This document shows, in pieces, positions 1 through 64,000 of a stretch of 64,000 bases of DNA. The position numbers and the translations under genes are program-made. The stretch lies in sequence record MZ475892.1, one strand, 5' to 3'. Positions within the stretch are counted from its first letter, which is position 1; each line of letters opens with the position of its first letter. The notes below the pieces were generated by a model. It was not told the DNA's origin. It searched no databases and was given only the letters and a program-made list of their open reading frames with translations.

Positions 1-2397
1 GACGACGTCCTCGATGCTATCGAAAAGAAGACGAAAGTTAGTTCCGCTGATGCTGCCCGACATGCTCCTCGTATCTCGACCGGTGTGCTTGCTCTCGACA
101 TGTATCTGGATGGTGGTATCGTGCCTGGCGGCTGGTACACGTTCAGCGGCGGTGAGCAATCATGTAAGTCAACCATGACCATGAGTATCATGGCCTCTCT
201 TATTCGTCTCAAGTACAGCGGCATTAGCGTTGTGTTTGACTACGAAGGTTCTACCGATGCCGACTACGTTGCTGGTCAGCTCAAAACATTCGGCGTTAAA
301 GTCGATCCGAAAACTATCTTCGGTGTGCGTGATGAAGAAGGCGGCTGGATCATCAAGCCTACCATTCGCTACTACGCGCCTGACAACGGTGAGCGCTTCT
401 TCGATTATATGTCGATGCTGCGTCGTCGCCTGCCTGACAAGATCGTTGAGAAAGACGGTTCAGCTTACTACCTCTTCGAGAACACCAAAGAGAACTCGAA
501 GAAGCTGGCAGGCAAGTACGATAAGAAGTGGTTCAGTCGTAACAACCAGTTCAAAGTTCCTGCGCCAGATGGCCACATGCAGGCTGCTGTTATCGTTGAC
601 TCATATCCGGCAATGCTGCCTGATCAGGTCGATGACGACGACGGTTCAAAAGCAATGGCTCTGCAAGCGCGTATGTTCTCCGATGGCATCAAACGTTTCC
701 GTGGCGGTATGCGCCGTAAGATGATGACTATCGTGGGCGTTAACCAGTTGCGCCAGAAGCCTGCTGTAATGTTCGGCAGCCCTGAATATGAGCCGGGCGG
801 GGACGCTCTCAAGTTCTATTGCTTCGCTGATGACACGCGCATTCGTACCGACCACGGTGTGTTGACTGCGCCTAAGATTAAAGCGTTGCTGGACGAAGGC
901 AAAGAAGTTTGCGTTGAATCGTTCGAAGGCTTCCAGAAGATTAACGGCGCGTGGAAAGTTGAAGACGCTCCTTATCCGATCGAAGTCAATGCTGGTGGCC
1001 ATGTGTATATCGGCAGTGCTGAGCATCGCCAGTTCACCTTCATGCATGACACAACCGCAGAAGGTATGCGTGTACTTCGTCCTGAGTGGAACACGCTTAG
1101 CCAGCTGGCGCAGTACCCTTCTGCGGAAGGTCAGTATGCTGCGATTCGTCTTGCGTCCGTCGAAGAACTCAAGCAGAACACGCCTGATCAATTCGATACA
1201 TCAAGCAAGAACATCGAGCTGGTGCTGTCTAACTGTGGTCCTGAGAAGCGTGATATTAATATCCTCTCTCATGACGGCACAACGTACACAATGCCTGCTG
1301 TGCTGATCGACGCCGTTGGTCCTTACGATCACGTTGAAGACTTCGCGCATTACATTCAGGACTTCCTGAACATCGGTATCTATGCGTATGCAGACAACTC
1401 CGGTATCTGGATTCCTGGTCTGGTTGAAGCTGACCTGCACAACGCTGTTGCACGCGATGCAGACTCTGGTTATCAGGGCGTTGACTTCTACGCTACCTCA
1501 CGTCAGATCAGCTACCAGATGATGGCAGTTATCTCTGATGTGTTCCCAGAGCTGACTCGCTTCGTTCTGGACTTCAACGCTAATCACGCGGAAGAGCAGG
1601 AAGAGCAAGTTTATCTGGCTCCTGGCTTTGACATTGCCGAAGCTATGGACGGCATTCTGCACAAAGAGATCAGCGGCTACGACGACCAGTACGATCTGCT
1701 GATGCAACAACTGGCCTATGTCGAAGACTGGTTCAGTGTTGATGACCGTCTGCTGCCTGTACCGTTTACGCTGCGTGCGCTTGACAAGCAAGTTGAGTTC
1801 TGGGATGTTAACGTCGATGAAACTTCCGTCGTTATCACCAACAACTTCGTTAGTCATAACAGTGACGTTCGCGTTCGTCTGGCTTCTCGTGCTGTGCCTG
1901 AAGGTTGGCCGAAACTCAAAGACGCGCCTGGCGTTGTCGGTGAGAAGTCTGTTTCTGTTGAAGGCGGTACTGACCGCTATCGCTTCATTGCAGCCAAGAC
2001 CATCAAGAACAAGATGGGCGGTATCCCTAACCAGCAGACGTGGTTACGCCTGTGGGAAGCTGACGGTAACGGTGAAGCGCGTGGCTTTGACCCAGTGTTC
2101 GATACATGGCACTATGTCAAAACTCTCGGCCTCGTCAACGGTACGCGCAAGTCATTCAAACTGAAAGCGCCGTGCCCTGTAGCATCCGAAGTTAAGATGG
2201 ATTGGGATGACTTCCGTACGCTGATCAACGGTAACAAAGAACAGATTGTTAGCGTGTGCAAAAAGCTGAAAGTCAAACCTGTATCTCTGCGTCTGTGGGC
2301 GTTCAAGTTCGTGCAGTCCCAGAAAGGCAAAGATATGTTGAAAGCGTCGATCAGTAAGTCCGTCAAGAACGTTAACGACGACGAAGACGACGATTAA
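1..2397 (+). CDS. recA: RecA/UvsX-like recombinase, intein-containing, 5'-truncated by the window edge
   Basis: The frame is open from base 1 (DDVLDAIEKK..RISTGVLALD, the RecA ISTGxLxLD motif). Walker A variant GGEQSCKST, Walker B IVDS, then ALQARMFS, VNQLRQK, MFGSPEYEPGGDALKFY|SDVRVRL and KTIKNK. Confidence 0.93.
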   Translation, partial: DDVLDAIEKKTKVSSADAARHAPRISTGVLALDMYLDGGIVPGGWYTFSGGEQSCKSTMTMSIMASLIRLKYSGISVVFDYEGSTDADYVAGQLKTFGVKVDPKTIFGVRDEEGGWIIKPTIRYYAPDNGERFFDYMSMLRRRLPDKIVEKDGSAYYLFENTKENSKKLAGKYDKKWFSRNNQFKVPAPDGHMQAAVIVDSYPAMLPDQVDDDDGSKAMALQARMFSDGIKRFRGGMRRKMMTIVGVNQLRQKPAVMFGSPEYEPGGDALKFYCFADDTRIRTDHGVLTAPKIKALLDEGKEVCVESFEGFQKINGAWKVEDAPYPIEVNAGGHVYIGSAEHRQFTFMHDTTAEGMRVLRPEWNTLSQLAQYPSAEGQYAAIRLASVEELKQNTPDQFDTSSKNIELVLSNCGPEKRDINILSHDGTTYTMPAVLIDAVGPYDHVEDFAHYIQDFLNIGIYAYADNSGIWIPGLVEADLHNAVARDADSGYQGVDFYATSRQISYQMMAVISDVFPELTRFVLDFNANHAEEQEEQVYLAPGFDIAEAMDGILHKEISGYDDQYDLLMQQLAYVEDWFSVDDRLLPVPFTLRALDKQVEFWDVNVDETSVVITNNFVSHNSDVRVRLASRAVPEGWPKLKDAPGVVGEKSVSVEGGTDRYRFIAAKTIKNKMGGIPNQQTWLRLWEADGNGEARGFDPVFDTWHYVKTLGLVNGTRKSFKLKAPCPVASEVKMDWDDFRTLINGNKEQIVSVCKKLKVKPVSLRLWAFKFVQSQKGKDMLKASISKSVKNVNDDEDDD
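820..1860 (+). mobile_element. Intein (347 aa) inserted in the RecA-like gene at KFY|S
   Basis: Starts with Cys (CFADDTRI), has block B-like SAEH and block F/G FWDVNV...NNFVSHN, followed by Ser+1. Removing it restores GGDALKFYSDVRVRL, matching RecA GGNALKFYASVRL. Only a degenerate LAGLIDADG-like WIPGLVEADL is visible. Confidence 0.93.
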
Positions 2398-2404
2398 TTA
2401 ACTC

Positions 2405-2422
2405 GCGGTCCTTCAGGGCCGC
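2405..2422 (+). terminator. GC-rich hairpin after recA, without a U-tract
   Basis: GCGGTCC-TTCA-GGGCCGC. Confidence 0.5.
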
Positions 2423-2441
2423 CCTATATCTGGAGAAAGAA

Positions 2442-2825
2442 ATGCGTACTCTGATTCATACCGCAGACGTAACCAATCTGTCTGTGCTGGAACTGGAAGA
2501 AGGCTCTGTAGCAAAGCCTGTTACTCCAAGTCTGATTTCTGATCTCAAAGAGCTGTTATCTCGTGAAAACCTGAGCCAGAACATTCGCCACGTTGTGTTC
2601 ATCTCTGCTGACCAGGTCGGCGTATTCACCGAAGCTGAGATGATCAACTACTTCGACCCAATCGAGCAGGTGTCTGAAATCAACGCAGGCAATATCGGTA
2701 CTGTGCTGGCTATGCAGGTTATTCGTGTCGATGACAAGACTAATCTGATCGCAGTGGCTGGTGTCACTGATGTGGAAGAAGGCGTTACTATCAACGAGTT
2801 CAACGCATCGCCTGTAAATCTGTAA
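2442..2825 (+). CDS. Hypothetical protein (127 aa)
   Basis: GGAGA RBS, co-directional ORF, no recognised motif. Confidence 0.75.
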   Translation: MRTLIHTADVTNLSVLELEEGSVAKPVTPSLISDLKELLSRENLSQNIRHVVFISADQVGVFTEAEMINYFDPIEQVSEINAGNIGTVLAMQVIRVDDKTNLIAVAGVTDVEEGVTINEFNASPVNL

Positions 2826-2826
2826 A
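2819..2826 (+). promoter_or_regulatory. TCTGTAAA motif (candidate phage-sigma promoter)
   Basis: AATCTGTAAATA at a gene end; the motif recurs 9 times at gene junctions. Confidence 0.55.
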
Positions 2827-2895
2827 TAAAACAAGTGAGGGCAATCGTGTCCTCACTTAACTCACTCTGATAGGGCATTGACCCGGGAGATAAAC

Positions 2896-3618
2896 ATGAC
2901 AATCAAATTTGTCGAAGTACCGAACGTTAGTATGTTCGAGGGTCTGGTGCATGGCGCCAACCGACACGCACAAAACACCAACATCGGTGGCAAGGCTCGT
3001 TACGCATTCTACGTGGATGTGACAGAAGCTGCGGCCGAAGCTGCACTGTATTCAATGTTGCGCAAGAAGGCACACGCAGATGTTAGAGCTGTGGGCTACT
3101 CTGTTTCTCATACTGTGCGCGGTATGACTCAACCCAAAGAGATTCCTGTTTTCTTGTCCGACAACTTGTCGCACATATCATTGGATTCTTTGAAACAAAA
3201 TTTAGGTGAGTTGCTTCGCGCGCTATGCCGTTCGGCAGCCAGCTCTGATAGCAACATCATTCTGTATTACCAGAAGGACATGGCTTTCATCAAAAGCAAA
3301 ATGTTCGATTGGGTTCTTGAAAGCAAACTGAGCAGACCTTCAAAAGTAGACTGCGAACTGTATGTTCGTTCCTCAAATATCGATCTTAACGTCCTACTTA
3401 ATATCGTTAGAGATCACGATTACATTGGTCACTTTGCATCTAACATACCACAAGAGATTACAATAGGCTCTGATGCGAGTGCCATAGATGCGGTCAAGTT
3501 ATACGACACGGCCGACTTACTGGCTGCTCAAGGTCGCAAAGTGCATCTGTGCAATGACATTTATCGCAAAGCGTTGTCTATCTCCTTTGCCGACGGTATT
3601 CCGCGTAATCAACTGTAA
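2896..3618 (+). CDS. Hypothetical protein
   Basis: GGGAGA RBS before ATG 2896; no recognised motif. Confidence 0.7.
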   Translation: MTIKFVEVPNVSMFEGLVHGANRHAQNTNIGGKARYAFYVDVTEAAAEAALYSMLRKKAHADVRAVGYSVSHTVRGMTQPKEIPVFLSDNLSHISLDSLKQNLGELLRALCRSAASSDSNIILYYQKDMAFIKSKMFDWVLESKLSRPSKVDCELYVRSSNIDLNVLLNIVRDHDYIGHFASNIPQEITIGSDASAIDAVKLYDTADLLAAQGRKVHLCNDIYRKALSISFADGIPRNQL

Positions 3619-3661
3619 CCAAACACATTGCTGTGTGTAGTCTTTGGCCAAACTTAGGCTC

Positions 3662-3688
3662 GGGAGTCCAGGACGGGCTCCCATTTTT
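3662..3688 (+). terminator. Intrinsic terminator
   Basis: GGGAGTCC-AGGAC-GGGCTCCC followed by ATTTTT. Confidence 0.65.
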
Positions 3689-3705
3689 ATTTCGGAGACA
3701 GAACA

Positions 3706-4770
3706 ATGACCGACATTAGAAGCAAAACAGCCTACGAATATCTGCACGACACCTATCTTGAAAACAATTTCTTTGTTGGCGTTCCTCGATCTAAACTCAC
3801 GGCAAAGTTTCAAGAGTACCTGAAGACAACTAACGGTAGGCTGCATCGTCATGGTCTTCCTCTCGCTGACTTTATGACGTGGGCCAACATGCGTCCTGAG
3901 ATCAAAAAGGGCGAACAGCAATTTGATGCCGCTATGAGACTGCACAAACTTTCCTTTGATGCAGCCACCGTGTACACACAATTCGTATGGTCGTTTACCA
4001 AAGGTGTGTTCAAGATCGATCAAGAGATATGGAAGCATCTTGCAGAAGGTGAGCCACCCAAGATACTGCCTTCTGATACGCTCAAGCGTTTGCCTAACTG
4101 GTCACAGTGGTTAGATACATCGCTGAGAATGGTGCGCCACGATAGCGCCAGTGACACGCTGTTTGCTTTGACCACTGAAGGCTTCTGGTCAACTTACCTG
4201 TGCTATGATCATCAAAACAGAACGCACATGTTCCTCGTAGCGCCTACCGTTATGCAAATAGGCAAAGAGAGTTTCATCGCAACCACTCTGGTTATGTTTG
4301 ACATAACAAAAGACCATGAGATGGAAGACAACATGGATTGGCAAATCACTGCCACATCAACTGACGGTCAAACTTCCGTGCGCTTTACGAAAGAGCATGA
4401 AATATACGGCAAGATACTTGACGGTTTGGTTAGTGCTTGGATTGATTCTGCTGTCAATGCGTTGTTGTTCGTCGCTTCATCCGTTGATAACGTTTATAAA
4501 GGAGGTGTAAAGGGAATCGTCCCCCGCAAACAAGGTAAGACGTTCAAAGTTCTACCGATACGTGACGTGCGTGTATGGCATGTAGGTTCAGAGTTGCTTA
4601 ACGAGATACGCCAGTATGAATCTGATGTAGCCTCAGAGAGTTCTCAGAATCGTCGTGCTCACATTCGTCGTGGTCATTATCATAACTACTGGTATGGCCC
4701 ACGTGATGGTGAACGTGTACTAAAGGCCAAATGGCTTCCGCCGTGTGTCGTTCGAGGCACCGCAGAGTAA
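3706..4770 (+). CDS. AcrVA2/FinQ-family protein
   Basis: Collinear motifs WSFTKGVFKIDQEI, KRLPNWSQWLD, EGFWSTY, WHVGSELLNEIRQY, RAHIRRGHYHNYWYG and KWLPP match my recollection of the AcrVA2/FinQ family. Confidence 0.75.
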   Translation: MTDIRSKTAYEYLHDTYLENNFFVGVPRSKLTAKFQEYLKTTNGRLHRHGLPLADFMTWANMRPEIKKGEQQFDAAMRLHKLSFDAATVYTQFVWSFTKGVFKIDQEIWKHLAEGEPPKILPSDTLKRLPNWSQWLDTSLRMVRHDSASDTLFALTTEGFWSTYLCYDHQNRTHMFLVAPTVMQIGKESFIATTLVMFDITKDHEMEDNMDWQITATSTDGQTSVRFTKEHEIYGKILDGLVSAWIDSAVNALLFVASSVDNVYKGGVKGIVPRKQGKTFKVLPIRDVRVWHVGSELLNEIRQYESDVASESSQNRRAHIRRGHYHNYWYGPRDGERVLKAKWLPPCVVRGTAE

Positions 4771-4819
4771 TCACAATCAACCGTATCTTCCATAAAGGCG
4801 TTTAGCCTAGGAGAATCTT

Positions 4820-5578
4820 ATGTCAAGAGTACAAACGTTGTTCATCCCTGAAGTTGAACGTTTTGAAGCGTATGTTAAGTCGTTGCTGCACATGGCACGC
4901 ACGCTAGATAACAGCGGTCGTCAATATAACCGCACGAAACATGTAGTCGTCGTCGGCTCAACAACCCGCACAGTCGAAGCCTACGTCAAAACAACAATCG
5001 GCTCTAACACAGTTCCAGATGGCGTTTTCTGCCTCGGACTGAACCAAGCGCCTGACCTTTATAAGAAATATGACTTCGGCTCGGCTCATGTTGTACTGAT
5101 GTTCGATCTGATGTATACGTCGGAGAGTGCAATCCAATCACTCGCCCACAGACTGTTTGATATTATCCTGACACTCAAGCAGCGCCCAGAAGACAGAGAA
5201 CTGAAAAACCTTCCGATACATATCGTCGGCCAGAACTGGAAGGTGTGGGACGCTATGATGGAGTCCGGCGCAGGCAACGCAGCAAACTACGAATGCTATT
5301 CTAAGGGATTGCAGTTTGCGCCCAATCAAACTTTCGAAACAGCCTCATGCATCACGTTTGATCAGCTACTCACGCAGGACCCGAACACTTACGCCAAGCA
5401 CGACATTTCGATTGGCCGAGAGTTCACCGTGATTGATCATGCTACGCTGATTCAAAAACTCCATAACATCAAATGGGTGTTGCAGTCAGGCCAGACACAA
5501 CACAAACTCATCCTCGACCACGCGTTTCAGCGCATTTTGTTCGAGCAATATCTCTGCTATGAGTTTCAGGGTCTTTAA
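4820..5578 (+). CDS. Hypothetical protein (252 aa)
   Basis: AGGAGA RBS; long ORF. Confidence 0.75.
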   Translation: MSRVQTLFIPEVERFEAYVKSLLHMARTLDNSGRQYNRTKHVVVVGSTTRTVEAYVKTTIGSNTVPDGVFCLGLNQAPDLYKKYDFGSAHVVLMFDLMYTSESAIQSLAHRLFDIILTLKQRPEDRELKNLPIHIVGQNWKVWDAMMESGAGNAANYECYSKGLQFAPNQTFETASCITFDQLLTQDPNTYAKHDISIGREFTVIDHATLIQKLHNIKWVLQSGQTQHKLILDHAFQRILFEQYLCYEFQGL

Positions 5579-5652
5579 GAATAATCTTAGTCCGCTAACT
5601 AATTTAAAAACGTTGGCAAGTAGTGCTGACGTCTAGTTATCGGAGACATAAC

Positions 5653-5916
5653 GTGTACGAACGTAGCCTCGTGCGATTGAAGTACCACGCCAGAGCACAC
5701 CTCTGGTATAATAATACAGAACACGCTTGCAGTGAGCGGAAGGCTACTAATGTGCAATGTGAACAGTTCTTGGAAGCAACCAAGAACTGTCGCTCTGTGC
5801 AGGAGTCGCCTAGTGTTGTTTCTTTCTACTCAGGAGCCGAGCTTGTTGGTCAAGCAATATGGCAGCATGATGCAGACAGTGACAGCACACTTCAATTCCG
5901 GCTTCTACTTGCGTAA
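5653..5916 (+). CDS. Hypothetical protein
   Basis: GGAGA RBS before GTG 5653. Confidence 0.5.
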   Translation: MYERSLVRLKYHARAHLWYNNTEHACSERKATNVQCEQFLEATKNCRSVQESPSVVSFYSGAELVGQAIWQHDADSDSTLQFRLLLA

Positions 5917-5980
5917 CATCCTAAAGGGCTTTCAGATACCTCTGGCGGCCCTTTATCATTTCAATACACGGAGAAAGCCA

Positions 5981-6247
5981 ATGTCTGTTCAGATTCAACT
6001 GTCCGAGAAAAACCTCGACGATATTATGCAGCACTCCACCAGCCGCATCAGCCTGTCTGAGTTGAATGCGCGTCTGGCGCAAGATGAAATCATCATGCAG
6101 GACGTTCCACCAGCACGTCCTGCAGGCGCTGGTGTGCCTATCACTGTCGTGCGTGATATTGTTGACCGCTATCTGGAGCTGATTCGCAATCCAGGTCCGA
6201 TTGACGGTCAATGGCAGCCGCAAGAATACGCTATCGTGCAATACTGA
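5981..6247 (+). CDS. Hypothetical protein
   Basis: GGAGA RBS before ATG 5981, followed by a hairpin. Confidence 0.7.
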   Translation: MSVQIQLSEKNLDDIMQHSTSRISLSELNARLAQDEIIMQDVPPARPAGAGVPITVVRDIVDRYLELIRNPGPIDGQWQPQEYAIVQY

Positions 6248-6251
6248 TCTC

Positions 6252-6273
6252 ATGGGTGCCTTAGGGCGCCCAT
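6252..6273 (+). terminator. Hairpin, probable terminator
   Basis: ATGGGTGCC-TTAG-GGCGCCCAT. Confidence 0.55.
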
Positions 6274-6321
6274 ATTCGTTTATATGCTAATTTCTACCTA
6301 CATTCAACTAGGAGAGACAGC

Positions 6322-6981
6322 ATGAAAATATTCGTTTCGCTGTCGGCCCCACAAAAACAAAAAGAACCGCCGATTGTAACTGAATCTGATCAAAAGAATC
6401 CTCGCGTAAACGATAACAGCAAACTCGGTCAAGTGTTTGATGTGTTCGTGCTCCAGCAAATGTCCTATCTCGATATGAAAGAGATTCGTGGCTCTGCTGG
6501 TCCAAAGTACGCGCAGGTTATTGCCGACTGGCTTAACAGCCAACGCAGTATCGACAATAAGTTCCGTGTGTCTAAGCGCAGTAAGATCTCTATTGCTGTC
6601 AAGAACACTCAACAGCTTGCCGCTCGCTATACGGACATTTACCTGTTGAGTCCTGAGAGCAATAAAGAGCGTTCGTGGTTGCTTAAAGGCGAAGGCCCAC
6701 AAGGCAACAACAAGACGATTGAGATTGGTCGTAATCTCTTATTAGACGTCCTATATGCTTCTGCTCTGACGTTGCTTGGTGCACACCTCGTAACAGAAGA
6801 ATGGCCAGGCAACAGCACGTATGATCAAGTGTTGTTTGAAATGGACAAGCGAAGCAAACGTGGTAAAAGGATTGGTAAGCGCTACCCACGCATTGCCAAA
6901 GAAAATGAAAACACACTAATCACGATGATGCAGGACGGGTTGTCTATTGCAGAAATCACCGATTGGGTTCTGAAACAGTAA
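6322..6981 (+). CDS. Hypothetical protein
   Basis: AGGAGAG RBS; 219 aa. Confidence 0.75.
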   Translation: MKIFVSLSAPQKQKEPPIVTESDQKNPRVNDNSKLGQVFDVFVLQQMSYLDMKEIRGSAGPKYAQVIADWLNSQRSIDNKFRVSKRSKISIAVKNTQQLAARYTDIYLLSPESNKERSWLLKGEGPQGNNKTIEIGRNLLLDVLYASALTLLGAHLVTEEWPGNSTYDQVLFEMDKRSKRGKRIGKRYPRIAKENENTLITMMQDGLSIAEITDWVLKQ

Positions 6982-6990
6982 GAGGAATCT

Positions 6991-7803
6991 ATGTCACTCG
7001 TAAAACTTCAAGGCGTCCCGTCCTTGTCCGCGCCTACCAAGGCCCAGAAAGATGCAGCTATATATATGTTTGGCTCTAAAGGCCATTCTATCGTTGCTGT
7101 GTTGGATAAATTCAGTCGTGCCGAAGAAGTGCGTGCACCGCATCTCGATGGTCTATTGAAGCTGATGAAGGAAGGCGAAGATGATGAGATCATCAAATTC
7201 GTTTCATCTGCTGCTGGTAAGAAAGCTCTGGCTAACGCGAAAGCATTCGCCGTTGCAAAGACACTGACAGCAAGCATCAAAGCGCTTAAACTGATTCGCG
7301 TTCCAATGAAGTGGATCGACGGTCACTCGGATGTTGCTGCTGCACGCAACGAAGAAACCAAAGAGATTCGCGCACGCAAGACTGCTGGCAATCGTCCTGA
7401 GAAGCCTATCAAGCTCGATAACCCGCAAGCGCCTGCACCTGTTACTCCTAAGGCCAAGCCTGTTCACATCCCGTCTGGCAAGTCTGCTGATACGCTGGTG
7501 GATGAGATGGGTGATATTCCTGCGCGTAAGATCTCAGGCAAGAGTATGCAACAGCGTGAGGAATATTTGAATGCTCTGGGCTTCGTTATCCAGCGCAATA
7601 TTCCGCGTGCAAAAGTCAACGTCTCGGCTGACAGCGTTATGGTAACTAAAGGCTCCAAGATTTATACCATTGCACTGACGCCACAAGCGTGGACGCTGCA
7701 AGAAGGTGTGACTAAGAAGCCTAAGCGCATCGGCACAACGTTCGACGTTGTTGCTATACTGTCTGCGATTGATCCTTCGTTCGCTTCGGTCCTGATGAAG
7801 TAA
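6991..7803 (+). CDS. Hypothetical basic (K/A/P-rich) protein
   Basis: GAGGA RBS; 270 aa. Confidence 0.75.
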   Translation: MSLVKLQGVPSLSAPTKAQKDAAIYMFGSKGHSIVAVLDKFSRAEEVRAPHLDGLLKLMKEGEDDEIIKFVSSAAGKKALANAKAFAVAKTLTASIKALKLIRVPMKWIDGHSDVAAARNEETKEIRARKTAGNRPEKPIKLDNPQAPAPVTPKAKPVHIPSGKSADTLVDEMGDIPARKISGKSMQQREEYLNALGFVIQRNIPRAKVNVSADSVMVTKGSKIYTIALTPQAWTLQEGVTKKPKRIGTTFDVVAILSAIDPSFASVLMK

Positions 7804-7807
7804 CAAC

Positions 7808-7836
7808 AAAAGGGTGGCCTAAGGGTCGCCCTTTTT
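7808..7836 (+). terminator. Intrinsic terminator, possibly bidirectional
   Basis: AAAAGGGTGGCC-TAAG-GGTCGCCCTTTTT. Confidence 0.8.
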
Positions 7837-8058
7837 CGATCTATTTGCGTGCCAATCGTAAATAACCTTTCCTCTGCGTTGCCTCTTCTACTCCTGCCTC
7901 GACGCCCACACGCTGCATACTCATTCCATTTGTCTCTACTAACTCTGGCTCTAACTCAAAACTTGCCTCAGTTTCCTGCTAACCTGATCGCTAATTCCTA
8001 TCTGCAAGCCAAGTTCTTGCATACGCAAATTTGCTATTAGGTTAAGAGGAATATTCCC

Positions 8059-9897
8059 ATGATTGAAGTAAACTGTTTCGCAGATTTACGCACTACCGCT
8101 CCAGCAAAGGCTGGCGACATGGCGTTACTGAAACGTTACTATGACAAAGACAGTTCGTTTCGTGGGGGCGGCTACTTCATCGGCTTTCCGCAGACAAAAG
8201 ATCTGCCCGCAGATGATGGTGGCATCACGGCAGTAGATGCAAACAAAAGTTTCTTCTGGAAGCGTGTTGTGAATGACCCAGAAGAGATTAACCTGTTCCA
8301 CTTTGGTGGTCGCTGCGACGGTAAGACAGATGACAGTGACGCGTTCCTGCGTAACTTCATGTGGACGTGCAAGTCTTCTGATGGCAACGATACTATCGGT
8401 GTGCGCTTCCCAACAGGCACAACGTTGATCAACCCTATCGATCTTACTCACTTGGGTGAGATACCTGTGTTCGCTATCTATGGTGACACACGTTCTGATA
8501 AGGGCTGGCGTCCTCGTGTCAAGCTGATCAGTAACCAAGGCGAAGCTACTGTATTCAAGTTCAATGCACGCCGCACTATTGTTCGTGGCCTGAACTGGAA
8601 CGGTCAGTGCTATCCTGTGAAGGACGGCAAGAAGGTAGACGTGTCCACGATCGTGGGTGCTGTCATGCCTGAGCAGCGTTCGAACAATCAGATCTTCCTT
8701 GAGAACATCTGTACGATGGGTCAGTACATTGGCATACAGTGCTTCCGTGCTGAGAGCAACGGCGGATCTGCATTGAAGTTCCAAGACACCATCGATACTT
8801 CTATCACAGAGATCTACGGCAGCAAGAGCTATGGTGCTGTGATTGAAGCCAAGTGGTCGAACACAGTGCAGGCAGGTTGGAACCACTCTACTGCTGTGCG
8901 CTTAGAGAACGGTAACTTCCAGTACGGCTACGGCCCTGCTGTGTTAGACATGCCGCGTATGACTCAGGCGTTCATGAAGAACGTCTGGATTGAGCACACG
9001 CGATTCCCAGGTAATATGAACGATGGTCAATGGGTGCTTGAAGGTAACTCGATTGAGAGTTCTGACAACCCACTCAATCTGGCTAACACTCGTTGTGTGA
9101 TCAACGGCTACTACTTCCAAGGCGTTGGTACAATGAACTTGGAACGTGCGTCAAGCCCTGACAACTGGCTGAGTGGCTACGAGCGCGGCAACATTCGTAC
9201 TGAGACGTACGGTATCATCATGACCGATTCCTGCTTCCGCGCAGGATACTACACGGGCTATAAGATTACCAACAATACAGATCAGGACAAATGGTTCTAT
9301 CTGGGCAGCTACTCATTCCCGAAAGTGAATCAAGTGTGGCAGATTGAACTGCTGGGTACTGCACCAAACGTTGTGCCTAACACGAAGCTGCAACAGCCTA
9401 CGCAGATGGACGGCATGGGTCGTCGTGTTATCACAATGCAACGCTGCATCTCACCGCAGAAGAAAGTGTATGCCGATATGCACATGGAAGGAACGGACGC
9501 AATCGCCGATGTTGTGTACCAGCGCCTGTGGGAAGACTACGGCAAGGTGTGGGTTAAGCTGAAAGCCAACAGTGGCGATACTATCTTCAACCTGACCACC
9601 ACTGGTCCAACTCGTTTCGAAGCAGGTGTTTGTACATTGTTCAGCGACGGTCCAATTGAATGCGTGGATCCCGTTCTGACCGAGATGACAACCAGTGTCG
9701 AAAAGAATCAGAAGGACTATGCGCGACCTCAGGCTCGTTTCAGTTTGCACAATGGCCTTGCAGGTGTAGGCGCAAACGAGCAGGGTCTCATCACTATTCA
9801 AACCAAAGACGCTACAGCACCGAAAGATACCACTAAGCCTGCTGGCTATGTGAGTGTCAATATCAACGGTGTTGATCGTCTCTTGCCTTACTACTAA
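8059..9897 (+). CDS. amsF: AmsF-like exopolysaccharide-associated (beta-helix) protein
   Basis: Motifs DDGG.T..WKRV, FGGRCDGKTD, FQDTIDT and WSNTVQAGWNHSTAVRLENGNF resemble Erwinia amylovoran protein AmsF and its phage homologues; no Tat leader. Confidence 0.7.
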   Translation: MIEVNCFADLRTTAPAKAGDMALLKRYYDKDSSFRGGGYFIGFPQTKDLPADDGGITAVDANKSFFWKRVVNDPEEINLFHFGGRCDGKTDDSDAFLRNFMWTCKSSDGNDTIGVRFPTGTTLINPIDLTHLGEIPVFAIYGDTRSDKGWRPRVKLISNQGEATVFKFNARRTIVRGLNWNGQCYPVKDGKKVDVSTIVGAVMPEQRSNNQIFLENICTMGQYIGIQCFRAESNGGSALKFQDTIDTSITEIYGSKSYGAVIEAKWSNTVQAGWNHSTAVRLENGNFQYGYGPAVLDMPRMTQAFMKNVWIEHTRFPGNMNDGQWVLEGNSIESSDNPLNLANTRCVINGYYFQGVGTMNLERASSPDNWLSGYERGNIRTETYGIIMTDSCFRAGYYTGYKITNNTDQDKWFYLGSYSFPKVNQVWQIELLGTAPNVVPNTKLQQPTQMDGMGRRVITMQRCISPQKKVYADMHMEGTDAIADVVYQRLWEDYGKVWVKLKANSGDTIFNLTTTGPTRFEAGVCTLFSDGPIECVDPVLTEMTTSVEKNQKDYARPQARFSLHNGLAGVGANEQGLITIQTKDATAPKDTTKPAGYVSVNINGVDRLLPYY

Positions 9898-9902
9898 CAG
9901 AC

Positions 9903-9921
9903 GAGGGGCGCAATGCCCCTC
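9903..9921 (+). terminator. Hairpin after the amsF-like gene
   Basis: GAGGGGC-GCAAT-GCCCCTC. Confidence 0.5.
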
Positions 9922-9982
9922 AACTAAGTCAAATCTCTGTACTCTCCCTAACTCAAATAAGATACGCCGCACAGCGTACTAA

Positions 9983-10036
9983 GCACTAATAAGGTCAAAA
10001 TGACCATTCTCTGCTATATGCTGCCTATGCTATAAT
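9983..10036 (+). promoter_or_regulatory. Box promoter 1
   Basis: GCACTAATA-AGGTCA-AAAT, 33-nt spacer, TGC-TATAAT. Confidence 0.7.
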
Positions 10037-10082
10037 AGTTGCGAGCGCATTGCTCAATACAATCATGCTGAGGAGCATAACA

Positions 10083-10424
10083 ATGAACGCATCTACTTTC
10101 GATTTCTCTATCATCTGCACCGAGAGCTTCAACATTAACGAGCTGAACAAAATCGCCGTTGAGCTGAACAAGCTGATCACCAACTCGCAGATCAAAATTG
10201 AAGCCGTAGAGATTGATGATGAAGGCGCCGAGTGTATTCTTCTGGCTGTCGGTCTTGATGAAGACGGCGAAGAGACTGGCGACAACGGCTACTCCCTGCA
10301 TCTGGACAACGGCGACTATCAGATCGTATATCTCGGCGTGCCGCATCCTGACTTCGATAAGCACGAACTTGCGACCAGCGACTTTGAGTTGTTCATCAAA
10401 TCAGTGAACGGCCTTGAGTTCTAA
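10083..10424 (+). CDS. Hypothetical acidic protein
   Basis: GAGGAG RBS in a hairpin; first gene after the box promoter. Confidence 0.8.
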   Translation: MNASTFDFSIICTESFNINELNKIAVELNKLITNSQIKIEAVEIDDEGAECILLAVGLDEDGEETGDNGYSLHLDNGDYQIVYLGVPHPDFDKHELATSDFELFIKSVNGLEF

Positions 10425-10444
10425 TCACTAATCTGGAGTCTAGT

Positions 10445-10798
10445 ATGCGCCCTAACGCCGCAGCACATCTCGCCGCATCTCTTGCCTTGTTTGCGAAACG
10501 TAACCGTAGAGCAAAATTCACTATCTCTACAAAATCGATAATTCAAGCGACTGATATGGGGACTGGTGCCTATATACCTGATCTATTCATTATGCAATTA
10601 GACCTAGAGTTGCGTCTACGTGGTTACATCCTGATTAAACAGGAGGAGACAAACTACATGATAATGAAAGCTAGACCCCGCAATCATGGCCTTCGCATTT
10701 CTTCAAATCATATAGATGAATATATGAACCTGCCCCTTGAGGTAGTCGATCTTCAACTCTCTGAGGCGTTGGACACAGAAGACACAGAAGAAGACTAA
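10445..10798 (+). CDS. Hypothetical protein
   Basis: GGAG RBS. Confidence 0.65.
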   Translation: MRPNAAAHLAASLALFAKRNRRAKFTISTKSIIQATDMGTGAYIPDLFIMQLDLELRLRGYILIKQEETNYMIMKARPRNHGLRISSNHIDEYMNLPLEVVDLQLSEALDTEDTEED

Positions 10799-10850
10799 CA
10801 CTAATCTGGCAGAAATCGCCGTTGTGTTTAGACGCTCAACGGCATACTAT
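10798..10850 (+). promoter_or_regulatory. Box promoter 2
   Basis: ACACTAATC-TGGCAG-AAAT, 32-nt spacer, TACTAT. Confidence 0.55.
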
Positions 10851-10899
10851 TATGTCTCTAGCGCAATGACGCGCTACAACAACGAAAGAGAGAAACAAC

Positions 10900-11154
10900 A
10901 TGAGCGAAGACGTTAAAGTAACAATCGATTTAGTAGCTGACTTTGTATCACGCACCGAAGTTGTGTTTGAAGACGGTCAATCATCTAATGACTGGCTCGC
11001 GCCGTATGATCTGCGCCTGAACGTAACTGAGCCTCAAGGGCCGAACGGCTACCCCGAAGTTGAAATCGTCGGCCAGCGCGATAACGTCTTGCGCTTCTTT
11101 GATGAGCAGATGCCTGACAGCGACATTACAGAAGACTCGCTTGAATCTGCCTAA
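10900..11154 (+). CDS. Hypothetical protein
   Basis: 84-aa acidic ORF. Confidence 0.7.
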   Translation: MSEDVKVTIDLVADFVSRTEVVFEDGQSSNDWLAPYDLRLNVTEPQGPNGYPEVEIVGQRDNVLRFFDEQMPDSDITEDSLESA

Positions 11155-11213
11155 GCAACAAACAACACTGTGGCGTTACGGCACCACTTTTCTATTTCTG
11201 ATCTGAGGTCAAT

Positions 11214-11753
11214 ATGAAACAAAAATTCTTATTCTTGCGCATGAGCCGACACGAGCTGAATCAGCATTTGTTTTTACTTCGTGGCATGAGCCGTGAGCGT
11301 CTTGAATCATTTACTGGCATTATCGCCGTTGTCAAAGACGATACGACGATGGCGAACATCGATGATACTGACCTGTATTATTTCAGCGAAGTAACAGCCG
11401 AAGAGACAACATCAGAGACGCAACAAACCTGGTGGAACCTGATTCATTACTACGACAATCAGATTGCTATCGGCTCACTCCCACGTATAGAGCCGCTGCT
11501 GCCTGACGATTTAGTTGAGCGCATCAAAACAACTCGCAGCAATCGCTTCTACTACGAGTTCGATACGCAAATGCCAGAAGTGTTGGCCACTGTTGATCTT
11601 GACCTACACTTCTTGCCGTCTGCCGCTCAGCCTCGTGTGAAGAAGCCTAAAGAAGAACAGCCAGAAGTTAATCCCCTGGCCGCATACACAGTCGAACAAC
11701 TGTGTGCCGAACTGCGTACTCGCCTGAGTGCAAAAATCACTATCGAATTTTAA
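11214..11753 (+). CDS. Hypothetical protein
   Basis: GAGG RBS; 179 aa. Confidence 0.75.
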   Translation: MKQKFLFLRMSRHELNQHLFLLRGMSRERLESFTGIIAVVKDDTTMANIDDTDLYYFSEVTAEETTSETQQTWWNLIHYYDNQIAIGSLPRIEPLLPDDLVERIKTTRSNRFYYEFDTQMPEVLATVDLDLHFLPSAAQPRVKKPKEEQPEVNPLAAYTVEQLCAELRTRLSAKITIEF

Positions 11754-11794
11754 TCAACTAGCACAGGGACGTGCCTCTAACTGAGATCAAAACT

Positions 11795-12400
11795 ATGTTC
11801 ACCAAAGCATTCTTCTTCAAAACTAACTACTCTGTATTGGCCGAAGGTGAGTTCGCGCTGCCTGTTGACTCACTGACCTCTCTCGTCAACTCGCGTATTT
11901 TCATCTGCATCACAGAAGACAACCTGCGCTTCGCACTGACCAACATCACTGTGCAGCCGATTCGCAATGGCTTCTTGCGCGTTGGCTTCGAGCCGAAGAC
12001 TGACGTGAATGCAATCACTACTCCAATCATCACGCCTAAAACGATGTGGAGCGAATATGATTTTGATGCGTGCAGTGTTGAAAACATCCCGTCATTCAAT
12101 ATCAGTACGCATGAAGACAAGAACAACGAACAACTGATTGCACTGTCATATGACCTTCGTATGGCTCTCATGCATTATCGTGAAGGCATGTACTGCGTGA
12201 CCGACATCGTTTTGCGCCTGCATGAGCATGGCATCTTTGTCGTAGATATTGATCAGAATCTCAAGGTTGCTCTCTCGCCTATCGCCGTGCTTAGCGAACG
12301 ACCTACACATGCGGTCAGTCTGAGTAAAGACAACGGTGTGCTGTCTCGCATTGATGACTTCGAACTGCCTGATCTCGCCAAACTGATCGTCCTACTGTAA
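11795..12400 (+). CDS. Hypothetical protein (start uncertain, 11771 or 11795)
   Basis: Long co-directional ORF. Confidence 0.7.
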   Translation: MFTKAFFFKTNYSVLAEGEFALPVDSLTSLVNSRIFICITEDNLRFALTNITVQPIRNGFLRVGFEPKTDVNAITTPIITPKTMWSEYDFDACSVENIPSFNISTHEDKNNEQLIALSYDLRMALMHYREGMYCVTDIVLRLHEHGIFVVDIDQNLKVALSPIAVLSERPTHAVSLSKDNGVLSRIDDFELPDLAKLIVLL

Positions 12401-12452
12401 ACAAACAACTCTAGCCTCGCATCGTGCGGGGCTTTCTGCTTTGGAGAATACC

Positions 12453-12713
12453 ATGTATCAATATGACCGCGATGAATTGAATGATCTGCCGCTTGACGTG
12501 CTGCATAGCGAAGCTGAAAAGCGTGGCTTGCTCGCTGACCTGGACGACGATGATGATTGTCCTGACCGTGCAGTGCTGGTGGGCATGATCATTGATGATC
12601 AGAACGAGCGCAATGCCGAAGACGAAGAGGAAGAGCAGCGCCGTCAGATGCAAGATGACGCTGACGATCACCGTCGCATGTTAGACGAACGCGACGGCTC
12701 AGACGACTGCTAA
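12453..12713 (+). CDS. Small acidic protein with an HeH-like module
   Basis: GGAGA RBS; LNDLPLDVLHSEAEKRGL..DRAVLVGMI. Confidence 0.7.
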   Translation: MYQYDRDELNDLPLDVLHSEAEKRGLLADLDDDDDCPDRAVLVGMIIDDQNERNAEDEEEEQRRQMQDDADDHRRMLDERDGSDDC

Positions 12714-12714
12714 C

Positions 12715-13053
12715 ATGCTATACTCTGGGCAGCAATACGATACACTCAGTCCTGACCAGTTGAATGAGTGTTTCAATCTGATTGAAAGTTGCATGGTGGC
12801 CTCTGGCTGCCGTGGCTTTCAGATAGTGTTATCACCATCTGGTCATGGCGATTGTCGTAGCGTCGTCCACATTCAGCACCCACAGTATGCAGGTCACATT
12901 GAGTTCCCCTCAGTTGACCGTGATACTTTTCGTGTAACACTCGTCGCAACACGCGGTTGCTATGACAGCCGCACAGTGTTCGTACCAAATTCAGATACAG
13001 CCTATTCAGTGATAGGTCTGTATCTCTCAAACTTTATAGGGGCTACAAAATGA
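12715..13053 (+). CDS. Hypothetical protein
   Basis: Abuts its neighbours. Confidence 0.65.
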   Translation: MLYSGQQYDTLSPDQLNECFNLIESCMVASGCRGFQIVLSPSGHGDCRSVVHIQHPQYAGHIEFPSVDRDTFRVTLVATRGCYDSRTVFVPNSDTAYSVIGLYLSNFIGATK

Positions 13054-13394
13054 AACGCCGCGTTATTCGTATCGATCAGTCAGAGTTCAACGGTGAAGCG
13101 CTTGTCTTCCCACCATCATTCAACATCACCGGCATTGACGTTGTGGTGCTTGTGACCGTGAAGCACGAAGATTTCGGTGGCTTGAAGTTTCAAGATACCT
13201 ATCGTGTGAACGAACTACGTGTAAGCGAACATACAAATCCCCTGCGTCAGGAGATTGAGATCGTAGAGTACAGCAAACTGCCGAACGATGAAGCAATCTT
13301 CACACGACTACTCGACGTTGATTATTTCGACGACGACATTGCAGAGCGTGACCTGCGTCTGTACGATGCACCGACCACAATCGTCACTGCGTAA
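13050..13394 (+). CDS. Hypothetical protein
   Basis: ATGA overlap with the upstream gene. Confidence 0.7.
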   Translation: MKRRVIRIDQSEFNGEALVFPPSFNITGIDVVVLVTVKHEDFGGLKFQDTYRVNELRVSEHTNPLRQEIEIVEYSKLPNDEAIFTRLLDVDYFDDDIAERDLRLYDAPTTIVTA

Positions 13395-13402
13395 TAATCT
13401 TT

Positions 13403-13429
13403 AGGGCTGCCATCTTGGTGGCCCTTTTT
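13403..13429 (+). terminator. Intrinsic terminator
   Basis: AGGGCTGCCA-TCT-TGGTGGCCCT followed by TTTT. Confidence 0.8.
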
Positions 13430-13433
13430 GTTT

Positions 13434-13441
13434 TCTGTAAA
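13434..13441 (+). promoter_or_regulatory. TCTGTAAA motif
   Basis: Directly after a terminator and upstream of the next operon. Confidence 0.5.
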
Positions 13442-13477
13442 CTACACGCACAATCCCAACAATGCGAGAACGCACAG

Positions 13478-13852
13478 ATGCCAAAGCGCCGCTTTTATTT
13501 GATGTTCTTTATCAGTCAGGCAGAACTCGACGCCAAGACTTTCTATCAACACAACATGCGCATCCTGACAACGATACGCCGCACACGCTGCATCTTCCTT
13601 GTGGTAAGAGAGACTGGTGAAGTCTATGTGCCAGGCAGCGCCGTGTATCAGTCTGCAATCGAAGAAGATCTAACGCAGATGGTCTTTGACGATCTGCACA
13701 AGGCCACCGAGTCTGTGAATGCGGTTGAGTCCTTTGCTCAAGCCATCGCAGTAAACAAAAACGATAAGACAGTTCGCTACTGCGGCCGCAATCCAGAGGT
13801 GAGTGTCGTCTTCTTTGATCGCATGTTCACGAAAGTGGAGGTTCATATATGA
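13478..13852 (+). CDS. Hypothetical protein (start uncertain)
   Basis: ORF downstream of the terminator. Confidence 0.6.
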   Translation: MPKRRFYLMFFISQAELDAKTFYQHNMRILTTIRRTRCIFLVVRETGEVYVPGSAVYQSAIEEDLTQMVFDDLHKATESVNAVESFAQAIAVNKNDKTVRYCGRNPEVSVVFFDRMFTKVEVHI

Positions 13853-14124
13853 GTTACGATCCGCCTAAGCCAACTACGTCTCTTGGCGCTTCTCTTGCTT
13901 CGCGTTGTGCTCACTCCACCAGAGAGAAAGCGAATAAGACGCGCAAGAAATACCCCGCGACAAAGACTGTGGTTGCTACACTGACCGCACCTATGCACGC
14001 TGCTGTGCAACGTCTCGCTAACAGTCGTGGCCTGTCTATTCAGAAGTGTCTGGTGCGTATGCTTGAAGCCGAGTTGGCGAAAGAGGGTATCACTTACGCT
14101 AAAGAACAGGACGAAGACGAATGA
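13849..14124 (+). CDS. Ribbon-helix-helix-like DNA-binding protein
   Basis: TVVATLTAPMHAAVQRLANSRGLSIQKCLVRMLE follows the RHH pattern. Confidence 0.55.
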   Translation: MSYDPPKPTTSLGASLASRCAHSTREKANKTRKKYPATKTVVATLTAPMHAAVQRLANSRGLSIQKCLVRMLEAELAKEGITYAKEQDEDE

Positions 14125-14756
14125 AACGTTTAGGTACAGTCATGGCGTTAGGTCTAAAAGACAAAGCGCCAAAGAACACTGACCTCGACATTACGCCCGT
14201 TTCGAAAGATTCAGAATGGGGCTCTTTGAGTCCCTTTCACTTGGGGCCGTGTCGAAGCGCAGATGGTATTATGTTCCACAACTTCGAAAACCTCTGGCAG
14301 TATAGCAAGGTCTACGAAGAACATTTGGAGAACACAAACCTCATCCTCGCTGGAGAGATAAACGCTGATTGGTATCAGTGGCATCTTAAAGGTGCAAGAT
14401 CAAAACAGGCGCATCGCTATCCTATGGGAAAAGGCCAGAAGGCTTTATTCTCCAAATGGGGCGACTTGCGCCTTTCGTACATTCCCGCACGTAAACAGAT
14501 CTATGTTCCAGGCTATGCCGAGCTACTTCTGCCTCAAAAGAAATTCAAACAACTCCTCAAGCAATACAAGGCCGGTGCCAACATAATCGTCAGGGACTAC
14601 GACACCTACGATCTGCTGAAAGCATATCCCAATTCTAATCGCATGTGGCTTGATGCTCTCAACAACCCAAACGCCAAGTTCGGTCACAGTTTCGTGATCG
14701 CCCTTGCTCTCATACTGCACGACAGACCTCTATGGTACAATCAATGGGTGATATAA
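14121..14756 (+). CDS. DUF6939-like protein
   Basis: SKDSEWGSLSPF, ENLWQYSKVY, YPMGKG, ARKQIYVPGY, DYD and GHSF motifs (family recalled, not searched). Confidence 0.5.
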   Translation: MKRLGTVMALGLKDKAPKNTDLDITPVSKDSEWGSLSPFHLGPCRSADGIMFHNFENLWQYSKVYEEHLENTNLILAGEINADWYQWHLKGARSKQAHRYPMGKGQKALFSKWGDLRLSYIPARKQIYVPGYAELLLPQKKFKQLLKQYKAGANIIVRDYDTYDLLKAYPNSNRMWLDALNNPNAKFGHSFVIALALILHDRPLWYNQWVI

Positions 14757-15055
14757 TCTACGAATGGGTCCACGACCTTGAAGGTAACGAAAGTCAGAAT
14801 CTGCCTATCTTGCCTCCAGACATTTATGCGTATGTGCGCGATGCCGTCACTGGCGCACGTACTCCAATCAACTTTGAAGGACGCACCGAGTTACAGCGTC
14901 AAGACAAGAAAGTCATAGGCGTTGTCTATTGGTCTAATCGAGCTAATCTGATTTCATGGACGGGCGTCGAGCGCTTTCGTTTTACGCTGTATGTAGTACG
15001 CGCCTCACGTAAGTCAAATGAGCAACAGGAGGAAGCTCAAGTCTGCACTAATTAG
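14744..15055 (+). CDS. Hypothetical protein
   Basis: Overlaps the upstream stop; its 3' end runs into box promoter 3. Confidence 0.5.
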   Translation: MGDIIYEWVHDLEGNESQNLPILPPDIYAYVRDAVTGARTPINFEGRTELQRQDKKVIGVVYWSNRANLISWTGVERFRFTLYVVRASRKSNEQQEEAQVCTN

Positions 15056-15097
15056 GCTGAAATAGCTATCGCGCATAATACGCTCCTGTGCTATACT
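15045..15097 (+). promoter_or_regulatory. Box promoter 3
   Basis: GCACTAATT-AGGCTG-AAAT, 32-nt spacer, TGC-TATACT. Confidence 0.6.
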
Positions 15098-15142
15098 CAT
15101 AGACGAAGCAACACATAATCTATTCACGCTAAGGAGCGTATT

Positions 15143-15574
15143 ATGACTATCAACAAGTTTGACTTTCAAACACTGACTACCCCAGAACAATGGTCTTCCG
15201 CTGCTTGGGGTTTCTATCGTGACTTCGCAGATCGTTTGCGTGATACTATCGGCCGCGATGATCTTTACTTCGACATTGAAGTTGATGGTGGCAGCGATAG
15301 CGACCAAGTTGCCGAAGAGATGGTCGATGATGGTGTGATTCATTTACTCATCTCGTACAAAAACGAAGATGAAGATTTCATTAACGCCAAAGGCGTCTGG
15401 CTGTTCCAAGTCACTTACCCAACAGAAAGTGATATTGACGGTGAGTGGTCTAACCGCTTCGTGGTAGATGTGCAGACTGTTGATATGGAAATCTTAGAGC
15501 TGGTGGACTTTGATAACGGCCACCCACGTTTGCTTGAAGATATTGCAGCGCGTGTTAATCACTGGTTAGTGTAA
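15143..15574 (+). CDS. Hypothetical acidic protein
   Basis: AAGGAG RBS in a hairpin. Confidence 0.8.
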   Translation: MTINKFDFQTLTTPEQWSSAAWGFYRDFADRLRDTIGRDDLYFDIEVDGGSDSDQVAEEMVDDGVIHLLISYKNEDEDFINAKGVWLFQVTYPTESDIDGEWSNRFVVDVQTVDMEILELVDFDNGHPRLLEDIAARVNHWLV

Positions 15575-15639
15575 TTGCTTGCGGGTCTTTTACGAAGGGC
15601 CCGTCGTCAACAACACAAACCTGTTCTGAGGAGAACAAC

Positions 15640-15957
15640 ATGTCATCATCTACTGAATTTCATTTCATCTTTCCAGAGTCAACCACTCTTATCGTTACTG
15701 TGGGTAACGGCATCGTCCCTGAGTATATGGGCATCCCTGCTAATCAAGAAACCCACCTGACGGGTGAGACTGCATTCAACTTTATGCAGAACTCTAACAT
15801 CGTGGGCGTTATGAATCGTTTTGATCAGTCGCTTCTCAATCTGCTTATTGATCGCCATGAGCAGAACGAAGAAGAGGAGAGTGCGCTGCGCCAAGCACAC
15901 ATGCAGAAGCACACGAAGAACTTCGGCGTGTATCTGCTGATTAAACATCACCGCTAA
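15640..15957 (+). CDS. Hypothetical protein
   Basis: GAGGAG RBS in a hairpin. Confidence 0.75.
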   Translation: MSSSTEFHFIFPESTTLIVTVGNGIVPEYMGIPANQETHLTGETAFNFMQNSNIVGVMNRFDQSLLNLLIDRHEQNEEEESALRQAHMQKHTKNFGVYLLIKHHR

Positions 15958-16022
15958 GATTTGTGAAGGGCATTCGTTGCTGAGTGCTCTTTGAAAATCA
16001 ACCCTGTTCTGAGGAGAACAAT

Positions 16023-16433
16023 ATGAAACATCCACAACCTGGCTCTGTATACACCCTGCGTGAAATGCTGACTGAACTGAGTCTGCGCGACACGCCGAAT
16101 CTCGGCTTCACTCCTGTTTCTGTGCGCTATCCAGAAACGAAGGAGATTCGCCAGCAGACGATTCAGGATTCGCATCTGACAGAAGAAGAAATGCTCGCTC
16201 TTCCGGGCTGGGCAGAAACGAAGTGGCGCTACATTCGTGAAACCCACGAGTGGATCCCTGTGTTCGTCGCTGTTGACAATGCAGAGATTGAAGCGCTGTG
16301 TGTTATCGAACCCTACACGGACCGCTACTTCCGTAATGAGGGTATCATGCACGTTTACCCACGCGGCGTTGAGCGCGCACAGCATAAAGCGTATGACCCA
16401 GAAACGCACGGCACACTGGTTAAAGTGGCCTAA
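16023..16433 (+). CDS. Hypothetical protein
   Basis: GAGGAG RBS in a hairpin. Confidence 0.8.
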   Translation: MKHPQPGSVYTLREMLTELSLRDTPNLGFTPVSVRYPETKEIRQQTIQDSHLTEEEMLALPGWAETKWRYIRETHEWIPVFVAVDNAEIEALCVIEPYTDRYFRNEGIMHVYPRGVERAQHKAYDPETHGTLVKVA

Positions 16434-16447
16434 GCACAAACTACCTC

Positions 16448-16469
16448 AAGCGGCTTACGGGCCGCTTTT
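16448..16469 (+). terminator. Intrinsic terminator
   Basis: AGCGGCT-TACG-GGCCGCT followed by TTT. Confidence 0.65.
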
Positions 16470-16490
16470 CTTAAACATCAGGAGTCTATC

Positions 16491-17012
16491 ATGAAAACCA
16501 CCGACGTAGTTCATATCGCTCATCACCTCATGACCCATCTCGCATCGGCTCGTCTCATCAGTGCATTGACTTTCATCGGTCAGGACGCTGTGCGTTTCAA
16601 AGTTGGTTCGCAGACGTTTGACGTTCGTGGGCGTCACCCAAGCTTCATCGTCCATCAAGTTGAGGGTGGCTGCTTGTGTGCAGACGCAGACTCTGCCGAG
16701 ATCGAAGCGCAGTTGAACGGTGACCCAATATCGAGTATGCGTGATCAACTGCCGCATCCTGAGAACGTGCAATCTGCTATCATCGATCACGTCAACTCCA
16801 TGCCGGACAAAGACGTGCAGAACTTTAGCGAGCATCAGGGTGGCCCAGACATGGACACGATGTTTGAGCAGCGTCTGTGGTTGAAGAACTGGTTGATTAG
16901 TCGTTCAATCGTACTCGCCGACATGCTCGACATTGTTGCGTTTCTTGAAGGCACTGAGCGCCGTAACTCACTGGCTATGGCAATTGAACTCAACAAAGGG
17001 AAACGCGCATGA
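16491..17012 (+). CDS. Hypothetical protein
   Basis: AGGAG RBS. Confidence 0.75.
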   Translation: MKTTDVVHIAHHLMTHLASARLISALTFIGQDAVRFKVGSQTFDVRGRHPSFIVHQVEGGCLCADADSAEIEAQLNGDPISSMRDQLPHPENVQSAIIDHVNSMPDKDVQNFSEHQGGPDMDTMFEQRLWLKNWLISRSIVLADMLDIVAFLEGTERRNSLAMAIELNKGKRA

Positions 17013-17509
17013 ACTTTGTACGCAGACTTAAAGCAATCGACCAGTTGCCGTTAATCACTGGTCAGTATTACAATGCGCAGGCCATGGCAGAACAATCAGC
17101 ATTCGGCTCGTGTGCGTTTCACATAACTGATCGTGTGGAGCTCGACGGCATCTCGATGTATATCCGCTTCCGTACTAATCAGCAACGTCTGTGGATGCAT
17201 CCTGTTTTGATACTCGCATCAATCGACATTGAACATCAGGGCTGCGGTATCTTCACTGAGCTTCTCGCAGAAGCCCAACGCGTATGTCGTGAGAACAAGT
17301 GGGTGCTGCAAATTGAGAACGTGCTTGAGCAACGCTTCCGCCGTTTCCTGTTTGATCGTTCGTTCGAAACTATCGGCGTCGATAAAGATTGTGCGCACGG
17401 TAGCATGTTCTGGTTCTTTGATGAGAAGATCAAAGAGAACGCAACGCAGTTCCAAGCGATGGAAGAAAACATCCGAGAACGCGCCGCTGCACAGAAGGCA
17501 ACAACATGA
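17009..17509 (+). CDS. GNAT-family acetyltransferase
   Basis: Acetyl-CoA-binding motif A (ASIDIEHQGCGIFTELL) and downstream ENV..QRFRRFL..RSF. Confidence 0.65.
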   Translation: MNFVRRLKAIDQLPLITGQYYNAQAMAEQSAFGSCAFHITDRVELDGISMYIRFRTNQQRLWMHPVLILASIDIEHQGCGIFTELLAEAQRVCRENKWVLQIENVLEQRFRRFLFDRSFETIGVDKDCAHGSMFWFFDEKIKENATQFQAMEENIRERAAAQKATT

Positions 17510-17973
17510 ACATTCCATGGTACATGATGTTTGTTATCGGCTGTGTGCCTCTTTTCTTCTGCTACGTGACTATGCCGTGGTTTCGTGCTGCTGTCAAAAG
17601 ACGGTTGCTGTTTAAACCTCGTGACTACGATTCGGTGCAGGAGATCTTAGACACAGGCATCCCGCCTGAGATCTCTATCGAATGCTTGCAGGCTAGCTAT
17701 CGCAGCAACATGCCTGCCAAGTACGCACAACACATCGACTTCTATCCGCACAAGGAAGGCATCGTGTGTTGTCGCATGAAGTACGACGAGCAATTCCCAA
17801 TCGCTCGTATATTTAATGGTGTACTCGTCGCAAACATCGGACTGCTTGCTCTTCCTAGCAAAAAGATGCCGCGCATCACCATTAACTATTCCACTTATCA
17901 GGTCACGGACTTTGATAGTGATAATGAGTACCTGCACATTTATCTTCAACATAAGGAAGGCAAGCATGAATAA
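17506..17973 (+). CDS. Hypothetical protein with an N-terminal TM segment
   Basis: Hydrophobic N-terminus. Confidence 0.65.
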   Translation: MNIPWYMMFVIGCVPLFFCYVTMPWFRAAVKRRLLFKPRDYDSVQEILDTGIPPEISIECLQASYRSNMPAKYAQHIDFYPHKEGIVCCRMKYDEQFPIARIFNGVLVANIGLLALPSKKMPRITINYSTYQVTDFDSDNEYLHIYLQHKEGKHE

Positions 17974-19018
17974 CGAATCTGCAATGATCGACGAAGACGT
18001 TCTCGAATGGCTCGAAGACCTGACCCGTCATAAGTTGCTGGACGTGATTGGCTTAATCAACAATCTGATTTTCGTCCATCGTCCTGTTCTCGATCTGCCG
18101 ACACTCGGTACGGACGAAGATGTAGCAGCACTGTCGCACGCTGACCTGACAACGTTGTTCCGTCTGGTTGCACCTGAATGCTCTGTCGATACAAACACGC
18201 TGAGCAATCTACAACTGCTTGGGCTTATGCTCAATCAGAAAGGCGTTGTTGTGTTCTCTCTGCCAAACAACAACAGCCCTATTCTAACTGCCCGTACATT
18301 CAACGTGCCTAATAAGCCGCAGCGCTTGAACCCAGCTTCATCTAAGGGTGAGATTGCTACTGCTGTTAGCGCGTGGCTATTCGGACTGTTCCCGCTTGAG
18401 CTACGTTCTGATCAAAACGACATGCCGCGTGAGAACGGCCTGTACCTTGCCAAAGACGAGCATGAGCAGATTCGTTTCGGGCGTTTGTTCCGTAACGGCG
18501 CAGAAGGTGATGGCTGGACTTTCTGCGAAAGCTATTCTGATGCTACAGCTACTTACTGGCATCACAGCGATTCTCCTGTGGACGACGAACTGCCTATGAG
18601 TTTGCTGCATAGCTGGCTGCAAGTCTCTGCAACCACTTCACCAAACGAAGTGCATAACGAAAACGTCAGTGTGCTGGTAACTGACTCGCAGCGCATCTTT
18701 GCTTTCCTGCGCAGTCTGAGCCAACACGTTAAAGCTGAGCTGGTGGCCAACTTTGATGGCGTGCTTAACTCGACACATACCAGTGTCGAATCTATCGGGC
18801 GTCTGACGCGTGCCGACTGGACAGCCGCTGCCGTAGCAGTAGCAGATGATAAAGACATGAAGGACGGACTTGGCTCATGGGAAGAGCACAGCGCGTGGGA
18901 TTGTTTCGTGGCTACGTTGCAAAGTCTACGCTTCAATTTTGATACACGGGAATTCGACCCGATGTATGACTATGGGAAACACGACAATGAGACCGATATT
19001 GATCGAGGAGACGAATAA
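17966..19018 (+). CDS. Hypothetical protein with an HeH-like module
   Basis: AAGGAAGG RBS; VAALSHADLTTLF...LSNLQLLGLM. Confidence 0.75.
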   Translation: MNNESAMIDEDVLEWLEDLTRHKLLDVIGLINNLIFVHRPVLDLPTLGTDEDVAALSHADLTTLFRLVAPECSVDTNTLSNLQLLGLMLNQKGVVVFSLPNNNSPILTARTFNVPNKPQRLNPASSKGEIATAVSAWLFGLFPLELRSDQNDMPRENGLYLAKDEHEQIRFGRLFRNGAEGDGWTFCESYSDATATYWHHSDSPVDDELPMSLLHSWLQVSATTSPNEVHNENVSVLVTDSQRIFAFLRSLSQHVKAELVANFDGVLNSTHTSVESIGRLTRADWTAAAVAVADDKDMKDGLGSWEEHSAWDCFVATLQSLRFNFDTREFDPMYDYGKHDNETDIDRGDE

Positions 19019-19025
19019 GCTAAGG

Positions 19026-19205
19026 ATGGCCTACGCACTGACTGCAATATTTCTATCTTGGCTTGAGCTGAGCATTGCAGTTCGGTATCTCGACTATACA
19101 CAGATTTTTGATGCGCTGATCATTCTGGTTAGCGGTGTGAATCTGGTGATTGCTTTTATCTCGTCACTTGATGAGGTAGACCATATCTTTTCGTGGGAAG
19201 ATTAA
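19026..19205 (+). CDS. Small membrane protein
   Basis: Two hydrophobic segments. Confidence 0.55.
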   Translation: MAYALTAIFLSWLELSIAVRYLDYTQIFDALIILVSGVNLVIAFISSLDEVDHIFSWED

Positions 19206-19206
19206 A

Positions 19207-19413
19207 ATGAAAGACATTGTGCTACACACAGCCCTTTTATTGACCATGATCGTTGTTAGCTTTTTGACTCTCCACTATATTCGTTTCCTGAGTCTGGGCT
19301 ACTATATGCTGATCACTATGACAGCATTCGTACTGGCAGTCTATGCGTGCAAGAGTCTCGCAACTGCTGTCACTAAAAATCGTTTTAACAAAGTGAGAAT
19401 CAATCGTGGCTAA
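19207..19413 (+). CDS. Small membrane protein
   Basis: Two hydrophobic segments and a basic C-terminus. Confidence 0.6.
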   Translation: MKDIVLHTALLLTMIVVSFLTLHYIRFLSLGYYMLITMTAFVLAVYACKSLATAVTKNRFNKVRINRG

Positions 19414-19951
19414 ATCTTTCGGTGTGTATCTGACGTTCATTCTGCGCCATCGACCGCAAGACATTGGCATTGCAATGGACACCCAAGGCTGGGTATCAGT
19501 TCCAGACTTGCTCGAACGTGCTCAATACAAGAAGCAGCCAATCACGTTAGAGATGTTGCGCGAAGAAGTTGCTACTGACGGTAAGGGCCGCTTCCAGTTC
19601 AACGCTGCCCACTCTCGCATTCGTTGTGTGCAGGGACATTCAGTTGAGCATGTGATTCTTAACCTAAAGCCGTATACGAATCACAATGACCCGCTGTATC
19701 ACGGAACGGCCAGCAAGAACGTTGCGTCTATTCTTGCGCAGGGAATTCTTCGCGGTAAACGTAAACACGTCCACATCGCAACCAACACCGCTACTGCTAA
19801 GCAAGTTGGTCAGCGTCACGGTGAACCTGTTGTGTTTGAGATCGACACGTATGCCATGATCGTTGCTGGCTATAAGTTCGAACAAGCCGAGAACGGTGTG
19901 ATTCTTACCGAGCACGTTCCATCCCGATATCTAAGGTTGGTAGAGTTATGA
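19406..19951 (+). CDS. kptA: RNA 2'-phosphotransferase (Tpt1/KptA family)
   Basis: ILRHRP, GWVSV, KGRF, IRCVQGHS, LYHGT, RKHVHI, RHGEPVVFEID, NGVILTEHVP. Confidence 0.92.
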   Translation: MAKSFGVYLTFILRHRPQDIGIAMDTQGWVSVPDLLERAQYKKQPITLEMLREEVATDGKGRFQFNAAHSRIRCVQGHSVEHVILNLKPYTNHNDPLYHGTASKNVASILAQGILRGKRKHVHIATNTATAKQVGQRHGEPVVFEIDTYAMIVAGYKFEQAENGVILTEHVPSRYLRLVEL

Positions 19952-20355
19952 CTGAACAACGAATGAGTTATTGCGGTTCACGTTACATCCGTACATCTTC
20001 TGGCAGGTGGTATTTGCTTTTCGAACGAGCCGCCTGCTTGTGCATCAATCGTCATGGTACCCAGTACTGGCGAGCAGGTACGCAAGTGTGGAAGGATGTG
20101 TCTCTCTCAACTCGCGCCACTTTGGAGAACGAGTTTATCAGTCGTACCCGCAAAGATTTCAGGGAGTCGAAGTCTGCGTACAACAGATGGGGCAAGGTGA
20201 TTCGTACACTCATTCTAGGTGCAGGCACTAACGAGCATCTCCACGATTTAGCGTCGATTCTTGAGGCGCTGAGACAGACGCATATAGGGCGCAAGCAACA
20301 GCAACTGCGCACTACATTGGATGAAATAGCTATTCAGTCGAGAACTACCCTGTGA
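19948..20355 (+). CDS. Hypothetical protein
   Basis: ATGA overlap; its 3' end encodes box promoter 4. Confidence 0.6.
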   Translation: MTEQRMSYCGSRYIRTSSGRWYLLFERAACLCINRHGTQYWRAGTQVWKDVSLSTRATLENEFISRTRKDFRESKSAYNRWGKVIRTLILGAGTNEHLHDLASILEALRQTHIGRKQQQLRTTLDEIAIQSRTTL

Positions 20356-20361
20356 TATAAT
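20308..20361 (+). promoter_or_regulatory. Box promoter 4
   Basis: GCACTACAT-TGGATG-AAAT, 32-nt spacer, TGA-TATAAT. Confidence 0.7.
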
Positions 20362-20412
20362 AGCAGCGAACGCTAAACAGTCTCGTTTAGCTACTTACAT
20401 GAGGATATGTAT

Positions 20413-20514
20413 ATGATTAACAACTACTGCCCGTTTCGCGCTGTGATGTACCACGCTTCAATCATCCTTCTCGCCATTTGCTCTGGCGTTGTTTTAGCCC
20501 ACGCACATTTCTGA
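20413..20514 (+). CDS. 33-aa peptide MINNYCPFRAVMYHASIILLAICSGVVLAHAHF (below the ORF-track cutoff)
   Basis: GAGGA RBS 7 nt upstream; its stop overlaps the RBS of the radical SAM gene. Confidence 0.55.
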   Translation: MINNYCPFRAVMYHASIILLAICSGVVLAHAHF

Positions 20515-20525
20515 GGAGAATAATC

Positions 20526-21665
20526 ATGATGCGTAACTTCACGGCAATCCTGCCAGTAACCTGTAATGCCGATTGTTCATTCTGCCCTGAGAAAGAAATG
20601 GAGCAGAAAGCTACGAACCGCCAGTGGCTGACTAATCTCATTGCGCAGATTAATGACCATGCCGGTGAGTTCGACCACGTTTCAATCTCTGGTGGTGAAC
20701 CTACGCTCAAGCCAAAGTTCCTGTTTGAAGTGATCGATGCGATTCGCACTCAAACGGATATCGATAAAGTTGGACTCACGTCAAATGGTCGCTTCCTGAA
20801 TAAGCAAGACAGCATCTTCCAGTTCCTTGATCTGAACACAGACGACATGCTGGAAAGCAAGCTGTCCCATCTGAATATCAGCCGTCATTCATTCGACGAT
20901 GCCAAGAACAACGAGATCATGAAAGTGCGTTACACGTACACGCTTGATGACCTCGTGAAGTTTAGACGTCAACTCGGCACAAAGCTGAGCTTCCACATTA
21001 ACTTTGTTATCAACGAGCACAACATCGATAACATTGAGTGGGAGTTTGCACAGGCTAATCGATTCATGATGGAGAACCCGTGGATCGATGTAGTGTTCCG
21101 CGTTGACTACGCAAACGAAAAGCTGAATCGTCGTCTGCGTCGTTACGGCCTGTCTGTGCAAGCGTGGCGTGATGCAACTCGCGGCTCTATTCGTGATGAA
21201 CGCATAGCGCGTGAGAATCTGAAAAAGAAACCCAAACTTGTTCAGTTGTTCGACGGTGTATTCAGTGGTACAACACAGGACAATGACGGTACATTTACCG
21301 ATGCGTGTCCAAGCTGTTTCGTGCATCGCAGCCAGAAGATTCATAACAACCATGCGTGGCTCAAAGCATCCTCGTTCGAACCGAACGTAGACGAAGAGGA
21401 ATACACTGAGTACGTGTTCCACATGGACGGTGAGCTTTACTACGACTGGTCGCGTGCCGAGCCTGTGCCTGACGTAGAGAAGAAACCACGCAAACACAAA
21501 GCCATTCGCATTGTCCAGAAAAAAGCGGAAGAAGATGATATGGATGAAGACATGCCTGCATCTTCTCGTATGGGTTGTCAGTATAGAACTGTCGGATGTT
21601 CTTACGGTGAATCAGAATCTGCTGGTGGCTGTTCATTTAGATCTCCTGGCAGCTGTAGCTTTTAA
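20526..21665 (+). CDS. Radical SAM enzyme with a Cys-repeat C-terminal tail
   Basis: CNADCSFC (CxxxCxxC), ISGGEPTL, TSNG, NISRH; GAGGAG RBS. Confidence 0.88.
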   Translation: MMRNFTAILPVTCNADCSFCPEKEMEQKATNRQWLTNLIAQINDHAGEFDHVSISGGEPTLKPKFLFEVIDAIRTQTDIDKVGLTSNGRFLNKQDSIFQFLDLNTDDMLESKLSHLNISRHSFDDAKNNEIMKVRYTYTLDDLVKFRRQLGTKLSFHINFVINEHNIDNIEWEFAQANRFMMENPWIDVVFRVDYANEKLNRRLRRYGLSVQAWRDATRGSIRDERIARENLKKKPKLVQLFDGVFSGTTQDNDGTFTDACPSCFVHRSQKIHNNHAWLKASSFEPNVDEEEYTEYVFHMDGELYYDWSRAEPVPDVEKKPRKHKAIRIVQKKAEEDDMDEDMPASSRMGCQYRTVGCSYGESESAGGCSFRSPGSCSF

Positions 21666-21678
21666 TTAAGGAAAGATT

Positions 21679-21915
21679 ATGTCAGACCCAAAACCAAAAC
21701 CAGAAGTAACAAAAGCTGATCTCCAACATCTGCTGCACGTAGCAGGTGCGTATGAAGGCAACGACCGCCATCGCTGGTACGCAATGTTCATCGTGCTCAA
21801 ACTGAAACGTCAGATGGACGGTCAGAACCTGCCGCGCTCTTGTGCCAACATTACGCATGAGAGCCAAGACTACGAGATCGAAGAGGCTTGCTACAAGCTG
21901 GGGTATTTATCATGA
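21679..21915 (+). CDS. Hypothetical protein
   Basis: AAGGA RBS. Confidence 0.7.
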   Translation: MSDPKPKPEVTKADLQHLLHVAGAYEGNDRHRWYAMFIVLKLKRQMDGQNLPRSCANITHESQDYEIEEACYKLGYLS

Positions 21916-22277
21916 AAGAGCGCCGTAACTACTACTGGGATAGCCCGTTCTATTACGGGTTGATACTCTGGCGTAAGCGTATGCGCAATGTCGTGCTGTT
22001 TCTGATTGCTATCTTAATCTATCATGGCACGCACGCACCTGTAGTTGAGAACATGTGGATGTGGACAGGCACTATCTTCGGCATTCTCTTTCTCGTCTGC
22101 TATATCAAGATGTGGGAATACGAGCGCATGATTCTCGAAGCTATGGGGCCGCTGAATAATAACTGCGTTATCGGTGCTCTTAACTTTGAGAGTCTTGAGC
22201 GCCGCCATGCTGTTTGGTATCGGAAGAAATTTAAATCCGAACCACCTAAGACTAACACGTATTCGAGGGAAAACTAA
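21912..22277 (+). CDS. Membrane protein
   Basis: Two hydrophobic segments; ATGA overlap. Confidence 0.65.
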   Translation: MKERRNYYWDSPFYYGLILWRKRMRNVVLFLIAILIYHGTHAPVVENMWMWTGTIFGILFLVCYIKMWEYERMILEAMGPLNNNCVIGALNFESLERRHAVWYRKKFKSEPPKTNTYSREN

Positions 22278-22639
22278 TGCCACGTATGTTCACACAGACT
22301 CATCGCAACAAATATAAACTGACCGAAGCTGATGCAGACTATCACGGTGATGCCTGCGAAGCTGTCTACCTTGAAGGTATGGAGTTACTCAAAGAGCTTC
22401 ACTATCTGAAAGGGCTTCTGCATGATCGTCACATTGCAGAAAAGCCGATGCCCATTCCTCCTGAGTCTAAGCGTTGGTCAAAGTGGATGGCTTGCACGAA
22501 AATGTCCCAGCTTGATGTGCGCTCCACTGACCGTCTGCGCAAGCGCTATCGTCGTGTCATGGAAGAACTCAAGATTGCCCGCGTGTCTTATACGTTGCTT
22601 CACACAGCGCGACATGCACCGGCGGTTGAGGTTAAGTAA
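22277..22639 (+). CDS. Hypothetical protein
   Basis: TAATG coupling. Confidence 0.7.
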   Translation: MPRMFTQTHRNKYKLTEADADYHGDACEAVYLEGMELLKELHYLKGLLHDRHIAEKPMPIPPESKRWSKWMACTKMSQLDVRSTDRLRKRYRRVMEELKIARVSYTLLHTARHAPAVEVK

Positions 22640-22920
22640 TGCAGTTTACTTCAAAAGAAGAAATAGACGAAACGTATGCAATGGTTGTTCATGCCATGCT
22701 GGCCGCCCTTGTGCCTGACGATACTCGCACAAAAGACCAACGCGTTCTCGACTACGTGGCGAAGCACTTAGCGCCCAATAACATTTTTGACAGGGATCTG
22801 TTTAGCATTTCATTTGAACATCGGTTCAAGTTTCAAACAACACACAGGATGATGCGCAATGCTAAAGTGAGCGGCGCACCTTTTCTATATCTAAAGCAGG
22901 CTCATAGCCTAAAGAATTGA
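22639..22920 (+). CDS. Hypothetical protein
   Basis: TAATG coupling. Confidence 0.65.
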   Translation: MQFTSKEEIDETYAMVVHAMLAALVPDDTRTKDQRVLDYVAKHLAPNNIFDRDLFSISFEHRFKFQTTHRMMRNAKVSGAPFLYLKQAHSLKN

Positions 22921-22930
22921 GGTTAGTATC

Positions 22931-23194
22931 ATGGCAGTAGGTTTCGCCAAAGATGATGACGTGTCCAATACCGTCGAAACAAACGTGCTGAATGAAATCG
23001 ACCGCGCTCGTTCTGAGTTGCGTGGCGCTGGTAGTTCGCACTGTATCAACCCTGACTGTGGTGCAGAGATTCCACTCATGCGCCGTGTAGCAATGCCGAA
23101 CGCTCGCTACTGCGTTAGCTGTCAAGCTCACCATGATGGTACGCCTGCTGTTGGCTACAATCGTCGTGGCTCCAAAGACTCTCAACTGAGGTAG
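22931..23194 (+). CDS. DksA/TraR C4 zinc-finger protein (YbiI-like)
   Basis: MAVGFAKDDDV, HCINPDCGAEIPLMRRVAMPNARYCVSCQ. Confidence 0.85.
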   Translation: MAVGFAKDDDVSNTVETNVLNEIDRARSELRGAGSSHCINPDCGAEIPLMRRVAMPNARYCVSCQAHHDGTPAVGYNRRGSKDSQLR

Positions 23195-23196
23195 TT

Positions 23197-23328
23197 ATGT
23201 GCGACAACAATGAAGTACCTTGTGTGCGATGCACTAAGCCCACACCTGTTGTTGATTTGGGTGGGCCGTACGGTGATTTGTGTGATGACTGCGTAACGCT
23301 GATGCGTGAAGAACAGGAGGAAGAATGA
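23197..23328 (+). CDS. 43-aa zinc-finger peptide (below the ORF-track cutoff)
   Basis: MCDNNEVPCVRC..GDLCDDCVTLMREEQEEE; GAGGT RBS; ATGA overlap with the next gene. Confidence 0.65.
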   Translation: MCDNNEVPCVRCTKPTPVVDLGGPYGDLCDDCVTLMREEQEEE

Positions 23329-23507
23329 AACTGTCCGAATCTGAGTTAGAGTCTTTGCGCTTTCGTATGCGTCTGCGTGAGCAACCCAAGCCGATGCCTG
23401 ACACGCACAAAATGCCAGACAAGAAGTTTGACAGTCATAAGCTGGACAAGTCCACTGATATGACGCTCGGCGATGTTCGCCACCACTTCCCTCCAAAAGG
23501 AAATTGA
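23325..23507 (+). CDS. Hypothetical protein
   Basis: GGAGG RBS. Confidence 0.65.
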   Translation: MKLSESELESLRFRMRLREQPKPMPDTHKMPDKKFDSHKLDKSTDMTLGDVRHHFPPKGN

Positions 23508-23508
23508 A

Positions 23509-23841
23509 ATGGAAGAGATTCTTGATATTGACAGCAAGATGTATGCTGTTTATGACGGTCACGTTGTTACCAACTATCATCATGAAGGTAGCGGCGTGAT
23601 GTACATCGAAGACAGCTTCTGGCTCAGCTTGAATCTGCGCGACGATCTTTTCCCTGCGCCACCAACTCGTTTGGCGCATTACAAAAACATACACACGCGT
23701 TCTATTGATCGCGTTCGTGTTAGCACCATTCAAGATATACGCGAATCCTTGTATAAGGTTCGTCACTATATTCGTTGGTTCGAGTATATCTCCGAAGATA
23801 AGCTGCAAGGCTTGCAGCACCTGTTCCGCGAACCGGATTAA
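23509..23841 (+). CDS. Hypothetical protein
   Basis: AAGGA RBS. Confidence 0.65.
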   Translation: MEEILDIDSKMYAVYDGHVVTNYHHEGSGVMYIEDSFWLSLNLRDDLFPAPPTRLAHYKNIHTRSIDRVRVSTIQDIRESLYKVRHYIRWFEYISEDKLQGLQHLFREPD

Positions 23842-23898
23842 AGGTAACGCTCATGTGTCTGCTAGTCAATTCCCTCAAGGACGAGGGTACGATGCGTA

Positions 23899-23906
23899 TC
23901 TGTAAA
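23899..23906 (+). promoter_or_regulatory. TCTGTAAA motif
   Basis: Intergenic, 33 nt before ORF 23939. Confidence 0.5.
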
Positions 23907-23938
23907 CGTATACAACAACCCAACTAAAGGTAGCGATC

Positions 23939-24304
23939 ATGATTTCTCGAATCAGTAATCTCCTCTTTGCCGAATCAATGTCCGTTGAGCAGTTAGCGCA
24001 GGCATTGCGTATTGAAAACTTCAACGCGACTGTTCGTGGTGAGTTCAAGTTGGTTGCTGGCACTAACTCCAGTGGCTATATCACTTCTGCACTGTCAAGT
24101 CCTGTCGAAGTGCTGCGCGACCTGAAAGGCGTTCAGACTTTGAAAGATGCAGGCTTCTCTGACCCTGACATTGCACTCGCTCTCGGCATCGACCGTTTGC
24201 GTCTCAAGAAAGTTTATAACGAGGCACGCAAGAGCAAAAAGAAGCCTGTTGAGCCAGCTCCAGTGCAGCGTACCTCTAAAGCAATTTCACTCGACGATCT
24301 GTAA
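23939..24304 (+). CDS. Protein with a C-terminal helix-turn-helix-like segment
   Basis: LKDAGFSDPDIALALGIDRLRLKKV. Confidence 0.55.
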   Translation: MISRISNLLFAESMSVEQLAQALRIENFNATVRGEFKLVAGTNSSGYITSALSSPVEVLRDLKGVQTLKDAGFSDPDIALALGIDRLRLKKVYNEARKSKKKPVEPAPVQRTSKAISLDDL

Positions 24305-24314
24305 GGAAACAATC

Positions 24315-25019
24315 ATGACAAGTAAATTTGAAAAGTCGGATGCATCTACTCGCCGCGCCGAACTGCTGGTACTGATGTGTGAGATCTACACGTCGCTGCG
24401 TGACCAGTCGTTGTCTGAGTCAGAGACAAAAGCCTTTGCGTTGTTCAAAGACATTATGGATTTGGCTGACGTGCGTACCGTCGATGCCGTGTTTTCTGAA
24501 ATCGAACACGAACTGGACCCTAAAGTTGAAGGTCTGCTGAATTATGTCCACAGAACGTTTATGCTGCATGACACTCTGTGCAAAGCTGAGGCAGAAGCCG
24601 CAGCAAAACTCAAAGCTGAGGAGGCGCGTGAGCATGTACGCAAACACACGTACAAGCCTCCTGTGGAAAAGCTCATTAGTAAAGAGCAGATCACCGAACT
24701 GTGTGCAGGCTTGACTGCATACGTTGAGCGCGAAGACGTTCGACCTAAAGTCAACGTCGATCTTATTGATGATATCCTCGAATCATTGGATAAGAACTAC
24801 ACGTTCATCGACACGCTCGATCTGTCCAATCATCTTGAAGGTGAAGATCTGAAAACTGCCGTCAAGCTGATTGAAGACGCAGTGACTGAAAGCCACCAAC
24901 CATTGAAAGAAATCATGGACACTATCTGGTGCCACATGGCTAAACGCGATTTGCCTGCCGTTGACTTCTTTGACCGATACGGCAATGCCGAAGATGAGAA
25001 CTATGCACTTGCACCTTAA
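24315..25019 (+). CDS. Hypothetical protein
   Basis: AAGGA RBS. Confidence 0.75.
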   Translation: MTSKFEKSDASTRRAELLVLMCEIYTSLRDQSLSESETKAFALFKDIMDLADVRTVDAVFSEIEHELDPKVEGLLNYVHRTFMLHDTLCKAEAEAAAKLKAEEAREHVRKHTYKPPVEKLISKEQITELCAGLTAYVEREDVRPKVNVDLIDDILESLDKNYTFIDTLDLSNHLEGEDLKTAVKLIEDAVTESHQPLKEIMDTIWCHMAKRDLPAVDFFDRYGNAEDENYALAP

Positions 25020-25200
25020 ACGTTATTGGCGGGCACTCATTGTGTTGCTCGTCGTTTTCATCATTAGTTGTTTGCTGCCCATTCTTGAAGTGCGCAACCC
25101 AACACTGACTCTTATCGTGGTCGTGATTGTTGCCTGCTACTTCATTGCAGTCTGGGCATACAAACCTGTTAAAGCAATTAAGGAAGAGTTGGATGACTAG
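25003..25200 (+). CDS. Small membrane protein
   Basis: Two hydrophobic segments. Confidence 0.6.
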   Translation: MHLHLKRYWRALIVLLVVFIISCLLPILEVRNPTLTLIVVVIVACYFIAVWAYKPVKAIKEELDD

Positions 25201-25750
25201 TCGTAAGAACGAAGTCAAGTTGACTGACGCTGAGGTAGCCGCAGGCGCACGGCAGATACTTGAGATGCTAGTTAGTATGCGTCTCAGTGCGCATCATCAG
25301 GATGTCGGCTATGAAACGCTGTACACCGATTCTTTGGGTGAGACGCAGGGCGGTTGGTATGTAGCATTCGACAGCTTGAGCCGTACTCGACTCAAAGAAT
25401 CCAAAGCTGTATCGTGGCGCAACGTTGGCATGGTCTCTGGTGATTCACTCGAAGATGTTCTCACAACGCTGCGAACGCTCCGCCGTGATATGTCCAATCG
25501 TGTACATGCGCCCACACCAGAAGAGCGTGAGCGTGTACTCAACTTGCGTGATAGCAACATACGCAACGCACTGACTAAGTTCCACAAGGGTGAGTCGCTG
25601 TCTGACGGTGAACTCAACCTGAGCATTAAGCATTTTCAGTCGTTAGAGAATGCGCTTCGCGTAGATGAGTTGTTGCAACTTGCAGCACCCTACATTACTC
25701 AGAATCTCAACGTGCTCTTAGGATATAAAGAAGCACGCCGCCGCAAATAA
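25193..25750 (+). CDS. Hypothetical protein
   Basis: Overlaps the upstream stop; followed by a terminator. Confidence 0.7.
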   Translation: MTSRKNEVKLTDAEVAAGARQILEMLVSMRLSAHHQDVGYETLYTDSLGETQGGWYVAFDSLSRTRLKESKAVSWRNVGMVSGDSLEDVLTTLRTLRRDMSNRVHAPTPEERERVLNLRDSNIRNALTKFHKGESLSDGELNLSIKHFQSLENALRVDELLQLAAPYITQNLNVLLGYKEARRRK

Positions 25751-25755
25751 CAATC

Positions 25756-25786
25756 GGGAGATCCCTAACAAGGGGTTTCCCTTTTT
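25756..25786 (+). terminator. Intrinsic terminator
   Basis: GGGAGATCCCT-AACA-AGGGGTTTCCC followed by TTTTT. Confidence 0.8.
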
Positions 25787-25806
25787 GCATTTCTGGAGCA
25801 AATTTT

Positions 25807-26787
25807 ATGCGTTTTGGTTTCGCCTGTAAACTGCTTGATGACAACGGTAAGCAACCGTACACGAACAAGAGCCTGAGCTATGCTCATTTCTCCAAGCTGT
25901 CTCAGACAGAGCAGCAAGAAAAGCTGGTGCTTGTCGTCACACACAATCTGACCTCGTTACTTGAGATGATCAGACACGTTGGTCGTCTGCGTGCAGACTT
26001 GCGCATGTTTCGAATCACAAGCGAGCTACTTCCGCTGTTCACGCACCCGATGGTCACACGCATGTATCTCCAAACACACATGACCAAACTGACTGACACG
26101 ATGTTGGCAACGTGTGGTGCAGCGGCTAGACGTCTTGGTGTTCGACTGTCATTCCACCCTGGTCAGTTTACCGTGCTTGCGTCTGACCGACCCGACGTTA
26201 TGCTTAACTCGATTAATGAAATGGAGTATCACGCCTACTGTGCGCAGGCTATGGGCTACGGTCGTAAGTTCCAAGATTTCAAAATCAACATTCATCTGAG
26301 TGGTCGTCGTGGTGCCGCAGGTTTCAGAGACGCCTACTCTCGTCTAAGCGATCATTGCCGCAAGATGATCACGGTAGAGAATGACGAGTACACTTCCTCG
26401 ATCGAGGATTGTCTTGAGCTTGCCGACATTTGTCCTGTTGTTCTCGACATTCACCATCACTGGGTAATGACTAACGAATACATTCAGCCGACCGATGATC
26501 GTGTTCAACGTGTCATTGACTCGTGGCGAGGCGTTCGCCCTGTTGCGCATTACTCTGTGTCACGCCCAGAGTTCATACCGTCTACGGGTCTGCCTGATCA
26601 GAACAAGCTAGAAGCAAAGTCTGCCTCGCTGCGTGCTCATTCTGACTACTACCACAACGACAGCGTAAACGAGTGGGCCCTCAGCTTCGAGCAATTCGAC
26701 CTGATGTGCGAGTCTAAAGCGAAGAATCTAGCACGCACGAAACTAGCCCTTTTTAAGGGCAACTCTGCACAAATATGGTCAAAATAA
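25807..26787 (+). CDS. uvsE: UV DNA damage endonuclease (UvsE/UvdE)
   Basis: RFGFACK, RLSFHPGQFTVL, KINIHLSG, TVENDE, VLDIHHHW, SWRGVRPVAHYS, AHSDY. Confidence 0.92.
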   Translation: MRFGFACKLLDDNGKQPYTNKSLSYAHFSKLSQTEQQEKLVLVVTHNLTSLLEMIRHVGRLRADLRMFRITSELLPLFTHPMVTRMYLQTHMTKLTDTMLATCGAAARRLGVRLSFHPGQFTVLASDRPDVMLNSINEMEYHAYCAQAMGYGRKFQDFKINIHLSGRRGAAGFRDAYSRLSDHCRKMITVENDEYTSSIEDCLELADICPVVLDIHHHWVMTNEYIQPTDDRVQRVIDSWRGVRPVAHYSVSRPEFIPSTGLPDQNKLEAKSASLRAHSDYYHNDSVNEWALSFEQFDLMCESKAKNLARTKLALFKGNSAQIWSK

Positions 26788-26820
26788 GGCTTGTTTTAGA
26801 AGGTGCCCCTATGATACACT
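26767..26820 (+). promoter_or_regulatory. Box promoter 5
   Basis: GCACAAATA-TGGTCA-AAAT, 33-nt spacer, TGA-TACACT; overlaps the uvsE 3' end. Confidence 0.7.
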
Positions 26821-26871
26821 GATTACGAGCACTGTATGCTCGTTTCTACTGATTCAAGAGGATAAGACAAT

Positions 26872-27168
26872 ATGTTCATTACAACTCTAAACGCAAACAC
26901 TGCGAAACCTGCACCGAAGTCTATTAACCACATGAACCTCGACCTTGCACCTTCTGGTCGCATTTCTTGTGTCTGGCCTGGCGCACTCGATGTTCCTGCG
27001 AACATCAAACGTTTCTGCCGTGCTTGTGAAATCATTACCGACCTTGACCCATGTATGCGTCTTCGTTTCAAAGGTCGTCGCTCTGACGTTCTGGCGCTCA
27101 TCACCAAGATCGCTCCTGACAACCCTGACCTCGCAGCGCGAATTGCGGGCACTATCACTGAGGCTTAA
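26872..27168 (+). CDS. Hypothetical protein
   Basis: GAGGA RBS. Confidence 0.7.
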   Translation: MFITTLNANTAKPAPKSINHMNLDLAPSGRISCVWPGALDVPANIKRFCRACEIITDLDPCMRLRFKGRRSDVLALITKIAPDNPDLAARIAGTITEA

Positions 27169-27169
27169 A

Positions 27170-27433
27170 ATGAAAATCCCCTGTCTGAATGCTGTGTATG
27201 GTATTACGAACACCAATACTCCACTCGTGGATAAACGCGGCTTTCGTTGTGTTGAATCGAAATATGTTGACGGAACGGAGGTTAGATTACAACGACAAGC
27301 CCATGACATTCATGAACGTGTGGTAGTGGCCTACGACCAGTATGGTCGTGCAGTGTATGGAACACTGACTCCGCCCGCATCGTTCGAAGTGCGTGACAGC
27401 AAGGAAAGCGACCAATATAACAAGGCGCCCTAG
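27170..27433 (+). CDS. Hypothetical protein
   Basis: GAGG RBS before ATG 27170. Confidence 0.65.
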   Translation: MKIPCLNAVYGITNTNTPLVDKRGFRCVESKYVDGTEVRLQRQAHDIHERVVVAYDQYGRAVYGTLTPPASFEVRDSKESDQYNKAP

Positions 27434-27511
27434 CAAGCTCACAACGAAGCCATAGAATGAATACTAAGAAGTCTAACAATTCATGCGCTGACCTACTCGT
27501 GGGGTGTCAAA

Positions 27512-27889
27512 ATGATCGTAGTATGTAACTCTTCAAAGGAATTTTCTGTTGAACGTTTGAAACACGGGGACGCATTTGTATTCGGCAAGACGCGAATGCT
27601 TCTGCGAGCGGACTATCTGATACTAACAGATAAGCACAATGCTTTTTACGTGGTTCGCAAATCTGATGTTGTTTGGGCTCCCGAATTAACTGGCGCTACG
27701 CACATGATTAAGATCAGGGCGTATGCCCAGATTAAGCCGTTCGAACTCCATGCAGCATGTCCACAGTTCAATGGTCGTGTTTACGGGACAATCGCTTTCC
27801 GTAACCCACACTTTGAACATAGAATGAATACACTTCGTTATAGTGAGACAATCTTTGGAGGTCAACATGGCACGGTATCATGTGTTTAG
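27512..27889 (+). CDS. Hypothetical protein
   Basis: Co-directional ORF. Confidence 0.55.
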   Translation: MIVVCNSSKEFSVERLKHGDAFVFGKTRMLLRADYLILTDKHNAFYVVRKSDVVWAPELTGATHMIKIRAYAQIKPFELHAACPQFNGRVYGTIAFRNPHFEHRMNTLRYSETIFGGQHGTVSCV

Positions 27890-28115
27890 TGCAGAAAGCA
27901 AATACTACGGCGAAGCATACGAGGGAACGCACTTAAAAGCGATTGACCTCGGGTACCCAGTTACCCACGCCGAGTTTAAAAATTTCGAGAGCGCTAAGGA
28001 ATGCGCAGATAAGTTACATGAGGTTTGCGATATGGGCTGGATTGTATACAACGCTTTTTCAGAAGTATCTGTATACGACAGTCGCACTATTGAAGGTGAG
28101 TCTGTAAATAACTAA
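27867..28115 (+). CDS. Hypothetical protein
   Basis: GGAGGT RBS. Confidence 0.7.
   Translation: MARYHVFSAESKYYGEAYEGTHLKAIDLGYPVTHAEFKNFESAKECADKLHEVCDMGWIVYNAFSEVSVYDSRTIEGESVNN
28101..28108 (+). promoter_or_regulatory. TCTGTAAA motif
   Basis: TCTGTAAATA at a gene end. Confidence 0.5.
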
Positions 28116-28186
28116 CAGACGACCTTGCATCTTCCGTGTGATGCTTACGGGCGTCACGCACATTCACTGTGATAATGAGGTTCAAA

Positions 28187-28702
28187 ATGAAATACGCTTC
28201 AATCGTTCTTGCTACTCTGCTTGCCACTTCTTTCGCTGCGTCTGCCGCTAACTATAAAGCACCAGCGCCTGTTAAGGGTATGCAGTCTAGCGGTATGCAC
28301 ATCGATGATCAACTGGACGATAGCTGCCAGACCAAACTGTCTCAAGCCATCGACTTGCGCGACTCTGTTGTTGACTTCACTGTTAGTCGCAATCAGATTG
28401 ATACTGTGGCCGCTTGGCCGCTTGTGTGTTCCCCAACAGTCGAAGCAAAGACTGTTAGTGTTGAGCGTATGGGTTCTGACCTGACGATCACTTACGTTAA
28501 CAACGACGACACCCTGCACCCGCTGACTCTGACCTTGCAGCGTGTTGAATCTGAATCCGAAGATGACGCACCCGCGTATCAGATCGTCCAAGTAGGCGAC
28601 ATGAGCGCAATGGGTTATCAAGAGCAGGCTGACGTTAAAGACTGGCTGCTGGACTGTTACGCTGCTACGTTGCAGACCGGCATTCCACTGAGCATGAACT
28701 AA
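28187..28702 (+). CDS. Exported protein with a Sec signal peptide
   Basis: MKYASIVLATLLATSFAASA, with an AxA cleavage pattern. Confidence 0.75.
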   Translation: MKYASIVLATLLATSFAASAANYKAPAPVKGMQSSGMHIDDQLDDSCQTKLSQAIDLRDSVVDFTVSRNQIDTVAAWPLVCSPTVEAKTVSVERMGSDLTITYVNNDDTLHPLTLTLQRVESESEDDAPAYQIVQVGDMSAMGYQEQADVKDWLLDCYAATLQTGIPLSMN

Positions 28703-28980
28703 TGCAGCACCGTCGTAAAGTAAAGGCCGAGTCAAAGCAACGTTCAATACCCGAAGACTGGCCTGTATTCAAAGACATGTTGCTGACGTTGCGCATCGCT
28801 GTACTCACGGACGAGAAGCCTCACGCTAAACTGCGTGCGCTTGCTCTCCAATGGTATACAGATGGGAAGTATCGTAACCCTGTCTGTGATTCTGTTCTGC
28901 TTAGGTTAACCGCTGAGAAACGACCTAAGCAAACTCTTGATCAATTGATCACTCTCTATAACTTTCTTGAGGAAGAATAA
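28702..28980 (+). CDS. Hypothetical protein
   Basis: TAATG coupling. Confidence 0.65.
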   Translation: MQHRRKVKAESKQRSIPEDWPVFKDMLLTLRIAVLTDEKPHAKLRALALQWYTDGKYRNPVCDSVLLRLTAEKRPKQTLDQLITLYNFLEEE

Positions 28981-28982
28981 AA

Positions 28983-30203
28983 ATGGCTATCATTTCCGCA
29001 GAAGAACAAGCGCGTCTGGATTCACTTGCTGCTATCGTAGCTAAGATGTGGGCACAAGGCGGCCCTGCTGTGCGTGATGCTCTGCGTTACGTTGCTAACC
29101 AAATGCTGAGCGACGAGCACTCATTCCTGTACGAAGAAGTGCCTGGCGTAACGCCTGACATTGAATCTGTCTACCACCATCTGAGCGATTTGCCACTGAC
29201 GGGTATGACCCGCATCGTGCGCAATCCTGACTTGATCAGCTCGCTTGAAGATCTGATGAACAAAAACGAGCGTGAGATCTTCGGCTCTGCCGTGCGTAAC
29301 AGCGCGTACACTATGTTCAAACTTTTACCCCAGAATGACAACGCTGTGTTCTGCCATCCAGGTAAAGGTGCTACCTCTCGCACCCAGCCGCGTCAGGTCG
29401 CTGAAAGACTGCATCGTGGTTTAAGCTACATGTTGTCCGTGCACGGTCTGGACTCGTATATCAAAAAGTCTGACAATCAAATTCGCTCTTACGGACATAC
29501 GCGCTTAGCCTCTCTGGTAATCGCAGTCGCAGTCAAAGGCGAACGCAGTGTTGCTACTCGCATCGTACCTCTGTGGTGTATGGACAAGCACACGGAAGAG
29601 GTGGGCACGATTGAACTTGATCAGGATATCCCGAACGATAAACCTGCTTACTCAACTGAGGTAGAAACTGATATCCAAGTTTGGCCGAAGTTTGAAGCAA
29701 AACAACTTAGAGATATCCTGCTCAAGCATGGGAATTATATCGAGTCTAAGCTGCGCGGCATGGACCGCGAAGAATTAGATGATACCTATGAAGCCTTCGT
29801 TGATGCGTACCTTAACAATACTCACGACGAGGGTGATGAAGACGAAGATGATGAGTGGGACGAAGAAGAGGATGAAGACGAAGAAGATGCCTTCTGTACT
29901 GAAATCCCTTCGCGCCTAGCTCTACCTATCGAACTGCCTATTGTTAATCTCGAACGTCCGAAGTTAGACGTTCGCCCAGGCATGCGTTTGAAGACCAAAA
30001 AGCCTAGACAGTCTCATATTCAGAATATTCTGATTGATCCAGTTTGGCACGCAGTTGACCCACAAGACGAGAACAATATTCATTATTTCAGTGTGTCTAT
30101 TGTTGCCCGTGATACTGTCGGTCATAAGGCTATTTCAGCTTCGCCGCTTGAAGCACTGACTATCTCCAACGTGCTGATGCAGATCGCTGAAACTAACACT
30201 TAA
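28983..30203 (+). CDS. Hypothetical protein with an internal D/E tract
   Basis: 406 aa; DEGDEDEDDEWDEEEDEDEED. Confidence 0.8.
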   Translation: MAIISAEEQARLDSLAAIVAKMWAQGGPAVRDALRYVANQMLSDEHSFLYEEVPGVTPDIESVYHHLSDLPLTGMTRIVRNPDLISSLEDLMNKNEREIFGSAVRNSAYTMFKLLPQNDNAVFCHPGKGATSRTQPRQVAERLHRGLSYMLSVHGLDSYIKKSDNQIRSYGHTRLASLVIAVAVKGERSVATRIVPLWCMDKHTEEVGTIELDQDIPNDKPAYSTEVETDIQVWPKFEAKQLRDILLKHGNYIESKLRGMDREELDDTYEAFVDAYLNNTHDEGDEDEDDEWDEEEDEDEEDAFCTEIPSRLALPIELPIVNLERPKLDVRPGMRLKTKKPRQSHIQNILIDPVWHAVDPQDENNIHYFSVSIVARDTVGHKAISASPLEALTISNVLMQIAETNT

Positions 30204-30248
30204 CTGGACAAAACAGCGCTTCTTAACGAGGCGCTTTTCTGCTATAAT
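30196..30248 (+). promoter_or_regulatory. Box promoter 6
   Basis: ACACTTAAC-TGGACA-AAAC, 32-nt spacer, TGC-TATAAT. Confidence 0.75.
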
Positions 30249-30314
30249 AGCAGCTAGAGCATAAGCTCTCACGTTTGCATCTACTATACGTTAAATACGG
30301 GAACCTCACATATT

Positions 30315-30617
30315 ATGGCACGTAACATTTCACGCAAGAAAGCGCTCGACCTGATGGCAAAAACTTACAACGAAAAACATCCAGAGTATTTGCCGCGCCT
30401 CATGAAAGAGGACATGAATGCGAAAGACCTGTTCGAATTCCGTGAAGATGTTGTAGCTCAAATTCAGGCAGGTTTGAATCCTGCGAAAGTTGTTGATGAT
30501 ATGATCGACAACGCAATACGCGTCACCACGATGCGCCGCCGTATGAGCAATGATTATAATCCGAAACTCTCCGACGTTCTTACCGATGAACTGCGTGAGG
30601 AACTTCGTAAACTCTAA
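30315..30617 (+). CDS. Hypothetical protein
   Basis: First ORF after the box promoter. Confidence 0.75.
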   Translation: MARNISRKKALDLMAKTYNEKHPEYLPRLMKEDMNAKDLFEFREDVVAQIQAGLNPAKVVDDMIDNAIRVTTMRRRMSNDYNPKLSDVLTDELREELRKL

Positions 30618-30626
30618 GGAATAAAA

Positions 30627-31187
30627 ATGAAAAACTACGGTTACTTCTTTATCCTGAATCACATCGCACTCGCCGTAGATAGCGCCAGCAAGGAAGCTGG
30701 CTTTAAAGATTTGGTTGAGCTGGACATGTTCAACCGCGCTTCTGTTTTAGTTGTAGCTGACGCCGAGCCAAGGGGACGTCAGATTGCAAACGATTTGACC
30801 GCCGCACTTTATCCACGAGCGGCTGATTGTGTGCCAACAGTTGAGCAACGCATGATGTTAGTGCAAGCTCTGCATGATGCCGAAATCGAAAAGATTCTTG
30901 GCAACATCCGCTTCTTCGTACCGCACGCTCACACGCGAGAAGATTTGATTTCGCGTTTCGGCTTTTACGTGGAGAACGATCAGCCTGCGCTGTTTATGCC
31001 GTACTACATGCGAAAGCATATTCTTAGTGATACCGCTGTGTTCTGCGAGGGGCGTCTGACTTCATTCAGAGACGCTTGCTCTAACGGAACTGTCACTGAG
31101 AACATCCGCGACTACGGCCTATTGACTGCGCAAGCGTACGGAAAAGACAACGTGCCTGAAATGTATCAGGACCTGCCTTTGTTTTAA
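30627..31187 (+). CDS. Hypothetical protein
   Basis: AAGGA RBS. Confidence 0.75.
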   Translation: MKNYGYFFILNHIALAVDSASKEAGFKDLVELDMFNRASVLVVADAEPRGRQIANDLTAALYPRAADCVPTVEQRMMLVQALHDAEIEKILGNIRFFVPHAHTREDLISRFGFYVENDQPALFMPYYMRKHILSDTAVFCEGRLTSFRDACSNGTVTENIRDYGLLTAQAYGKDNVPEMYQDLPLF

Positions 31188-31198
31188 GGAGACACCTC

Positions 31199-31666
31199 AT
31201 GGGTGTAGTTAACGGTATCAGTTCAACTAAGTTCCCGCGTCGAGGGCGGGACGAAGGTCTGACAGTCATTCTTCGTCGTCGCTGGGGATTGTACCCAGCT
31301 ACTATCGTTCGTCAAGACCATGGCGAACCCAACAACACGATTCATCGCATCGAGGCTAAAGCGCTACCCAAGCGCTTCTTTGATGGCAGTCATGAACTCT
31401 ATGTTGCTGAGTATTATCAAACGAACTTCCCTAAAGACACTCCCATCTGCGCTGCTGGTGAAGTTGAAGGTCTGTTCGTTGAGATTGTATTCGACCATGA
31501 CGTTCGCAACAAATGCGAAGGCATCTGTGTGACTGATCGCGGTATGCAGAAAATCTTTTTGATCACGACAGGTCAACACGAAGGTCGTTACGTCACTGAG
31601 GCCGAGTGTGATTACAAAGTCAAACCTAAACTTGTAAAGGATAATAGAGATGACAGTAACATCTGA
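31199..31666 (+). CDS. Phage protein with two similar beta-rich half-domains
   Basis: AGGAGA RBS; each half begins FP(R/K)..G..EGL.V. Confidence 0.7.
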   Translation: MGVVNGISSTKFPRRGRDEGLTVILRRRWGLYPATIVRQDHGEPNNTIHRIEAKALPKRFFDGSHELYVAEYYQTNFPKDTPICAAGEVEGLFVEIVFDHDVRNKCEGICVTDRGMQKIFLITTGQHEGRYVTEAECDYKVKPKLVKDNRDDSNI

Positions 31667-31955
31667 ACACTCAACAACATCTAGCTGCAAGCGTGCGACT
31701 ACCGGTCTGGGTCGTTTGACTAGCGGTGACCAGTTCTTCCTGTCGCTGGCCATCACTGGTTCTAAGACAGGAGAAGATGCGGGCTTCATTGATTCCGTTC
31801 GTGATCTGCACAAGCACATCGCTGCGTTTGCAGCAAAGCATGAGGTTACGCAAGTGACCGCGTTTCTTGGACATAACGTTATGTCCGACGCCGAGTACAC
31901 GTTAGAGTTCAACGTGTCTCAAGTATTCACACTCAAAAAAGAAAGGACGTATTAA
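31650..31955 (+). CDS. Hypothetical protein
   Basis: Overlapping gene train. Confidence 0.65.
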   Translation: MTVTSEHSTTSSCKRATTGLGRLTSGDQFFLSLAITGSKTGEDAGFIDSVRDLHKHIAAFAAKHEVTQVTAFLGHNVMSDAEYTLEFNVSQVFTLKKERTY

Positions 31956-32500
31956 TGGAATTTCAAATTAAGCCAGACTTGCAGACCTACCCAAATTTCA
32001 TTCTGCCTAAGCGTGGCTCTGCTCAGGCGGCGGGCCTCGATCTGTTCGCGCAGGAAGATATGATCTTCACTGAAACTACTGAGCTGTTTAATCTTGGCTT
32101 CCGCGCTGCTGTACCTGAAGGCTACGTTGCCTTAATCGTACCGCGCTCTGGCTTGGGTGCTAAGTTCAACATGCAACTGTCAAACACGATGGGCGTTATT
32201 GATAGTGACTATCGTGGTGATTGGATGGCAGCGTTCCATCTGGGCGGTAAAGGCACGCAAGCTGATACACTGCCGCCATATGGTCAGTATCAGAAAGAGT
32301 TCTATCATCACGGCAGTGAGTTGTGGGAAAAAGCGAATCAAAACGAAGCGCCTATGCTTCTAGTTCCTAAAGGTGATGCGTTTGCGCAGGTGCTGTTCTT
32401 TGAAGTACCGTTGATGCAAGTGACTCTGGTCGACGAGCTGCCTGAAACAGAGCGTGGTGAGGGTGGCTTCGGTTCTACCACGAAGTCGCAAAGTGCCTGA
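31955..32500 (+). CDS. dut: Trimeric dUTPase with an internal insertion
   Basis: Motifs I AAGLDL, II PRSGLG, III GVIDSDYRG, IV GDAFAQ, V RGEGGFGST. Confidence 0.95.
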   Translation: MEFQIKPDLQTYPNFILPKRGSAQAAGLDLFAQEDMIFTETTELFNLGFRAAVPEGYVALIVPRSGLGAKFNMQLSNTMGVIDSDYRGDWMAAFHLGGKGTQADTLPPYGQYQKEFYHHGSELWEKANQNEAPMLLVPKGDAFAQVLFFEVPLMQVTLVDELPETERGEGGFGSTTKSQSA

Positions 32501-32708
32501 TTACCTTATCTTCATCTTGATCGCCTACTACATTGTAGGCTTCATGCAGTTTATGCGTGAAGTGTTCAGTTCTAAACTGAGTGAGAGCGAACGCTTGGCT
32601 GTCATTAAAGAAGATGAGGACACTCCAACGTCCGTAGTTTGGGCGCAGGCATTTAAGCTGATGTTATACGTTCTGTTCATTCACATACCGATGTGGATAT
32701 TCAGATAA
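32493..32708 (+). CDS. Small membrane protein
   Basis: Two hydrophobic segments; GTG start. Confidence 0.55.
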   Translation: MPDYLIFILIAYYIVGFMQFMREVFSSKLSESERLAVIKEDEDTPTSVVWAQAFKLMLYVLFIHIPMWIFR

Positions 32709-32759
32709 CGTCAATCGTTAGGTCCTTGCGGGGACCTATTTTATCGTAATATAAACACT

Positions 32760-33080
32760 ATGAGCAAAAAGAAACCGCAGTACATTCTGCCTCGTGAGCG
32801 TCCTACGCGCTTGCCAAATCTGCGTGCTTATCTGATGCATCTGGCACGCAACCCAAACAAACATCGTGCCGTCCTTGAGGTGCATTGCAATGCAGCGCTG
32901 GCCCAGTTGCGTAAAGATCGTTTATTTCTTGGCAGACTGTTTGCTCATAAGGTGTATACGAAGTCGAGCAAGGTCGCATACACAATAGTATGGATTGACC
33001 CGTACAACTACGATTGCCTTGTTCTAAATCATATAAAAAGGAGAGTAGAGTTTAAAAACCTTTACGGCCTGATTCTTTGA
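32760..33080 (+). CDS. Hypothetical basic protein
   Basis: ORF after a hairpin at about 32720-32738. Confidence 0.6.
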   Translation: MSKKKPQYILPRERPTRLPNLRAYLMHLARNPNKHRAVLEVHCNAALAQLRKDRLFLGRLFAHKVYTKSSKVAYTIVWIDPYNYDCLVLNHIKRRVEFKNLYGLIL

Positions 33081-33113
33081 TTAGGTCCTAGCGCCTTCAC
33101 ACTAGGAGACAGA

Positions 33114-33794
33114 ATGACTATTCTTATTTCTAACCGCACCGACGAGGTGATTCGCCAACTCAACGTAGCTATCTGGTCAAGCGTTCTATTCGGACTCATT
33201 GTACTTGCATCAATTCTGGTGCAGCCGAATGCAACAGCCAGCGTCTCTACGGGCCCTGATAATGTTATCGATATGTCCTCAACAACTTCACTCGATCCCT
33301 CCAATCGTGTGGCAAGAGAATACAAGGAGATTGCAAAGACGCTAGTTGTGCAAGACGAGCGAAGGCCCTCACGTTCTGTTACGAGAGAGCGCCTCCGACA
33401 ATTGTACTCGCATCTACCGCACCCCAATGATTTAGGCAGGCAGATTGATTTGGCCGCTGCAAAGTATGCAGTGGACGCAAAGCTGATTCTTTCCATTTGC
33501 GTTTCCGAGTCGCATCTTCGTGCTAAAGTCAGAAACAAGTCTGGTGCAACAGGCATCTGCCAAGTCATGGCTAAGATGCATGGGCATTCAGCAAAAGACC
33601 TCCTCGATTATCGTATCAACATTGATGCGGCAACGAAGATAATTGCAGATCTTAATAAACAGTGTCGTGGTCGTACTGCTTGTGTTATTCAAGCGTACAA
33701 CACAGGCTGGGGAGCATATTCGAAGGGTGCCCGTGCACCGCAATACTTGGCTAAAGTTAGATCAGAGATGCGCAAGCACCCATCATCATCCTAA
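33114..33794 (+). CDS. Lytic transglycosylase (SLT domain) with an N-terminal membrane segment
   Basis: AAAKYAVDAKLILSICVSES (catalytic Glu), SGATGICQVM, NIDAA, AYNTG. Confidence 0.85.
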   Translation: MTILISNRTDEVIRQLNVAIWSSVLFGLIVLASILVQPNATASVSTGPDNVIDMSSTTSLDPSNRVAREYKEIAKTLVVQDERRPSRSVTRERLRQLYSHLPHPNDLGRQIDLAAAKYAVDAKLILSICVSESHLRAKVRNKSGATGICQVMAKMHGHSAKDLLDYRINIDAATKIIADLNKQCRGRTACVIQAYNTGWGAYSKGARAPQYLAKVRSEMRKHPSSS

Positions 33795-33807
33795 AGAGGA
33801 CATAATA

Positions 33808-34461
33808 ATGAGCACCGCCAACATCGCAGACTTGTACAAAATGCAGTTCCAGATTCTCAAACCACTTTCGCCTCGCCAAGAGTACGCACTGATTGTGCTA
33901 CATGCTTCCGCGACCGAAGATGACGTTCGTGGTCTGGCCGAAGTTGTTGTTCGTGATTACCCGCACGTTGCGCGTCTGTATGATGCGTTTGCTGCTGCGA
34001 CTGAGTACGGTGATAACTCTGTACCGTTCATCATTCCAGTATCAAATAGTGAGCACGTCACCGAAGAGATTTACGCTATCGTTGATCACTCACTCGTCGT
34101 TGCGCCAAGTCTGCGCCAACTTTTGGAGCAAGCCCTTGAGCGTGTTCAATACATGCCAGAGACTGCTGACGAAAGACGTTTCGTAATTGAACGCGAACCC
34201 CTGACTATGGGCTGGTTCATTGATTGTGTCCTTGACGCGTACAACTGTGGTCAACTGCCTATGGCTATTCGTCCATCGAAAGCGCAACAACAAATGCGTA
34301 ACGAAAACCTGCTGTCGTTCAATCAGCTCCGTGATGCTGATATGTTCAGTGGCGAGATCGACTACACGCAAGCCTTACAGCCAAGTATGCAAGCGCGTCA
34401 CATTGCAGCTAAGCTGATCGCACGTCTGCAAAACAGCAAGCGTGCCGTAACTGTTAACTAA
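33808..34461 (+). CDS. Hypothetical protein
   Basis: GAGGA RBS. Confidence 0.75.
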   Translation: MSTANIADLYKMQFQILKPLSPRQEYALIVLHASATEDDVRGLAEVVVRDYPHVARLYDAFAAATEYGDNSVPFIIPVSNSEHVTEEIYAIVDHSLVVAPSLRQLLEQALERVQYMPETADERRFVIEREPLTMGWFIDCVLDAYNCGQLPMAIRPSKAQQQMRNENLLSFNQLRDADMFSGEIDYTQALQPSMQARHIAAKLIARLQNSKRAVTVN

Positions 34462-34466
34462 CAACT

Positions 34467-34494
34467 CGGGAGACCTTAACTGGTTTCCCGTTTT
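34467..34494 (+). terminator. Intrinsic terminator
   Basis: CGGGAGACC-TTAACT-GGTTTCCCG followed by TTTT. Confidence 0.75.
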
Positions 34495-34525
34495 ACTTTC
34501 TCGCTGAATTTTTAAGGAAATTCCA

Positions 34526-35671
34526 ATGACTAATTCATCTCTGCCTTTCGTTTCTTGGTTCGAACGTGACAACTATTTTGATGACATGCTTGAGCGCCTC
34601 GATCTCAAACGTCTCTGGGGCTATGTTGAAAAGAACAACGTGGTCAACAAGACTAAATACAATCTGCCTAACCTCACTGCCTACCACACTACCGAGCACA
34701 TGAAAGAAGTTGCGTGCATCGCGTCCTCCCTACTGCACCGCGAGTCGAACCACGACTGGCAGATTCGTCTGATGGAATATCCGTTAGTCGTCGCGTGCCT
34801 TTTCCACGATATGAATCACAGTCTGGGTAAATATACTGATGACGTGAACATCAACCATGCGCTCGTTGCGTTTAATGACTATCTTAATAGCAAAGATGAG
34901 AATCAGGGCAACGACAAGCTGCTGTTTGAATATCGCGATCAGATCTGTGCGCTGATTCGTTGCACCCAATTCCCGTTCCATGACTCACGCAAGCCAACTA
35001 ACCTGATGGAGCGCTGCATTCGTGATGCGGATATTCTATACGGCCTGCAGGATGACGCAATGCCTGCTGTTGTGATTGGTCTACTGGATGAAGTGAACGT
35101 TCGTTTGGCTCCAGAAAGCAAATACTCCACCGCACAGTGGGTGGCAGGTCGCATTGAGTTCCTGTTGTCCTGTGAGATGTTCACCGAAACTGCTAACAAA
35201 ATCTTCTGTGATGCTCTCAGCACCAACAGTCCAAACTATCACGGAAATGTGCTGCAATCTTTCCTTGAGATGAAAGTGCGGCTGATCGATGTTCGTGCAG
35301 GTAAGTTACGTGGTGGCGATGTTATCTGGACAGACACAGAGAACGACTCAACCTATCGTCCACGCCAAATCAGAAACATCGGCAACGAAGCGCTGCCAGA
35401 CGTTAACGTGTATTTTACTGACGGTCAGGCTTGCGGCTATCGTAGCGGGGAGACCGTTCAGTTGCTGCCTAATACAGAGATGGTAAAGCTCGAAGACATT
35501 GTAGTTGGCGACATTATTCTTGAGCCTGCACAGGGTGAAGTGAAGCGCGATCTACATCGCATCGTAAACATCGCTAACGCCGGCCTGCACGAGAGCGTGC
35601 TTTATCTCGAAAATGGCGGTGTGTTTACGTCAGCGCCCAAAGGCCGTGTCTGTCGTGTAGTCAGCAAATAA
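34526..35671 (+). CDS. HD-domain phosphohydrolase with two C-terminal KOW/SH3-like repeats
   Basis: YHTTEH, LFHDMNH, IRCT, IRDADIL; C-terminal repeats LRGGDVI..FTDG and IVVGDII..LENG. Confidence 0.8.
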   Translation: MTNSSLPFVSWFERDNYFDDMLERLDLKRLWGYVEKNNVVNKTKYNLPNLTAYHTTEHMKEVACIASSLLHRESNHDWQIRLMEYPLVVACLFHDMNHSLGKYTDDVNINHALVAFNDYLNSKDENQGNDKLLFEYRDQICALIRCTQFPFHDSRKPTNLMERCIRDADILYGLQDDAMPAVVIGLLDEVNVRLAPESKYSTAQWVAGRIEFLLSCEMFTETANKIFCDALSTNSPNYHGNVLQSFLEMKVRLIDVRAGKLRGGDVIWTDTENDSTYRPRQIRNIGNEALPDVNVYFTDGQACGYRSGETVQLLPNTEMVKLEDIVVGDIILEPAQGEVKRDLHRIVNIANAGLHESVLYLENGGVFTSAPKGRVCRVVSK

Positions 35672-35716
35672 CTGGACGAAATAAGGCTACTCTGCTTAGG
35701 CTGCTTATGCTATAAT
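35664..35716 (+). promoter_or_regulatory. Box promoter 7
   Basis: GCAAATAAC-TGGACG-AAAT, 32-nt spacer, TGC-TATAAT. Confidence 0.75.
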
Positions 35717-35758
35717 ATGCGTGAGCAGTCATTTATCATATTCTCAAGGGAGAAACGT

Positions 35759-36433
35759 ATGTACAGATCATTCAATCCAGATATGACAGGCAAGTTTTTC
35801 GTAATCGAACACAGCTTTAAAATTCAAAACATCTTTTGGATGGGCTTCAAAACGATTGATGGCAGAGAAATCATTTTGCCTATTCCTGCACGTGACGCAC
35901 AGAGTGGTTATCGTGTTGGCCGAGAAGCGGCCTTCCCTGTAATTCGCTCCAACATTAATACGAACGCTGACCCAGATTCAGACGTCTTGTTCGAACATAC
36001 GGTAGGCATCTTGCATATGCGAGCACGCCGTTTCGAAACTCAGATCATGACGCGCACTGCCGTCTCTTATACTGGCTTGCTGCCTGACCTCCGTATGGCA
36101 AAAGAGGGCGAGCGCTATGTTACGCCTCTTAATTCGTTTGAAGGTCCTCTTATTCCTGCACTGAGTCGTCGTCTTACTCATTTCTGCGAAGAAACGCCGA
36201 TGCTGCACAGTTCTTTCCTTGAGACGTTCTCTGACGAAGAGTGGTCGAAACTGAAAGCCGCACCTGTATCAATCAATGATTGGCATAGTGTTTCTAACTC
36301 TATTCGTGAGGGTAAGCTAAAGCCTACAGTTAATATCCCAGACTTCTATCTGTCTACCCGTAAAGAAGATACGACAATACCGTCAGACGTTATCGAATAT
36401 TACGCCGAAGCTAACGCACGAGGTGACATATAG
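35759..36433 (+). CDS. Hypothetical protein
   Basis: AAGGGAG RBS in a hairpin before ATG 35759. Confidence 0.75.
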   Translation: MYRSFNPDMTGKFFVIEHSFKIQNIFWMGFKTIDGREIILPIPARDAQSGYRVGREAAFPVIRSNINTNADPDSDVLFEHTVGILHMRARRFETQIMTRTAVSYTGLLPDLRMAKEGERYVTPLNSFEGPLIPALSRRLTHFCEETPMLHSSFLETFSDEEWSKLKAAPVSINDWHSVSNSIREGKLKPTVNIPDFYLSTRKEDTTIPSDVIEYYAEANARGDI

Positions 36434-36666
36434 TGAGCAACGTCATACATCAAACGTCCGAGACTGTCTTCTACGTTCTTGGTGCTGTAACCCTTCTTGC
36501 TCACCTTGTGGGCTTCGTTAAGAATTGGCTCAAGATTCATGAGATGCGCCAGAAGCGCCGCGATAAACTCGCAAAAGCTAAAACTCCGCACGAAAAGATG
36601 CAACGCCGTCTGGGTAAAGCTCGGCGCGATGCTCTGCTTTATAAACCTCGCAAAGTAAGGAATTGA
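36433..36666 (+). CDS. Small membrane-anchored basic protein
   Basis: One TM segment and a K/R-rich tail. Confidence 0.6.
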   Translation: MSNVIHQTSETVFYVLGAVTLLAHLVGFVKNWLKIHEMRQKRRDKLAKAKTPHEKMQRRLGKARRDALLYKPRKVRN

Positions 36667-36668
36667 TT

Positions 36669-36971
36669 ATGTCTTCTGATTTACGCCGCAAGCTCATGGC
36701 TGTGCTTGACAAGATGTTTGAGCACAAGTCTGAAAACAATCTCGCAGACGACACGGCCTACTCCGTACCTCGTTCTGAGTTCTCTATGATTGCACCTGAG
36801 AGTGCTGCTGAGAAATGCGCGGTCATTACAGAGATTCTGCGTGATGGCCACATCATCAATCTGTACGGTCCGTATGCGGTTACTGTTAGTCGTGACAGTG
36901 AAGGCCAACAGGTGTTTGTGTTCGTCCGCGTCCCAGACTATCAAGACATTGTTGCTGTGGAGAAACTGTGA
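36669..36971 (+). CDS. Hypothetical protein
   Basis: AAGG RBS. Confidence 0.7.
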   Translation: MSSDLRRKLMAVLDKMFEHKSENNLADDTAYSVPRSEFSMIAPESAAEKCAVITEILRDGHIINLYGPYAVTVSRDSEGQQVFVFVRVPDYQDIVAVEKL

Positions 36972-37519
36972 TGGAACAGATCGACATGTTCTACCAAGAT
37001 CAGCCTCAGCAAACAACAACGCGTGCTGAATACTATAACCCGCACATCTCAGAAGAAGATCGTCTTCGCCAGTGGCGCTATGTGCAAGCTGCATTCGGTG
37101 GCGGGCCTGCAGGTAGTCCTATTCGTGTTGAGAAGATGCCGAAAGACATTACCAACATTCATGAGTTCATCATTGTGCCTAACGAGAAACAGCGTAAGGA
37201 AATGAATGAACTCATGGGAGATCCCCAAGACCCGTCCGACCAGAAGTATCTGACGATGCTGTACACGTACACGACAAAAGTCGGTATGATGGTACGCTCG
37301 TTCCAAGAGCTGGCTGAACGTGGTGGCCCTATGGGTTGTCTCAACGTGTTCACTACAACGAACATCTATGAGTCTCGCCTGCTTGTGTTCTGGAATAAGA
37401 ACCCTCTCGAAGATCAAGAGGAGTACACACAGTGGCTTGACCACATTCGCGGAAACTTCAACAAGAAGTCCCGACGCTTCTATGAGATTTCCTCAGAGCG
37501 TGAACTTTACTCAGCATAA
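36971..37519 (+). CDS. Hypothetical protein
   Basis: TGATG coupling. Confidence 0.75.
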   Translation: MEQIDMFYQDQPQQTTTRAEYYNPHISEEDRLRQWRYVQAAFGGGPAGSPIRVEKMPKDITNIHEFIIVPNEKQRKEMNELMGDPQDPSDQKYLTMLYTYTTKVGMMVRSFQELAERGGPMGCLNVFTTTNIYESRLLVFWNKNPLEDQEEYTQWLDHIRGNFNKKSRRFYEISSERELYSA

Positions 37520-37556
37520 TTCATTTTGGCCTTGCGGGGCCAATTAGGAGAACATC

Positions 37557-38948
37557 ATGATTTTCGATCTGCGCAAAAGTTTGGCCATGGTTCGTACCGT
37601 AATCGATGACCAAGTAATCTATAACTTCTACAACATGATTGGCCGCGATATGCAACTGCCCGGTACTACTCTCAAAGAGATTATCGACGTGCAGCGTAAG
37701 GGCGAACTGTGCACCAACATCATGTGGGGTACTCAGAAGATGGAGTATCGCACACTCAGATTCGATGAGCGTGGTGATCTTCTCTTAGACGTGACCGTTG
37801 GTCCGCATTGCTACGCACGGCTCTCTTACGATCAGATTGAACACTATGGGCGCAAAGAGTTTAAGGCTATTAACTGCATCGAGATCGATAGCTACCTCGC
37901 CCGTGACATTAGAGCGCATCTTCGCGCAGTGGGCCAAACTGAGCCTAAGCTCGAATGGTATGACAACGTGTCGGATGATGAACTGAAGGACGCTCTACTT
38001 TCAGTTGGTCACATGGGACCTCTGGCTTATGAAGGTAAATCTCGTAACCAGTTAGAGGACATGTTTGAGAAATTCCAGCGTAAGCACGATGCAGAATACA
38101 AGTACACGCACGCGCATATTGGCTTAGACCCAGACGAAAAGCTGCCTGCTGATTTGTATGAAGATGAGGCACGCTCAATCACTCGTCGTTCTTTTGCTCC
38201 TCAGAAGACTGTCGATATGATGATCACTGAGATCTCAAACGTGATGCGCATGTTCGATATCTGGGATTCAGCGCCGACATCCGAGACGCATGAGTGGTCA
38301 ATGCAGGAGGCGTACATGGCCTTCTATAACAGCTTAGTGATTGATAGCGATGGCAGCCGTCTGCGTGAACTGAAAGATAATCCACAGTTCGCTATCAACT
38401 TCATCTACGGCATGGCGGCAGACCTGAATTGGATTCACATCAACGAGATGACCGAAGACTATCGTGGCTCGGTTGTGAATCGCATCCTGCAGGAGATTGC
38501 TGTTGAGATCAGCACCTCTGATGATTACTGCACGACGGAGCACGGCATCGCTCTTATTAAGAAAGAAGAAGAGACAGAAGAAGAGGAGGAGGATGCTTCT
38601 GAGCCCGTCTCCATCGAAAAGAAAAAGAAGAAAGGCTTCCCGGATATTCGCTCAGTAGAAGAGGTGAACTATGACGCACTGCATATCATCGAGATTACAT
38701 ACAAACTGCCCAAGCAGCCTAAGCTGCGCACTAAGCTAGACGTACTGCAATCTCGTGAGTGCTATCTTGAGCACTTCTTCGGTTGTTTGAAAGAAAATGA
38801 TTGGCATAGATTAGACAATATCACTAATCTTGACCTGCGCCGTATTGTTGGTGCTGTTACTAAATCTAATGGTGGTAGATTCAGCCACAACGCCCTGTTA
38901 AACATAATTAAACGTGCAGCTAAGAAACTGGCTGCCACTGAGTTCTAA
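37557..38948 (+). CDS. Hypothetical protein with an HeH-like module and an E tract
   Basis: AGGAGA RBS; YDNVSDDELKDALL..KSRNQLEDMF. Confidence 0.8.
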   Translation: MIFDLRKSLAMVRTVIDDQVIYNFYNMIGRDMQLPGTTLKEIIDVQRKGELCTNIMWGTQKMEYRTLRFDERGDLLLDVTVGPHCYARLSYDQIEHYGRKEFKAINCIEIDSYLARDIRAHLRAVGQTEPKLEWYDNVSDDELKDALLSVGHMGPLAYEGKSRNQLEDMFEKFQRKHDAEYKYTHAHIGLDPDEKLPADLYEDEARSITRRSFAPQKTVDMMITEISNVMRMFDIWDSAPTSETHEWSMQEAYMAFYNSLVIDSDGSRLRELKDNPQFAINFIYGMAADLNWIHINEMTEDYRGSVVNRILQEIAVEISTSDDYCTTEHGIALIKKEEETEEEEEDASEPVSIEKKKKKGFPDIRSVEEVNYDALHIIEITYKLPKQPKLRTKLDVLQSRECYLEHFFGCLKENDWHRLDNITNLDLRRIVGAVTKSNGGRFSHNALLNIIKRAAKKLAATEF

Positions 38949-38981
38949 CCGCTATTATACCTAACATTGTAGGGAACCAAA

Positions 38982-39404
38982 ATGAATTTCAATCCAAACA
39001 TCATTGTTGTTGATCGTGTTGTTGTCATGGCCACCAAAGAGACCACAGACAAGTGGGCTGTTGCTGCAAAGCAAGATCGTGACAACGCACAGTTCGGTAT
39101 GGCTTTATTGCACGCGGAGCTTCAACGCAAAATCAGTAGCACGCTGCGTAACGCCAACCCTGAATCGATGTTCCGTCCAGAGATATTCTGGGCGGACTAC
39201 GGCCCGCTCTCCGTTAGCGGCTTCATGTATATTGAGAGCAGTGCGGACGAAGAAGTGTTGAATCAGGCAGATGACCGCGATTACCTGTGCCATCTTGAAG
39301 CGATCAAAAACATCGCCGCATCTATGGGACACACCGTTGTTATTCAGCGTGTGAAAGCCCAGTTCCCTATTGTTGATACTCGCGTACCTGTTGCTTATGC
39401 CTAA
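38982..39404 (+). CDS. Hypothetical protein
   Basis: AGGGA RBS. Confidence 0.7.
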   Translation: MNFNPNIIVVDRVVVMATKETTDKWAVAAKQDRDNAQFGMALLHAELQRKISSTLRNANPESMFRPEIFWADYGPLSVSGFMYIESSADEEVLNQADDRDYLCHLEAIKNIAASMGHTVVIQRVKAQFPIVDTRVPVAYA

Positions 39405-39414
39405 GAGGTGACCT

Positions 39415-39711
39415 ATGTCTGAACAAACTCAATTGCCTGGCCAAGTCGTTATCGTTTGTGTTATGCAGGAATCTGATTCTTTCATGGGTCAGAAGTTTGA
39501 TGGCTATGTGTACTTGCTTAATCCAGAACACAAAGAGATGTTTGAACGTCACCTGCAGGCGCACAAAAGTCGTGAGAACTATTCACACATTATCAGCCAC
39601 GCTAATCACTATATAACTAGCACGGGCTTCGATGCGCTTCATGCTGCTATACGCAAAGATGCAAACAGACCCTGGCTGTGGTCAGATACTGATTACACGA
39701 TAACTGCATAA
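39415..39711 (+). CDS. Hypothetical protein
   Basis: GAGGT RBS. Confidence 0.7.
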   Translation: MSEQTQLPGQVVIVCVMQESDSFMGQKFDGYVYLLNPEHKEMFERHLQAHKSRENYSHIISHANHYITSTGFDALHAAIRKDANRPWLWSDTDYTITA

Positions 39712-39758
39712 ATCTGGACAAAATAGAGGTAGCTAGAAAAAGCTGCCCCTGATATACT
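39706..39758 (+). promoter_or_regulatory. Box promoter 8
   Basis: GCATAAATC-TGGACA-AAAT, 32-nt spacer, TGA-TATACT. Confidence 0.8.
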
Positions 39759-39786
39759 AAAAGCGTAGCTTGTGCTGCGCTTTTTT
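39759..39786 (+). terminator. Terminator overlapping the start site of box promoter 8
   Basis: AAAAGCGTAGC-TTGT-GCTGCGCTTTTTT. Confidence 0.65.
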
Positions 39787-39811
39787 ACTTTCTGTCTGAG
39801 GAGACAACAAA

Positions 39812-40267
39812 ATGAAACCAATCAAAGCAACTGAGGCTGATAAAGCGCTTCAAAACGAATGTATGGACGCTGTTGCTCAGTGTATTATCCTGAACACACC
39901 CGACTGGCGCGATGTAGCGATTGCAGGTTTGCGCCTGTATCTGGTTGCAGCAAAGATGAGCGGCGCGGAAATCCCGTGTATGCAATTCGAACATAACGGC
40001 AAGCCGTGCCGTTTGTCGTTCAAGATGAACCTTGTTGATGAAGGCGAAGAGTTCACTCCGAACGAAGTGAACCAAGCGCACCAGCAAGAAATGATCGAAT
40101 GCATTCTTGCTAAGACCGAAGCGCTCGGCGGTTACAGTTACTTTGATTTGTTCGTTTGCTCAGGCCGCCTATTTATGATTGGCTTCGACGGTATGGCCGA
40201 CACCGTTCCTGCTCTGATGTTCCGCTCAGACAAAAAGAACTACCGCGTTAACTTGATCAACGGATAA
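39812..40267 (+). CDS. Hypothetical protein
   Basis: GAGGAG RBS in a hairpin. Confidence 0.8.
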   Translation: MKPIKATEADKALQNECMDAVAQCIILNTPDWRDVAIAGLRLYLVAAKMSGAEIPCMQFEHNGKPCRLSFKMNLVDEGEEFTPNEVNQAHQQEMIECILAKTEALGGYSYFDLFVCSGRLFMIGFDGMADTVPALMFRSDKKNYRVNLING

Positions 40268-40270
40268 GCT

Positions 40271-40453
40271 GTGAAGACCACCAACGACCTGATTAAAGAA
40301 TTAAAGCAACATCGTGTTATCATCATTGAAGAACACGACAAGCATATTCTGCCTGACCTGACATTCGCCCTGAGTTGCTTATGCATCGATCATACTAAGC
40401 GTGTGGTCGAAACAAAGCGTAGTGCTCAGGCAACCAAAATCAAACTCGCATGA
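40271..40453 (+). CDS. Hypothetical protein
   Basis: GTG start, 60 aa. Confidence 0.55.
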   Translation: MKTTNDLIKELKQHRVIIIEEHDKHILPDLTFALSCLCIDHTKRVVETKRSAQATKIKLA

Positions 40454-40460
40454 GGTTACT

Positions 40461-40898
40461 ATGAAATTTGATCAAGCACCAACGAAAGCACAACTCGTGC
40501 TGCTGGCCCTCGCTCTCGAATCCGTTCTCCTCTCTATGGAGAAAACGTTTATCAACCGTAATCTGCTGGAGCAGTTACTTGCGAAGTACGGCATCTCGTT
40601 TAACGATCTGAAAGAGTTGCGAGAGTACGGCGAAAAGCATTCCGCCATCGGTACCAGCGTTGCTCAAGTTATGGAGATAGCTGCCTTGCATGTGGCTCAT
40701 CTGAAAACAGAACCTGTGCCTGAATACAGTCAAGACGACCTTGATCTAATTCGCGTAGAATACGAGCCAATCGATACGTCTGTCCTACGCCAGGGCGCTG
40801 TGAATGATGGGGTTATCACAGTGCAGCAAGCAGCCACTTTTGAGCGCGATCAGATACTGACTGCTATTCTTGAGTACCGACTGCGCTCAGAAGCATAA
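40461..40898 (+). CDS. Hypothetical protein
   Basis: GAGGT RBS. Confidence 0.75.
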   Translation: MKFDQAPTKAQLVLLALALESVLLSMEKTFINRNLLEQLLAKYGISFNDLKELREYGEKHSAIGTSVAQVMEIAALHVAHLKTEPVPEYSQDDLDLIRVEYEPIDTSVLRQGAVNDGVITVQQAATFERDQILTAILEYRLRSEA

Positions 40899-40945
40899 AT
40901 CTGGACAAAATCGTGGTTGTAGCAAAAACCGTCCTATGTTATAAT
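40893..40945 (+). promoter_or_regulatory. Box promoter 9
   Basis: GCATAAATC-TGGACA-AAAT, 32-nt spacer, TGT-TATAAT; TTGTAG at the -35 position. Confidence 0.8.
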
Positions 40946-40951
40946 AGAGAT

Positions 40952-41071
40952 GTAGCGTAGACGTGAGGTATGCGCTATAAATTGAATGACGCGTTTTTGC
41001 TTGACTGTAAGGTAGCGGTATCTTACAGTCCTTTTTCAAGTGGCTTCGAAGTTTGAGGCTTCTTGCGAAAG
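40952..41071 (+). ncRNA. Candidate structured RNA / leader, copy 1
   Basis: GACTGTAAG-N10-CTTACAGTC-CTTTTT, plus a 5' GTGA-loop hairpin and a downstream hairpin. Confidence 0.45.
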
Positions 41072-41154
41072 GTCAAATGTACCTTTGAGCGTTTTCGGAT
41101 TTACGCGGTTTTCACCGACTGCGCTCTCACTTTAAACCGCAAAGGAAATACATC

Positions 41155-41976
41155 ATGCCAGAAGCACGCAAACCTCGCCCAGCTGATCGTTTCGCTAAAG
41201 CCCGTGCAGAGAAAAACTCACCGGAGCGTCAAGATGCGGCAGCCCAGCGCACGTATAAAGACACTCCGCCTAAATCTGTTCAGGTGAAACTTGATGCTGT
41301 GGCAGCTTCTAAGAAGAAAGTTTCTCGCGGCCCCAAGGCCTCTCGTCCACGTCAGTCGCCTGCTGTTGACGCAGCACCAAAGCCTCGCATTCGTGATGAG
41401 GAACGTGTGTACAATCTCGTACACATGATTCTCTCTGCGTGGAAAGCCGATGCAGAAAACGCGGCAGCAAGTGTGGGAATCATTAAAGTGTCTCGTCGTA
41501 AGATTGAGGGTGCGTTACGCGATCTCAAGAATACGCGCTTCACTAAAATCCCAGGCTTAATCAATGACGTGCTTGTCTACAATGAACTGGTAGCTGAGTT
41601 CGGACAGTGGGTGTACGTCGAGCACGACAGTCCTGATTGGATTTTTGTGCGCCTGCCTGAAAACAGCACGCCTGTGATTCGCGCTGACATTAGCTATGCC
41701 AAGACGGGTGAAACTTCCACGTCTGTTTCGACTTCTAGTGAAGTTCTGCTGAAAGATCTTAGCGAAGACGAAGAAGATGAGATCCCCGAGAATGTCGAGT
41801 ACGACGATGCGGACGAGACTGACGAAGACGAAGAGGAGCCGTATGACTACAGCGCTTGGTCTCTGCGTGACCTGCAGGAGTATGCGAAGCGCTATGACTT
41901 CTTGCAGCCCGACACTGAGGGGTTCGATGATCGCGAGAAGTTGATAGCAGCCATCGAGCTGGGGGAACAGCACTAA
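41155..41976 (+). CDS. Basic-tail / acidic-tract protein with a C-terminal HeH-like module
   Basis: R/K/A/P-rich N-terminus, D/E tract, YSAWSLRDLQEYAK..DREKLIAAI. Confidence 0.8.
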   Translation: MPEARKPRPADRFAKARAEKNSPERQDAAAQRTYKDTPPKSVQVKLDAVAASKKKVSRGPKASRPRQSPAVDAAPKPRIRDEERVYNLVHMILSAWKADAENAAASVGIIKVSRRKIEGALRDLKNTRFTKIPGLINDVLVYNELVAEFGQWVYVEHDSPDWIFVRLPENSTPVIRADISYAKTGETSTSVSTSSEVLLKDLSEDEEDEIPENVEYDDADETDEDEEEPYDYSAWSLRDLQEYAKRYDFLQPDTEGFDDREKLIAAIELGEQH

Positions 41977-42030
41977 GCACAAATATGGACAAAATAGTGG
42001 TAGCATCTAAAGCATGACCTGTGCTACACT
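41977..42030 (+). promoter_or_regulatory. Box promoter 10
   Basis: GCACAAATA-TGGACA-AAAT, 33-nt spacer, TGC-TACACT. Confidence 0.75.
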
Positions 42031-42036
42031 ATAGAT

Positions 42037-42120
42037 CGAATGCCTTGTAGTTTTTTGACTGTGAGTTACTTTCCGGCTCACAGTCCTTTTTAAAGTGCTC
42101 TCCCAAGAACGCTTTAAAAA
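42037..42120 (+). ncRNA. Candidate structured RNA, copy 2
   Basis: GACTGTGAG-N11-CTCACAGTC-CTTTTT, covarying with copy 1, then an 11-bp hairpin; no RBS-led ORF; lies between two promoters. Confidence 0.5.
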
Positions 42121-42149
42121 GCACAGACTGCCTGCGCTTTTGATAGACA

Positions 42150-42202
42150 GCATAAATCTGGACAAAATCATGGTTGTATCAGAATGCTGCCTGTCATACA
42201 CT
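42150..42202 (+). promoter_or_regulatory. Box promoter 11
   Basis: GCATAAATC-TGGACA-AAAT, 32-nt spacer, TACACT; TTGTAT at the -35 position. Confidence 0.75.
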
Positions 42203-42263
42203 TTAATGAGTCGAGCAATAGTGCTCGCAACAAACTAAATCCCAATACTGAGGAGTATTACAC

Positions 42264-43856
42264 ATGGCACGTTTCGAAACTAACACTAACCTGGTTGGCA
42301 AAACTATCGTCCTGCTGAACGGCACCAAAGCGAAGATTGAAGACGCTATCGTTTCTGGCTACAAAGTGAAAGGCCAGACCAAGCGCATCGCAACCCGTGA
42401 CGTTATCAAAGAGGGTGCGCACTTTAAAGAAATCGAGCGCACGCCGCTGAGCCAGCTGGAAGATACTGGTGAAGGTTATGTGAAGTTGAAAGAAGCCAAA
42501 GCTGCTTCTAAGAAAGCGCCTGCGAAAGACGCTAAAGCTACTGGCAAAAAAGCTGCGGCAAAAGACAAGCCTGCTAAGACCAGCAAAAAAGCTGCCGCTA
42601 AAGATAAGCCAGCGAAAGAGCAAGAGCCGAAAGTTCGCCGTAAGTCTGCGAAAGAGCAGGGCAACGATTATCAGGAACTCGCGCAGGCTATCATCAAAGG
42701 CGGTCGCCGTGCAGCGCCAGTTGAAATTGACAGCGTAGACGAAGCGCTGACCGATGCAATCGCTAAGCGTCTGACCGCTGTTGTCGAATCGTCTGAGATT
42801 GCGAAACTCGCCGCTGATAACAAAACGCCGATCGCTAACGCACTGACCGTAACTTACGGTGCTGAGTTTGCGACTGATGCAAACGTTGTGCAGATTACGC
42901 TGAACCTGCAATACGCTAAGCCGACTGCTGTTGAGTCTGCCGCTCCTACTCTGGAGAATGCCGAAGCAATCGCAATGCGTGCTGCTAAAATGGCCGCGCC
43001 GAAAGTGAGCGCTAAACTCAAGAAGGCAGTGCGTGAAGCATTCGATATTGAAACAGACCTTGAGCTGGGTACTGTGATTATGTCAGGCGATGATCAATTC
43101 GCTTACTACGGCGAAAGCGCGAAGCACGCTGGCAAAGCGCTGCTGTATGTTGTCGAAACTGACAAGTTCAAATCTGTCTTGGCCTCTACTCTGACCGACT
43201 ACGAACTGCCTGCTGATGAAGAAGCTGAGGCAGAAGAAGAGGAGGAAGAAGAAGAAGAGGAGGAAGAAGAACCCGCTGATGACTTCGACGACGAAGAGGA
43301 AGAAGATGCGGACGATGCAGATGATGCCGACGATGCTGATGGCGACGACGACGAATTCCAGTACGTTGCTGTAGGCGATGAACACTTTGCTCTGGTCAAC
43401 AAAAAGATCACAGCCAAGTATCACGATGCACTGGCTGAGCAATTCGGCGTTAGCACCGAAGCGCTGGTCCCAGGCTTAGTGTTGACCAACGGCGAGATCA
43501 CTTTCGCTTATCTGGGCAACGATAGCAAAGGCGGCCTGCTCGTTATCGACCTCGACGACGATGCGGACGAAGACGACAACGTTCTGGTCTACCCGAAAGC
43601 CGACGTTAAATCTCTGACCGACTTCTCTCCTGTGCTGGGTGATGCAGATGAAGAAGACGCAGACGATGCAGAAGAGACCGACGAAGAAGACGAAGATCAG
43701 GACGACGACTTCGAATTTGACGATGCGCCGACTGCCGACCTCGAAGATCTGTCCGACGATGAGCTGCGTGACCGCGCTGTTGAGATGGGCCTGACCACTG
43801 TACGCAAAGCTGACAAAATGAACGCCAAGCAACTGCGTGCGCTGCTGTCTGAATAA
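42264..43856 (+). CDS. Polyampholyte multidomain protein (K/A tract, two D/E tracts, repeated beta modules, C-terminal HeH-like module)
   Basis: 530 aa; GAGGAG RBS in a hairpin; low-complexity tracts are directly visible. Confidence 0.88.
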   Translation: MARFETNTNLVGKTIVLLNGTKAKIEDAIVSGYKVKGQTKRIATRDVIKEGAHFKEIERTPLSQLEDTGEGYVKLKEAKAASKKAPAKDAKATGKKAAAKDKPAKTSKKAAAKDKPAKEQEPKVRRKSAKEQGNDYQELAQAIIKGGRRAAPVEIDSVDEALTDAIAKRLTAVVESSEIAKLAADNKTPIANALTVTYGAEFATDANVVQITLNLQYAKPTAVESAAPTLENAEAIAMRAAKMAAPKVSAKLKKAVREAFDIETDLELGTVIMSGDDQFAYYGESAKHAGKALLYVVETDKFKSVLASTLTDYELPADEEAEAEEEEEEEEEEEEEPADDFDDEEEEDADDADDADDADGDDDEFQYVAVGDEHFALVNKKITAKYHDALAEQFGVSTEALVPGLVLTNGEITFAYLGNDSKGGLLVIDLDDDADEDDNVLVYPKADVKSLTDFSPVLGDADEEDADDAEETDEEDEDQDDDFEFDDAPTADLEDLSDDELRDRAVEMGLTTVRKADKMNAKQLRALLSE

Positions 43857-43878
43857 GTAACCTGTAGTTCTGAATACA

Positions 43879-43898
43879 TGCGGCTCGAAAGGGCCGCA
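43879..43898 (+). terminator. GC-rich hairpin without a U-tract
   Basis: TGCGGCTC-GAAA-GGGCCGCA. Confidence 0.5.
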
Positions 43899-43931
43899 CA
43901 CTGACAACAAAGTTGATTGAGGAATCACATT

Positions 43932-45218
43932 ATGTCAAACGCAAACAAAATTCTGCTTAACGCTCGTGTACGCCGCTTAGACGGTACTGTTACTTACATC
44001 AACAAAGTGAATGCTAACGGTTATAGCACCGATGCGAAAGGCCCGCAGATTCCTGTCAAGCGCATTGTGTTTGCAGGCAAGATGCTGAAAGAGATTGAAC
44101 AGCCCTTTGAGAAAGGCGAGCACGTCATTGTGCAGGGCGTTGCAGTGAAGCTGAACAAGCGCCAGCAACGTGAGCTTGCTGATGGCACTCTCGATGAGAA
44201 AGCGCTGCGTCCTGAGTTCGGTAAGCTGGCAGTGATTGACCCTGATACAGGCAAAGCAACTGACGGCAAGAAAGTGAAGCCAACCAAGTCTGATGCTAAA
44301 GCCCCGAAAGCTGGCGCGAAAGCAAGTCTGAAAGCAACGCGTGAGCACAACAAAGAGCCGAAGCGCAGTCGCAAACAGCACAAAGCTGAAACGAACGATC
44401 TCAAAGACAGTCTGGACATTATCGACGAACGCAAATCACCGAAAGCGTCTCTGATTGAACGTCTGGATGCAGCAATCGCCGAAGCGAAAACGAAAGCACG
44501 CCGTAAGCTGTTAGCCGAAACGTTCGACATGGACTGGGCTGATATTAAAAAGCATGGCGGTGCAGGTATCGTTAAGCAGCACGGCCGCAAGAACGCCCAG
44601 AAGTTTATTGATCGTCAGACAGTGCAGGTCGATAGCACAACGTTCATCAAACAAATGCCAGCGCCGCTCAAGCGTCTTATTCAGGACACTGAGTTGCGTC
44701 TCAATCAAAAGCAGATTGAGCAAGTGCTTGGTGCGCTGGGGCTTGATACGCAATTCTACGCAGTCGCCGTGCAGGAGCTGCTGGGCAAACTCAAACTGTC
44801 CATAGGCGGTCGCGTGATCGAAGGCGAAGTTGTTCGAAAGGAGAACACGCCGAAGCCAAAAAGGTTCGTACACGCTGAGGCGCTATATGCAGACAAGAAA
44901 GAAGCGAAACGCCGCGTAAGCAAAATGAAATATGCGCTGCTGATTCCGCCTACGAAAGGTCTGCCTGCGTTACGCATCCATCAGGCAGAGGCAAAGCAGT
45001 CACTCGCCGTTCTGCTGCACCTGAAGCCTGGGAACATCAAGCGTGGTCTGCTTGCGTATGACAACAAAGGCCGTGAGTATATGTATGTCGCTTGCGATAT
45101 GACGGGCCCTGTGTTCATCGATAAAGATAGCAACGAACTGGCGTTCACGTATGCCAATCTGATCGATAACTTCAAACTCAAAGCGCAGCCTGTGTCTGAA
45201 CTGGACGTGGCCGTATGA
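43932..45218 (+). CDS. Basic protein sharing N- and C-terminal modules with the 42264 protein
   Basis: GAGGA RBS in a hairpin; N-terminal L(D/N)GT..I.....GY.......I....I...G...KEIE shared with 42264. Confidence 0.82.
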   Translation: MSNANKILLNARVRRLDGTVTYINKVNANGYSTDAKGPQIPVKRIVFAGKMLKEIEQPFEKGEHVIVQGVAVKLNKRQQRELADGTLDEKALRPEFGKLAVIDPDTGKATDGKKVKPTKSDAKAPKAGAKASLKATREHNKEPKRSRKQHKAETNDLKDSLDIIDERKSPKASLIERLDAAIAEAKTKARRKLLAETFDMDWADIKKHGGAGIVKQHGRKNAQKFIDRQTVQVDSTTFIKQMPAPLKRLIQDTELRLNQKQIEQVLGALGLDTQFYAVAVQELLGKLKLSIGGRVIEGEVVRKENTPKPKRFVHAEALYADKKEAKRRVSKMKYALLIPPTKGLPALRIHQAEAKQSLAVLLHLKPGNIKRGLLAYDNKGREYMYVACDMTGPVFIDKDSNELAFTYANLIDNFKLKAQPVSELDVAV

Positions 45219-45601
45219 GAACTGAAATCATCGTAGCGGGAGTTCTCTCTCAACTTTACACGCGGCTGATTACGGCCGCTATAATGAAAGCGCATGTGTA
45301 TTACTCAGACCTTGCGCCGGTGGTATTCGGTGTGCAGCTTACCAAAGTCGGTAAGTCGCAGTATCAAGCGCTGTGGGATTTAGTAGCGCTGACGATGCAG
45401 ATGGACCACGCACACGGCCGACCGCCTGTTGCTGCTCTGTATGTGTCTCGCGCTAATGCATCAAAACGACCGCCGCAAGCATTCTTCGCTGAATACGAGC
45501 GGCTAACTGGTAAGCGACTCAATGACGACGACTGGGAAGAGTTAGTCGATGAAGTATGGGCAGCTTACTCTCCACCAGAAATCTGTCAGGAGCCGACATG
45601 A
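45215..45601 (+). CDS. Hypothetical protein, possibly winged-helix-like
   Basis: GRPPVAALYVSR...PPQAFF resembles a GRPxLSALVV..PG.GFF domain family. Confidence 0.55.
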   Translation: MRTEIIVAGVLSQLYTRLITAAIMKAHVYYSDLAPVVFGVQLTKVGKSQYQALWDLVALTMQMDHAHGRPPVAALYVSRANASKRPPQAFFAEYERLTGKRLNDDDWEELVDEVWAAYSPPEICQEPT

Positions 45602-46056
45602 AGAAGTTGAAAGCCGTAAAGGTTAAAATTAGCCGCGGTGGTTATAAGCCTTCTTCTAAGGAAGAGGCAAAGAAGCTGGTGGCAGAGTTTCTGCTCGGCA
45701 CCATCGGCATTAGCCCAACGCAAGTCAGTCAACAACTGCTGTTGAATATCACGAACTACAACTATTTGACCTCTGTTGCGTATTCTGGACGTTCTACAGA
45801 TTACAGCCAGGCGGCAGCGCACAAAACTGTAAAAGAACTAAATGAATTTTGTCGAAAGCATAAAATTCAACTGGGCTTGCTAATTATGCCCCACACGTCG
45901 GCGTCTGAATATGATGGTGACGTAATTGTTGCAATCCCGTGGGAGCATGTTAAGAACAATCCGCAAATCCAGTCTGCCGTTAATTCTCTGTTTGAATCGG
46001 TTGAAGCAGACGGCTACCCACAGTATGTGACTGATGCTAAAACAGTAGAGGGATAA
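45598..46056 (+). CDS. Hypothetical protein
   Basis: AGGAG RBS; ATGA overlap. Confidence 0.7.
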   Translation: MKKLKAVKVKISRGGYKPSSKEEAKKLVAEFLLGTIGISPTQVSQQLLLNITNYNYLTSVAYSGRSTDYSQAAAHKTVKELNEFCRKHKIQLGLLIMPHTSASEYDGDVIVAIPWEHVKNNPQIQSAVNSLFESVEADGYPQYVTDAKTVEG

Positions 46057-46057
46057 G

Positions 46058-47338
46058 ATGTTCTACGACTATGTATTCAACTTCGACGAGCGCCAGACGC
46101 TACTGTCGTTAGCGGAATCCAAGTATCTTCTTAAACGGGACATTCCCGAGTATCTTAAAAAGTCCAAACACGCAATTGAGATTCGTCACACTGTGACCAA
46201 TCGTGGACGCGAGCGCCGCTCAGGAACAATAACAACTCCTATCGTGCCGCGTATTCACACCCGTGATGTTATGCGCTTGCTTGATGATATTCGTGACAAC
46301 GCGACTTACAGCTCCTGCCAAAGTCTCGCTGAACTGTTTGAATTGGGCTTGGGCGTTCCGCGCCAGAAAGATATTGCTACTTACCTTCATGCTTATTCGC
46401 GTGAGCACGATAAGAAAGGTATCGGTATCAAGTATATCCGCAAGCTGGTGGTTGATTATCATCGTAAGCACCGTCGTAGTATGGCGGGCAGTCGCTGGTT
46501 AATGCCTGCTGCTTACACGGCCAATCTGCTGAACATGCAGAACTTCATTCATCTGAAAGAAGACGGCTACAAGGGTAAAGTCAAAACGCCAGACGGCATC
46601 CCTGTAGTCTTGATTTACCAGAGCACTGAATACGCGACTGGCGAGTTTACTCTGTGTGACGCATTCATGATTAGTCCGATGGGATATCCAATGCCGTTCG
46701 CACAGATTGCGCTGCGTCCCGAGTTCAAGGCTGTGCCTAAAACGTTTTGCTCCCAAGCTCTGCGTGGCAAAGGCATGTACTCAATGGTTCTCGGTATGAT
46801 TTACTGGGAGAAAGGTGATTCAGTCGAATTGACACGCGAAGTCATGGAGATTGATGACAACCAGTATCTCACGTTGCTCGATGATGAACGTTATGCTGAC
46901 CGCCGCTCTGATGAATATTCAGCGATGCTGGTCAAGCGTGAAGAGTTCCGTCGCAATCGTGACAAGTGGCAGTCAGTGATTGATAAGTACGGCCAGACAG
47001 TTCGAACCCTCAAGCCTGAGATTAGCGCTCGTCTTGATCGTGCTCGTCAGTTCTTCTACGACCGCTCCGAGTTCCTGAAAGAGTTCGAGTCTCAGGAGAA
47101 GCGTGAGAACACCCGCGCATCAAAACGTTTTGCTGTAGCGTCTGCGATGTTTGCTGCGATTGACTGTGGGACAATTGCTGATCGTCAGACCTACCTTGCA
47201 GTGAGCACAAAGATTGATAAAGTGCATGACATTCTCGGTAAGTGGGGATTCAACACTGTAAAATCTGTTAATGCTAGTTTGAAGAAGTCTCTTTTAACCT
47301 ATGACGAATCAGGCGTATCTCGCGTCTGGTCACTATAA
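46058..47338 (+). CDS. Hypothetical protein (426 aa)
   Basis: Long ORF. Confidence 0.8.
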   Translation: MFYDYVFNFDERQTLLSLAESKYLLKRDIPEYLKKSKHAIEIRHTVTNRGRERRSGTITTPIVPRIHTRDVMRLLDDIRDNATYSSCQSLAELFELGLGVPRQKDIATYLHAYSREHDKKGIGIKYIRKLVVDYHRKHRRSMAGSRWLMPAAYTANLLNMQNFIHLKEDGYKGKVKTPDGIPVVLIYQSTEYATGEFTLCDAFMISPMGYPMPFAQIALRPEFKAVPKTFCSQALRGKGMYSMVLGMIYWEKGDSVELTREVMEIDDNQYLTLLDDERYADRRSDEYSAMLVKREEFRRNRDKWQSVIDKYGQTVRTLKPEISARLDRARQFFYDRSEFLKEFESQEKRENTRASKRFAVASAMFAAIDCGTIADRQTYLAVSTKIDKVHDILGKWGFNTVKSVNASLKKSLLTYDESGVSRVWSL

Positions 47339-47359
47339 CCCTTATCTGAGGAGATAAAC

Positions 47360-50300
47360 ATGTCCGAGAACAATCAAAGCGGAGCTACTCGCTTCGGCAC
47401 AGAAGTGCAGGCCGGCATCGCAGAAGCGCAACGCCGTGCTAACTCTGCTGAGAGTGGCAAGCTGAACAAATGCACGATCATCGTGCTGACTTCGATTGAC
47501 GCCAACCAGCGTTACTCTTATCTGTCCGCAGACGAACAACTGCGCGAAGAACTGGTGCGTGGTAAAGTAATCAATCGTCTGCCTGACCTGTTAGAGCGTG
47601 CTGGTGGTAATACCGCTGCTGACAATAACAGCGCGTTCCACATCCTGCACCCAAACAACGGCGTGCCTACCTCGATCGATGCTCGTATCAAAGTGGGCGA
47701 AGGCAATGCGGTCATTCTGTCATATACTGTAAACAAAGCAGTGACAGAGATGCACGGTAGCTTATCGCTTGCTCTGTTTGCATCTGGCGCCGAAGACTTA
47801 AATGATCTGGCCGCTGATTTCGGTATTCACGCAATTGCGATTGTTGAAGAATCGAAAGCCGCTGAGTTCATCAAAGGACTTGAAGCTCAGGTGGAAGCGT
47901 TGAATATTGTAAATCTCACTAGCATTGATGATTCTAACGATTCGTTAGACCTGCCAGTGATTGACTTCGCTGCATTAGCGGGCAATCCTACAACAGTGCT
48001 TACGGGTGCTGTGCGTACCTTCATCATGCAATCAATCAGCGGCGAAGTCTTCGCTGCAATCCCTAATAACGGAGAACTGAACGTGAAAAACGATAACGTG
48101 GCTCAGCCTGCTGACCTGGAAGAAGACTTCGACAACAATGATGAGATTGTTGATCAGAACGGCGGTGAAGGCGAAGTTACTGGCGAAGAGCTGCTGGGCT
48201 ACAAAGCAGAAAATCTTTCGCTCGACCAAATGCGTAGTGCGCTTGAAGCGATCAACTACGACCTGTCTGAAATGACGGAAGAAGCAATCCGTGAAGCGTT
48301 CGAAACTGAACAGAACCTTTACCTGGGTGGCGGCGATGACGAATCTTCCGAAGAAGAGGAAGATGAAGACGCCGCTGATGTTGACAGCGACGAAGAAGAA
48401 GAGGAAGAAGACGAGGAGTTCGATGCTCCTGCGTATCTGGCTCAAGCGCTCGCTGCTGAAAACTTTAGCCGTAGCGATCTGAAACTGCTGGTCAAGTCGC
48501 AAGACCTGAAAGTGATGAAGAACGACACTCCTGAAACTCTGGTGCAGAAGCTGCTGGACCTGGTGCAGGACGCATCGTCTGATGAAGTGTTCGAACTGAT
48601 CACTGTGTTCGTTGAACTGCTGGACGAGCACGGCGTTGAGTGTGACGCGCTGCGTGCTACCATCGCTGAGGACGAAAGCGATGAAGACGAAGAAGAGGAC
48701 GGCGAAGACGAAGACGCCGATGAAGATGGCGACGACGAAGAAGAGGAAGATGAAGAGGAGTCTGATGAAGACGAATCTGAAACCGAATCTGATGACGAAA
48801 CCGAAACTCTGTCTGTGGCTGACGTTACCGATCCTCTCGATTACTTCCGCTTCAACGGTGGTGACCTGACTGCCGAGCAGCGTATTGCTGCTGTCGAATC
48901 GATGGGTACAAGCACTGTTGGTCTGAACATTGTTCAGGTCATGAAAGCGTTCAACGAAATCCGCTCACAGTCTAACCTGATCGATATTGCCGCTGATGAA
49001 GCCGACTCTGCGCTGTACGATATGCTGACTGCGCTGCCGTACTCAACGCTGCTGAGCTTCGCTCAAGAGATTGAGCTGGACATTGATGGCGATGAGTCTG
49101 CCGAAGATCTCGTCACTCTGCTGATGGACGAATCTACTGCCGACAGCGATACGCTGAAAGCGTTGGCGTATGTGTTCGAAACCTACGGCGGCCTGGGTGT
49201 TGAAGCAGATGATATCCTGCTGATGGACTGGCATGAAGCGCTGGCGCTGGTTATTCCTGTGTATGCATCGTCAGACGAAGTTGAGTCCGATGCAGAAGAC
49301 GAAGACGAAGACGTTATCGCTGATGAAGATTCGTCTAACGCTAACCTGAAGTTCCTGAAATCTGTTGACGTCAACAACCCTGTCGGCCCGATGCTCGAAG
49401 TTGATATGGACCGCACTCTGGTTATCAACTACACCTTCACTGACGGTAACACCTACCGCGATGTGCAAGATGAGCTGGCTGATATCGGTGGCGTTAACTA
49501 CCGCTTCCCGTTCAATCTGGGCAAAGCTGGTAAAGCAAACAAGAGCAGCGCACCTGGTAGCCTGATTGCTCCTGCTGAACATCTGATCGCAATGTTAGAC
49601 CGCGCCGGTACTACTCGCTTCTTAGCTGACCCGAACACCTTCGATGTTGGTGTGTGGGCAGAATCTCTGGAGCGTATGCTGAACGCAGAAATCGCTAACA
49701 ACCTGTATGCTGGTCGCATTGAAGACGGCGCTGACCCGCAGCAAGCTGGCATCGTAGTCGGTGACTTCATCGATGAAGACGAGCAAGCAGAAGTTGCTGA
49801 CCTAGGTCTGCTGGATGAAGATGAGCTGGAAGCGTACACTGGTGATCATCTGCCGATTGCAAGCCTGTACAATGCGCAAGCCCGCGTACGTCCAGTCAAC
49901 GTCGATAGCTCTTACGTTGCACTGAGCACCGTAGTGCTGAACGTTGCAGTCCCTGGCTTCTGGTGTGACTCTGATGTTGGTCGTCTGGTGCAAGCGTGTG
50001 TTAATCGCGTAATCAGCCTGGCAGAAAGCGTTGAAGGCATCAAAGTGTATGCAGGCTTCACTCTGGAATCTGCTGCGCTGCTGAACAACGGTCGCCTGTA
50101 CGAAGTTGTTGGTGCGCTGCGTGAGATGGACGGTGTGCAGTCTTACTCTGCCGCTGACGCTGCTAACTTCTCAGAAGCGGAAGATATTATCGAAGTGGCG
50201 TCTTCTATCGATGATCGTGACCTGCCGTTCACTGTACTGGCAAGCGGCCTGTCTGGCGCAACGTTTGAAAACGGCGGTGACCTGACCGTGCTGGTTCCGT

Positions 50301-50365
50301 GCTCTGTCTTCGACGAAGAGGAAGATGAGTCCGAAGAGGACGAGTCAGAAGAAGACGAAGAGTAA
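47360..50365 (+). CDS. 1001-aa highly acidic protein with several HeH-like repeats
   Basis: GAGGAG RBS in a hairpin; several D/E tracts; ENLSLDQMRSAL, ENFSRSDLKLLV, ALPYSTLLSFA modules. Confidence 0.88.
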   Translation: MSENNQSGATRFGTEVQAGIAEAQRRANSAESGKLNKCTIIVLTSIDANQRYSYLSADEQLREELVRGKVINRLPDLLERAGGNTAADNNSAFHILHPNNGVPTSIDARIKVGEGNAVILSYTVNKAVTEMHGSLSLALFASGAEDLNDLAADFGIHAIAIVEESKAAEFIKGLEAQVEALNIVNLTSIDDSNDSLDLPVIDFAALAGNPTTVLTGAVRTFIMQSISGEVFAAIPNNGELNVKNDNVAQPADLEEDFDNNDEIVDQNGGEGEVTGEELLGYKAENLSLDQMRSALEAINYDLSEMTEEAIREAFETEQNLYLGGGDDESSEEEEDEDAADVDSDEEEEEEDEEFDAPAYLAQALAAENFSRSDLKLLVKSQDLKVMKNDTPETLVQKLLDLVQDASSDEVFELITVFVELLDEHGVECDALRATIAEDESDEDEEEDGEDEDADEDGDDEEEEDEEESDEDESETESDDETETLSVADVTDPLDYFRFNGGDLTAEQRIAAVESMGTSTVGLNIVQVMKAFNEIRSQSNLIDIAADEADSALYDMLTALPYSTLLSFAQEIELDIDGDESAEDLVTLLMDESTADSDTLKALAYVFETYGGLGVEADDILLMDWHEALALVIPVYASSDEVESDAEDEDEDVIADEDSSNANLKFLKSVDVNNPVGPMLEVDMDRTLVINYTFTDGNTYRDVQDELADIGGVNYRFPFNLGKAGKANKSSAPGSLIAPAEHLIAMLDRAGTTRFLADPNTFDVGVWAESLERMLNAEIANNLYAGRIEDGADPQQAGIVVGDFIDEDEQAEVADLGLLDEDELEAYTGDHLPIASLYNAQARVRPVNVDSSYVALSTVVLNVAVPGFWCDSDVGRLVQACVNRVISLAESVEGIKVYAGFTLESAALLNNGRLYEVVGALREMDGVQSYSAADAANFSEAEDIIEVASSIDDRDLPFTVLASGLSGATFENGGDLTVLVPCSVFDEEEDESEEDESEEDEE

Positions 50366-50371
50366 TTGACA

Positions 50372-50391
50372 TGCGGTCCTTCGGGGCCGCA
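50372..50391 (+). terminator. C(UUCG)G hairpin without a U-tract
   Basis: TGCGGTCC-TTCG-GGGCCGCA. Confidence 0.55.
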
Positions 50392-50416
50392 ATCTTTCTC
50401 AACAGGAACTGTCTAA

Positions 50417-51238
50417 ATGTCAGAACAAGTTGACCACTCAGCTAACATCATTAAGATGGTTAGTGACCGTGATGCAAAGATTAGCGAGCTGTCCGTTACG
50501 GCAAACGAGCTGCAAGGTCAGGTGAATGACTATGCTGCCGAACTTGCCGCATCTGCTGTTCGTGAGACTGCGTTGCGTTTGAAGCTACGTTCTCAAGAGC
50601 GCCAGACGAATACCGATTTCGTTCGTCTGAAAAATCGCACGAAAGAGCTGGTGGATATTTCAAACACTCAGATGGCCGAAAGCAACGAGCTTAAAGCACG
50701 CGTTGAAGAAATGAACGCTAAGCTGGCGCAAGTTGACCCGATGCCGTTCGTGCTGCATCTGGTTGCTGTGCAAGCTGCATCTGTGTTCTCGTACATGGTG
50801 CAGTCGTTTGCTCATGCTCATGTTAACCAGCGTACCAACGATACCACACGCACACTCAGTGCTCTGATGGTAGGCGAAACAGCGCGGCGTTATCAGTCTT
50901 TCGAAAAGACCATCGCTCGTTACTGCAACTCGATTGGCGCTGAACGTCCGAAAGCAAATGATGTGCGTAACGCTTTCCCTGACTTCATGCGTAATGAAGC
51001 TGATTTATTCTGTAAAGACCCGAAGTACAGTCACGATTGCATGGCCTTAGCTGCTATGCTTAATCTGCCTCGTACATCGTGGATGTATCGAAAGTCTCTG
51101 GATGCCGTAAACCACTTCGCGTGGATTGCAGCTTTCGAAGGCAGTCCTCAAGAGTTTGAGTCAGAATCAGATTACAACGAATTATACGTTAACTCGCTTA
51201 TCGATATTGCAAGCGCGTTAATCGGGCAAAACTTTTAA
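50417..51238 (+). CDS. Protein with an N-terminal coiled coil
   Basis: Heptad-rich first 100 aa. Confidence 0.8.
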   Translation: MSEQVDHSANIIKMVSDRDAKISELSVTANELQGQVNDYAAELAASAVRETALRLKLRSQERQTNTDFVRLKNRTKELVDISNTQMAESNELKARVEEMNAKLAQVDPMPFVLHLVAVQAASVFSYMVQSFAHAHVNQRTNDTTRTLSALMVGETARRYQSFEKTIARYCNSIGAERPKANDVRNAFPDFMRNEADLFCKDPKYSHDCMALAAMLNLPRTSWMYRKSLDAVNHFAWIAAFEGSPQEFESESDYNELYVNSLIDIASALIGQNF

Positions 51239-51271
51239 TCTGTAAAACTTCCCTGTGATTTATTCTGTAAA
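51239..51271 (+). promoter_or_regulatory. Tandem TCTGTAAA motifs
   Basis: Copies at 51239 and 51264 upstream of ORF 51334. Confidence 0.6.
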
Positions 51272-51333
51272 CACTAATTGAAGTTCGCAACGGGCAAAAG
51301 CCCAAATCGAAAAATTAACGGAGTTCCACTACA

Positions 51334-51903
51334 ATGGCAAAAGCTACTAAGTCAACTAACCTGGTTCCTACCCTGGTTTCTCGCATCGCTAAAAAGTCTG
51401 GCTCTATCGGTACTTCGAAAGCAAAAGCAACTGACCTGCCGCATGACATTCTGATCGAATCTCAGCACGTTGTCGAAATCATCGGTTATATCACTGACCG
51501 TTCTGCGAACCACGTTACTCTGCGTCACAAAAAAGGCCACGGTTCTTCTTCTCAGATCGTTTCAACCTTCGGCCCGGGTCAACTGCTGACCGTTCTGGGT
51601 GAAGCTGGTTCACACGGTTCTGTGCGTGCGCTGATTACTGCTCCGGTCTGCGAACTGAAAGGCTTCACCATTAAGTATGACGGCGATACCATCATCGCTA
51701 CTTCTATCGAAACTGGCGAAGTGATTCACGTTAACACCCAGCTGGCCGGTCACACCGTTCGCGCTACTGTGAACGAAACTGCCGCCGCTAAGAAATACGG
51801 CACGCCTGCTCCAGGCAAAGGCAAGAAAGATGCTAAGCCTGCTAAAGCAGACAAAGCAGCGAAAGGCGGTAAGAAAAAGAAAGGTAGCGACGAAGACTTT
51901 TAA
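51334..51903 (+). CDS. Beta-rich protein with a K/A-rich C-terminal tail ending DEDF
   Basis: GGAG RBS; strongly biased codons. Confidence 0.82.
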   Translation: MAKATKSTNLVPTLVSRIAKKSGSIGTSKAKATDLPHDILIESQHVVEIIGYITDRSANHVTLRHKKGHGSSSQIVSTFGPGQLLTVLGEAGSHGSVRALITAPVCELKGFTIKYDGDTIIATSIETGEVIHVNTQLAGHTVRATVNETAAAKKYGTPAPGKGKKDAKPAKADKAAKGGKKKKGSDEDF

Positions 51904-51918
51904 TCGCTGATCTGAAAA

Positions 51919-51984
51919 TCTGTAAAAACTGATTATGCAGAGCAACAAAAATAAAGTTGCTCTGCCGTTAAACGAATCTGTAAA
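51919..51984 (+). promoter_or_regulatory. Tandem TCTGTAAA motifs
   Basis: Copies at 51919 and 51977 upstream of ORF 52033. Confidence 0.6.
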
Positions 51985-52032
51985 CATTAATTGAAGCAAG
52001 TCGCTTCTCATCCCATACAGGAAATAAAAACC

Positions 52033-52833
52033 ATGGCTAAATCTGCTAAAGTAACCGTAACCGTCGCACAGAAAGTTCTGGCTCAGATGCTGGGTGTTGT
52101 TGTAGCGAACGCAAGCGAGAAAGAACTCGTTGCGATTCTGTCTGACCTGGGCCTGACTGTTGCTGCGAAAGGTAAAGGTGCTAAAGCTGAGAAAGCTGCG
52201 AAGGGCGGCAAGAAAGCTAAAGCCGCTACCGTTGCTCAGATCGTTAAGGCCGTTGAAGAAGAGGAAGCTATCTCCCTCGACGGCGTGAGTGAAGATGACC
52301 TGCGTGCAGCGGTCGTCAAAGCTAAGCTGGCTAAGGCCAACAAAGCTAAAGCGCTGGACGAAGAGGAGTTGACTGAACTCCTGACCGACGCAATGGGTGC
52401 CGAGTCTGATGAAGACGAGGAAGAGGACGAAGAAGAAGAGGACGAAGACGAGGACGAAGACGACTCGGACGACGAAGACGAAGATGAAGACGACGAGGAC
52501 TCAGATGATGAAGATGAGGACGAAGACGACGAAGATTCGGACGACGAAGACGAGGACGAAGATGATGAGGAGGAAGACGAAGACGAGGATGAAGATGAGG
52601 ACGAAGATGAAGATCTCGACCTTGACGGCCTCGACGAAGACGAACTCCGCGCCCTCGTGATCGACAACAAGCTGGCCACTAAGGCCAAAGCTAAAAAGAT
52701 GGACGAAGACGAACTTCGTGAACTGTGTGAATCCCACTTCGGCGGCGACGATGAAGACGAAGACGAAGATGAGGACGAAGACGATGAAGACTTCGACGAT
52801 GAAGACGAAGACGAAGACGACGACGACGAATAA
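52033..52833 (+). CDS. Polyampholyte protein: basic N-terminus, two HeH-like modules, about 70-aa D/E tract and a D/E tail
   Basis: AGGA RBS before ATG 52033; the DSDDEDEDEDDE unit repeats three times. Confidence 0.85.
   Translation: MAKSAKVTVTVAQKVLAQMLGVVVANASEKELVAILSDLGLTVAAKGKGAKAEKAAKGGKKAKAATVAQIVKAVEEEEAISLDGVSEDDLRAAVVKAKLAKANKAKALDEEELTELLTDAMGAESDEDEEEDEEEEDEDEDEDDSDDEDEDEDDEDSDDEDEDEDDEDSDDEDEDEDDEEEDEDEDEDEDEDEDLDLDGLDEDELRALVIDNKLATKAKAKKMDEDELRELCESHFGGDDEDEDEDEDEDDEDFDDEDEDEDDDDE
52400..52615 (+). repeat. Coding low-complexity GAY/GAR repeat (D/E tract)
   Basis: Near-pure Asp/Glu codons with a 36-nt period. Confidence 0.9.
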
Positions 52834-52890
52834 GTCCTGATCTGCCGCTGCCCTGCAAGACTAATGAGTGTCTGCGCAGGGCAAGAAATA

Positions 52891-52979
52891 TTCGAAAAAT
52901 AGTTCGAATTATTTCGCAAAAAGTTTGAAAAATTCCTGTCGTTGTTTATTGCACATAGTAATATTCGACTACAGGAATT
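52891..52979. other. AT-rich segment with phased TTCGAA-like repeats and an inverted repeat
   Basis: TTCGAA 52891, TTCGAA 52903, TTCGCA 52913, TTTGAA 52924; AATTCCTGT...ACAGGAATT. Confidence 0.55.
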
Positions 52980-53046
52980 AAACCTGAAAAATTTTACTTT
53001 TATCCAACGCGACGAGTCGCACAAAATAAATTCACGGAGTTATGCC

Positions 53047-53568
53047 ATGACTAAGAAAATCATTTCCGGCCTGAACAAAAACCTGAAAGCTATCGCTAAA
53101 TCAGAAGCTGCCCTGGCCAAAACTGTTGCTGCTACCAACAAAGAGATCGAAAACCTGGGTTCACAGCGTGCTGGTATCGAAGCGCAGATCGCTGAACTGT
53201 CTGGCGTTGCTGCTCCTGACAAAGCTGATAAAAAAGCTAAAGGCGCGAAAGCTGAAAAAGCGGCCAAGCCTGCTAAAGCTGAAAAAGCAGCTAAAGCCGG
53301 TAAGAAAGAAAAAGCTGCTAAAGCTGAAAAGCCAGCCAAAGCTGATAAAAAAGCTAAAGGCGCCAAAGCAGAAAAAGCAGAAAAAGCTACTAAGCCTGCT
53401 AAAGCTGAAAAAGCTGGCAAGAAAGAAAAAGCTGCTACCAAGCCTGCTAAAGCTGATAAAAAAGCTAAAGGCGCCAAGGCGGACAAAGCTGCTAAAGGCG
53501 GTAAAGCTGACAAAGCCGGTAAGAAAAAGAAAGCGCAGTCTGATGACTTCGAATTCGAAATGGAATAA
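53047..53568 (+). CDS. Histone H1/Hc2/AlgP-like K/A-rich protein with an N-terminal coiled coil
   Basis: KADKKAKGAKA(E/D)K three times, KPAKAEKA repeats, acidic end SDDFEFEME; GGAG RBS. Confidence 0.82.
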   Translation: MTKKIISGLNKNLKAIAKSEAALAKTVAATNKEIENLGSQRAGIEAQIAELSGVAAPDKADKKAKGAKAEKAAKPAKAEKAAKAGKKEKAAKAEKPAKADKKAKGAKAEKAEKATKPAKAEKAGKKEKAATKPAKADKKAKGAKADKAAKGGKADKAGKKKKAQSDDFEFEME

Positions 53569-53600
53569 GCAAGCGGTCGCATAGCGCGATAACTTGATCG

Positions 53601-53632
53601 AGAGGGCAGCGCTGACGGGCGTTTGCCCTCTT
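53601..53632 (+). terminator. Long hairpin, probable terminator
   Basis: AGAGGGCAGCGCT-GACG-GGCGTTTGCCCTCT. Confidence 0.6.
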
Positions 53633-53666
53633 GTCGTATCTAACTCATTTTCGAGGCTCTTTAAAA

Positions 53667-54152
53667 ATGTCCAAACAAGAAGTATTCAACCGTCTTGATG
53701 ACCTTCATGCAAAAGAGCGTGAGCGTATCAAACAAGCCAAGCAAGGCCCCTCCTATTTCGAACTGACGAACCTGCGTATTGAAGCAGCCGCTCGTCTCGC
53801 TCGTGCCCTACAAACTCTCAAAGCCGCAAACGTTGTTGGTAACGTTGAAGGTGTCTCTCTGCAGGAAGATGCGCTTGAAGTCGCTCAAGCCTACTGGTCT
53901 GCTATCTTAGAAGGCTTAACCCCTGTAGTAGTTGAAGGCTCGCCTATGCGCAAGCTGCTTGATGGTATGCCTGCATGTATCGAAGCGTTCCGTGTTATCG
54001 TAATGGAAAGCGCTATGCGTGAACATCTAGTCGTTCAATGCAATGCGATTGCAGATGACATTAAGGGTTTCCCTCAACTGACTGGGCATGTTCTGCCTAC
54101 TGTTCAACACACCTGCGAAGAGGGATGCAACTGTGGCTCAATCACTGAGTGA
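53667..54152 (+). CDS. Hypothetical protein
   Basis: GAGG RBS before ATG 53667. Confidence 0.75.
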   Translation: MSKQEVFNRLDDLHAKERERIKQAKQGPSYFELTNLRIEAAARLARALQTLKAANVVGNVEGVSLQEDALEVAQAYWSAILEGLTPVVVEGSPMRKLLDGMPACIEAFRVIVMESAMREHLVVQCNAIADDIKGFPQLTGHVLPTVQHTCEEGCNCGSITE

Positions 54153-54903
54153 GAAGATTAACCGTTACTTCAATCTGATGGAGGACATCCGTGCTGAGAT
54201 GTTCCGCGTGATTGATGTATCTGACCGTTACTTCGGTATCGTTAGTTTCAACACTAACATGCAGGCACTGCAAACCACACTGGTGAGCAAATCCACCCTG
54301 ATGGAAGTTAAGCTGCTTGAAGGTATCACTGGTGCGGAGCTGATTGCGTTTGGCAATATGGTTCACACTGTAGAGCAATGGGTTGCTGGTGGCATGAAAG
54401 GCGCTTTCCCTATCGAGCAGACCAAAGACGTGTATGCCAAATATCGCGCTGCTACCTCAGATGAACCACAGGCACAAAGTGAACCTAAGCCTGCTAATAC
54501 CCCGCAGCCTGATGCTGATGAGTTAGACAGCCAGGAACTGGACAATATCAAAGTTCAACTTCTGTCCTTCGATGACTCTGAACTGATCGACCATGCCGCT
54601 CAGTTTAAACTTGGGACGCGTACACGCCTGCGCAGAATGGGCCGAGATGATTTGTTGGACATGTTGTTTGATCATCATGGTATCTACGCAGAAAACGACC
54701 AGCGCCGCAATGAAAGTGTTGCAGACTGGTTAGAGCGTATACCTCTTGATGATGCTCTACGCGAAGTCGACCGCATAGATGATAGCAGTGTACTCGATCA
54801 CGTTGCGGACGCTATGAGCGTTATGTCGGGTGTCAATGACGCTGTGACGCGAGCGCGTATTAAGCAGGCTCTGAAAGAGCTACACACTAAGCCCGCGCAG
54901 TAA
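54088..54903 (+). CDS. Hypothetical protein with an HeH-like module (start uncertain, possibly 54178)
   Basis: LLSFDDSELIDHAAQFKLGTRTRLRRMGRDDLLDML. Confidence 0.75.
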   Translation: MFCLLFNTPAKRDATVAQSLSEKINRYFNLMEDIRAEMFRVIDVSDRYFGIVSFNTNMQALQTTLVSKSTLMEVKLLEGITGAELIAFGNMVHTVEQWVAGGMKGAFPIEQTKDVYAKYRAATSDEPQAQSEPKPANTPQPDADELDSQELDNIKVQLLSFDDSELIDHAAQFKLGTRTRLRRMGRDDLLDMLFDHHGIYAENDQRRNESVADWLERIPLDDALREVDRIDDSSVLDHVADAMSVMSGVNDAVTRARIKQALKELHTKPAQ

Positions 54904-54917
54904 GTCAAATTTGTCTC

Positions 54918-54972
54918 TACACTAAGCTGGACAGATCGTGGGTAGCGTCTGACGCTCTGCCTATGTTATAAT
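54918..54972 (+). promoter_or_regulatory. Box promoter 12
   Basis: TACACTAAGC-TGGACA-GAT, 33-nt spacer, TGT-TATAAT. Confidence 0.75.
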
Positions 54973-55043
54973 ACATATAGGACAAGTAGTGTCTGAATAT
55001 GCTAATATCGAGTGGTCAACGCTACTCATTAGGAGAAACGAAA

Positions 55044-57068
55044 ATGGCGAAAACGCCTAAAGCCGCAAAAGTCAAAAAGGGTGACGGCTCCCAAGATGGC
55101 TTCACTATCGCAGAAGGGTTGGACGGCATAAGGCTAAACCCTGGCATGTACATGGGTCAACAGGGTGCGGACATGGCGTATCGCGCTGTGAAAGAACCTG
55201 TGGACAATGACTACGATGAATACATCGCTGGTCGTAACAAGTTGATCGAAGTGGTCATTGATTACGATAGCGACCTGAACATTGTAGCTGACCAAGCAGG
55301 CGGCATTCCTACCGACTTCAAGAAACTAAAAGACGGTACGAAAGAAACGATCATGACCGCAGCGTTTAGCCGTGTTCATGCGGGTGGTAAATTCAACGAT
55401 CAGGCATATAAGACCTCAGCTGGTACACACGGTGTGGGTGTAGCCGCACTGAACGCAATCTCCAGTCAGTTGCGTGTATGGTCAATGTACAAAGGCAGTT
55501 GCGCTTATCAGATGTGGCAGTGTGGCGAAGTCAAGTCTGGCAAAGACCCTAAGAAAGTCAAGACCATCGACAAAGACGTTATGAGCCTGCTGCGCGATAA
55601 GAAGCACAGCAAGTACGGTACTGTGGTAGCGTGGACGCTTGACCAGACTGTTGTGTCTGCTGATGCGCAGCGTGGTAAGAAGCTGCCTAAGAACTACCGC
55701 CATGCTGCTCCTAATCCAGCTCAGCTTGGTGAGTGGCTGCGTAACATGTCGATGCTCAACCCGGGCCTTGAGATTCGCCTGACGTTGATCAAGAAGGGCA
55801 AGCGCAAAGAGTTCACGTTCATCAACAAGAAAGACCTGAACTATGTTGTGAAGACTATGTGTGAAGAACGCGAGCTGGGTACTGTCGGCAAGCCGTTCAT
55901 CTTCAAGTCTGACAATATCACGGCTGCGCTCGTCTGGACAGATCATGCAGACACCGACAACTTCCTCAGTTTCGTTAACACCAGCCCAACAGTTGACGGC
56001 GGGTGGCATGTAGTAGGTTTCCGTGATGCTCTGTTTGATGCAATCAAGCCGTTCATGAAAGAACCGAAAGGTAAGGGCAAGAAAAAGCAGGGCTTCAAAC
56101 AAGAAGACTTGTTGATTGGCCTGACCGGTATGTTCGACTGGCGTATGCACGGTGCTCAATACACCTCGCAGGTAAAAGACAAGCTGGCCAGCCGCGTCGA
56201 GAAAGACGTGTACGAAATGCTGAAAGATGCTTTCGTGAAATACTTCAAGGACAATAAGAAGGTCGCTACGACAATCATCAAGCGTGCCGAAGCGATGAAC
56301 AAGGGACGTGAAGAACTCAGCGCCGTCGTTAAGTCTATGGCTGATACGAAGAAGAAGCTGAAAGGTAACGCACTGCCTGCCGACCTCGTTGTCGCAAACA
56401 AGTGTAAGCCGCATGAGCGTGAGCTTGTCGTGGTGGAAGGGGATTCTGCTGGTGGTACTGCAAAAGATGCGCGTAACCCTGACTATCAGGAAGTTATGAA
56501 AGCTGGTGGTAAGCCGCTGAACGGTCTGAAAGCAAGTCTGGCTGACGTGCTAAAGCACAAAGAAGTGCAGGGCATGCTGGTGAGTATCGGTGCTGACCTG
56601 AAGTCGCTTGACCCGAAAGCAGAAGCACCAAAGTTAAGCACAAAGAATCTGCGTATCGGCAACATCCTGTTCCTTGCTGATGCTGACCCAGATGGCTTCC
56701 ACATCAACGTGCTGTTCCTAGGTGTTATCTATCGCTTGCTGCCTGACTTGATGAAAGAAGGTCGTGTGTGGATTGTTGACGCACCGCTGTATAACGTTAT
56801 TCATCAGGGCAAACACTACGGTGGTATGACGTTTGAAGAATGCCGTGCTAAAGCGCCGTCTGCTGTAAAAGACAAAGACATTGTACGCGCTAAAGGTTGG
56901 GGTGAAGTTGAACCTGACGTGCTTGAAGCAATCGCGTTCAATCCGAAAACTCGTCGTCTCATTCGTGTTAACCCGTTTGAGAACGTTGAGCAGGAACGTT
57001 TCTTTAGAGGTGTAGTTGCAGAAGATGCCGTGCACCGTCGTCGCTTACTCGGTCTGGAGGCAGCATAA
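55044..57068 (+). CDS. gyrB: Type IIA topoisomerase B subunit (GyrB/ParE-like)
   Basis: IRLNPGMYMG, EPVDNDYDE, HAGGKF, GTHGVG, EGDSAGG, DADPDGFHI, KGWGE. Confidence 0.95.
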   Translation: MAKTPKAAKVKKGDGSQDGFTIAEGLDGIRLNPGMYMGQQGADMAYRAVKEPVDNDYDEYIAGRNKLIEVVIDYDSDLNIVADQAGGIPTDFKKLKDGTKETIMTAAFSRVHAGGKFNDQAYKTSAGTHGVGVAALNAISSQLRVWSMYKGSCAYQMWQCGEVKSGKDPKKVKTIDKDVMSLLRDKKHSKYGTVVAWTLDQTVVSADAQRGKKLPKNYRHAAPNPAQLGEWLRNMSMLNPGLEIRLTLIKKGKRKEFTFINKKDLNYVVKTMCEERELGTVGKPFIFKSDNITAALVWTDHADTDNFLSFVNTSPTVDGGWHVVGFRDALFDAIKPFMKEPKGKGKKKQGFKQEDLLIGLTGMFDWRMHGAQYTSQVKDKLASRVEKDVYEMLKDAFVKYFKDNKKVATTIIKRAEAMNKGREELSAVVKSMADTKKKLKGNALPADLVVANKCKPHERELVVVEGDSAGGTAKDARNPDYQEVMKAGGKPLNGLKASLADVLKHKEVQGMLVSIGADLKSLDPKAEAPKLSTKNLRIGNILFLADADPDGFHINVLFLGVIYRLLPDLMKEGRVWIVDAPLYNVIHQGKHYGGMTFEECRAKAPSAVKDKDIVRAKGWGEVEPDVLEAIAFNPKTRRLIRVNPFENVEQERFFRGVVAEDAVHRRRLLGLEAA

Positions 57069-57322
57069 TGGTTAAAAGTGAAAACCTATCCATCGGAACG
57101 CAAGTTCGTTTTCTCGATATGCCTGTCTTTCAGCACCCGCCAATGACCGAAGAACAACGCAAGCAGTATGAAGCGTTAATGGCAAAAGGTCGTGAGTTGT
57201 CGAAAAACGTTACCGTATCTGCATTCAGTGTAGTTGACGGTAAGCCTGCTGAGCGTGTGCAGGTGCAGATGAGTCGCACAACTCTCGATAAGATTAATGC
57301 GATGCACTCAGGAGATCAGTAA
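57068..57322 (+). CDS. Small hypothetical protein
   Basis: TAATG coupling to gyrB. Confidence 0.65.
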   Translation: MVKSENLSIGTQVRFLDMPVFQHPPMTEEQRKQYEALMAKGRELSKNVTVSAFSVVDGKPAERVQVQMSRTTLDKINAMHSGDQ

Positions 57323-57561
57323 TGCTCAAGGGTAAGAAAGTAAATAAAGCACCGTCGCGTGCTTCACGAATCTTTCCTGTGGTCGCAGGCACAGAACACT
57401 GGCCTATCCCATTGTTCGATATGCCTGACATTCACATCAATATGAGCGATGAGCAGAAAGCTCGTCTTGATTCTGCTATGGCTAACGTCAAGCAACACAT
57501 TAAAGATAGCCCGTACAACGGGAAGCGATTCTTTACTGTTCCTGGAGATGCGCATGAATAA
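57322..57561 (+). CDS. Small hypothetical protein, apparent paralogue of the preceding ORF
   Basis: TAATG coupling; shared DMP...M(T/S)(E/D)EQ...AMA. Confidence 0.65.
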   Translation: MLKGKKVNKAPSRASRIFPVVAGTEHWPIPLFDMPDIHINMSDEQKARLDSAMANVKQHIKDSPYNGKRFFTVPGDAHE

Positions 57562-57793
57562 GTTCCAGCGTCACATTAGATCTCTGCCTGAATCTGGTGC
57601 CAGCTTTCAGCAAGCAGCACCGCTCGGCCGTACTGTCGTAACACATTCAGCGGGTATCACACGCGGTGTAACTCGCATGGCTTATCCTCAGTTGCAGCAA
57701 ATCCCGCGCAACTTATCGGGCCTGAATGATGTGAACGTTCGTCGCATCGATATTAACTTGGGTGAAAACGTTTTCATCCAGACGCATTCGTAA
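57554..57793 (+). CDS. Small hypothetical protein
   Basis: GGAG RBS. Confidence 0.6.
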   Translation: MNKFQRHIRSLPESGASFQQAAPLGRTVVTHSAGITRGVTRMAYPQLQQIPRNLSGLNDVNVRRIDINLGENVFIQTHS

Positions 57794-57802
57794 GAGGCTG
57801 GC

Positions 57803-59464
57803 ATGCCAATCAAACCTAAGAAAGTCAAAGCGGCCAAAGCAGTTAAGCCTGCTAAAGCGACCGCTGTAGCGAAGCCGCTTAAAGTCAAAGTGAAATCGAA
57901 AGCCGTTTCTGTCGATGACATTAAGACAAAGAAAAAGTCGAAAGAAGTTGCCACAGTGCAGACAGGCGCATCGCTCTATCCGATGATTGGTCAAGACGAA
58001 TCGAACATTCGTGATCAGGGTCTCGCAGATTACACACGCCACGCGCTAGGTGTGTACGGTTCTTACGTTGTTGAAGACCGAGCTATCGCTGACTATCGTG
58101 ATGGCCTCAAGCCTGTGCACCGTGCGCTGCTGTGGTCGTTGTCTGATCTTAACTTGCGTCCTGGCGGAGCGTTCAAGAAGTCTGCGCGTACTGTTGGTGA
58201 CACGATTGGTAAGTATCACCCACACGGCGATGCTGCCTGCTACGGCGCAATGGTAACGATTGCAAACACAGTGCCACCAGCTGTTGCTGGTTCTGGTAAC
58301 TGGGGTAGCCCTGTTGACCCCGCTGCTGCGATGCGTTATACCGAAGCGAAGATGAGTAAGTTCACGGGCACGTTCTTGCTCGACTCTGATTACTTAGAAG
58401 TTGTGCCGCGTGTGCCTAACTTCTCAAACGATCTTGAGCTGCCACTTTACTTGCCTGCGCTGCTGCCTTACATGTTGTTCAATGGCTCTGTGCCTGCACC
58501 AGCGTACGGCGTCAAGTGTGGTAACCCGTCATTCAGCTTCACGTCCGTATCTAAAGTCGTGTGTGAGATGCTGAGTGGCAAAGAGTACACAGCGAAGACG
58601 CTTGCGAAGACGCTTGAGATTCGCCATGAGTTCGGTTGTATCGACGTTAGCTCTGACGAAGATATGTATCAGCTCATCTCAACAGGCCGCGGCAAAGTCA
58701 CATACGAACCGCTGATTAAGATCGATGAGAAGTCGAAGACCATCACGATTCAAACGTATGTGCCTGCCGGTATGTCCAACACTGCGGGTATCACGAAGAA
58801 GCTGGAGAAGATTTCTGAGTGGCCAGGCATTAGCTCCGCAGCAAACGCCAGTGGTAAGAAGAACAAGAACGCAGGTCCTTACGGTGCAGCGTTTGAGTTC
58901 CGCGTACGTGGCAGCGAAGACCAGTTGTATGAACTCGCCTCACGCATTCAGAAGGAAGTGACTGCGGGCGTCAACTACAATCTGGGCGTTACGATTCGTC
59001 GCGCTGATAAGCCGAACACCTTCAAGTATCTGAACTATCTGGATTACTTCAAGGCGTGGGTAGCGTATCGTATCAAACTCGAAACAGCCATGCTGAACAA
59101 CAAGCTGGCCAAAGCAGAGAAAGCCTTGCACTTGCAGCAAGTATATCTGTGGGCTGTTGACAACATGAAGCAACTGCTGGCTGCCTTGCCTAAAGTGTTA
59201 GTAGCAGAAGACCCAGACAAAGCGCTGGCCAAAGCGTGCAAGATTCCAGTTGAAGATGCGAAGATCATCCTCGACCGTCAAGTGCGTAAACTGGCTAAGC
59301 TGGAACGTGGTGGTCTGGTCGCTAAGATCAAAGACATTAAGGAAGAGATTGCTGGTTATAAGGCAGGCTTGAAAGCGCCAGGCAAATATGCAGCACAGAG
59401 CACGGCTGCTAAAGTCAAAGCGTACATCAAATCACCTGATGATAAGCTGCCCGTAAGTCTTTGA
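57803..59464 (+). CDS. gyrA: Type IIA topoisomerase A subunit (GyrA/ParC-like) lacking the C-terminal pinwheel
   Basis: RAIADYRDGLKPVHR, KSARTVGD, KYHPHGD, GNWGS, AAMRYTE (catalytic Tyr). Confidence 0.95.
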   Translation: MPIKPKKVKAAKAVKPAKATAVAKPLKVKVKSKAVSVDDIKTKKKSKEVATVQTGASLYPMIGQDESNIRDQGLADYTRHALGVYGSYVVEDRAIADYRDGLKPVHRALLWSLSDLNLRPGGAFKKSARTVGDTIGKYHPHGDAACYGAMVTIANTVPPAVAGSGNWGSPVDPAAAMRYTEAKMSKFTGTFLLDSDYLEVVPRVPNFSNDLELPLYLPALLPYMLFNGSVPAPAYGVKCGNPSFSFTSVSKVVCEMLSGKEYTAKTLAKTLEIRHEFGCIDVSSDEDMYQLISTGRGKVTYEPLIKIDEKSKTITIQTYVPAGMSNTAGITKKLEKISEWPGISSAANASGKKNKNAGPYGAAFEFRVRGSEDQLYELASRIQKEVTAGVNYNLGVTIRRADKPNTFKYLNYLDYFKAWVAYRIKLETAMLNNKLAKAEKALHLQQVYLWAVDNMKQLLAALPKVLVAEDPDKALAKACKIPVEDAKIILDRQVRKLAKLERGGLVAKIKDIKEEIAGYKAGLKAPGKYAAQSTAAKVKAYIKSPDDKLPVSL

Positions 59465-59467
59465 AAA

Positions 59468-59475
59468 TCTGTAAA
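59468..59475 (+). promoter_or_regulatory. TCTGTAAA motif
   Basis: AAAATCTGTAAATA right after the gyrA stop. Confidence 0.55.
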
Positions 59476-59493
59476 TAGACTATGATAAACTCT

Positions 59494-59545
59494 GCACTAA
59501 GTTGGACAGAAGCCGCTTGAGATTATTCTTAGTCTATGATATACT
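59494..59545 (+). promoter_or_regulatory. Box promoter 13
   Basis: GCACTAAGT-TGGACA-GAA, 31-nt spacer, TGA-TATACT; TTGAGA at the -35 position. Confidence 0.7.
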
Positions 59546-59683
59546 GGTACTGTTGATTGCAGACATTCTGACGAGGGTTTTCTGCAATCATGCCAGAAAA
59601 AGGAGGGTAGCGTATATAAGCAAAAGACGTAGCATAAGTTGGGATGAAAATTCGAGCCGAAAAGGCCGGACGCTGTTTCAAGA

Positions 59684-59712
59684 TTGACCTCTGAAACGGC
59701 AAATATTATAAT
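59684..59712 (+). promoter_or_regulatory. Canonical sigma70 promoter
   Basis: TTGACC-17 nt-TATAAT. Confidence 0.8.
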
Positions 59713-59818
59713 CGACCTACAGAATACTAATATGTAGTTGCAGCACATTAGTTTCGACGTGTCGCTAGGGCCAAGAGTACGGTCCTCAACTCTTTTATGA
59801 GAAGTTTGGAATCCGCAA

Positions 59819-61093
59819 ATGAAAAATCAGGTACACAACCTCAAAGCTGGTTTGAACGTAGTTGTCACCTCACTGACGGAACTGCGTTCTGGAAAAAACA
59901 TGAAGCGCCAGCATGTTGTTGAAGTATTAGGTCAGCCGTCTACCGTTTTGACTGACCTCACAAAGGCATTGAAAAGTAATACCTTCAAGTCATATCCTGA
60001 TGTACTCCAGTTGCGCGACTCAGTTCGTGCGACAAGCACTACCTGTCTTAACCTGTTAGAGCAAGTGGTATCTCGCCGTATCAAGCCACGCGATCTGATG
60101 GAAAAACTTGGTGAAGTTGTGAAGTCGTTTGAAGCCGACGTTAAGCTGGCTGATTCGACCCTCGGGTATCTGCCTGAATCTCGTAAGACTCTCTCGCTCG
60201 ATGACGTTGAGCGCGATGCTGATGGTAAGCTGAATCTCAAATCCTTGAATGCGGTCAGTGAAAAGATCTATGAGCAAGAGACGAACGATAAGGCGATACG
60301 CAGAGAGCAACGCGAAGACGCAGCGACAGTAAAGACCAGTCGTGTGCTCCAGCGTCTCAAAGATTCGTATGCTCACAAAGTCCCAAGAACGTTCAATAAA
60401 GCCATTCAAATAATCCAATTGCCTGTGATGGCACGATTCGGTACGCTCGCTATGAGTCCTGAGTCGCTGTCTAAGATGGGATTCAAAATTCAAACTGCTG
60501 GTCTGCACTCCACCCCGAGTTCTGACTTAGGTATTGTCTTTGAAAACCAGTTGCTGCTTTTCTTCCGTATGTCTGACGCTAAAGGCGTTGCAGAAGAAGC
60601 TGCAAAGAAACACAAGGACCTCGATGGAACTCTCGTAGAACGCAAACGCCTCCAGAAAGAAAGAAACGCAGAACGCCGCGACATTAAAAAGCTCACTCAG
60701 CTTTTGGCGGAAAACAAGTCACTCGTAGCCAAGCGCAAAATCCGTGAGCAGATTGCGGAAGCACAGGGCAACGTTGACGACATTACTGCGACTCTTGACG
60801 ACATGGACCAAAAGGTGCGCTCATCGAACTCCAAAGAGCGTGTGTATCGCCAGATGAAAACATCAAGCGATCATGCGATGCTGGATTACCTTAACCCTAT
60901 CGTCGATATGCTCAACGAGAAAAGCAGTTCAACTCTCGGTCTGTTTACTACCATGCCGTTACGCGGTGTCATGAAAGACGCTGACGTGCATTGCGCATGG
61001 CTCATGGAACAATCAGCTATTCGACTTCTGTTGCGCCACTGTGGCGGTGACGTGAAGTTGCAGAACTGGTTCTTGCCGTGGACTAATGGCTAA
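59819..61093 (+). CDS. Hypothetical protein with coiled-coil segments
   Basis: 424 aa; heptad-rich region around LQKERNAERRDIKKL. Confidence 0.8.
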   Translation: MKNQVHNLKAGLNVVVTSLTELRSGKNMKRQHVVEVLGQPSTVLTDLTKALKSNTFKSYPDVLQLRDSVRATSTTCLNLLEQVVSRRIKPRDLMEKLGEVVKSFEADVKLADSTLGYLPESRKTLSLDDVERDADGKLNLKSLNAVSEKIYEQETNDKAIRREQREDAATVKTSRVLQRLKDSYAHKVPRTFNKAIQIIQLPVMARFGTLAMSPESLSKMGFKIQTAGLHSTPSSDLGIVFENQLLLFFRMSDAKGVAEEAAKKHKDLDGTLVERKRLQKERNAERRDIKKLTQLLAENKSLVAKRKIREQIAEAQGNVDDITATLDDMDQKVRSSNSKERVYRQMKTSSDHAMLDYLNPIVDMLNEKSSSTLGLFTTMPLRGVMKDADVHCAWLMEQSAIRLLLRHCGGDVKLQNWFLPWTNG

Positions 61094-61625
61094 CGAAAAT
61101 CGTTTACCAGCGGAAACAAAAGGTGCGTTAACACGGTGTATCATCTGCGGTCAGTTTAGCCGCGCGATTCACTACCACCATACTGTTCCCCGCTCACTGG
61201 GAGGCGAGCACTCGCTCCAAATCCCAATAGACGGTAACTGCCACACAACGCTCCATGCGAAAGCAGAAGCTGTGGTAGCGCGTTTGGCCGGTAACCGTAA
61301 ACAACCAATTGGTCAGTTCTGGGACGACCCAGATGCTGAGCAACGAGCTGAAATGTGGCTAACGATTCTGGTAGATGCAATGCTTAATCCTCCAGTGCAG
61401 CCCGGACAGAAAGAAGTCCTGTTGCCGATGATTAAGGTTGATTTAGAAACCAGACATGCGTTAGAATTGTTGAAGCGTGACACACCAGGCATAACAAACA
61501 TGGGCCAAGTGTTGCGCTACTGTATTGAGACAACGTTAAAGGTTAAGGGGTTAAAAAATGGCAAATCAGAAAATCCGCACTCTGGACATCAAAGCACTCG
61601 TAAAAAGCGAGATGACCTGTGGTGA
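61086..61625 (+). CDS. HNH-family protein with a possible C-terminal ribbon-helix-helix
   Basis: CIIC..HHTVPRSLGG..DGNCHTTLH; MIKVDLETRHALELLK..NMGQVLRYCIE. Confidence 0.7.
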   Translation: MANENRLPAETKGALTRCIICGQFSRAIHYHHTVPRSLGGEHSLQIPIDGNCHTTLHAKAEAVVARLAGNRKQPIGQFWDDPDAEQRAEMWLTILVDAMLNPPVQPGQKEVLLPMIKVDLETRHALELLKRDTPGITNMGQVLRYCIETTLKVKGLKNGKSENPHSGHQSTRKKRDDLW

Positions 61626-62421
61626 TTGCAGAGGGTTGACGCGGGATGCGTTATTACCTACAGCGGAAAAACCGTGTGCTACTCAAGGGCAGTTGCCAGA
61701 TGCTAAGATCTGCAAGCACTATCGCCCTGACAGCGCATCACTGACTACCTTAATGTCTGAGAATGGCGATTCATTGATCGCTATGTTCAACACAGTAAAA
61801 GACTTTAGCACCAAAGACTTGCACGTTGTTGCTGGTCTGTTGTTACGTGAAGCGAAGACGCGTAGCTACGGTGTGCGCATAGGTCAAGCTGTGTTCGTGC
61901 GCTATCAAGGCCGCGAGACGCGCAACTATCTCAACAACTTTATGGCAGCGCGTGTGCTTGACGTTGACGACGAAACGATTCGCCTTATTTCCGAGAAGGG
62001 TGACATTGTTCTGACTTACGCCAACACAGGGTTCTCTGGACCGTCTGTCTATTCTAAACAGCAATTCACCAAACTGCGCAAGGAGATGAAAGCCAGTGGT
62101 AAGTTGATCGATCCTGAACGTCAGATCAAGACTACGAAACGCATGTTACCTATGGAAGACAATGTTAGCTTCTCCGCACCGAGTTCGCTCGATGGCTTCT
62201 CAATCCCGATGATGGATGAAGTTGTCAAAGGCCGTGGTGCTAAGCGTAAGGGCAAGAAGACCAACACGCTGGTGGACATTGTGAGCATGATCGATAACGG
62301 TTATGACATGGGTGCAGAGCAAGACGAGTCTGGTGTTATGTCGCTGGGCAGTAACAGCTACAAGAACAAAGGCAAGCGCATTCAGAAAGGCGCTGTCGAA
62401 CTGTCTGACCTCGAAGGTTAA
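61558..62421 (+). CDS. Hypothetical protein with a Cys-rich N-terminus
   Basis: CGDC...C...C possible Zn site. Confidence 0.75.
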   Translation: MANQKIRTLDIKALVKSEMTCGDCRGLTRDALLPTAEKPCATQGQLPDAKICKHYRPDSASLTTLMSENGDSLIAMFNTVKDFSTKDLHVVAGLLLREAKTRSYGVRIGQAVFVRYQGRETRNYLNNFMAARVLDVDDETIRLISEKGDIVLTYANTGFSGPSVYSKQQFTKLRKEMKASGKLIDPERQIKTTKRMLPMEDNVSFSAPSSLDGFSIPMMDEVVKGRGAKRKGKKTNTLVDIVSMIDNGYDMGAEQDESGVMSLGSNSYKNKGKRIQKGAVELSDLEG

Positions 62422-62463
62422 TCTGAACAACTCTTACCATAATATACGATTAGGATCTCGGAA

Positions 62464-63603
62464 ATGATCACAGAAGAAATCACTCTTAATGCTTACCTCT
62501 CACAGCGTCTGAACCTCGAAGAAGATTCAGAGCAATTCCGCCGAGTATACGCAGCCACGATCAAATATATTGGCAGCGGTTATAAGTCTATCGCAGGTTA
62601 TCATCGTGACCTGCAATCCGAAGTAGATTTTAAGCAATTTGAGTTCACAGCGCCAGACTTGCGTATTGATATTTCTTCCATATGTCGTTTTACTCTCAAG
62701 CTGCGTTTCTTCGTGCTGGCTGTATGCTTGCACAAGGACCCAAAAGAGATTGTTCAAAAGTATGCAGCGTATGGTCTCTCCAAGCGTGAGGCCGTGCTTG
62801 CATGGAATACATTGTTGAAAGAAGTCGCAGCCCGCACACAGATTCGTCGTATGGCCAAACAGAAGTCCAAGACTAAGGGCGGCCTTGATGTTACGATGGT
62901 TAGTAGTCGTGAGCTTCGTCTTCGCCTTGACCAGACAGCCAGCCTGTTTGCAGAATTGCATCGCAGTGCGAAGCGTCTGGTCAGAAAGAATCTTATGTGG
63001 GTGAGCAAGAGCGAGAACATCCCTCTGCCAGATCTGACCTGTGACATTATGTGCAAGGTGCTGTTGTCGTATTATCAGTCGCTGCCTAATCGTTTCTCAG
63101 AAGCCCACCAGCTCAACTACCTGCGTGCGTCTCTGAACAACCGCATCAACAACATGAACAACTACTACAGTGCAGACTGCCGCAAGCGTATGCACAAAGT
63201 GGGCGAAGACAAGTATGAGATTCTTGTTATGTCTGACAATCAGATGTGGCATAATCCGGAAGATGATTCGTCTGCCTCGTACGAGGACCTGTTGGCTTCT
63301 GATGCGCGTGTTCATACCGAAGAGATGGAAAACAATCTGACTATTAATCGCCTTCTTGAGGAAGCTGAAGGCACTAAGCGCCACAAGCTGTACAGTACGG
63401 TGTTAGGCCGAGACTGTGCCGAGTTCACTGAGTATCTCCGCGACAACGGTATGCTCAAACAGACAATGACGTGTGCGACTCAATGGTTCATGGCCAAGCC
63501 CTACAAGTTCATTCGTAAGCATCTTGCGCAATGGCTTGAAGTGGCAGTTGAGACGGTTAACGCCGGTCTGGTAACATTACGTGGTTCTTTGCAGGCAGCA
63601 TGA
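62464..63603 (+). CDS. Divergent sigma70-family RNA polymerase sigma factor
   Basis: Region-2-like DLTCDIMCKVLL..NYLRASLNNRINNM, linker SDN..EDD..SYEDLL, region-4 HTH LAQWLEVAVETVNAGLVTLR. Confidence 0.65.
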   Translation: MITEEITLNAYLSQRLNLEEDSEQFRRVYAATIKYIGSGYKSIAGYHRDLQSEVDFKQFEFTAPDLRIDISSICRFTLKLRFFVLAVCLHKDPKEIVQKYAAYGLSKREAVLAWNTLLKEVAARTQIRRMAKQKSKTKGGLDVTMVSSRELRLRLDQTASLFAELHRSAKRLVRKNLMWVSKSENIPLPDLTCDIMCKVLLSYYQSLPNRFSEAHQLNYLRASLNNRINNMNNYYSADCRKRMHKVGEDKYEILVMSDNQMWHNPEDDSSASYEDLLASDARVHTEEMENNLTINRLLEEAEGTKRHKLYSTVLGRDCAEFTEYLRDNGMLKQTMTCATQWFMAKPYKFIRKHLAQWLEVAVETVNAGLVTLRGSLQAA

Positions 63604-63992
63604 GAGGTCACCAATTAGATATGCAGCAGTCAATCATCAACACTGATTTGGAGCGCTCAGCTTTCGCTCTGTTCAGCCGTTCTCAGTTAGCTGAGGACTA
63701 TAAGCGTACCGTATTGTATCTCGTGTATAAGACTGTAAATCGTAATGGCATGATGCAGGTTAATCGCCTCATCTATGAACTCGGTCAGAAGTATGAACTC
63801 AACCGCGAAGATGTTAAGTCAGCTATCGGTGCACTCAAAGCTCCGTTCGCGTTTAACGCGCTGTCTGTGTTCGTGCCTCGTGCCGACGTTAAAACAAATC
63901 GAGTGTGTCGTACTAGCTCTAACCCTGCGATTGATAATTGGTTAGCAGAAGTAGAGCACAATTTCCCACACATCAGTCGTATGTTGCAGTAG
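63600..63992 (+). CDS. Hypothetical protein, possibly winged helix
   Basis: ATGA overlap with the sigma-like gene; VNRLIYELGQKYELNREDVKSAIGAL. Confidence 0.65.
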   Translation: MRGHQLDMQQSIINTDLERSAFALFSRSQLAEDYKRTVLYLVYKTVNRNGMMQVNRLIYELGQKYELNREDVKSAIGALKAPFAFNALSVFVPRADVKTNRVCRTSSNPAIDNWLAEVEHNFPHISRMLQ

Positions 63993-64000
63993 GGGCGCAG

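Follow-up and report, generated by a model that had tools for sequence, protein, structure and literature searches.

A strand-locked, clade-conserved CTGTAAA element with promoter-like placement, and two sigma-like proteins, in the jumbo phage pEa_SNUABM_34

Introduction

The use of a phage sigma factor on the host RNA polymerase, with promoters specific to each gene class, is a textbook phage strategy. At T4 middle promoters, a MotA box with AsiA redirects the host sigma70 holoenzyme. In the record of Pseudomonas phage Lu11 (NC_017972), a sequence beginning CTGTAAAT is annotated as a 'putative middle/late promoter' (16-mer CTGTAAATGGTGAGTA), and CTGTAAAT occurs 48 times in that genome compared to 6 times for a control. 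The Lu11 box was reportedly predicted by Adriaenssens et al. in 2012. In phage phiEco32, gp36 recognizes a single element, tAATGTAtA, with transcription starting 6–8 bp downstream, and reads middle and late promoters alike (PMC8948821). Group 2 jumbo phages lack an RNA polymerase and encode sigma factors (PMC7824862). In PaBG, gp112 was previously suspected to be a sigma factor, with HHpred values of 97% for gp112 (sigmaE-like) and 99.9% for gp118, and promoter analysis is not given in that paper (PMC7412058).

Here, we analyze a window of 64,000 nucleotides, the last 64 kb of the Erwinia jumbo phage pEa_SNUABM_34 (S34), a member of the PaBG/Lu11/Y3/Yoloswag/Alexandra clade. Over the stretch examined (record 214400–264306), the deposited record labels every gene 'hypothetical'. 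A preliminary description of this DNA had drawn attention to nine copies of the octamer TCTGTAAA and likened them to T4 late promoters.

Results

A non-random octamer confined to the coding strand

Each of the nine copies of TCTGTAAA is present on the + strand where the preliminary description had placed it, at a gene end or between genes, and its estimate of about one chance copy per strand was fair (2.83 expected for both strands together). A tenth, previously unlisted copy is intragenic. All 10 copies in the window lie on the + strand, and none of 100 dinucleotide-preserving shuffles of the window contained 10 or more. Genome-wide, TCTGTAAA occurs 32 times compared to 4 times for the reversed control, and 32 of 32 copies are oriented with the coding strand across three gene blocks (+/−/+). 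The core CTGTAAA, which also surfaced by unbiased k-mer discovery, is found 55 times in the sense orientation (20 expected by chance) and 3 times in antisense (10 expected).

Start codons lie 5–110 nt downstream of 36 of 54 CTGTAAA copies (67%; null 14.8%, p = 7e-18), about one third of copies are deep inside genes, and a terminator hairpin is often found directly 5′ of the box. Yoloswag, Y3, and Dickeya phage JA11 contain 31 to 38 box copies compared to 5 to 11 for controls. The box is kept at orthologous genes in Yoloswag (18 of 23, p = 6e-16) and JA11 (15 of 20, p = 7e-13), and it is the only conserved part of the orthologous upstream regions, with scrambled flanks on either side. These results support TCTGTAAA as a non-random, strand-locked, clade-conserved element with promoter-like placement.

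Individual boxes in the window

All sites described here are on the + strand. The box at 2819–2826 (TCTGTAAATAA) shares bases with the stop codon of ORF 2442–2825, with the next ORF ~52 nt on and a second CTGTAAA 7 nt upstream, at 2812. A CTGTAAA box without the leading T (12395–12401) lies 46 nt ahead of ORF 12441–12713. Directly 5′ of the box at 13434–13441 is a terminator-like hairpin, GGGCTGCCA-tctt-GGTGGCCC followed by a T-run (13404–13433; sequence read directly), and an in-frame ATG follows 36 nt on, at 13478. The box at 23899–23906 occupies a gap between deposited CDSs, 32 nt from the ATG at 23939, whereas that at 28101–28108 falls in the final 15 nt of CDS 27867–28115, 78 nt ahead of the next CDS (28187). 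Another CTGTAAA box (47256–47262) is in the 3′ end of ORF 46058–47338, 104 nt ahead of a 1001-aa ORF (47360–50365). The tenth TCTGTAAA copy (51009–51016), within ORF 50417–51238 and 230 nt ahead of its stop, has 16 nt in common with the copy at 51264; its function is doubtful.

Doubled boxes precede two genes, as the preliminary description had noted. The first pair, at 51239 and 51264 (51239–51271), runs from the stop at 51238 toward the ATG at 51334, and the second, at 51919 and 51977 (51919–51984), lies ahead of the ATG at 52033. Both products are of extremely low complexity: ORF 51334–51903 encodes a lysine-tailed protein of 189 aa and ORF 52033–52833 a protein of 266 aa that is 47% Asp+Glu. 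Doubling ahead of the latter gene is found in Yoloswag too. The boxes at 51239, 51919, and 59468 begin 1–16 nt past a stop.

The box at 59468–59475 marks the 5′ end of a 354-nt gap (59465–59818) that follows the topoisomerase A-subunit gene, and AATCTGTAAATA at this site is invariant across S34, Alexandra, Y3, and Yoloswag. This candidate early control region also contains two sigma70-type promoter-like sites: TTGAGA-17-TATACT with an extended-10 TG (59517–59545), the −10 part of which is conserved in four phages, and TTGACC-17-TATAAT (59684–59712), with 11 of 12 matches and a −10 that Y3 shares fully and Alexandra almost fully.

A single box and a putative start site

Pooling 118 sites gathered by the word CTGTAAA, in which the G is thus invariant by construction, gave the consensus aAAT-CTGTAAA-TA, a single box without a −35 element, as the preliminary description had proposed for a −10-type element. 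A purine peak lies 6–7 nt downstream of the box, with 83% purine at +15, and transcription would probably start at the purine 6–7 nt past the 'TA'. No TAnnnT −10 hexamer was found at a fixed spacing downstream of the box in the 118 sites (baseline 1.7%); the sole TAnnnT peak falls inside the box itself. Three copies (2819, 28101, and 59468) indeed read TGTAAATA, one base from the T4 late promoter TATAAATA. No single-base CTGTAAA variant matching TATAAATA passed the strand-bias screen, and neither TATAAATA nor the near variant CTATAAA appeared among the enriched or strand-biased words.

Replication genes and virion genes carry different boxes

Assignment by PHROG places the box 15–110 nt ahead of genes for DNA polymerase, sliding clamp, clamp loader, NAD ligase, SbcD, and a canonical phage sigma factor, and many small genes of the + block are also preceded by CTGTAAA. 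Genes for tail sheath, PAAR, and other virion-module proteins (PHROG) carry a different box, GCTAATTT, with the form gC-TAATTT; one copy (6286–6293, +) follows a hairpin 28 nt ahead of ORF 6322–6981. The two boxes are split spatially along the genome. The T4 late analogy is therefore not supported.

Two very different sigma-like proteins

ORF 62464–63603 (+) encodes a 379-aa orthologue of PaBG gp112. In its AlphaFold model (pLDDT 82), a helical N-terminal domain of ~140 aa is followed by a sigma2-like domain (143–243), a disordered linker, and a sigma4-like domain (290–379). Residues 143–243 match domain 2 of ECF sigma factors over 77–82 residues with Z scores of 9–10 and rmsd values of 2.2–2.5 Å, a Z of ~10 not being decisive for helical proteins; individual matches include 5uxx_C (Z 9.9, rmsd 2.5, 82 aa), 9m98_F (Z 9.8), and 1h3l_B (Z 8.8). 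Residues 290–379 match sigmaA domain 4 (4g6d_A; Z 6.2, rmsd 2.5, 61 aa), a low Z for a helical domain. The top five rows of the structure comparison are all sigma factors, alignments to sigma H and sigma L that cover both domains extend over residues 143–379, and the best Foldseek matches (E 0.085) are chains of sigma H and sigma A. The protein matched no sigma model in Pfam (Sigma70_r2/r4), the NCBIfam ECF models, or a PDB profile search, and hhalign against the canonical phage sigma family gave a probability of 0.1%. Thus, of the earlier proposal that this ORF is sigma70-like with region 2 and 4 patterns, the ORF and a sigma-like fold stand in the predicted structure, and a sigma match at the sequence level does not.

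A sigma encoded outside the window, also envisaged in the preliminary description, is present just beyond it at record 197807–198844 (PHROG 17569). Over 219 residues, the fold of this canonical sigma matches 1sig_A (Z 12.2), corresponding to regions 1.2 and 2 of a primary sigma, and the protein matches the SigA region-2 profile with Y..WWI kept. RefSeq relatives carry a sigma-factor annotation for this family, and neither sigma3 nor sigma4 was clearly recognizable in the S34 protein. A CTGTAAA box lies directly ahead of its gene in S34, Yoloswag, and JA11. A co-occurrence test did not separate the two sigma candidates.

Discussion

A probable middle promoter read by a phage sigma-like protein

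From position and gene content, we infer that aAAT-CTGTAAA-(T/C)A has promoter activity at middle times; it is probably a single-element promoter of the middle, replication-gene class that is read by a phage sigma-like protein. A Pfam search of S34 found no multisubunit RNA polymerase, and with no phage enzyme detected, transcription of the genome must fall to the host core RNA polymerase; a phage-encoded sigma-like protein would steer it to the boxes. The different box of the virion genes suggests a three-tier cascade, in which host sigma70 promoters, such as those in the 59465–59818 gap, would drive early genes, the CTGTAAA class would drive middle genes, including those for the two highly charged proteins behind doubled boxes, and the TAATTT class would drive late (virion) genes.

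Our preferred but unproven assignment of readers is that the ORF 62464 protein reads CTGTAAA and the canonical sigma reads the TAnnnT-like late box. The ECF-like ORF 62464 protein would be made from an operon with sigma70-type promoters, and the truncated canonical sigma, with its sigma70-type region 2 (Y..WWI), would be made from a CTGTAAA promoter. We advance only tentatively the fuller proposal that the gp112-family protein is a true second sigma, beyond the reach of sequence models and bearing an extra ~140-aa N-terminal domain, that is expressed early from sigma70 promoters and reads CTGTAAA without a −35 contact. Two observations weaken the argument that ORF 62464 encodes an early sigma: its operon also starts with a CTGTAAATA box, and the equivalent gap in Dickeya JA11 holds three boxes and no obvious sigma70 promoter. 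ECF-like sigma factors with a sigma4 domain normally use a −35 element. The missing −35 at the boxes thus counts against ORF 62464 as the reader, as does the truncation of the canonical sigma, which makes it the type expected for a single box.

As a candidate reader of CTGTAAA, the canonical truncated sigma is equally viable. The corresponding scheme, in which it would read the box in a self-amplifying loop while ORF 62464 reads GCTAATTT or is not a sigma, nevertheless strikes us as somewhat doubtful. Region 1.2 plus region 2 without clear sigma3 or sigma4 is the architecture that reads single boxes in phiEco32 (PMC8948821), and setting TAAATA at −12 to −7 in the sigma70 frame makes +1 coincide exactly with the purine peak at +15. 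The box directly ahead of the gene itself in three phages and the sigma-factor annotation of the family fit this scheme as well, and motif enrichment tracks the clade in which the canonical sigma is >36% identical. However, CTGTAAATA lacks the −7 T expected by a sigma70-type region 2 pocket, whereas TAATTT fits TAnnnT; a sigma gene driven solely by the promoter that its own product reads requires some other trigger, and the region directly upstream showed none; and PaBG retains the canonical sigma (34% identity) yet has just a degenerate box.

It is improbable that, instead of being a sigma recognition element, the box is bound by a phage activator through which the host sigma70 holoenzyme is redirected, as by MotA/AsiA. 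T4 middle promoters of replication genes do work through the MotA box and AsiA, the gene class downstream is the same, and PMC7824862 assigns the clade to the T4-like 'group 2' jumbo phages. Such a mechanism is nevertheless at odds with the absence of TAnnnT at a fixed downstream spacing in the 118 sites, and a box-to-start distance that is often 15–45 nt leaves scant room for a −30 box plus leader.

We give still less credence to the word being something other than a promoter: a Chi-like or KOPS-like polar signal, a site of RNA processing, or a side effect of stop-codon context. Strand-locked octamers can relate to replication or recombination, the TAA within the word brings many copies into contact with stop codons, and about a third are intragenic. 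Polar signals, however, spread through genes, whereas two thirds of these copies sit just 5′ of starts; the box persists ahead of orthologous genes in different genera, supplies the actual stop codon in just 2 of 32 TCTGTAAA copies, and comes after terminator hairpins rather than forming them. Sequence alone leaves some probability for RNA processing. Least credible of all is the original reading of a T4-late-like −10-only element serving late, structural genes. It has on its side the single box without −35, the one-base distance of TGTAAATA from TATAAATA, and a box-to-purine-peak geometry resembling T4 late promoters, but is contradicted by downstream genes for replication, recombination, sigma, and small + block proteins, by GCTAATTT in the virion module, and by the lack of enrichment or strand bias of TATAAATA and CTATAAA.

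Significance

Together with the two sigma-like genes and the candidate early control region, the two sharp putative promoter boxes provide a testable expression map of the phage, which transfers to ~60 related jumbo phages of Erwinia, Dickeya, Yersinia, and Pseudomonas. Several of these are under development against fire blight. As an example of a phage re-programming host RNA polymerase, S34 is solid but largely expected; what gives it real interest is the choice between two highly dissimilar sigma-like proteins as the reader of a one-piece promoter. If the gp112-type protein is that reader, it would launch a cascade from host sigma70 to gp112-type sigma to a truncated RpoD-like sigma acting on TAATTT, and a three-tier sigma cascade could be common to a whole clade of jumbo phages that infect Gram-negative bacteria.

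Comparison with known systems

The T4 late promoter TATAAATA (gp55/gp33/gp45) resembles the S34 element in being a single −10-type box without a −35 that differs by one base from three S34 copies. It serves virion rather than replication genes, however, and the second base of the T4 word, A, is consistently G in S34. Kinship to gp55 was not shown for either S34 sigma, with 7d7d_F reaching only Z 6.3.

PaBG gp112, the orthologue of the ORF 62464 protein, is encoded at the same position next to a topoisomerase gene, and the gp118-type sigma corresponds to the S34 canonical sigma, but PaBG has just the degenerate box AAACTGT(g/a)AA. In SPO1 (gp28, then gp33/34; PMC13401047), early genes are transcribed with the host sigma, middle genes with one phage sigma, and late genes with another, the same logic as proposed for S34; SPO1 promoters are bipartite, its proteins are unrelated in sequence, its host is Gram-positive, and the cascade in S34 is a proposed one.

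As proposed for S34, phiEco32 pairs host core RNA polymerase with a phage sigma at a single element without a −35. Its start 6–8 bp downstream matches the geometry suggested by the S34 purine peak, its sigma gene is a middle gene, as proposed for the S34 canonical sigma, and region 4 is missing from its sigma, as it apparently is from the S34 canonical sigma. Unlike S34, phiEco32 is a podovirus, unrelated to S34, with a different word and an experimentally proven system, and it uses one sigma for both classes, whereas S34 has two boxes and two sigma-like proteins.

Lu11 belongs to the same clade as S34 and has the same two sigma-like genes, and its 48-site logo has the same core, A-rich 5′ flank, and conserved A at +15, although A rather than T usually precedes the C and the downstream GTA is stronger. 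The box is a prediction in Lu11, as in S34. Its core is thus not new, being already known from the Lu11 annotation; new relative to Lu11 are conservation at orthologous positions in Erwinia and Dickeya phages, restriction to replication/middle genes, and a separate box at virion genes.

Sequence, strand, and position of the box

The genome of Erwinia phage pEa_SNUABM_34 (S34; MZ475892.1) comprises 264,306 bp, of which the window is record 200307-264306, and its genes run by block on the + strand at 1-46 kb, the - strand at 46-185 kb, and the + strand at 185-264 kb of the record. S34 belongs to the PaBG/Lu11/Y3/Yoloswag/Alexandra clade of jumbo phages (PMC7412058), and the deposited annotation of the stretch retrieved, record 214400-264306, labels every gene 'hypothetical protein'. 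For genome-wide counts, the S34 genome was reassembled from pieces of the record; for regions beyond the deposited annotation, genes were called with a simple longest-ORF method, with which single box-to-start distances may be off.

The window contains 10 copies of the box word TCTGTAAA, all on the + strand, compared to an expectation of 2.83, and this number was reached in 0 of 100 shuffles. The nine copies listed in the preliminary description were all correct, and the tenth, at 51009, is intragenic. Genome-wide, we counted 32 copies of TCTGTAAA versus 4 of a reversed control, with 32 of 32 on the coding strand of their own gene block. Unbiased k-mer discovery in intergenic DNA recovered the core, CTGTAAA, which occurs 55 times in sense and 3 times in antisense orientation, compared to third-order Markov expectations of 20 and 10, respectively; two relatives likewise avoid the antisense core. 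Several box copies have a recurrent GGGTGGCTTCGGCTGCCC hairpin and T-run directly 5' of them.

The GGGTGGCTTCGGCTGCCC hairpin and T-run are terminator-like genome-wide (GGCTTCGG, 19 sense versus 3 antisense) and often form terminator-promoter junctions immediately 5' of promoter boxes; at 13404-13433, a hairpin variant, GGGCTGCCA...GGTGGCCC, lies upstream of a box. Separately, a 16-nt string, TGATTTATTCTGTAAA, is common to 51001-51016, which includes the intragenic copy at 51009, and 51256-51271, which includes the intergenic copy at 51264, and is a short duplication or else a longer form of the box.

Conservation supports a predicted promoter

Yoloswag, Y3, and Dickeya phage JA11 carry 31, 34, and 38 box copies, respectively, with strand blocks matching those of S34; controls gave 5 to 11. 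Among orthologues defined as reciprocal best hits of called genes (median protein identity 55% for Yoloswag and 49% for JA11), the box is kept for 18 of 23 S34 box genes in Yoloswag (odds ratio 88, p 6e-16) and for 15 of 20 in JA11 (p 7e-13). Within these orthologous upstream regions the box alone is conserved, with scrambled flanks and a drifting distance to the start codon. Pooling 118 sites gave the consensus aAAT-CTGTAAA-TA with no -35-like element, and a search upstream of the pooled boxes for a hidden one found enrichment of terminator remnants only. Position +15 of the pooled sites, 6-7 nt beyond the 'TA', is 83% purine and 3% C, and this purine sits where transcription would be expected to start.

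The comparative evidence thus supports well the proposal, made in the preliminary description, that TCTGTAAA is a predicted promoter. A design in which a MotA-like activator binds the box is unlikely because no TAnnnT -10 hexamer follows the box at a fixed spacing. Position argues against both a Chi-like polar signal, as a start codon lies 5-110 nt downstream of 36 of 54 sense CTGTAAA copies compared to 14.8% of random positions (p 7e-18), and a stop-codon artefact, as just 2 of 32 TCTGTAAA copies provide the stop codon for the gene ahead of them.

Two boxes front different sets of genes

By PHROG assignment, genes preceded by the TCTGTAAA-type box encode DNA polymerase, a second polymerase subunit, a processivity factor, a clamp loader, an NAD-dependent ligase, an SbcD-like nuclease, and the PHROG 17569 'RNA polymerase sigma factor', whose gene (record 197807-198844; hereafter the canonical sigma) lies 1.5 kb upstream of the window. 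Numerous small + block genes also have this box in front of them. A second box, (G)CTAATTT (GCTAATTT class), is strand-locked as well (19 sense versus 2 antisense) and falls 22-46 nt before starts. It ranges over record 47-177 kb, is concentrated in the virion module at 47-120 kb, and precedes genes for the tail sheath, a PAAR protein, and large proteins lacking assignment; matches within the window lie at 5599-5605 and 6286-6293. Orthologues in Yoloswag and JA11 keep this box too (p 5e-7 and 6e-8, respectively), and it is probably the late promoter class. The division of replication and sigma genes behind TCTGTAAA and virion genes behind (G)CTAATTT argues that the TCTGTAAA class behaves as a middle, replication-gene class rather than as an analogue of T4 late promoters. 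Of the earlier proposal of a late, T4-like promoter class, the promoter role is retained as a prediction, and 'late, T4-like' is an incorrect label for it.

The box is doubled before ORF 51334-51903 and ORF 52033-52833, as described previously; both encode extreme low-complexity proteins, and the doubling suggests very high expression. These two genes belong to a cluster of such genes, together with 42264-43856 and 52942-53568, whose products are a protein of 47% Asp+Glu, another with long poly-Glu/Asp runs, a third built of Lys/Ala repeats (AEKAAKPAKA-like), and a fourth with a lysine-rich tail.

Two sigma-like proteins

We found no multisubunit RNA polymerase domains in the phage; a single-subunit polymerase search (PF00940) matched its control nowhere, and its result has no bearing on absence. 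The group of jumbo phages that includes S34 encodes sigma factors and no RNA polymerase (PMC7824862). ORF 62464-63603, read as a sigma factor in the preliminary description, had no sigma match in Pfam, NCBIfam, or PDB profile searches and no detectable similarity to the canonical sigma by hhalign. Its family was found in the PaBG/Lu11/Y3 clade only, and the PaBG orthologue is gp112, a possible second sigma with a 97% HHpred match to sigmaE (PMC7412058). Its AlphaFold model (pLDDT 82) aligns with ECF sigmas over domain 2 (Z 9-10, rmsd 2.2-2.5 A) and with sigma domain 4 (Z 6.2), and has an additional N-terminal helical domain. Thus, the sigma-like assignment is supported at the level of the predicted fold only, and sequence models do not bear it out. 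The canonical sigma belongs to a broad family, many members of which contain Pfam Sigma70_r2; its profile aligned to SigA region 2, with the Y..WWI block kept, and a 96%-identical family member has a structural model that aligns with the region 1.2-2 fragment of E. coli sigma70 (Z 12.2, 219 residues). With its short, partly disordered C-terminus, the canonical sigma looks truncated.

Upstream of the ORF 62464 operon, a 354-nt gap (59465-59818) contains two good sigma70-type promoter-like sites, at 59517-59545 and 59684-59712, whose -10 parts are conserved in Alexandra and Y3 and partly in Yoloswag. The gap is unusually long, is conserved across four phages, and also contains a copy of the box, a conserved block at ~59713-59750, and, just before the ATG at 59819, a likewise conserved GGGCC...GGTCC hairpin at 59767-59786; a regulated leader or a small RNA may lie here. 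Strict sigma70 consensus matches number 4 sense versus 15 antisense in the whole genome, and of the sense matches, this gap holds two while the others lie around record 1.9-5.6 kb; from these positions, early transcription may begin close to both ends of the record.

In the same neighborhood, a type II topoisomerase is split between a GyrB-like gene (54999-57068) and a GyrA/ParC-like gene (57803-59464), and a further gene (61558-62421) has a 'DNA topoisomerase' PHROG. In the Erwinia phages and as far away as PaBG and Lu11, the sigma-like ORF adjoins this last gene. ORF 61086-61625 weakly matches an HNH endonuclease (Pfam E 0.002) and may be a homing endonuclease insertion; its neighbors overlap it at either end, ORF 59819-61093 on one side and the topoisomerase-like ORF 61558-62421 on the other.

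Candidate readers of the box

Both sigma-like proteins are candidate readers of the box. The ORF 62464 protein could be an early product, because its operon lies behind sigma70-type promoter-like sites; however, the corresponding gap in JA11 contains three boxes, and no sigma70 promoter is obvious there. As reader, this protein would also fit the placement of the canonical sigma gene behind the box in three phages, consistent with a role for the canonical sigma one step later, and the TAATTT of the late box fits the TAnnnT read by sigma70-type region 2, whereas CTGTAAATA misfits it. For the canonical sigma as reader, a sigma70 frame places the purine peak exactly at +1, and truncated sigmas are known to read single boxes; phiEco32 gp36, for example, reads tAATGTAtA and starts 6-8 bp downstream (PMC8948821).

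In phages with a distant canonical sigma and no detectable gp112 homologue, box counts versus controls were 30 versus 26 for Vibrio GR7B, 25 versus 23 for Xanthomonas PhiXhv-12, and 12 versus 4 for P. putida Peetri, with no clear enrichment in any of the three; among phages encoding both proteins, the box is enriched in HRDY3 and Yersinia fHe-Yen9-02. These co-occurrence counts do not separate the candidates because both proteins diverge together. A presence/absence contrast between PaBG and Lu11 also failed as a test because PaBG retains a degenerate box.

Comparison with known boxes

Literature searches with the box word returned unrelated papers only. PaBG keeps AAACTGT(g/a)AA only. Lu11 contains 48 copies of CTGTAAAT versus 6 for a control, with the consensus AAAA-CTGTAAAT-A-N4-GTA, and its RefSeq record annotates the 16-mer CTGTAAATGGTGAGTA as 'putative middle/late promoter'. 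The box core is therefore not new, as the Lu11 record already carries it as a predicted promoter.

What the first reader, a model, noticed from the sequence alone, without database searches (positions are those of the whole stretch)
3706..4770. AcrVA2/FinQ-family protein in an enterobacterial jumbo phage, target unknown
Seen: six motifs in the right order and spacing for the family, including R.HIRRGH.H.YW.G and a C-terminal W.P. Known: AcrVA2 inhibits Cas12a biogenesis by triggering loss of cas12a mRNA, and FinQ represses F-plasmid transfer genes. Inference: Cas12a is not typical of Erwinia/Dickeya-like hosts, so this homologue probably silences another host target, such as another CRISPR type, a defence system or a pilus/receptor. 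The gene has its own RBS and follows a terminator.
Basis: partly seen in the sequence, partly recalled or inferred. Interest (0 to 1): 0.8.

Follow-up and report, generated by a model that had tools for sequence, protein, structure and literature searches.

The report
AcrVA2/FinQ-like silencer gene, swapped between phages
This Erwinia jumbo-phage gene is a clear relative of the anti-CRISPR AcrVA2 and the plasmid protein FinQ, which make a chosen target's mRNA disappear; that such relatives occur in huge phages whose hosts lack Cas12a is already published, but here very different versions replace one another at one fixed site in near-identical phages.

Summary
Window 3706..4770 (+) is an intact 354-aa gene of Erwinia amylovora jumbo phage pEa_SNUABM_34, deposited as 'hypothetical protein'. 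AcrVA2 (PDB 7CI1/7CI2) is its only significant solved relative, by sequence (E 5e-14) and by fold (Foldseek E 3e-12). It also matches annotated FinQ on about 500 conjugative plasmids (E 1e-8). Close relatives carry Pfam PF26125 'AcrVA2-like'. The three AcrVA2 residues needed for mRNA loss are present (H319, R321, H324). The upstream terminator-like hairpin and GGAG ribosome-binding site are real.

The family assignment is therefore supported. It is not new: published work already reports AcrVA2 orthologues on megaphages, usually without Cas12a, and a related Erwinia phage gene is annotated 'putative FinQ'.

One thing is new. The gene sits at a fixed place after the sigma–SSB–UvsX genes. Phages 94–100% identical in those genes carry versions only 29–35% identical. 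The DNA break coincides with the gene. Within one version, dN/dS is 0.04–0.11.

The likely mechanism is docking on the ribosome, recognition of a nascent target protein and loss of its mRNA. This is inferred, and the target is unknown. The host has type I-E CRISPR-Cas, and the paper read mentions no Cas12a.

The parts
3622..3643 (+). Conserved intergenic element (the window's letters AACACATTGCTGTGTGTAGTCT, with a small ACAC/GTGT hairpin). Candidate regulatory site or upstream recombination anchor of the swapped gene.
   Evidence: It occurs once in the 64-kb window. It is nearly invariant in 8 aligned phages although the flanking proteins are only 25-48% identical. In an IMG/VR scan it occurs once per contig in 9 contigs, directly upstream of an AcrVA2-like ORF in 7 of them.
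3662..3692 (+). Terminator-like G+C-rich hairpin (stem-loop 3662..3682) followed by a T-rich tail.
   Evidence: The consensus scan finds 8 pairs, 6 of them G-C. The fold of 3619-3705 gives -31 kcal/mol, z = -3.3. The stem is kept in 8 phages, with two pairs changed on both sides.
3694..3697 (+). Shine-Dalgarno-like GGAG, 8 nt upstream of the ATG.
   Evidence: Read directly from the sequence.
3706..4770 (+). Intact CDS of 354 aa: AcrVA2/FinQ-family (PF26125 'AcrVA2-like', PHROG 6160) protein.
   Evidence: It is the only copy in the window. dN/dS against close relatives is 0.04-0.11.
3706..3960 (+). Residues 1-85: helical N-terminal region specific to the jumbo-phage clade and the most variable part. 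Inferred to contribute to target recognition.
   Evidence: The AF2 model shows helices 9-19, 28-41, 53-59 and 72-98. Residues 1-80 (in 20-residue blocks) share 0.02-0.14 identity with distant family members, at occupancy 0.3-0.9. Identity between versions in Erwinia/Dickeya phages is 17-43%.
3961..4560 (+). Residues 86-285: middle alpha/beta body carrying W95, D105, P122-W132 and G159-F160. It aligns with AcrVA2 residues about 72-154.
   Evidence: W95 and D105 align with AcrVA2 W79 and D89, whose mutation weakens AcrVA2.
4561..4767 (+). Residues 286-354: conserved C-terminal beta module. Inferred to be the ribosome-docking and effector part.
   Evidence: It is the best conserved part. Identity between versions is 50-77% over residues 311-354. 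Residues 321-340 share 0.53 identity with distant relatives. It aligns with AcrVA2 250-316. A review reports that AcrVA2's C-terminal part associates with ribosomes (PMC13728456).
4660..4698 (+). Core motif H319-I-R321-R-G-H324-Y-H326-N-Y-W329-Y-G331.
   Evidence: H319, R321 and H324 align with AcrVA2 H286, R288 and H291, which are required for mRNA loss. These residues are shared by 99-100% of 141 distant representatives and by all 9 phage versions compared.
2896..3618 (+). Upstream neighbour (240 aa, no family match), part of the fast-diverging segment. Given for context only.
   Evidence: It is 25-29% identical to its counterparts, while UvsX is 57-78% identical.
4820..5578 (+). Downstream neighbour (252 aa, no family match). 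Given for context only.
   Evidence: It is 34-39% identical to its counterparts and is not a paralogue of the upstream neighbour.

Best explanation
The gene encodes a functional member of the AcrVA2/FinQ family. By homology, its conserved C-terminal module (H319/R321/H324 and neighbours) docks on translating ribosomes. Its variable N-terminal and middle parts recognise the emerging polypeptide of one particular target protein. A cellular RNase is then brought in and the target's mRNA is lost, so the target is never made. In this phage the target is not Cas12a. It is most likely a host defence factor, or a protein of a rival mobile element, in Erwinia or its relatives. The gene occupies a fixed slot after the sigma factor, SSB and UvsX genes, and deeply diverged versions replace one another there by recombination, which fits versions with different target specificities. 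Shown: family membership, fold, conserved functional residues, purifying selection, synteny and replacement of versions. Inferred: the mode of action, the roles of the domains and the class of target.
For: AcrVA2 is the only significant PDB relative, by sequence (E 5.1e-14 for the single protein, 2e-13 for the profile). It is also the only one by fold: the AF2 model has pLDDT 81 and pTM 0.81, and Foldseek gives E 2.9e-12, probability 1.00, TM 0.46-0.57. Annotated finQ genes on conjugative plasmids are hit at E 1e-8 over residues 95-349. PF26125 'AcrVA2-like' is recorded on all close relatives. The residues needed for AcrVA2 activity are conserved. The mechanism of the family prototype comes from bioRxiv 10.1101/2022.11.29.518452 and a 2026 summary (PMC13728456). 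The conservation gradient fits a variable recognition part and a constant effector part. dN/dS of 0.04-0.11 shows a working protein. SNU33 and AD1 are 98% (UvsX) and 100% (sigma) identical but only 29% identical in this protein. Their DNA similarity stops 14 nt before the gene's start and resumes about 40 nt before its stop. The host is described with type I-E CRISPR-Cas and a remnant I-F array, and that paper does not mention Cas12 (PMC9004355).
Against: There is no functional evidence of any kind for this protein. Identity to AcrVA2 and FinQ is only 19-23%. The global TM-score is moderate and the RMSD is about 10 A, so the domain arrangement may differ. The local Pfam and NCBIfam scans gave no hit. 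No Aca-like regulator lies next to the gene. The hairpin ends 23 nt before the ATG and no sigma-70-like promoter was found nearby, so how and when the gene is transcribed is unknown. A review describes FinQ as causing Rho-independent termination in the tra operon (PMC8744291), so one mechanism for the whole family is not established. Two metagenomic relatives have other genes between the counterparts of the upstream neighbour and of the gene beyond, and no AcrVA2-like ORF in the stretch held, so the gene is dispensable for this phage type.
Confidence: 0.6

Rival explanations
1. It is a true anti-Cas12a anti-CRISPR, like AcrVA2 itself.
For: AcrVA2 is the closest solved relative and the functional C-terminal residues are conserved.
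Against: E. amylovora is described with type I-E and a remnant I-F array, and that paper does not mention Cas12. The parts inferred to recognise the target are the least conserved. The family is reported to occur mostly without Cas12a. Four deeply different versions in phages of one host species do not fit a single conserved target.
Confidence: 0.03
2. It works like FinQ in competition between mobile elements: it silences genes of a co-resident plasmid, prophage or co-infecting phage, rather than a host defence.
For: It matches annotated FinQ directly. The published proposal for the family is 'conflict between mobile genetic elements'. Exchange of versions among co-circulating phages fits this.
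Against: There is no evidence for any such target. A lytic jumbo phage has less obvious need to suppress plasmid transfer genes.
Confidence: 0.15
3. It is a host-takeover factor that silences a housekeeping or stress-response protein of the host, not an immune protein.
For: The gene lies next to replication and recombination genes (sigma, SSB, UvsX) rather than in a recognisable anti-defence island. A homologue is present at the same place in most relatives examined.
Against: A conserved housekeeping target would not favour 25-35% identical versions in phages that are 94-100% identical elsewhere. Two relatives have no AcrVA2-like ORF in the stretch held.
Confidence: 0.15
4. Only the ribosome-binding C-terminal module is shared. 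The protein acts on translation in some other way, general or phage-directed, without silencing a specific target.
For: Conservation is concentrated in the last 70 or so residues. Several phage hits match only that part.
Against: The middle-domain residues W95, D105 and P122-W132 are also conserved family-wide, and two of them matter for AcrVA2 activity. The fold match to AcrVA2 spans the full length.
Confidence: 0.07

Closest known systems
AcrVA2 (Moraxella bovoculi prophage; PDB 7CI1, 7CI2)
   Same: It is the only significant solved relative by sequence and by fold. Size is similar (354 aa against a 323-residue chain). The conserved blocks are collinear. H286/R288/H291 and W79/D89 of AcrVA2 have equivalents H319/R321/H324 and W95/D105.
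   Different: Identity is about 19%. The first 85 or so residues are specific to the jumbo-phage clade. TM is only 0.46-0.57. The carrier is a lytic jumbo phage of a host for which no Cas12a is described. No AcrVA1-like partner and no Aca gene were seen next to it. Activity is untested.
FinQ (fertility inhibition protein of IncI1-type conjugative plasmids)
   Same: tblastn hits annotated finQ genes in several hundred Escherichia, Salmonella and Shigella plasmids, with E 1e-8 to 9e-6 and 23% identity over residues 95-349 or 121-349. Both belong to the AcrVA2-like family, and both are reported to lower target mRNA.
   Different: FinQ is plasmid-borne and acts on F transfer genes. The N-terminal part does not align. 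A review describes FinQ's mechanism as Rho-independent termination.
AcrVA2/FinQ-like genes already noted in other phages (Erwinia phage Special G 'putative protein FinQ'; Shewanella phage vB_SbaS_Y11 ORF43; huge-phage clusters)
   Same: The family and the situation are the same: a phage-borne homologue in a host without Cas12a.
   Different: The window's protein belongs to a separate subfamily of the Snuvirus, Alexandravirus, Sasquatchvirus, Yoloswagvirus and Rivsvirus jumbo phages. Only 9 representatives score E below 1e-30, against 2,444 family clusters at E below 1e-3. Replacement of versions at a fixed locus was not mentioned in the papers read here.

Membership tests
AcrVA2/FinQ family (Pfam PF26125 'AcrVA2-like') | Significant sequence similarity to AcrVA2 | tested here: met
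   phmmer E 5.1e-14 and profile E 2e-13. AcrVA2 is the only PDB hit below E 0.9.
AcrVA2/FinQ family (Pfam PF26125 'AcrVA2-like') | Match to the Pfam family model | tested here: inconclusive
   The local Pfam-A scan gives no hit even at E 10. The precomputed tables list PF26125 on all 10 close relatives, including one 98% identical and one 82% identical. The local copy probably lacks this model.
AcrVA2/FinQ family (Pfam PF26125 'AcrVA2-like') | Same fold as the AcrVA2 crystal structure | tested here: met
   Foldseek E 2.9e-12, probability 1.00, full-length alignment, TM 0.46-0.57. The next PDB hit has E 0.046.
AcrVA2/FinQ family (Pfam PF26125 'AcrVA2-like') | Conserved C-terminal H-x-R...H residues required for AcrVA2 activity (H286, R288, H291) | tested here: met
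   H319, R321 and H324 align with them (the chain index is offset by one). They are conserved in 99-100% of 141 distant representatives.
AcrVA2/FinQ family (Pfam PF26125 'AcrVA2-like') | Similarity to FinQ | tested here: met
   tblastn hits annotated 'finQ: protein FinQ' at E 1e-8, 23% identity, 72% of the query.
AcrVA2/FinQ family (Pfam PF26125 'AcrVA2-like') | Translation-dependent loss of a specific target mRNA; association with ribosomes | not testable with these tools
   This needs expression data. It is known only for AcrVA2 itself.
Type V-A anti-CRISPR (functional class) | Inhibits Cas12a; the host carries Cas12a | not testable with these tools
   Activity could not be tested. E. amylovora is described with type I-E and a remnant I-F array, and that paper does not mention Cas12 (PMC9004355). 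The gene should not be filed as an anti-Cas12a protein.
Canonical acr-aca operon | Adjacent helix-turn-helix Aca regulator | tested here: not met
   The neighbours at 2442-2825, 2896-3618, 4820-5578, 5981-6247 and 6322-6981 have no Pfam or PHROG match.

The most novel reading that the evidence does not exclude
The slot after sigma, SSB and UvsX in these Erwinia/Dickeya jumbo phages is a cassette site where deeply diverged AcrVA2-like silencers are exchanged between near-identical phages. The conserved flanks (the intergenic element and hairpin upstream, the last 40 or so coding bases downstream) would serve as recombination anchors. Each version would be aimed at a different host or rival-element protein. 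That would make this a natural panel of near-isogenic, cultured phages that differ in a nascent-chain-directed gene silencer, from which non-Cas12a targets of the family could be read off.
Probability: 0.3. Interest if true: 0.7.

Novelty: new member of a known kind. Interest (0 to 1): 0.4.

Why it matters
AcrVA2 is reported as the first bacterial example of a protein that recognises a nascent polypeptide and has its mRNA destroyed. The open question is what the thousands of homologues outside Cas12a hosts are aimed at. This gene does not answer that. It does show that a set of already isolated, nearly identical E. amylovora and Dickeya jumbo phages differ almost only by which version of the gene they carry. 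That comparison is a favourable descriptive setting for finding new targets. For annotation, pEaSNUABM34_00248 and its counterparts can be renamed from 'hypothetical protein' to 'AcrVA2/FinQ-family protein'.

Tried and rejected
- **Family libraries.** Local Pfam-A and NCBIfam scans of the protein and five relatives gave no family hit. PHROGs gave only phrog_6160, of unknown function.
- **Word-indexed homologue search.** It reached only the close jumbo-phage clade, even with a profile. The exhaustive representative search was needed to see the wider family.
- **Second copy.** A family HMM against all six-frame ORFs of the window found none.
- **Own promoter.** No sigma-70-like site lies near the gene.
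- **The conserved intergenic element as a general phage promoter.** Rejected, because it occurs once in 64 kb and once per genome.
- **The two flanking genes as paralogues that could drive recombination.** Rejected.
- **The genes that occupy this place in two metagenomic relatives.** They have no Pfam or PHROG match.
- **RNA genes.** No tRNA and no Rfam family were found in the window.
- **Composition.** The variable segment has slightly lower G+C, 45-48% against 50-53% in UvsX, but there is no sharp boundary at the gene.
- **Antisense ORF.** The 173-aa ORF at 3517..4038 (-) was treated as spurious, because it is not annotated in the record.
- **Target prediction.** Not attempted, because no tool here predicts complexes.

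Full report
**1. What is there.**
The window is part of Erwinia phage pEa_SNUABM_34 (MZ475892.1). This is a 264,306-bp jumbo phage of Erwinia amylovora, and window coordinate = record coordinate - 200,306.

The ORF 3706..4770 (+) starts with ATG, has 354 codons and no internal stop. It is the deposited CDS pEaSNUABM34_00248, 'hypothetical protein'.

A G+C-rich hairpin at 3662..3682, followed by a T-run, precedes the gene. GGAG at 3694..3697 lies 8 nt before the ATG.

**2. Is it an AcrVA2/FinQ relative?** Yes.
- **Sequence.** phmmer against all PDB chains returns one hit, AcrVA2 (7ci1_A), at E 5.1e-14. It matches in two collinear stretches: query 87-174 to chain 72-154, and query 286-349 to chain 250-316. 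A profile of nine relatives gives E 2e-13.
- **Fold.** An AlphaFold2 model (pLDDT 81, pTM 0.81) finds only AcrVA2 chains in the PDB at a significant level. Foldseek gives E 2.9e-12 to 1.4e-10, probability 1.00, a full-length alignment and TM 0.46-0.57. The next hit has E 0.046.
- **FinQ.** tblastn against plasmids hits several hundred Escherichia, Salmonella and Shigella conjugative plasmids at genes annotated 'finQ: protein FinQ'. E is 1e-8 and identity 23% over residues 95-349.
- **Family tables.** Precomputed tables list Pfam PF26125 on every close relative, and one table names it 'AcrVA2-like'.
- **Negative results.** The local Pfam copy gives no hit, probably because it lacks that model. 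NCBIfam gives nothing. PHROGs places the protein in phrog_6160, of unknown function.

**3. Functional residues.**
Marino et al. (bioRxiv 10.1101/2022.11.29.518452) found that H286A, R288A and H291A abolish AcrVA2's down-regulation of cas12a mRNA, and that W79A and D89A weaken it. In the HMMER alignment these residues correspond to H319, R321, H324, W95 and D105 of the window protein (the PDB chain index is one higher than the residue number).

I aligned the protein with 141 distant cluster representatives. The shares carrying the window's residue are:

| Window residue | Share of 141 representatives |
|---|---|
| H319 | 99% |
| R321 | 100% |
| H324 | 99% |
| H326 | 96% |
| W329 | 91% |
| G331 | 99% |
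| W343 | 96% |
| W95 | 95% |
| P130 | 100% |
| P122 | 97% |
| G159 | 94% |
| G294 | 96% |

The first 80 residues are poorly shared (0.02-0.14 identity, occupancy 0.3-0.9). Residues 321-340 are the best shared (0.53).

**4. Size and spread of the family.**
An exhaustive profile search of 1.84 billion cluster representatives gives 2,444 clusters at E below 1e-3 and 736 at E below 1e-10. Only 9 score below 1e-30, so the window protein belongs to a small, distinct jumbo-phage subfamily.

Among deposited phages, 92 records hold a match. Sixty are Erwinia phages; the rest include Klebsiella, Serratia, Dickeya, Salmonella, Moraxella, Pasteurella and Leptospira phages. The counterpart in Erwinia phage Special G is already annotated 'putative protein FinQ'.

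The literature already states that AcrVA2 orthologues occur on plasmids and megaphages, 'typically in the absence of Cas12a'. It also reports that huge phages encode proteins clustering with AcrVA2, and that a Shewanella phage carries one in a type I-E host. The finding is therefore a new member of a known kind.

**5. Context.**
The gene order is sigma factor, SSB, UvsX/RecA-like, a 127-aa gene, a 240-aa gene, the AcrVA2-like gene, then a 252-aa gene. This order is shared by the relatives examined in Sasquatchvirus, Alexandravirus, Yoloswagvirus and Rivsvirus, apart from single missing neighbours in a few. pEa_SNUABM_7, whose version is 98.6% identical to the window's, is classed as Snuvirus. 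None of the immediate neighbours has a Pfam or PHROG match, and there is no Aca-like regulator. An EPS-depolymerase-like tail gene follows at 8059..9897.

**6. Replacement of versions (the new observation).**
Against eight relatives, sigma is 76-90% identical and UvsX 57-78%. The AcrVA2-like protein is only 25-48% identical, and its order of relatedness does not follow the core genes.

Pairwise identities are as follows:

| Phage pair | UvsX | Sigma | AcrVA2-like protein |
|---|---|---|---|
| SNU33 vs AD1 | 98% | 100% | 29% |
| SNU33 vs SNU20 | 94% | 95% | 30% |

At least four lineages exist: {SNU34, Y3/pEp52, SNU33}, {Yoloswag, SNU5}, {Alexandra, AD1, SNU18} and {SNU20}. Identity is 45-73% within lineages and 24-35% between them.

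At DNA level, SNU33 and AD1 are 94% identical upstream. They show no detectable similarity from 14 nt before the start codon to about 40 nt before the stop of the gene. They are 92% identical again from there on.

For the window phage, the islands of DNA similarity inside the variable segment are the upstream intergenic element with its hairpin (3616-3692) and the 3' end of the gene (4561-4770). A third island lies further downstream at 5568-5954.

All nine versions keep the functional residues. Within the window's lineage, dN/dS is 0.04, 0.07 and 0.11 against relatives that are 98.6%, 98% and 82% identical. The picture is deeply diverged but individually constrained versions exchanged at a fixed slot, not continuous rapid change.

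**7. The upstream element.**
The 22 nt at 3622..3643, a second small hairpin and the terminator-like hairpin are almost invariant in eight phages, although both flanking proteins have diverged to 25-48% identity.

The element is unique in the window. In IMG/VR a near-identical pattern occurs once per contig in nine contigs, and in seven of them it lies directly upstream of an AcrVA2-like ORF.

In two metagenomic contigs it precedes the counterpart of the 240-aa neighbour instead. There, two unrelated ORFs of 255 and 228 aa follow that gene, and no AcrVA2-like ORF is present in the stretch held. The gene is therefore not indispensable for this phage type.

The role of the element is open. It may be a regulatory site, or a recombination anchor that defines the upstream edge of the exchanged piece.

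**8. How it most likely works.**
AcrVA2 binds the N-terminal nascent polypeptide of Cas12a and causes translation-dependent loss of its mRNA. A 2026 summary of the published work adds three points. The C-terminal part associates with ribosomes and polysomes. AcrVA2 does not cleave the RNA itself. It recruits a cellular enzyme (PMC13728456).

The window protein keeps the C-terminal module and its key residues, and it varies most in residues 1-85 and 171-245. I therefore infer the same division of labour: a constant ribosome-docking and effector end, and a variable recognition body.

E. amylovora is described with a type I-E system and a remnant I-F array, and that paper does not mention Cas12 (PMC9004355). 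Cas12a is therefore not the expected target.

Which protein is targeted cannot be determined with these tools. I rank the candidates as a host defence factor first, then a protein of a rival mobile element (FinQ-like), then a host housekeeping protein. The coexistence of very different versions in near-identical phages argues against a single conserved housekeeping target.

**9. Caveats.**
- No expression or activity data exist for this protein.
- The TM-score is moderate and the domain orientation may differ from AcrVA2.
- The hairpin ends 23 nt before the ATG and no sigma-70-type promoter was found, so the transcription signals are unknown.
- A review describes FinQ as acting by Rho-independent termination, so one mechanism for the whole family is not established.
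- One notebook entry gave the start of the intergenic element one base too early. A later entry corrects it.

**10. Verdict.**
The novelty is a new member of a known kind, with a new descriptive twist: replacement of versions at a fixed locus. Interest is 0.4.

Noticed in passing
window 3622-3692; L002-L009 and L012 upstream of the homologous genes; L013-L021: A 22-nt element, a small hairpin and a terminator-like hairpin are nearly invariant across phages whose flanking genes have diverged to 25-48% protein identity. The element occurs once per genome. In two metagenomic contigs (L015, L017) it sits one gene further upstream, and no AcrVA2-like ORF is present in the stretch held.
   Followed up: partly
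window 5623-5916 (+): A conserved small ORF, 74% identical over 84 residues to gp248 of pEa_SNUABM_33 (E 2e-38). It lies in a 400-bp gap of the deposited annotation of MZ475892.1. The DNA at 5568-5954 is a conserved island inside the variable segment.
   Followed up: partly
L006 9435-10487 (Erwinia phage Alexandra gp249): The annotated start of Alexandra's AcrVA2-like gene lies inside the conserved intergenic element, upstream of the terminator-like hairpin, so it is probably set too far upstream.
   Followed up: no
window 1-2397 (+), continuing upstream of the window (L001 5097-7598): The UvsX/RecA-like gene encodes 833 aa here and about 830-850 aa in the cultured relatives, but only 506 aa in the metagenomic relative L015. 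The PHROG UvsX profile (506 positions) spans residues 1-829, and the RecA Pfam match is split in two, which suggests a large insertion of about 330 aa. No intein family scored.
   Followed up: no
window 43218-43690, 48671-48795, 52411-52829, 53248-53522: These are coding tandem repeats. Several are long acidic (GAA/GAC, Asp/Glu-rich) tracts. One is a 63-bp repeat that would encode Lys/Ala-rich AKAEKA-type units. SSB-like proteins of relatives also end in long acidic or basic low-complexity tails.
   Followed up: no
window 2400-7000: The segment after UvsX has lower G+C (45-48% against 50-53%) and consists of genes without any family match that are only 25-49% identical to their counterparts, or are absent in some relatives. 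It looks like a hypervariable accessory segment.
   Followed up: partly

Follow-up and report, generated by a model that had tools for sequence, protein, structure and literature searches.

The UP element of Escherichia coli, a site for alpha-CTD, lies at -59 to -38 and has the consensus NNAAAWWTWTTTTNNNAAANNN. The late promoters served by P2 Ogr/P4 Delta and by phi29 p4 combine a poor -35 with an alpha-contacting site near -50 to -55, the Ogr/Delta site being TGT-N12-ACA near -55. The marbox of MarA, SoxS and Rob (GCAC-N7-YAAA) is asymmetric and is bound by a monomer with two helix-turn-helix units. In phage T4, early promoters have a UP/-35/TGn/-10 ('uber') structure with extra conserved regions and are boosted by the injected protein Alt, and middle promoters carry a MotA box at -30 and depend on sigma appropriation by AsiA (PMC2988021).

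Here, we describe a family of 13 sites in the window analysed, which is the final 64 kb of the 264,306-bp genome of the Erwinia jumbo phage pEa_SNUABM_34 (genus Snuvirus). An earlier note on this DNA had listed the sites with their box-to-hexamer spacers; all 13 were present, and every spacer was exactly the best one found (Table 1). The same 13 sites were recovered by a weight matrix consisting of a 27-column upstream block and a 13-column -10 block with a gap of 30-34, which was run over both strands of the entire genome (528 kb) and scored them at 30-54 bits. Besides these sites, one position in the whole 264-kb genome reached at least 10 bits and none reached 12, and the minus strand held no match over its entire length. 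Shuffled genomes (n = 10) gave 0-2 matches of at least 10 bits, and none at 20. Leave-one-out scores were 24-51 bits for 12 of the sites; the site at 10807 fell to 13.7 bits because its -10 is deviant (TACTAT, no TG), and its upstream block alone still scored 23.6 bits. This deviant -10 is also kept in SNUABM_16, AD1 and Yoloswag. All 13 sites lie on the + strand within a block of + strand genes and are located ahead of genes, the distance from hexamer to start codon being 42-71 nt in 10 cases and 209-273 nt in three. These sites, which are very probably promoters, are the complete set of host-type promoters in pEa_SNUABM_34. Pairs of the form TTGACA-N16-18-TAnnnT are nearly absent from the genome, TATAAT and TTGACA are under-represented, and the family is, to judge by motif content, the only host-like promoter class there.

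Table 1. Putative promoters of the family and candidate regulatory genes in the window (positions in the 64-kb window; spacer, box to -10 hexamer).
Feature	Position	Strand	Box core	Spacer (nt)	-35	-10 region	Context
Promoter 1	9978..10036	+	9992	33	TTCTCT (weak)	TATGcTATAAT (hexamer 10031-10036)	before CDS 10083; ortholog in SNUABM_16 and AD1
Promoter 2	10793..10850	+	10807 TGGCAG	32	TTGTGT	TACTAT, without TG	before CDS 10900
Promoter 3	15040..15097	+	15054 AGGCTG	32		TGTGcTATACT	before CDS 15143
Promoter 4	20304..20361	+	20318 TGGATG	32		TGTGaTATAAT	within 3' end of CDS 19948-20355; head of operon with DksA/TraR-like gene
Promoter 5	26762..26820	+	26776	33	TTGTTT	TATGaTACACT	before CDS 26872
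Promoter 6	30191..30248	+	30205	32		TCTGcTATAAT	before CDS 30315
Promoter 7	35659..35716	+	35673	32		TATGcTATAAT	before CDS 35759
Promoter 8	39701..39758	+	39715	32		CCTGaTATACT	before CDS 39812; strong hairpin with T-run (39759-39785) directly 3'
Promoter 9	40888..40945	+	40902	32	TTGTAG	TATGtTATAAT	209-nt leader to CDS 41155
Promoter 10	41972..42030	+	41986	33		TGTGcTACACT	first of two tandem promoters ahead of CDS 42264; not matched by any of the 12 sites in SNUABM_16 or in AD1
Promoter 11	42145..42202	+	42159	32	TTGTAT	TACACT, TG displaced	before CDS 42264
Promoter 12	54914..54972	+	54928	33		TATGtTATAAT	ahead of gene 55044-57068 (topoisomerase II large subunit); also present in synteny in Yoloswag and JA11
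Promoter 13	59489..59545	+	59503	31	TTGAGA	TATGaTATACT	heads operon 59819-63992; class II motif at 59469, just 5'
DksA/TraR-type zinc-finger protein	22931..23194	+					Pfam PF01258, E 2.2e-10, above curated cut-off; in Promoter 4 operon
379-aa protein	62464..63603	+					ortholog of PaBG gp112, 25% identity, E 5e-27
130-aa predicted winged-helix protein	63600..63992	+					AF2 pLDDT 86, H-E-H-H-E-E topology

The positions under constraint are ACT..GCA...A...GG...AAAT together with a T 15 nt past the box start, and the complete architecture reads ACTnnGCA-N3-A-N3-GG-N3-AAAT, an invariant T at the start of the -35, 16-18 bp, and T(A/G)TGnTAYAMT. A TAnnnT hexamer is found at all 13 sites (TATAAT, TATACT or TACACT in 12, TACTAT in one), and a TG stands one base upstream of it in 11 of 13, mostly as T(A/G)TGn; the exceptions are 10807, where it is absent, and 42159, where it is displaced. 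The invariant T is the first position of a weak -35 (TTG/TAG) that reads TTG in 5/13 sites, so what varies within the 31-33 nt is a normal -35/-10 spacer of 16-18 bp. Hexamer, TGn, gene orientation and leader distance are those of sigma70 extended -10 promoters with a weak -35, as the earlier note had proposed. Its upstream element at a fixed distance was likewise confirmed: it spans 24 bp, from about -64 to -41 for a start point 7 nt past the hexamer, and thus falls in the zone of alpha-CTD and UP contacts; its A-tracts lie near -43 and -53, the centres of UP-element subsites. Conservation within the element is highest at the G/C positions, namely GCA and GG (2 bits each), which are spaced one helical turn apart, and the element is not palindromic. 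Downstream of the promoters there is usually a 5' hairpin, with a mean folding energy of -7.25 vs -4.21 kcal/mol in controls (p = 4e-8). The stems vary in sequence among orthologs with pairing retained, and this short stem-loop at the start of most transcripts probably stabilises them.

SNUABM_16 and AD1 (Alexandravirus) carry 12 syntenic family sites each, and further members were found in Y3, Alexandra, Yoloswag and JA11 as well as in three metagenomic genomes of ~260 kb; the families of Y3, Yoloswag and JA11 are likewise syntenic. At orthologous promoters, the motif columns were 100% identical, compared with 21-50% for flanks and spacer, the flanks being at random level. The relatives also revise the TGGACA box of the earlier note: the conserved element is real, but TGGACA is not its core, since the box reads AGGCTG, TGGTCA or TGTCCA in relatives. 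GG is invariant at 37/37 Snuvirus and Alexandravirus sites and at 6/6 Yoloswag sites; Salmondvirus JA11 has a variant form of the family, with GT in place of GG at 7/7 sites. According to the host fields of the records, AD1 and JA11 share the host Dickeya solani. The upstream G/C positions therefore vary by phage lineage and not by host, which favours a phage-encoded reader, the JA11 argument being drawn from one lineage; that such a protein reads these positions is a tentative view, to which we give slightly less than an even chance. The composite pattern had no match in any Enterobacterales species genome, where the strict pattern used would let looser host-factor sites escape, and scans of 64 kb of Lu11 and 50 kb of PaBG turned up no family member.

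Two further, non-sigma70 motif classes are present in the genome, TCTGTAAATA before replication genes and GCTAATTT before structural genes, the latter standing ahead of the tail sheath gene. TCTGTAAA occurs 32 times against 7.6 expected, is always co-oriented with genes, and is located ahead of the DNA ligase, DNA polymerase, SbcD and sigma genes. The sigma gene, at record positions 197807-198844, encodes a full-length, RpoD-like protein of the sigma70 family (phrog_17569, E 3e-156; 34% identical to PaBG gp118) and has a class II motif ahead of it. A second, possible sigma factor is the 379-aa protein encoded in the Promoter 13 operon, for whose ortholog PaBG gp112 a weak HHpred similarity to sigma factors has been published (PMC7412058). 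This 379-aa protein had no Pfam or PDB profile match, its AF2 model is poor at residues 158-290, and sigma chains appeared among its top fold matches only at E > 1; it may be the sigma factor that serves the next promoter class. It seems that the phage relies on host polymerase and supplements it with factors of its own. Members of the DksA/TraR family, to which one window protein belongs (Table 1), are binders of the RNA polymerase secondary channel.

With the family as the only host-like class, and two non-sigma70 classes before replication and structural genes, an early (entry) class is the most likely assignment, rather than a middle one, and it would probably be read by host sigma70. The temporal regulon of the earlier note holds as one class that includes the topoisomerase genes (promoter at 54928), but more likely as an early class than as a later regulon that depends on an activator. 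We propose that host sigma70 RNA polymerase would read the 13 promoters on phage entry by means of a TRTG-type extended -10, a weak -35 (T-T/A-G) 16-18 bp upstream, and the rigidly attached 24-bp element. The invariant ACT, GCA and GG between the A-tracts may be recognised by a sequence-specific protein belonging to the phage lineage, which would enter together with the DNA or be synthesised early as a feedback regulator, and which would cooperate or compete with alpha-CTD. For an entry class, an activator made de novo cannot be required for the first firing; if the family fires first, only a host protein, a virion protein or a later repressor could read the G/C positions. Transcription would then pass from class I (host sigma70) to class II (TCTGTAAATA) and the replication genes, and on to class III (GCTAATTT) and the structural genes. 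Such a cascade is suggested by Promoter 13, which drives an operon with the possible sigma-like protein, and by the certain sigma gene behind a class II motif. Taken as a whole, comprising the complete host-type set, the early sigma70 class, the lineage-specific reader and the class cascade, this explanation stands at about even in our judgement.

As to what the reader might be, 30 window proteins tested with Pfam or PHROGs showed no DNA-binding domain, and the 30 scanned gave no MotA or AsiA match. The products of 13849 and 23939, which the earlier note had named as RHH and HTH binders, are poor candidates: they lack Pfam or PHROG support, and they share no more than 32-38% identity with their orthologs in Alexandravirus, where the DNA element is unchanged. 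Its HNH-RHH protein at 61086 retained a weak HNH match and nothing more. The winged helix that it placed at 63600 is in keeping with structure prediction, the top 50 PDB fold matches of 63600-63992 being nearly all MarR, BlaI, PadR or ArsR regulators (E 0.016-0.2, TM 0.4-0.5), and this predicted winged-helix protein is a candidate DNA binder or a candidate partner of the sigma-like protein. A stronger form of the proposal, which we consider rather doubtful, is that a dedicated phage protein reads ACT..GCA...A...GG...AAAT at entry promoters as a private, asymmetric two-turn code, shared by a clade of 'hairy' jumbo phages (~260 kb) that infect Erwinia and Dickeya. This protein would come with the DNA, or would be the winged-helix protein beside the sigma-like gene, and it would dock or redirect the alpha C-terminal domains of the host polymerase. 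If true, early-promoter specificity would here depend on a factor of a new kind, one that co-evolves with its site (GG to GT in Salmondvirus).

An unlikely reading is that the upstream element is self-sufficient as an UP-like or DNA-shape element, with host alpha-CTDs alone binding two phased A-tracts, CA/TG steps giving bendability and no extra protein involved. The -40 to -60 zone is exactly where the element sits, its AAAAT at about -45 to -41 resembles a proximal UP subsite, A-rich bases are present at -55 to -52, and firing at once on entry would be possible, as at T4 early promoters (PMC2988021). The place relative to the -10 and the A-tracts are thus shared with the E. coli UP element, but the A/T-rich consensus is not matched, its distal T-tract being missing, and the best-conserved bases here are G and C. 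Minor-groove reading by alpha-CTD leaves GCA and GG, the top-conserved positions, unexplained. The change to GT at all seven JA11 sites, despite the host common with AD1, also counts against this reading.

Somewhat less probable again, the element may be the operator of a phage repressor, for example the 63600-63992 product, which would displace alpha-CTD and silence the early class when transcription switches to class II. The MarR-, BlaI- and PadR-like folds that this protein matches are mostly those of repressors; both Promoter 13 and a class II motif serve the operon that contains its gene, and the protein is conserved clade-wide but least similar (37-42% identity) in JA11, the phage with the altered element. 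However, dimers of the MarR type usually bind inverted repeats, whereas the element has no palindrome, and a site at -64 to -41 would leave the core promoter unoccluded. The E values of the fold matches also weigh against this reading, winged helices make protein-protein contacts as well, and PaBG has a homolog, yet no family member in the part scanned.

Least likely of all, the phage's own RpoD-like sigma, not host sigma70, would read the family as a middle class, a reading consistent with that full-length protein and with the family being the genome's sole bipartite (-35/-10-like) class, but the -10 and TRTG closely fit the host sigma70 consensus, and with a class II motif ahead of the sigma gene itself and no resemblance of classes II and III to host promoters, the phage would be left without host-readable entry unless a factor were injected.

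Among the known systems, the late promoters of the P2 Ogr type share with the family a poor -35 and a conserved upstream site in a similar zone. The family has no dyad, and this type was rejected: TGC-N10-ACA can be read in this phage, but its ACA arm is lost in relatives. The marbox resembles the element in being asymmetric, with GCA(C) and CAAA roughly one turn apart upstream of the -35. It too was rejected: the spacing here is GCAC-N9-CAAA, two bp longer, the C of GCAC varies in relatives, and a marbox contains nothing equivalent to the invariant GG. T4 middle promoters likewise have a host -10, often with TGn, and upstream of it, at constant spacing, a box peculiar to the phage. In T4, however, the MotA box takes the place of the -35 and is ~12 bp away from the -10, whereas here 31-33 bp separate box and -10, the element is 15-30 bp more distal and there is still a -35-like T(T/A)G; nor is the family sequence similar to (a/t)(a/t)TGCTT(t/c)a.

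The T4 early promoters are also a phage-specific host-sigma70 family with an extended -10 and extra conservation in the alpha-CTD zone that exceeds that of host promoters, and both families are presumably used at the start of infection. They differ in that T4 has a strong -35 and an A/T-rich UP element, whereas the promoters described here have a weak -35 and invariant G/C positions (ACT, GCA, GG) that differ between phage lineages; no Alt-like protein was identified in pEa_SNUABM_34. In the record of Pseudomonas phage Lu11 (JQ768459), the features labelled 'putative middle/late promoter' match the class II core CTGTAAAT and not the family studied here, which shows this non-sigma70 promoter class to be common to the wider phage group.

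All 13 promoter sites that an earlier note had claimed in the window are present at the positions it gave, and the best spacers found here match its spacers exactly. The window represents bases 200,307-264,306 of the genome of pEa_SNUABM_34 (MZ475892.1, 264,306 bp; host Erwinia amylovora), in which every gene is annotated as 'hypothetical'; the sister phage pEa_SNUABM_7 is 99.9% identical and is classified in the genus Snuvirus. Genes lie on the plus strand from ~185 kb via the record origin to 46 kb and on the minus strand from 46 to 185 kb, and the family is restricted to record positions 210-260 kb. We scanned both strands of the whole genome with a weight matrix that joined a 27-column upstream block to a 13-column -10 block across a gap of 30-34 nt. 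The 13 sites scored 30-54 bits, one further position reached 10 bits or more, none reached 12, and the minus strand gave no matches along the whole genome. In ten shuffled genomes, 0-2 matches reached 10 bits and no match reached 20. The upstream block alone scored 20.6-36 bits at the 13 sites versus 16.9 for the next best match, and in leave-one-out scoring 12 sites retained 24-51 bits, with site 10807 at 13.7 because its -10 is deviant. Since the whole-genome scan separates only these 13 sites, they are the complete family: the promoter family is real, complete and deeply conserved. In full-text literature searches and in the Dickeya AD1, PaBG and T4 papers, we found neither a description of the motif nor a transcript map for this phage group.

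Pooling the 13 sites with 24 from two Alexandraviruses gave a 37-site consensus, A.T..GCA.a.AactGGacaAAAt.g.g.T, followed after 16-18 bp by ccT.TGaTAtAaT, in which the C and A of GCA, both G of GG, the central A of AAAT and a T 15 nt past the box start are invariant or nearly so. This T keeps a more constant distance to the box than it does to the -10; it stands at the place where a -35 hexamer starts and is followed by T or A and then by G or C (TTG in 5 of the 13 sites). With the T at that place, the variable 31-33 nt reduce to an ordinary 16-18 bp sigma70 spacer, and because it is also fixed to the box, the upstream element and the -35 stub form one rigid block. TGGACA itself is not the conserved core: relatives have AGGCTG, TGGTCA or TGTCCA in its place. 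At the -10, the promoters have an extended element of the TRTG type. With a transcription start predicted 7 nt after the hexamer, the element would span ~-64 to -41, with A-rich runs at -55 to -52 and -45 to -41, and GCA (-59 to -57) would lie one helical turn from GG (-49, -48). The start codon is 42-71 nt past the hexamer in 10 of the 13 promoters, and in several cases the upstream element extends into the end of the gene before it. A 12-bp tandem repeat is possible in AD1 (ACTnnnCAAATA twice), with only ~4 of 12 matches in pEa_SNUABM_34.

In pEa_SNUABM_16 and Dickeya phage AD1, both of the genus Alexandravirus, 12 sites each were found, all on the plus strand and in conserved order. Alexandravirus proteins of the promoter region are mostly just 30-60% identical to those of pEa_SNUABM_34; the motif columns of orthologous promoters are 100% identical, and their upstream flanks and inner spacer are 21-50% identical, which is near random. 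When IMG/VR was scanned with a strict pattern, additional members turned up in ~260-kb relatives alone, namely Y3, Alexandra, the SNUABM isolates and three genomes from metagenomes. Yoloswag carries at least 6 sites of the form GCAAA...TGGTCAAAAT, and JA11 (Salmondvirus) carries 7 of the form AACTCTGCAAAnnnGTGTCCAAAAT; no members were found in the 64 kb of Lu11 and 50 kb of PaBG scanned. Five contigs of the actinobacterial metagenome-assembled genome 'Raoultibacter sp. CGS1Y3-bin67' (JAVWLC01) also hold family members, which score 36-51 bits; these contigs are almost certainly misbinned pieces of a related jumbo phage.

The promoters share a further feature downstream of the -10. Segments of 32 nt starting 3 nt past the hexamer at the 37 sites had a mean folding energy of -7.25 kcal/mol, versus -4.21 for 3,000 random genome segments (Mann-Whitney p = 4e-8), and 25 of 37 folded at -6 or lower versus 24% of controls. 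Pairing usually begins 3-8 nt past the hexamer, where the 5' end of the transcript is predicted. The hairpin is kept between orthologous promoters despite changed stems (e.g., GAGCA/TGCTC versus GACGC/GCGTC), and the stems show compensatory changes in relatives. In E. coli mRNAs, a stem-loop at the extreme 5' end protects from 5'-end-dependent decay, and by analogy such protection is the likely role of the 5' hairpin. Many of the stem-loops have a common GC-AAT(A/G)-type loop (GAGCAATAGTGCTC, TAGCGCAATGACGCGCTA), which might be a protein site rather than a mere stabiliser. One of them, at 39759-39785, looks like a full intrinsic terminator.

Apart from the family, host-type promoters are nearly absent from the genome: TTGACA-N16-18-TAnnnT occurs 7 times, almost always against gene direction. 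Under a first-order Markov model of the whole genome, TATAAT (40 versus ~67 expected) and TTGACA (121 versus ~216 expected) are under-represented, possibly because stray host promoters are avoided. Two other motif classes emerged when intergenic DNA was examined for enriched words. Class II, (a)aTCTGTAAATA, is promoter-like and lies 30-45 nt upstream of start codons, always co-oriented with genes. It serves plus-strand regions outside 210-260 kb and parts of the minus-strand block and stands ahead of the genes for DNA ligase, DNA polymerase, an SbcD-like nuclease and the sigma factor (41 nt before its start codon). Its word TCTGTAAA was observed 32 times versus 7.6 expected, without exception in gene orientation, and in 19 cases a called start follows 15-75 nt downstream. 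In the Lu11 record, 16-nt features annotated as 'putative middle/late promoter' contain the class II motif (AAACTGTAAATAGG, TTAACTGTAAATTC), with the core CTGTAAAT. The T4 late -10 is TATAAATA, and class II of pEa_SNUABM_34 resembles it. Class III, gCTAATTT, lies mostly in the minus-strand block (record 47-177 kb), 30-50 nt before start codons of structural-block genes (e.g., ahead of the tail sheath gene); its word is statistically weaker (13 sites versus 8.2 expected), with 12 of 13 co-oriented with genes and 9 of 13 close to a start. UUCG-loop terminator hairpins (GGGTGGCTTCGGCTGCCCTTTTT) recur in intergenic regions, for example at record ~19,120, 35,980 and 146,350, often with a class II motif directly after. 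In JA11, an upstream element at record position 233368 stands at its usual distance from a class II-like core (aaatCTGTAAACT) that replaces the usual -10, a sequence arrangement that hints that the element can be combined with either core type.

Coordinates of transcription proteins and promoter-associated features
Feature	Position	Size	Details
Sigma factor	record 197807-198844, just upstream of window	345 aa	phrog_17569, E 3e-156
Putative sigma-like protein	window 62464-63603	379 aa	ortholog of PaBG gp112 (E 5e-27)
DksA/TraR-type zinc-finger protein	window 22931-23194	87 aa	Pfam E 2.2e-10; in family operon
Class II sites	window 2812/2820, 12395, 13435, 23900, 28102, 51240, 51265, 51920, 51978, 59469		~45 more in rest of genome
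Class III sites	window 5599, 6287		sites inside window
Stem-loops after -10, examples	window 10857-10874, 26823-26843, 30254-30269, 39759-39785, 42209-42228, 54978-54994		

Three proteins bear on how these promoters may be transcribed. Members of the DksA/TraR family bind bacterial RNA polymerase at its secondary channel, and the DksA/TraR-type protein, 75-78% conserved in Alexandraviruses, is a likely modulator of host RNA polymerase. The sigma factor and PaBG gp118 share 34% identity (E 4e-67). Using HHpred, the PaBG authors placed gp118 in the sigma70 family and reported a weak sigma-like match for gp112 (PMC7412058). The pEa_SNUABM_34 ortholog of gp112 gave no match in Pfam, PDB sequence or PDB profile searches, and its AF2 model (pLDDT 63, central region <50), too poor in the key region for a fold comparison to carry weight, matched sigma chains only at E > 1. 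Its gene is in the operon headed by family promoter P59503, and a class II motif lies 28 nt upstream of that promoter's element. Taken together, the sigma factor, the sigma-like protein and the DksA/TraR-type protein point to a phage that uses and reprograms the host core polymerase.

Because classes II and III are unlike host promoters and the phage encodes at least one sigma factor, the family would be the only plausible entry for unmodified host sigma70 polymerase, and we read it as the early class. The family serves many small unknown genes together with those for topoisomerase, dUTPase, UV-endonuclease and RNA 2'-phosphotransferase. In the cascade that we propose, this class I would be followed by class II at replication genes and then by class III at structural genes; any assignment of a sigma factor to a promoter class is a guess. 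This shifts the picture of the earlier note: the family would be a temporal regulon, but probably the one that fires first, and its initial firing could then not depend on an activator that the phage has yet to make. As for a separate, element-less promoter from which an activator could be made first, the only intergenic candidate was TGGTATAAT at window 5704, without a -35. It is contained, like the class III site at 5599, in a 400-nt stretch (5579-5980) without an annotated gene here, in which pEa_SNUABM_7 annotates one.

The question of what reads the upstream element was approached through its distribution. All 37 sites from Snuvirus and Alexandravirus and all 6 from Yoloswag have GG, and all 7 from JA11 have GT; Dickeya solani is the isolation host of both AD1 and JA11. 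Since GG versus GT splits phages that share this host, the element tracks phage lineage rather than host, and the sequence comparison favours a phage-encoded reader. Such a reader might enter together with the DNA; alternatively, it might be an early product that acts as a feedback activator or a shut-off repressor. A strict composite pattern, run over 185,579 species genomes, gave 83 single, chance-like hits, none in Enterobacterales, which argues weakly against a host regulon. Sigma54 (-24/-12), an NtrC dyad, CRP, IHF, Fis, the marbox, the P2 Ogr dyad and the MotA box were rejected by comparing the sequence with their general consensus sequences, so that these rejections are leads rather than database tests.

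Among four candidate binders named previously, the protein at 63600-63992 fares best and is the best candidate in the window. Its AF2 model is confident (pLDDT 86) and winged-helix-like, and nearly all of the closest PDB structures are winged-helix regulators of MarR, BlaI or PadR type (E 0.016-0.2, TM 0.4-0.5); its identity ranges from 81% to 38% across the clade, and its gene adjoins the sigma-like gene. Against it, the element is non-palindromic, a homolog exists in PaBG, and winged helices can also mediate protein contacts. The proteins at 13849 (proposed as RHH) and 23939 (proposed as HTH) match no family, and their identity to the Alexandravirus orthologs is only 32-38%; as the site is unchanged, they fit poorly as readers. 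The protein at 61086 (proposed as HNH-RHH) has only a sub-threshold HNH match. Pfam and PHROG were searched with 30 window proteins, among them these four and the best-conserved of the early proteins. No DNA-binding or sigma domain emerged; above threshold there were just the DksA/TraR zinc finger and DUF6939, besides a weak HNH.

A jumbo phage that lacks an RNA polymerase of its own has to capture that of the host, by a mechanism that is little known. As candidate entry promoters, the family members form a clean, complete and conserved set, marked by an unusual element in the alpha-CTD zone. Combined with the two motif classes and at least one sigma factor of the phage, they outline a transcription programme of three steps that can be tested across the whole clade (Snuvirus, Alexandravirus, Yoloswagvirus, Salmondvirus and Y3), several members of which are under development against fire blight. 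If a phage protein does read the G/C positions, this would be a new way to prioritise promoters on host polymerase, and the 60-bp promoter module would be a compact, useful, strong and portable part.

Among known systems, T4 early promoters combine UP, -35, TGn and -10 with other conserved stretches, and the injected Alt protein boosts their activity (PMC2988021). The family resembles them in that its element fills the alpha-CTD zone, with A-tracts where UP subsites centre. It differs from the UP consensus in that its best-conserved bases are G and C and the distal T-tract is missing. The family probably belongs to a known kind, early phage promoters that serve host sigma70 polymerase and recruit it through an upstream element, and is distinguished by a lineage-specific G/C code in the alpha-CTD zone.
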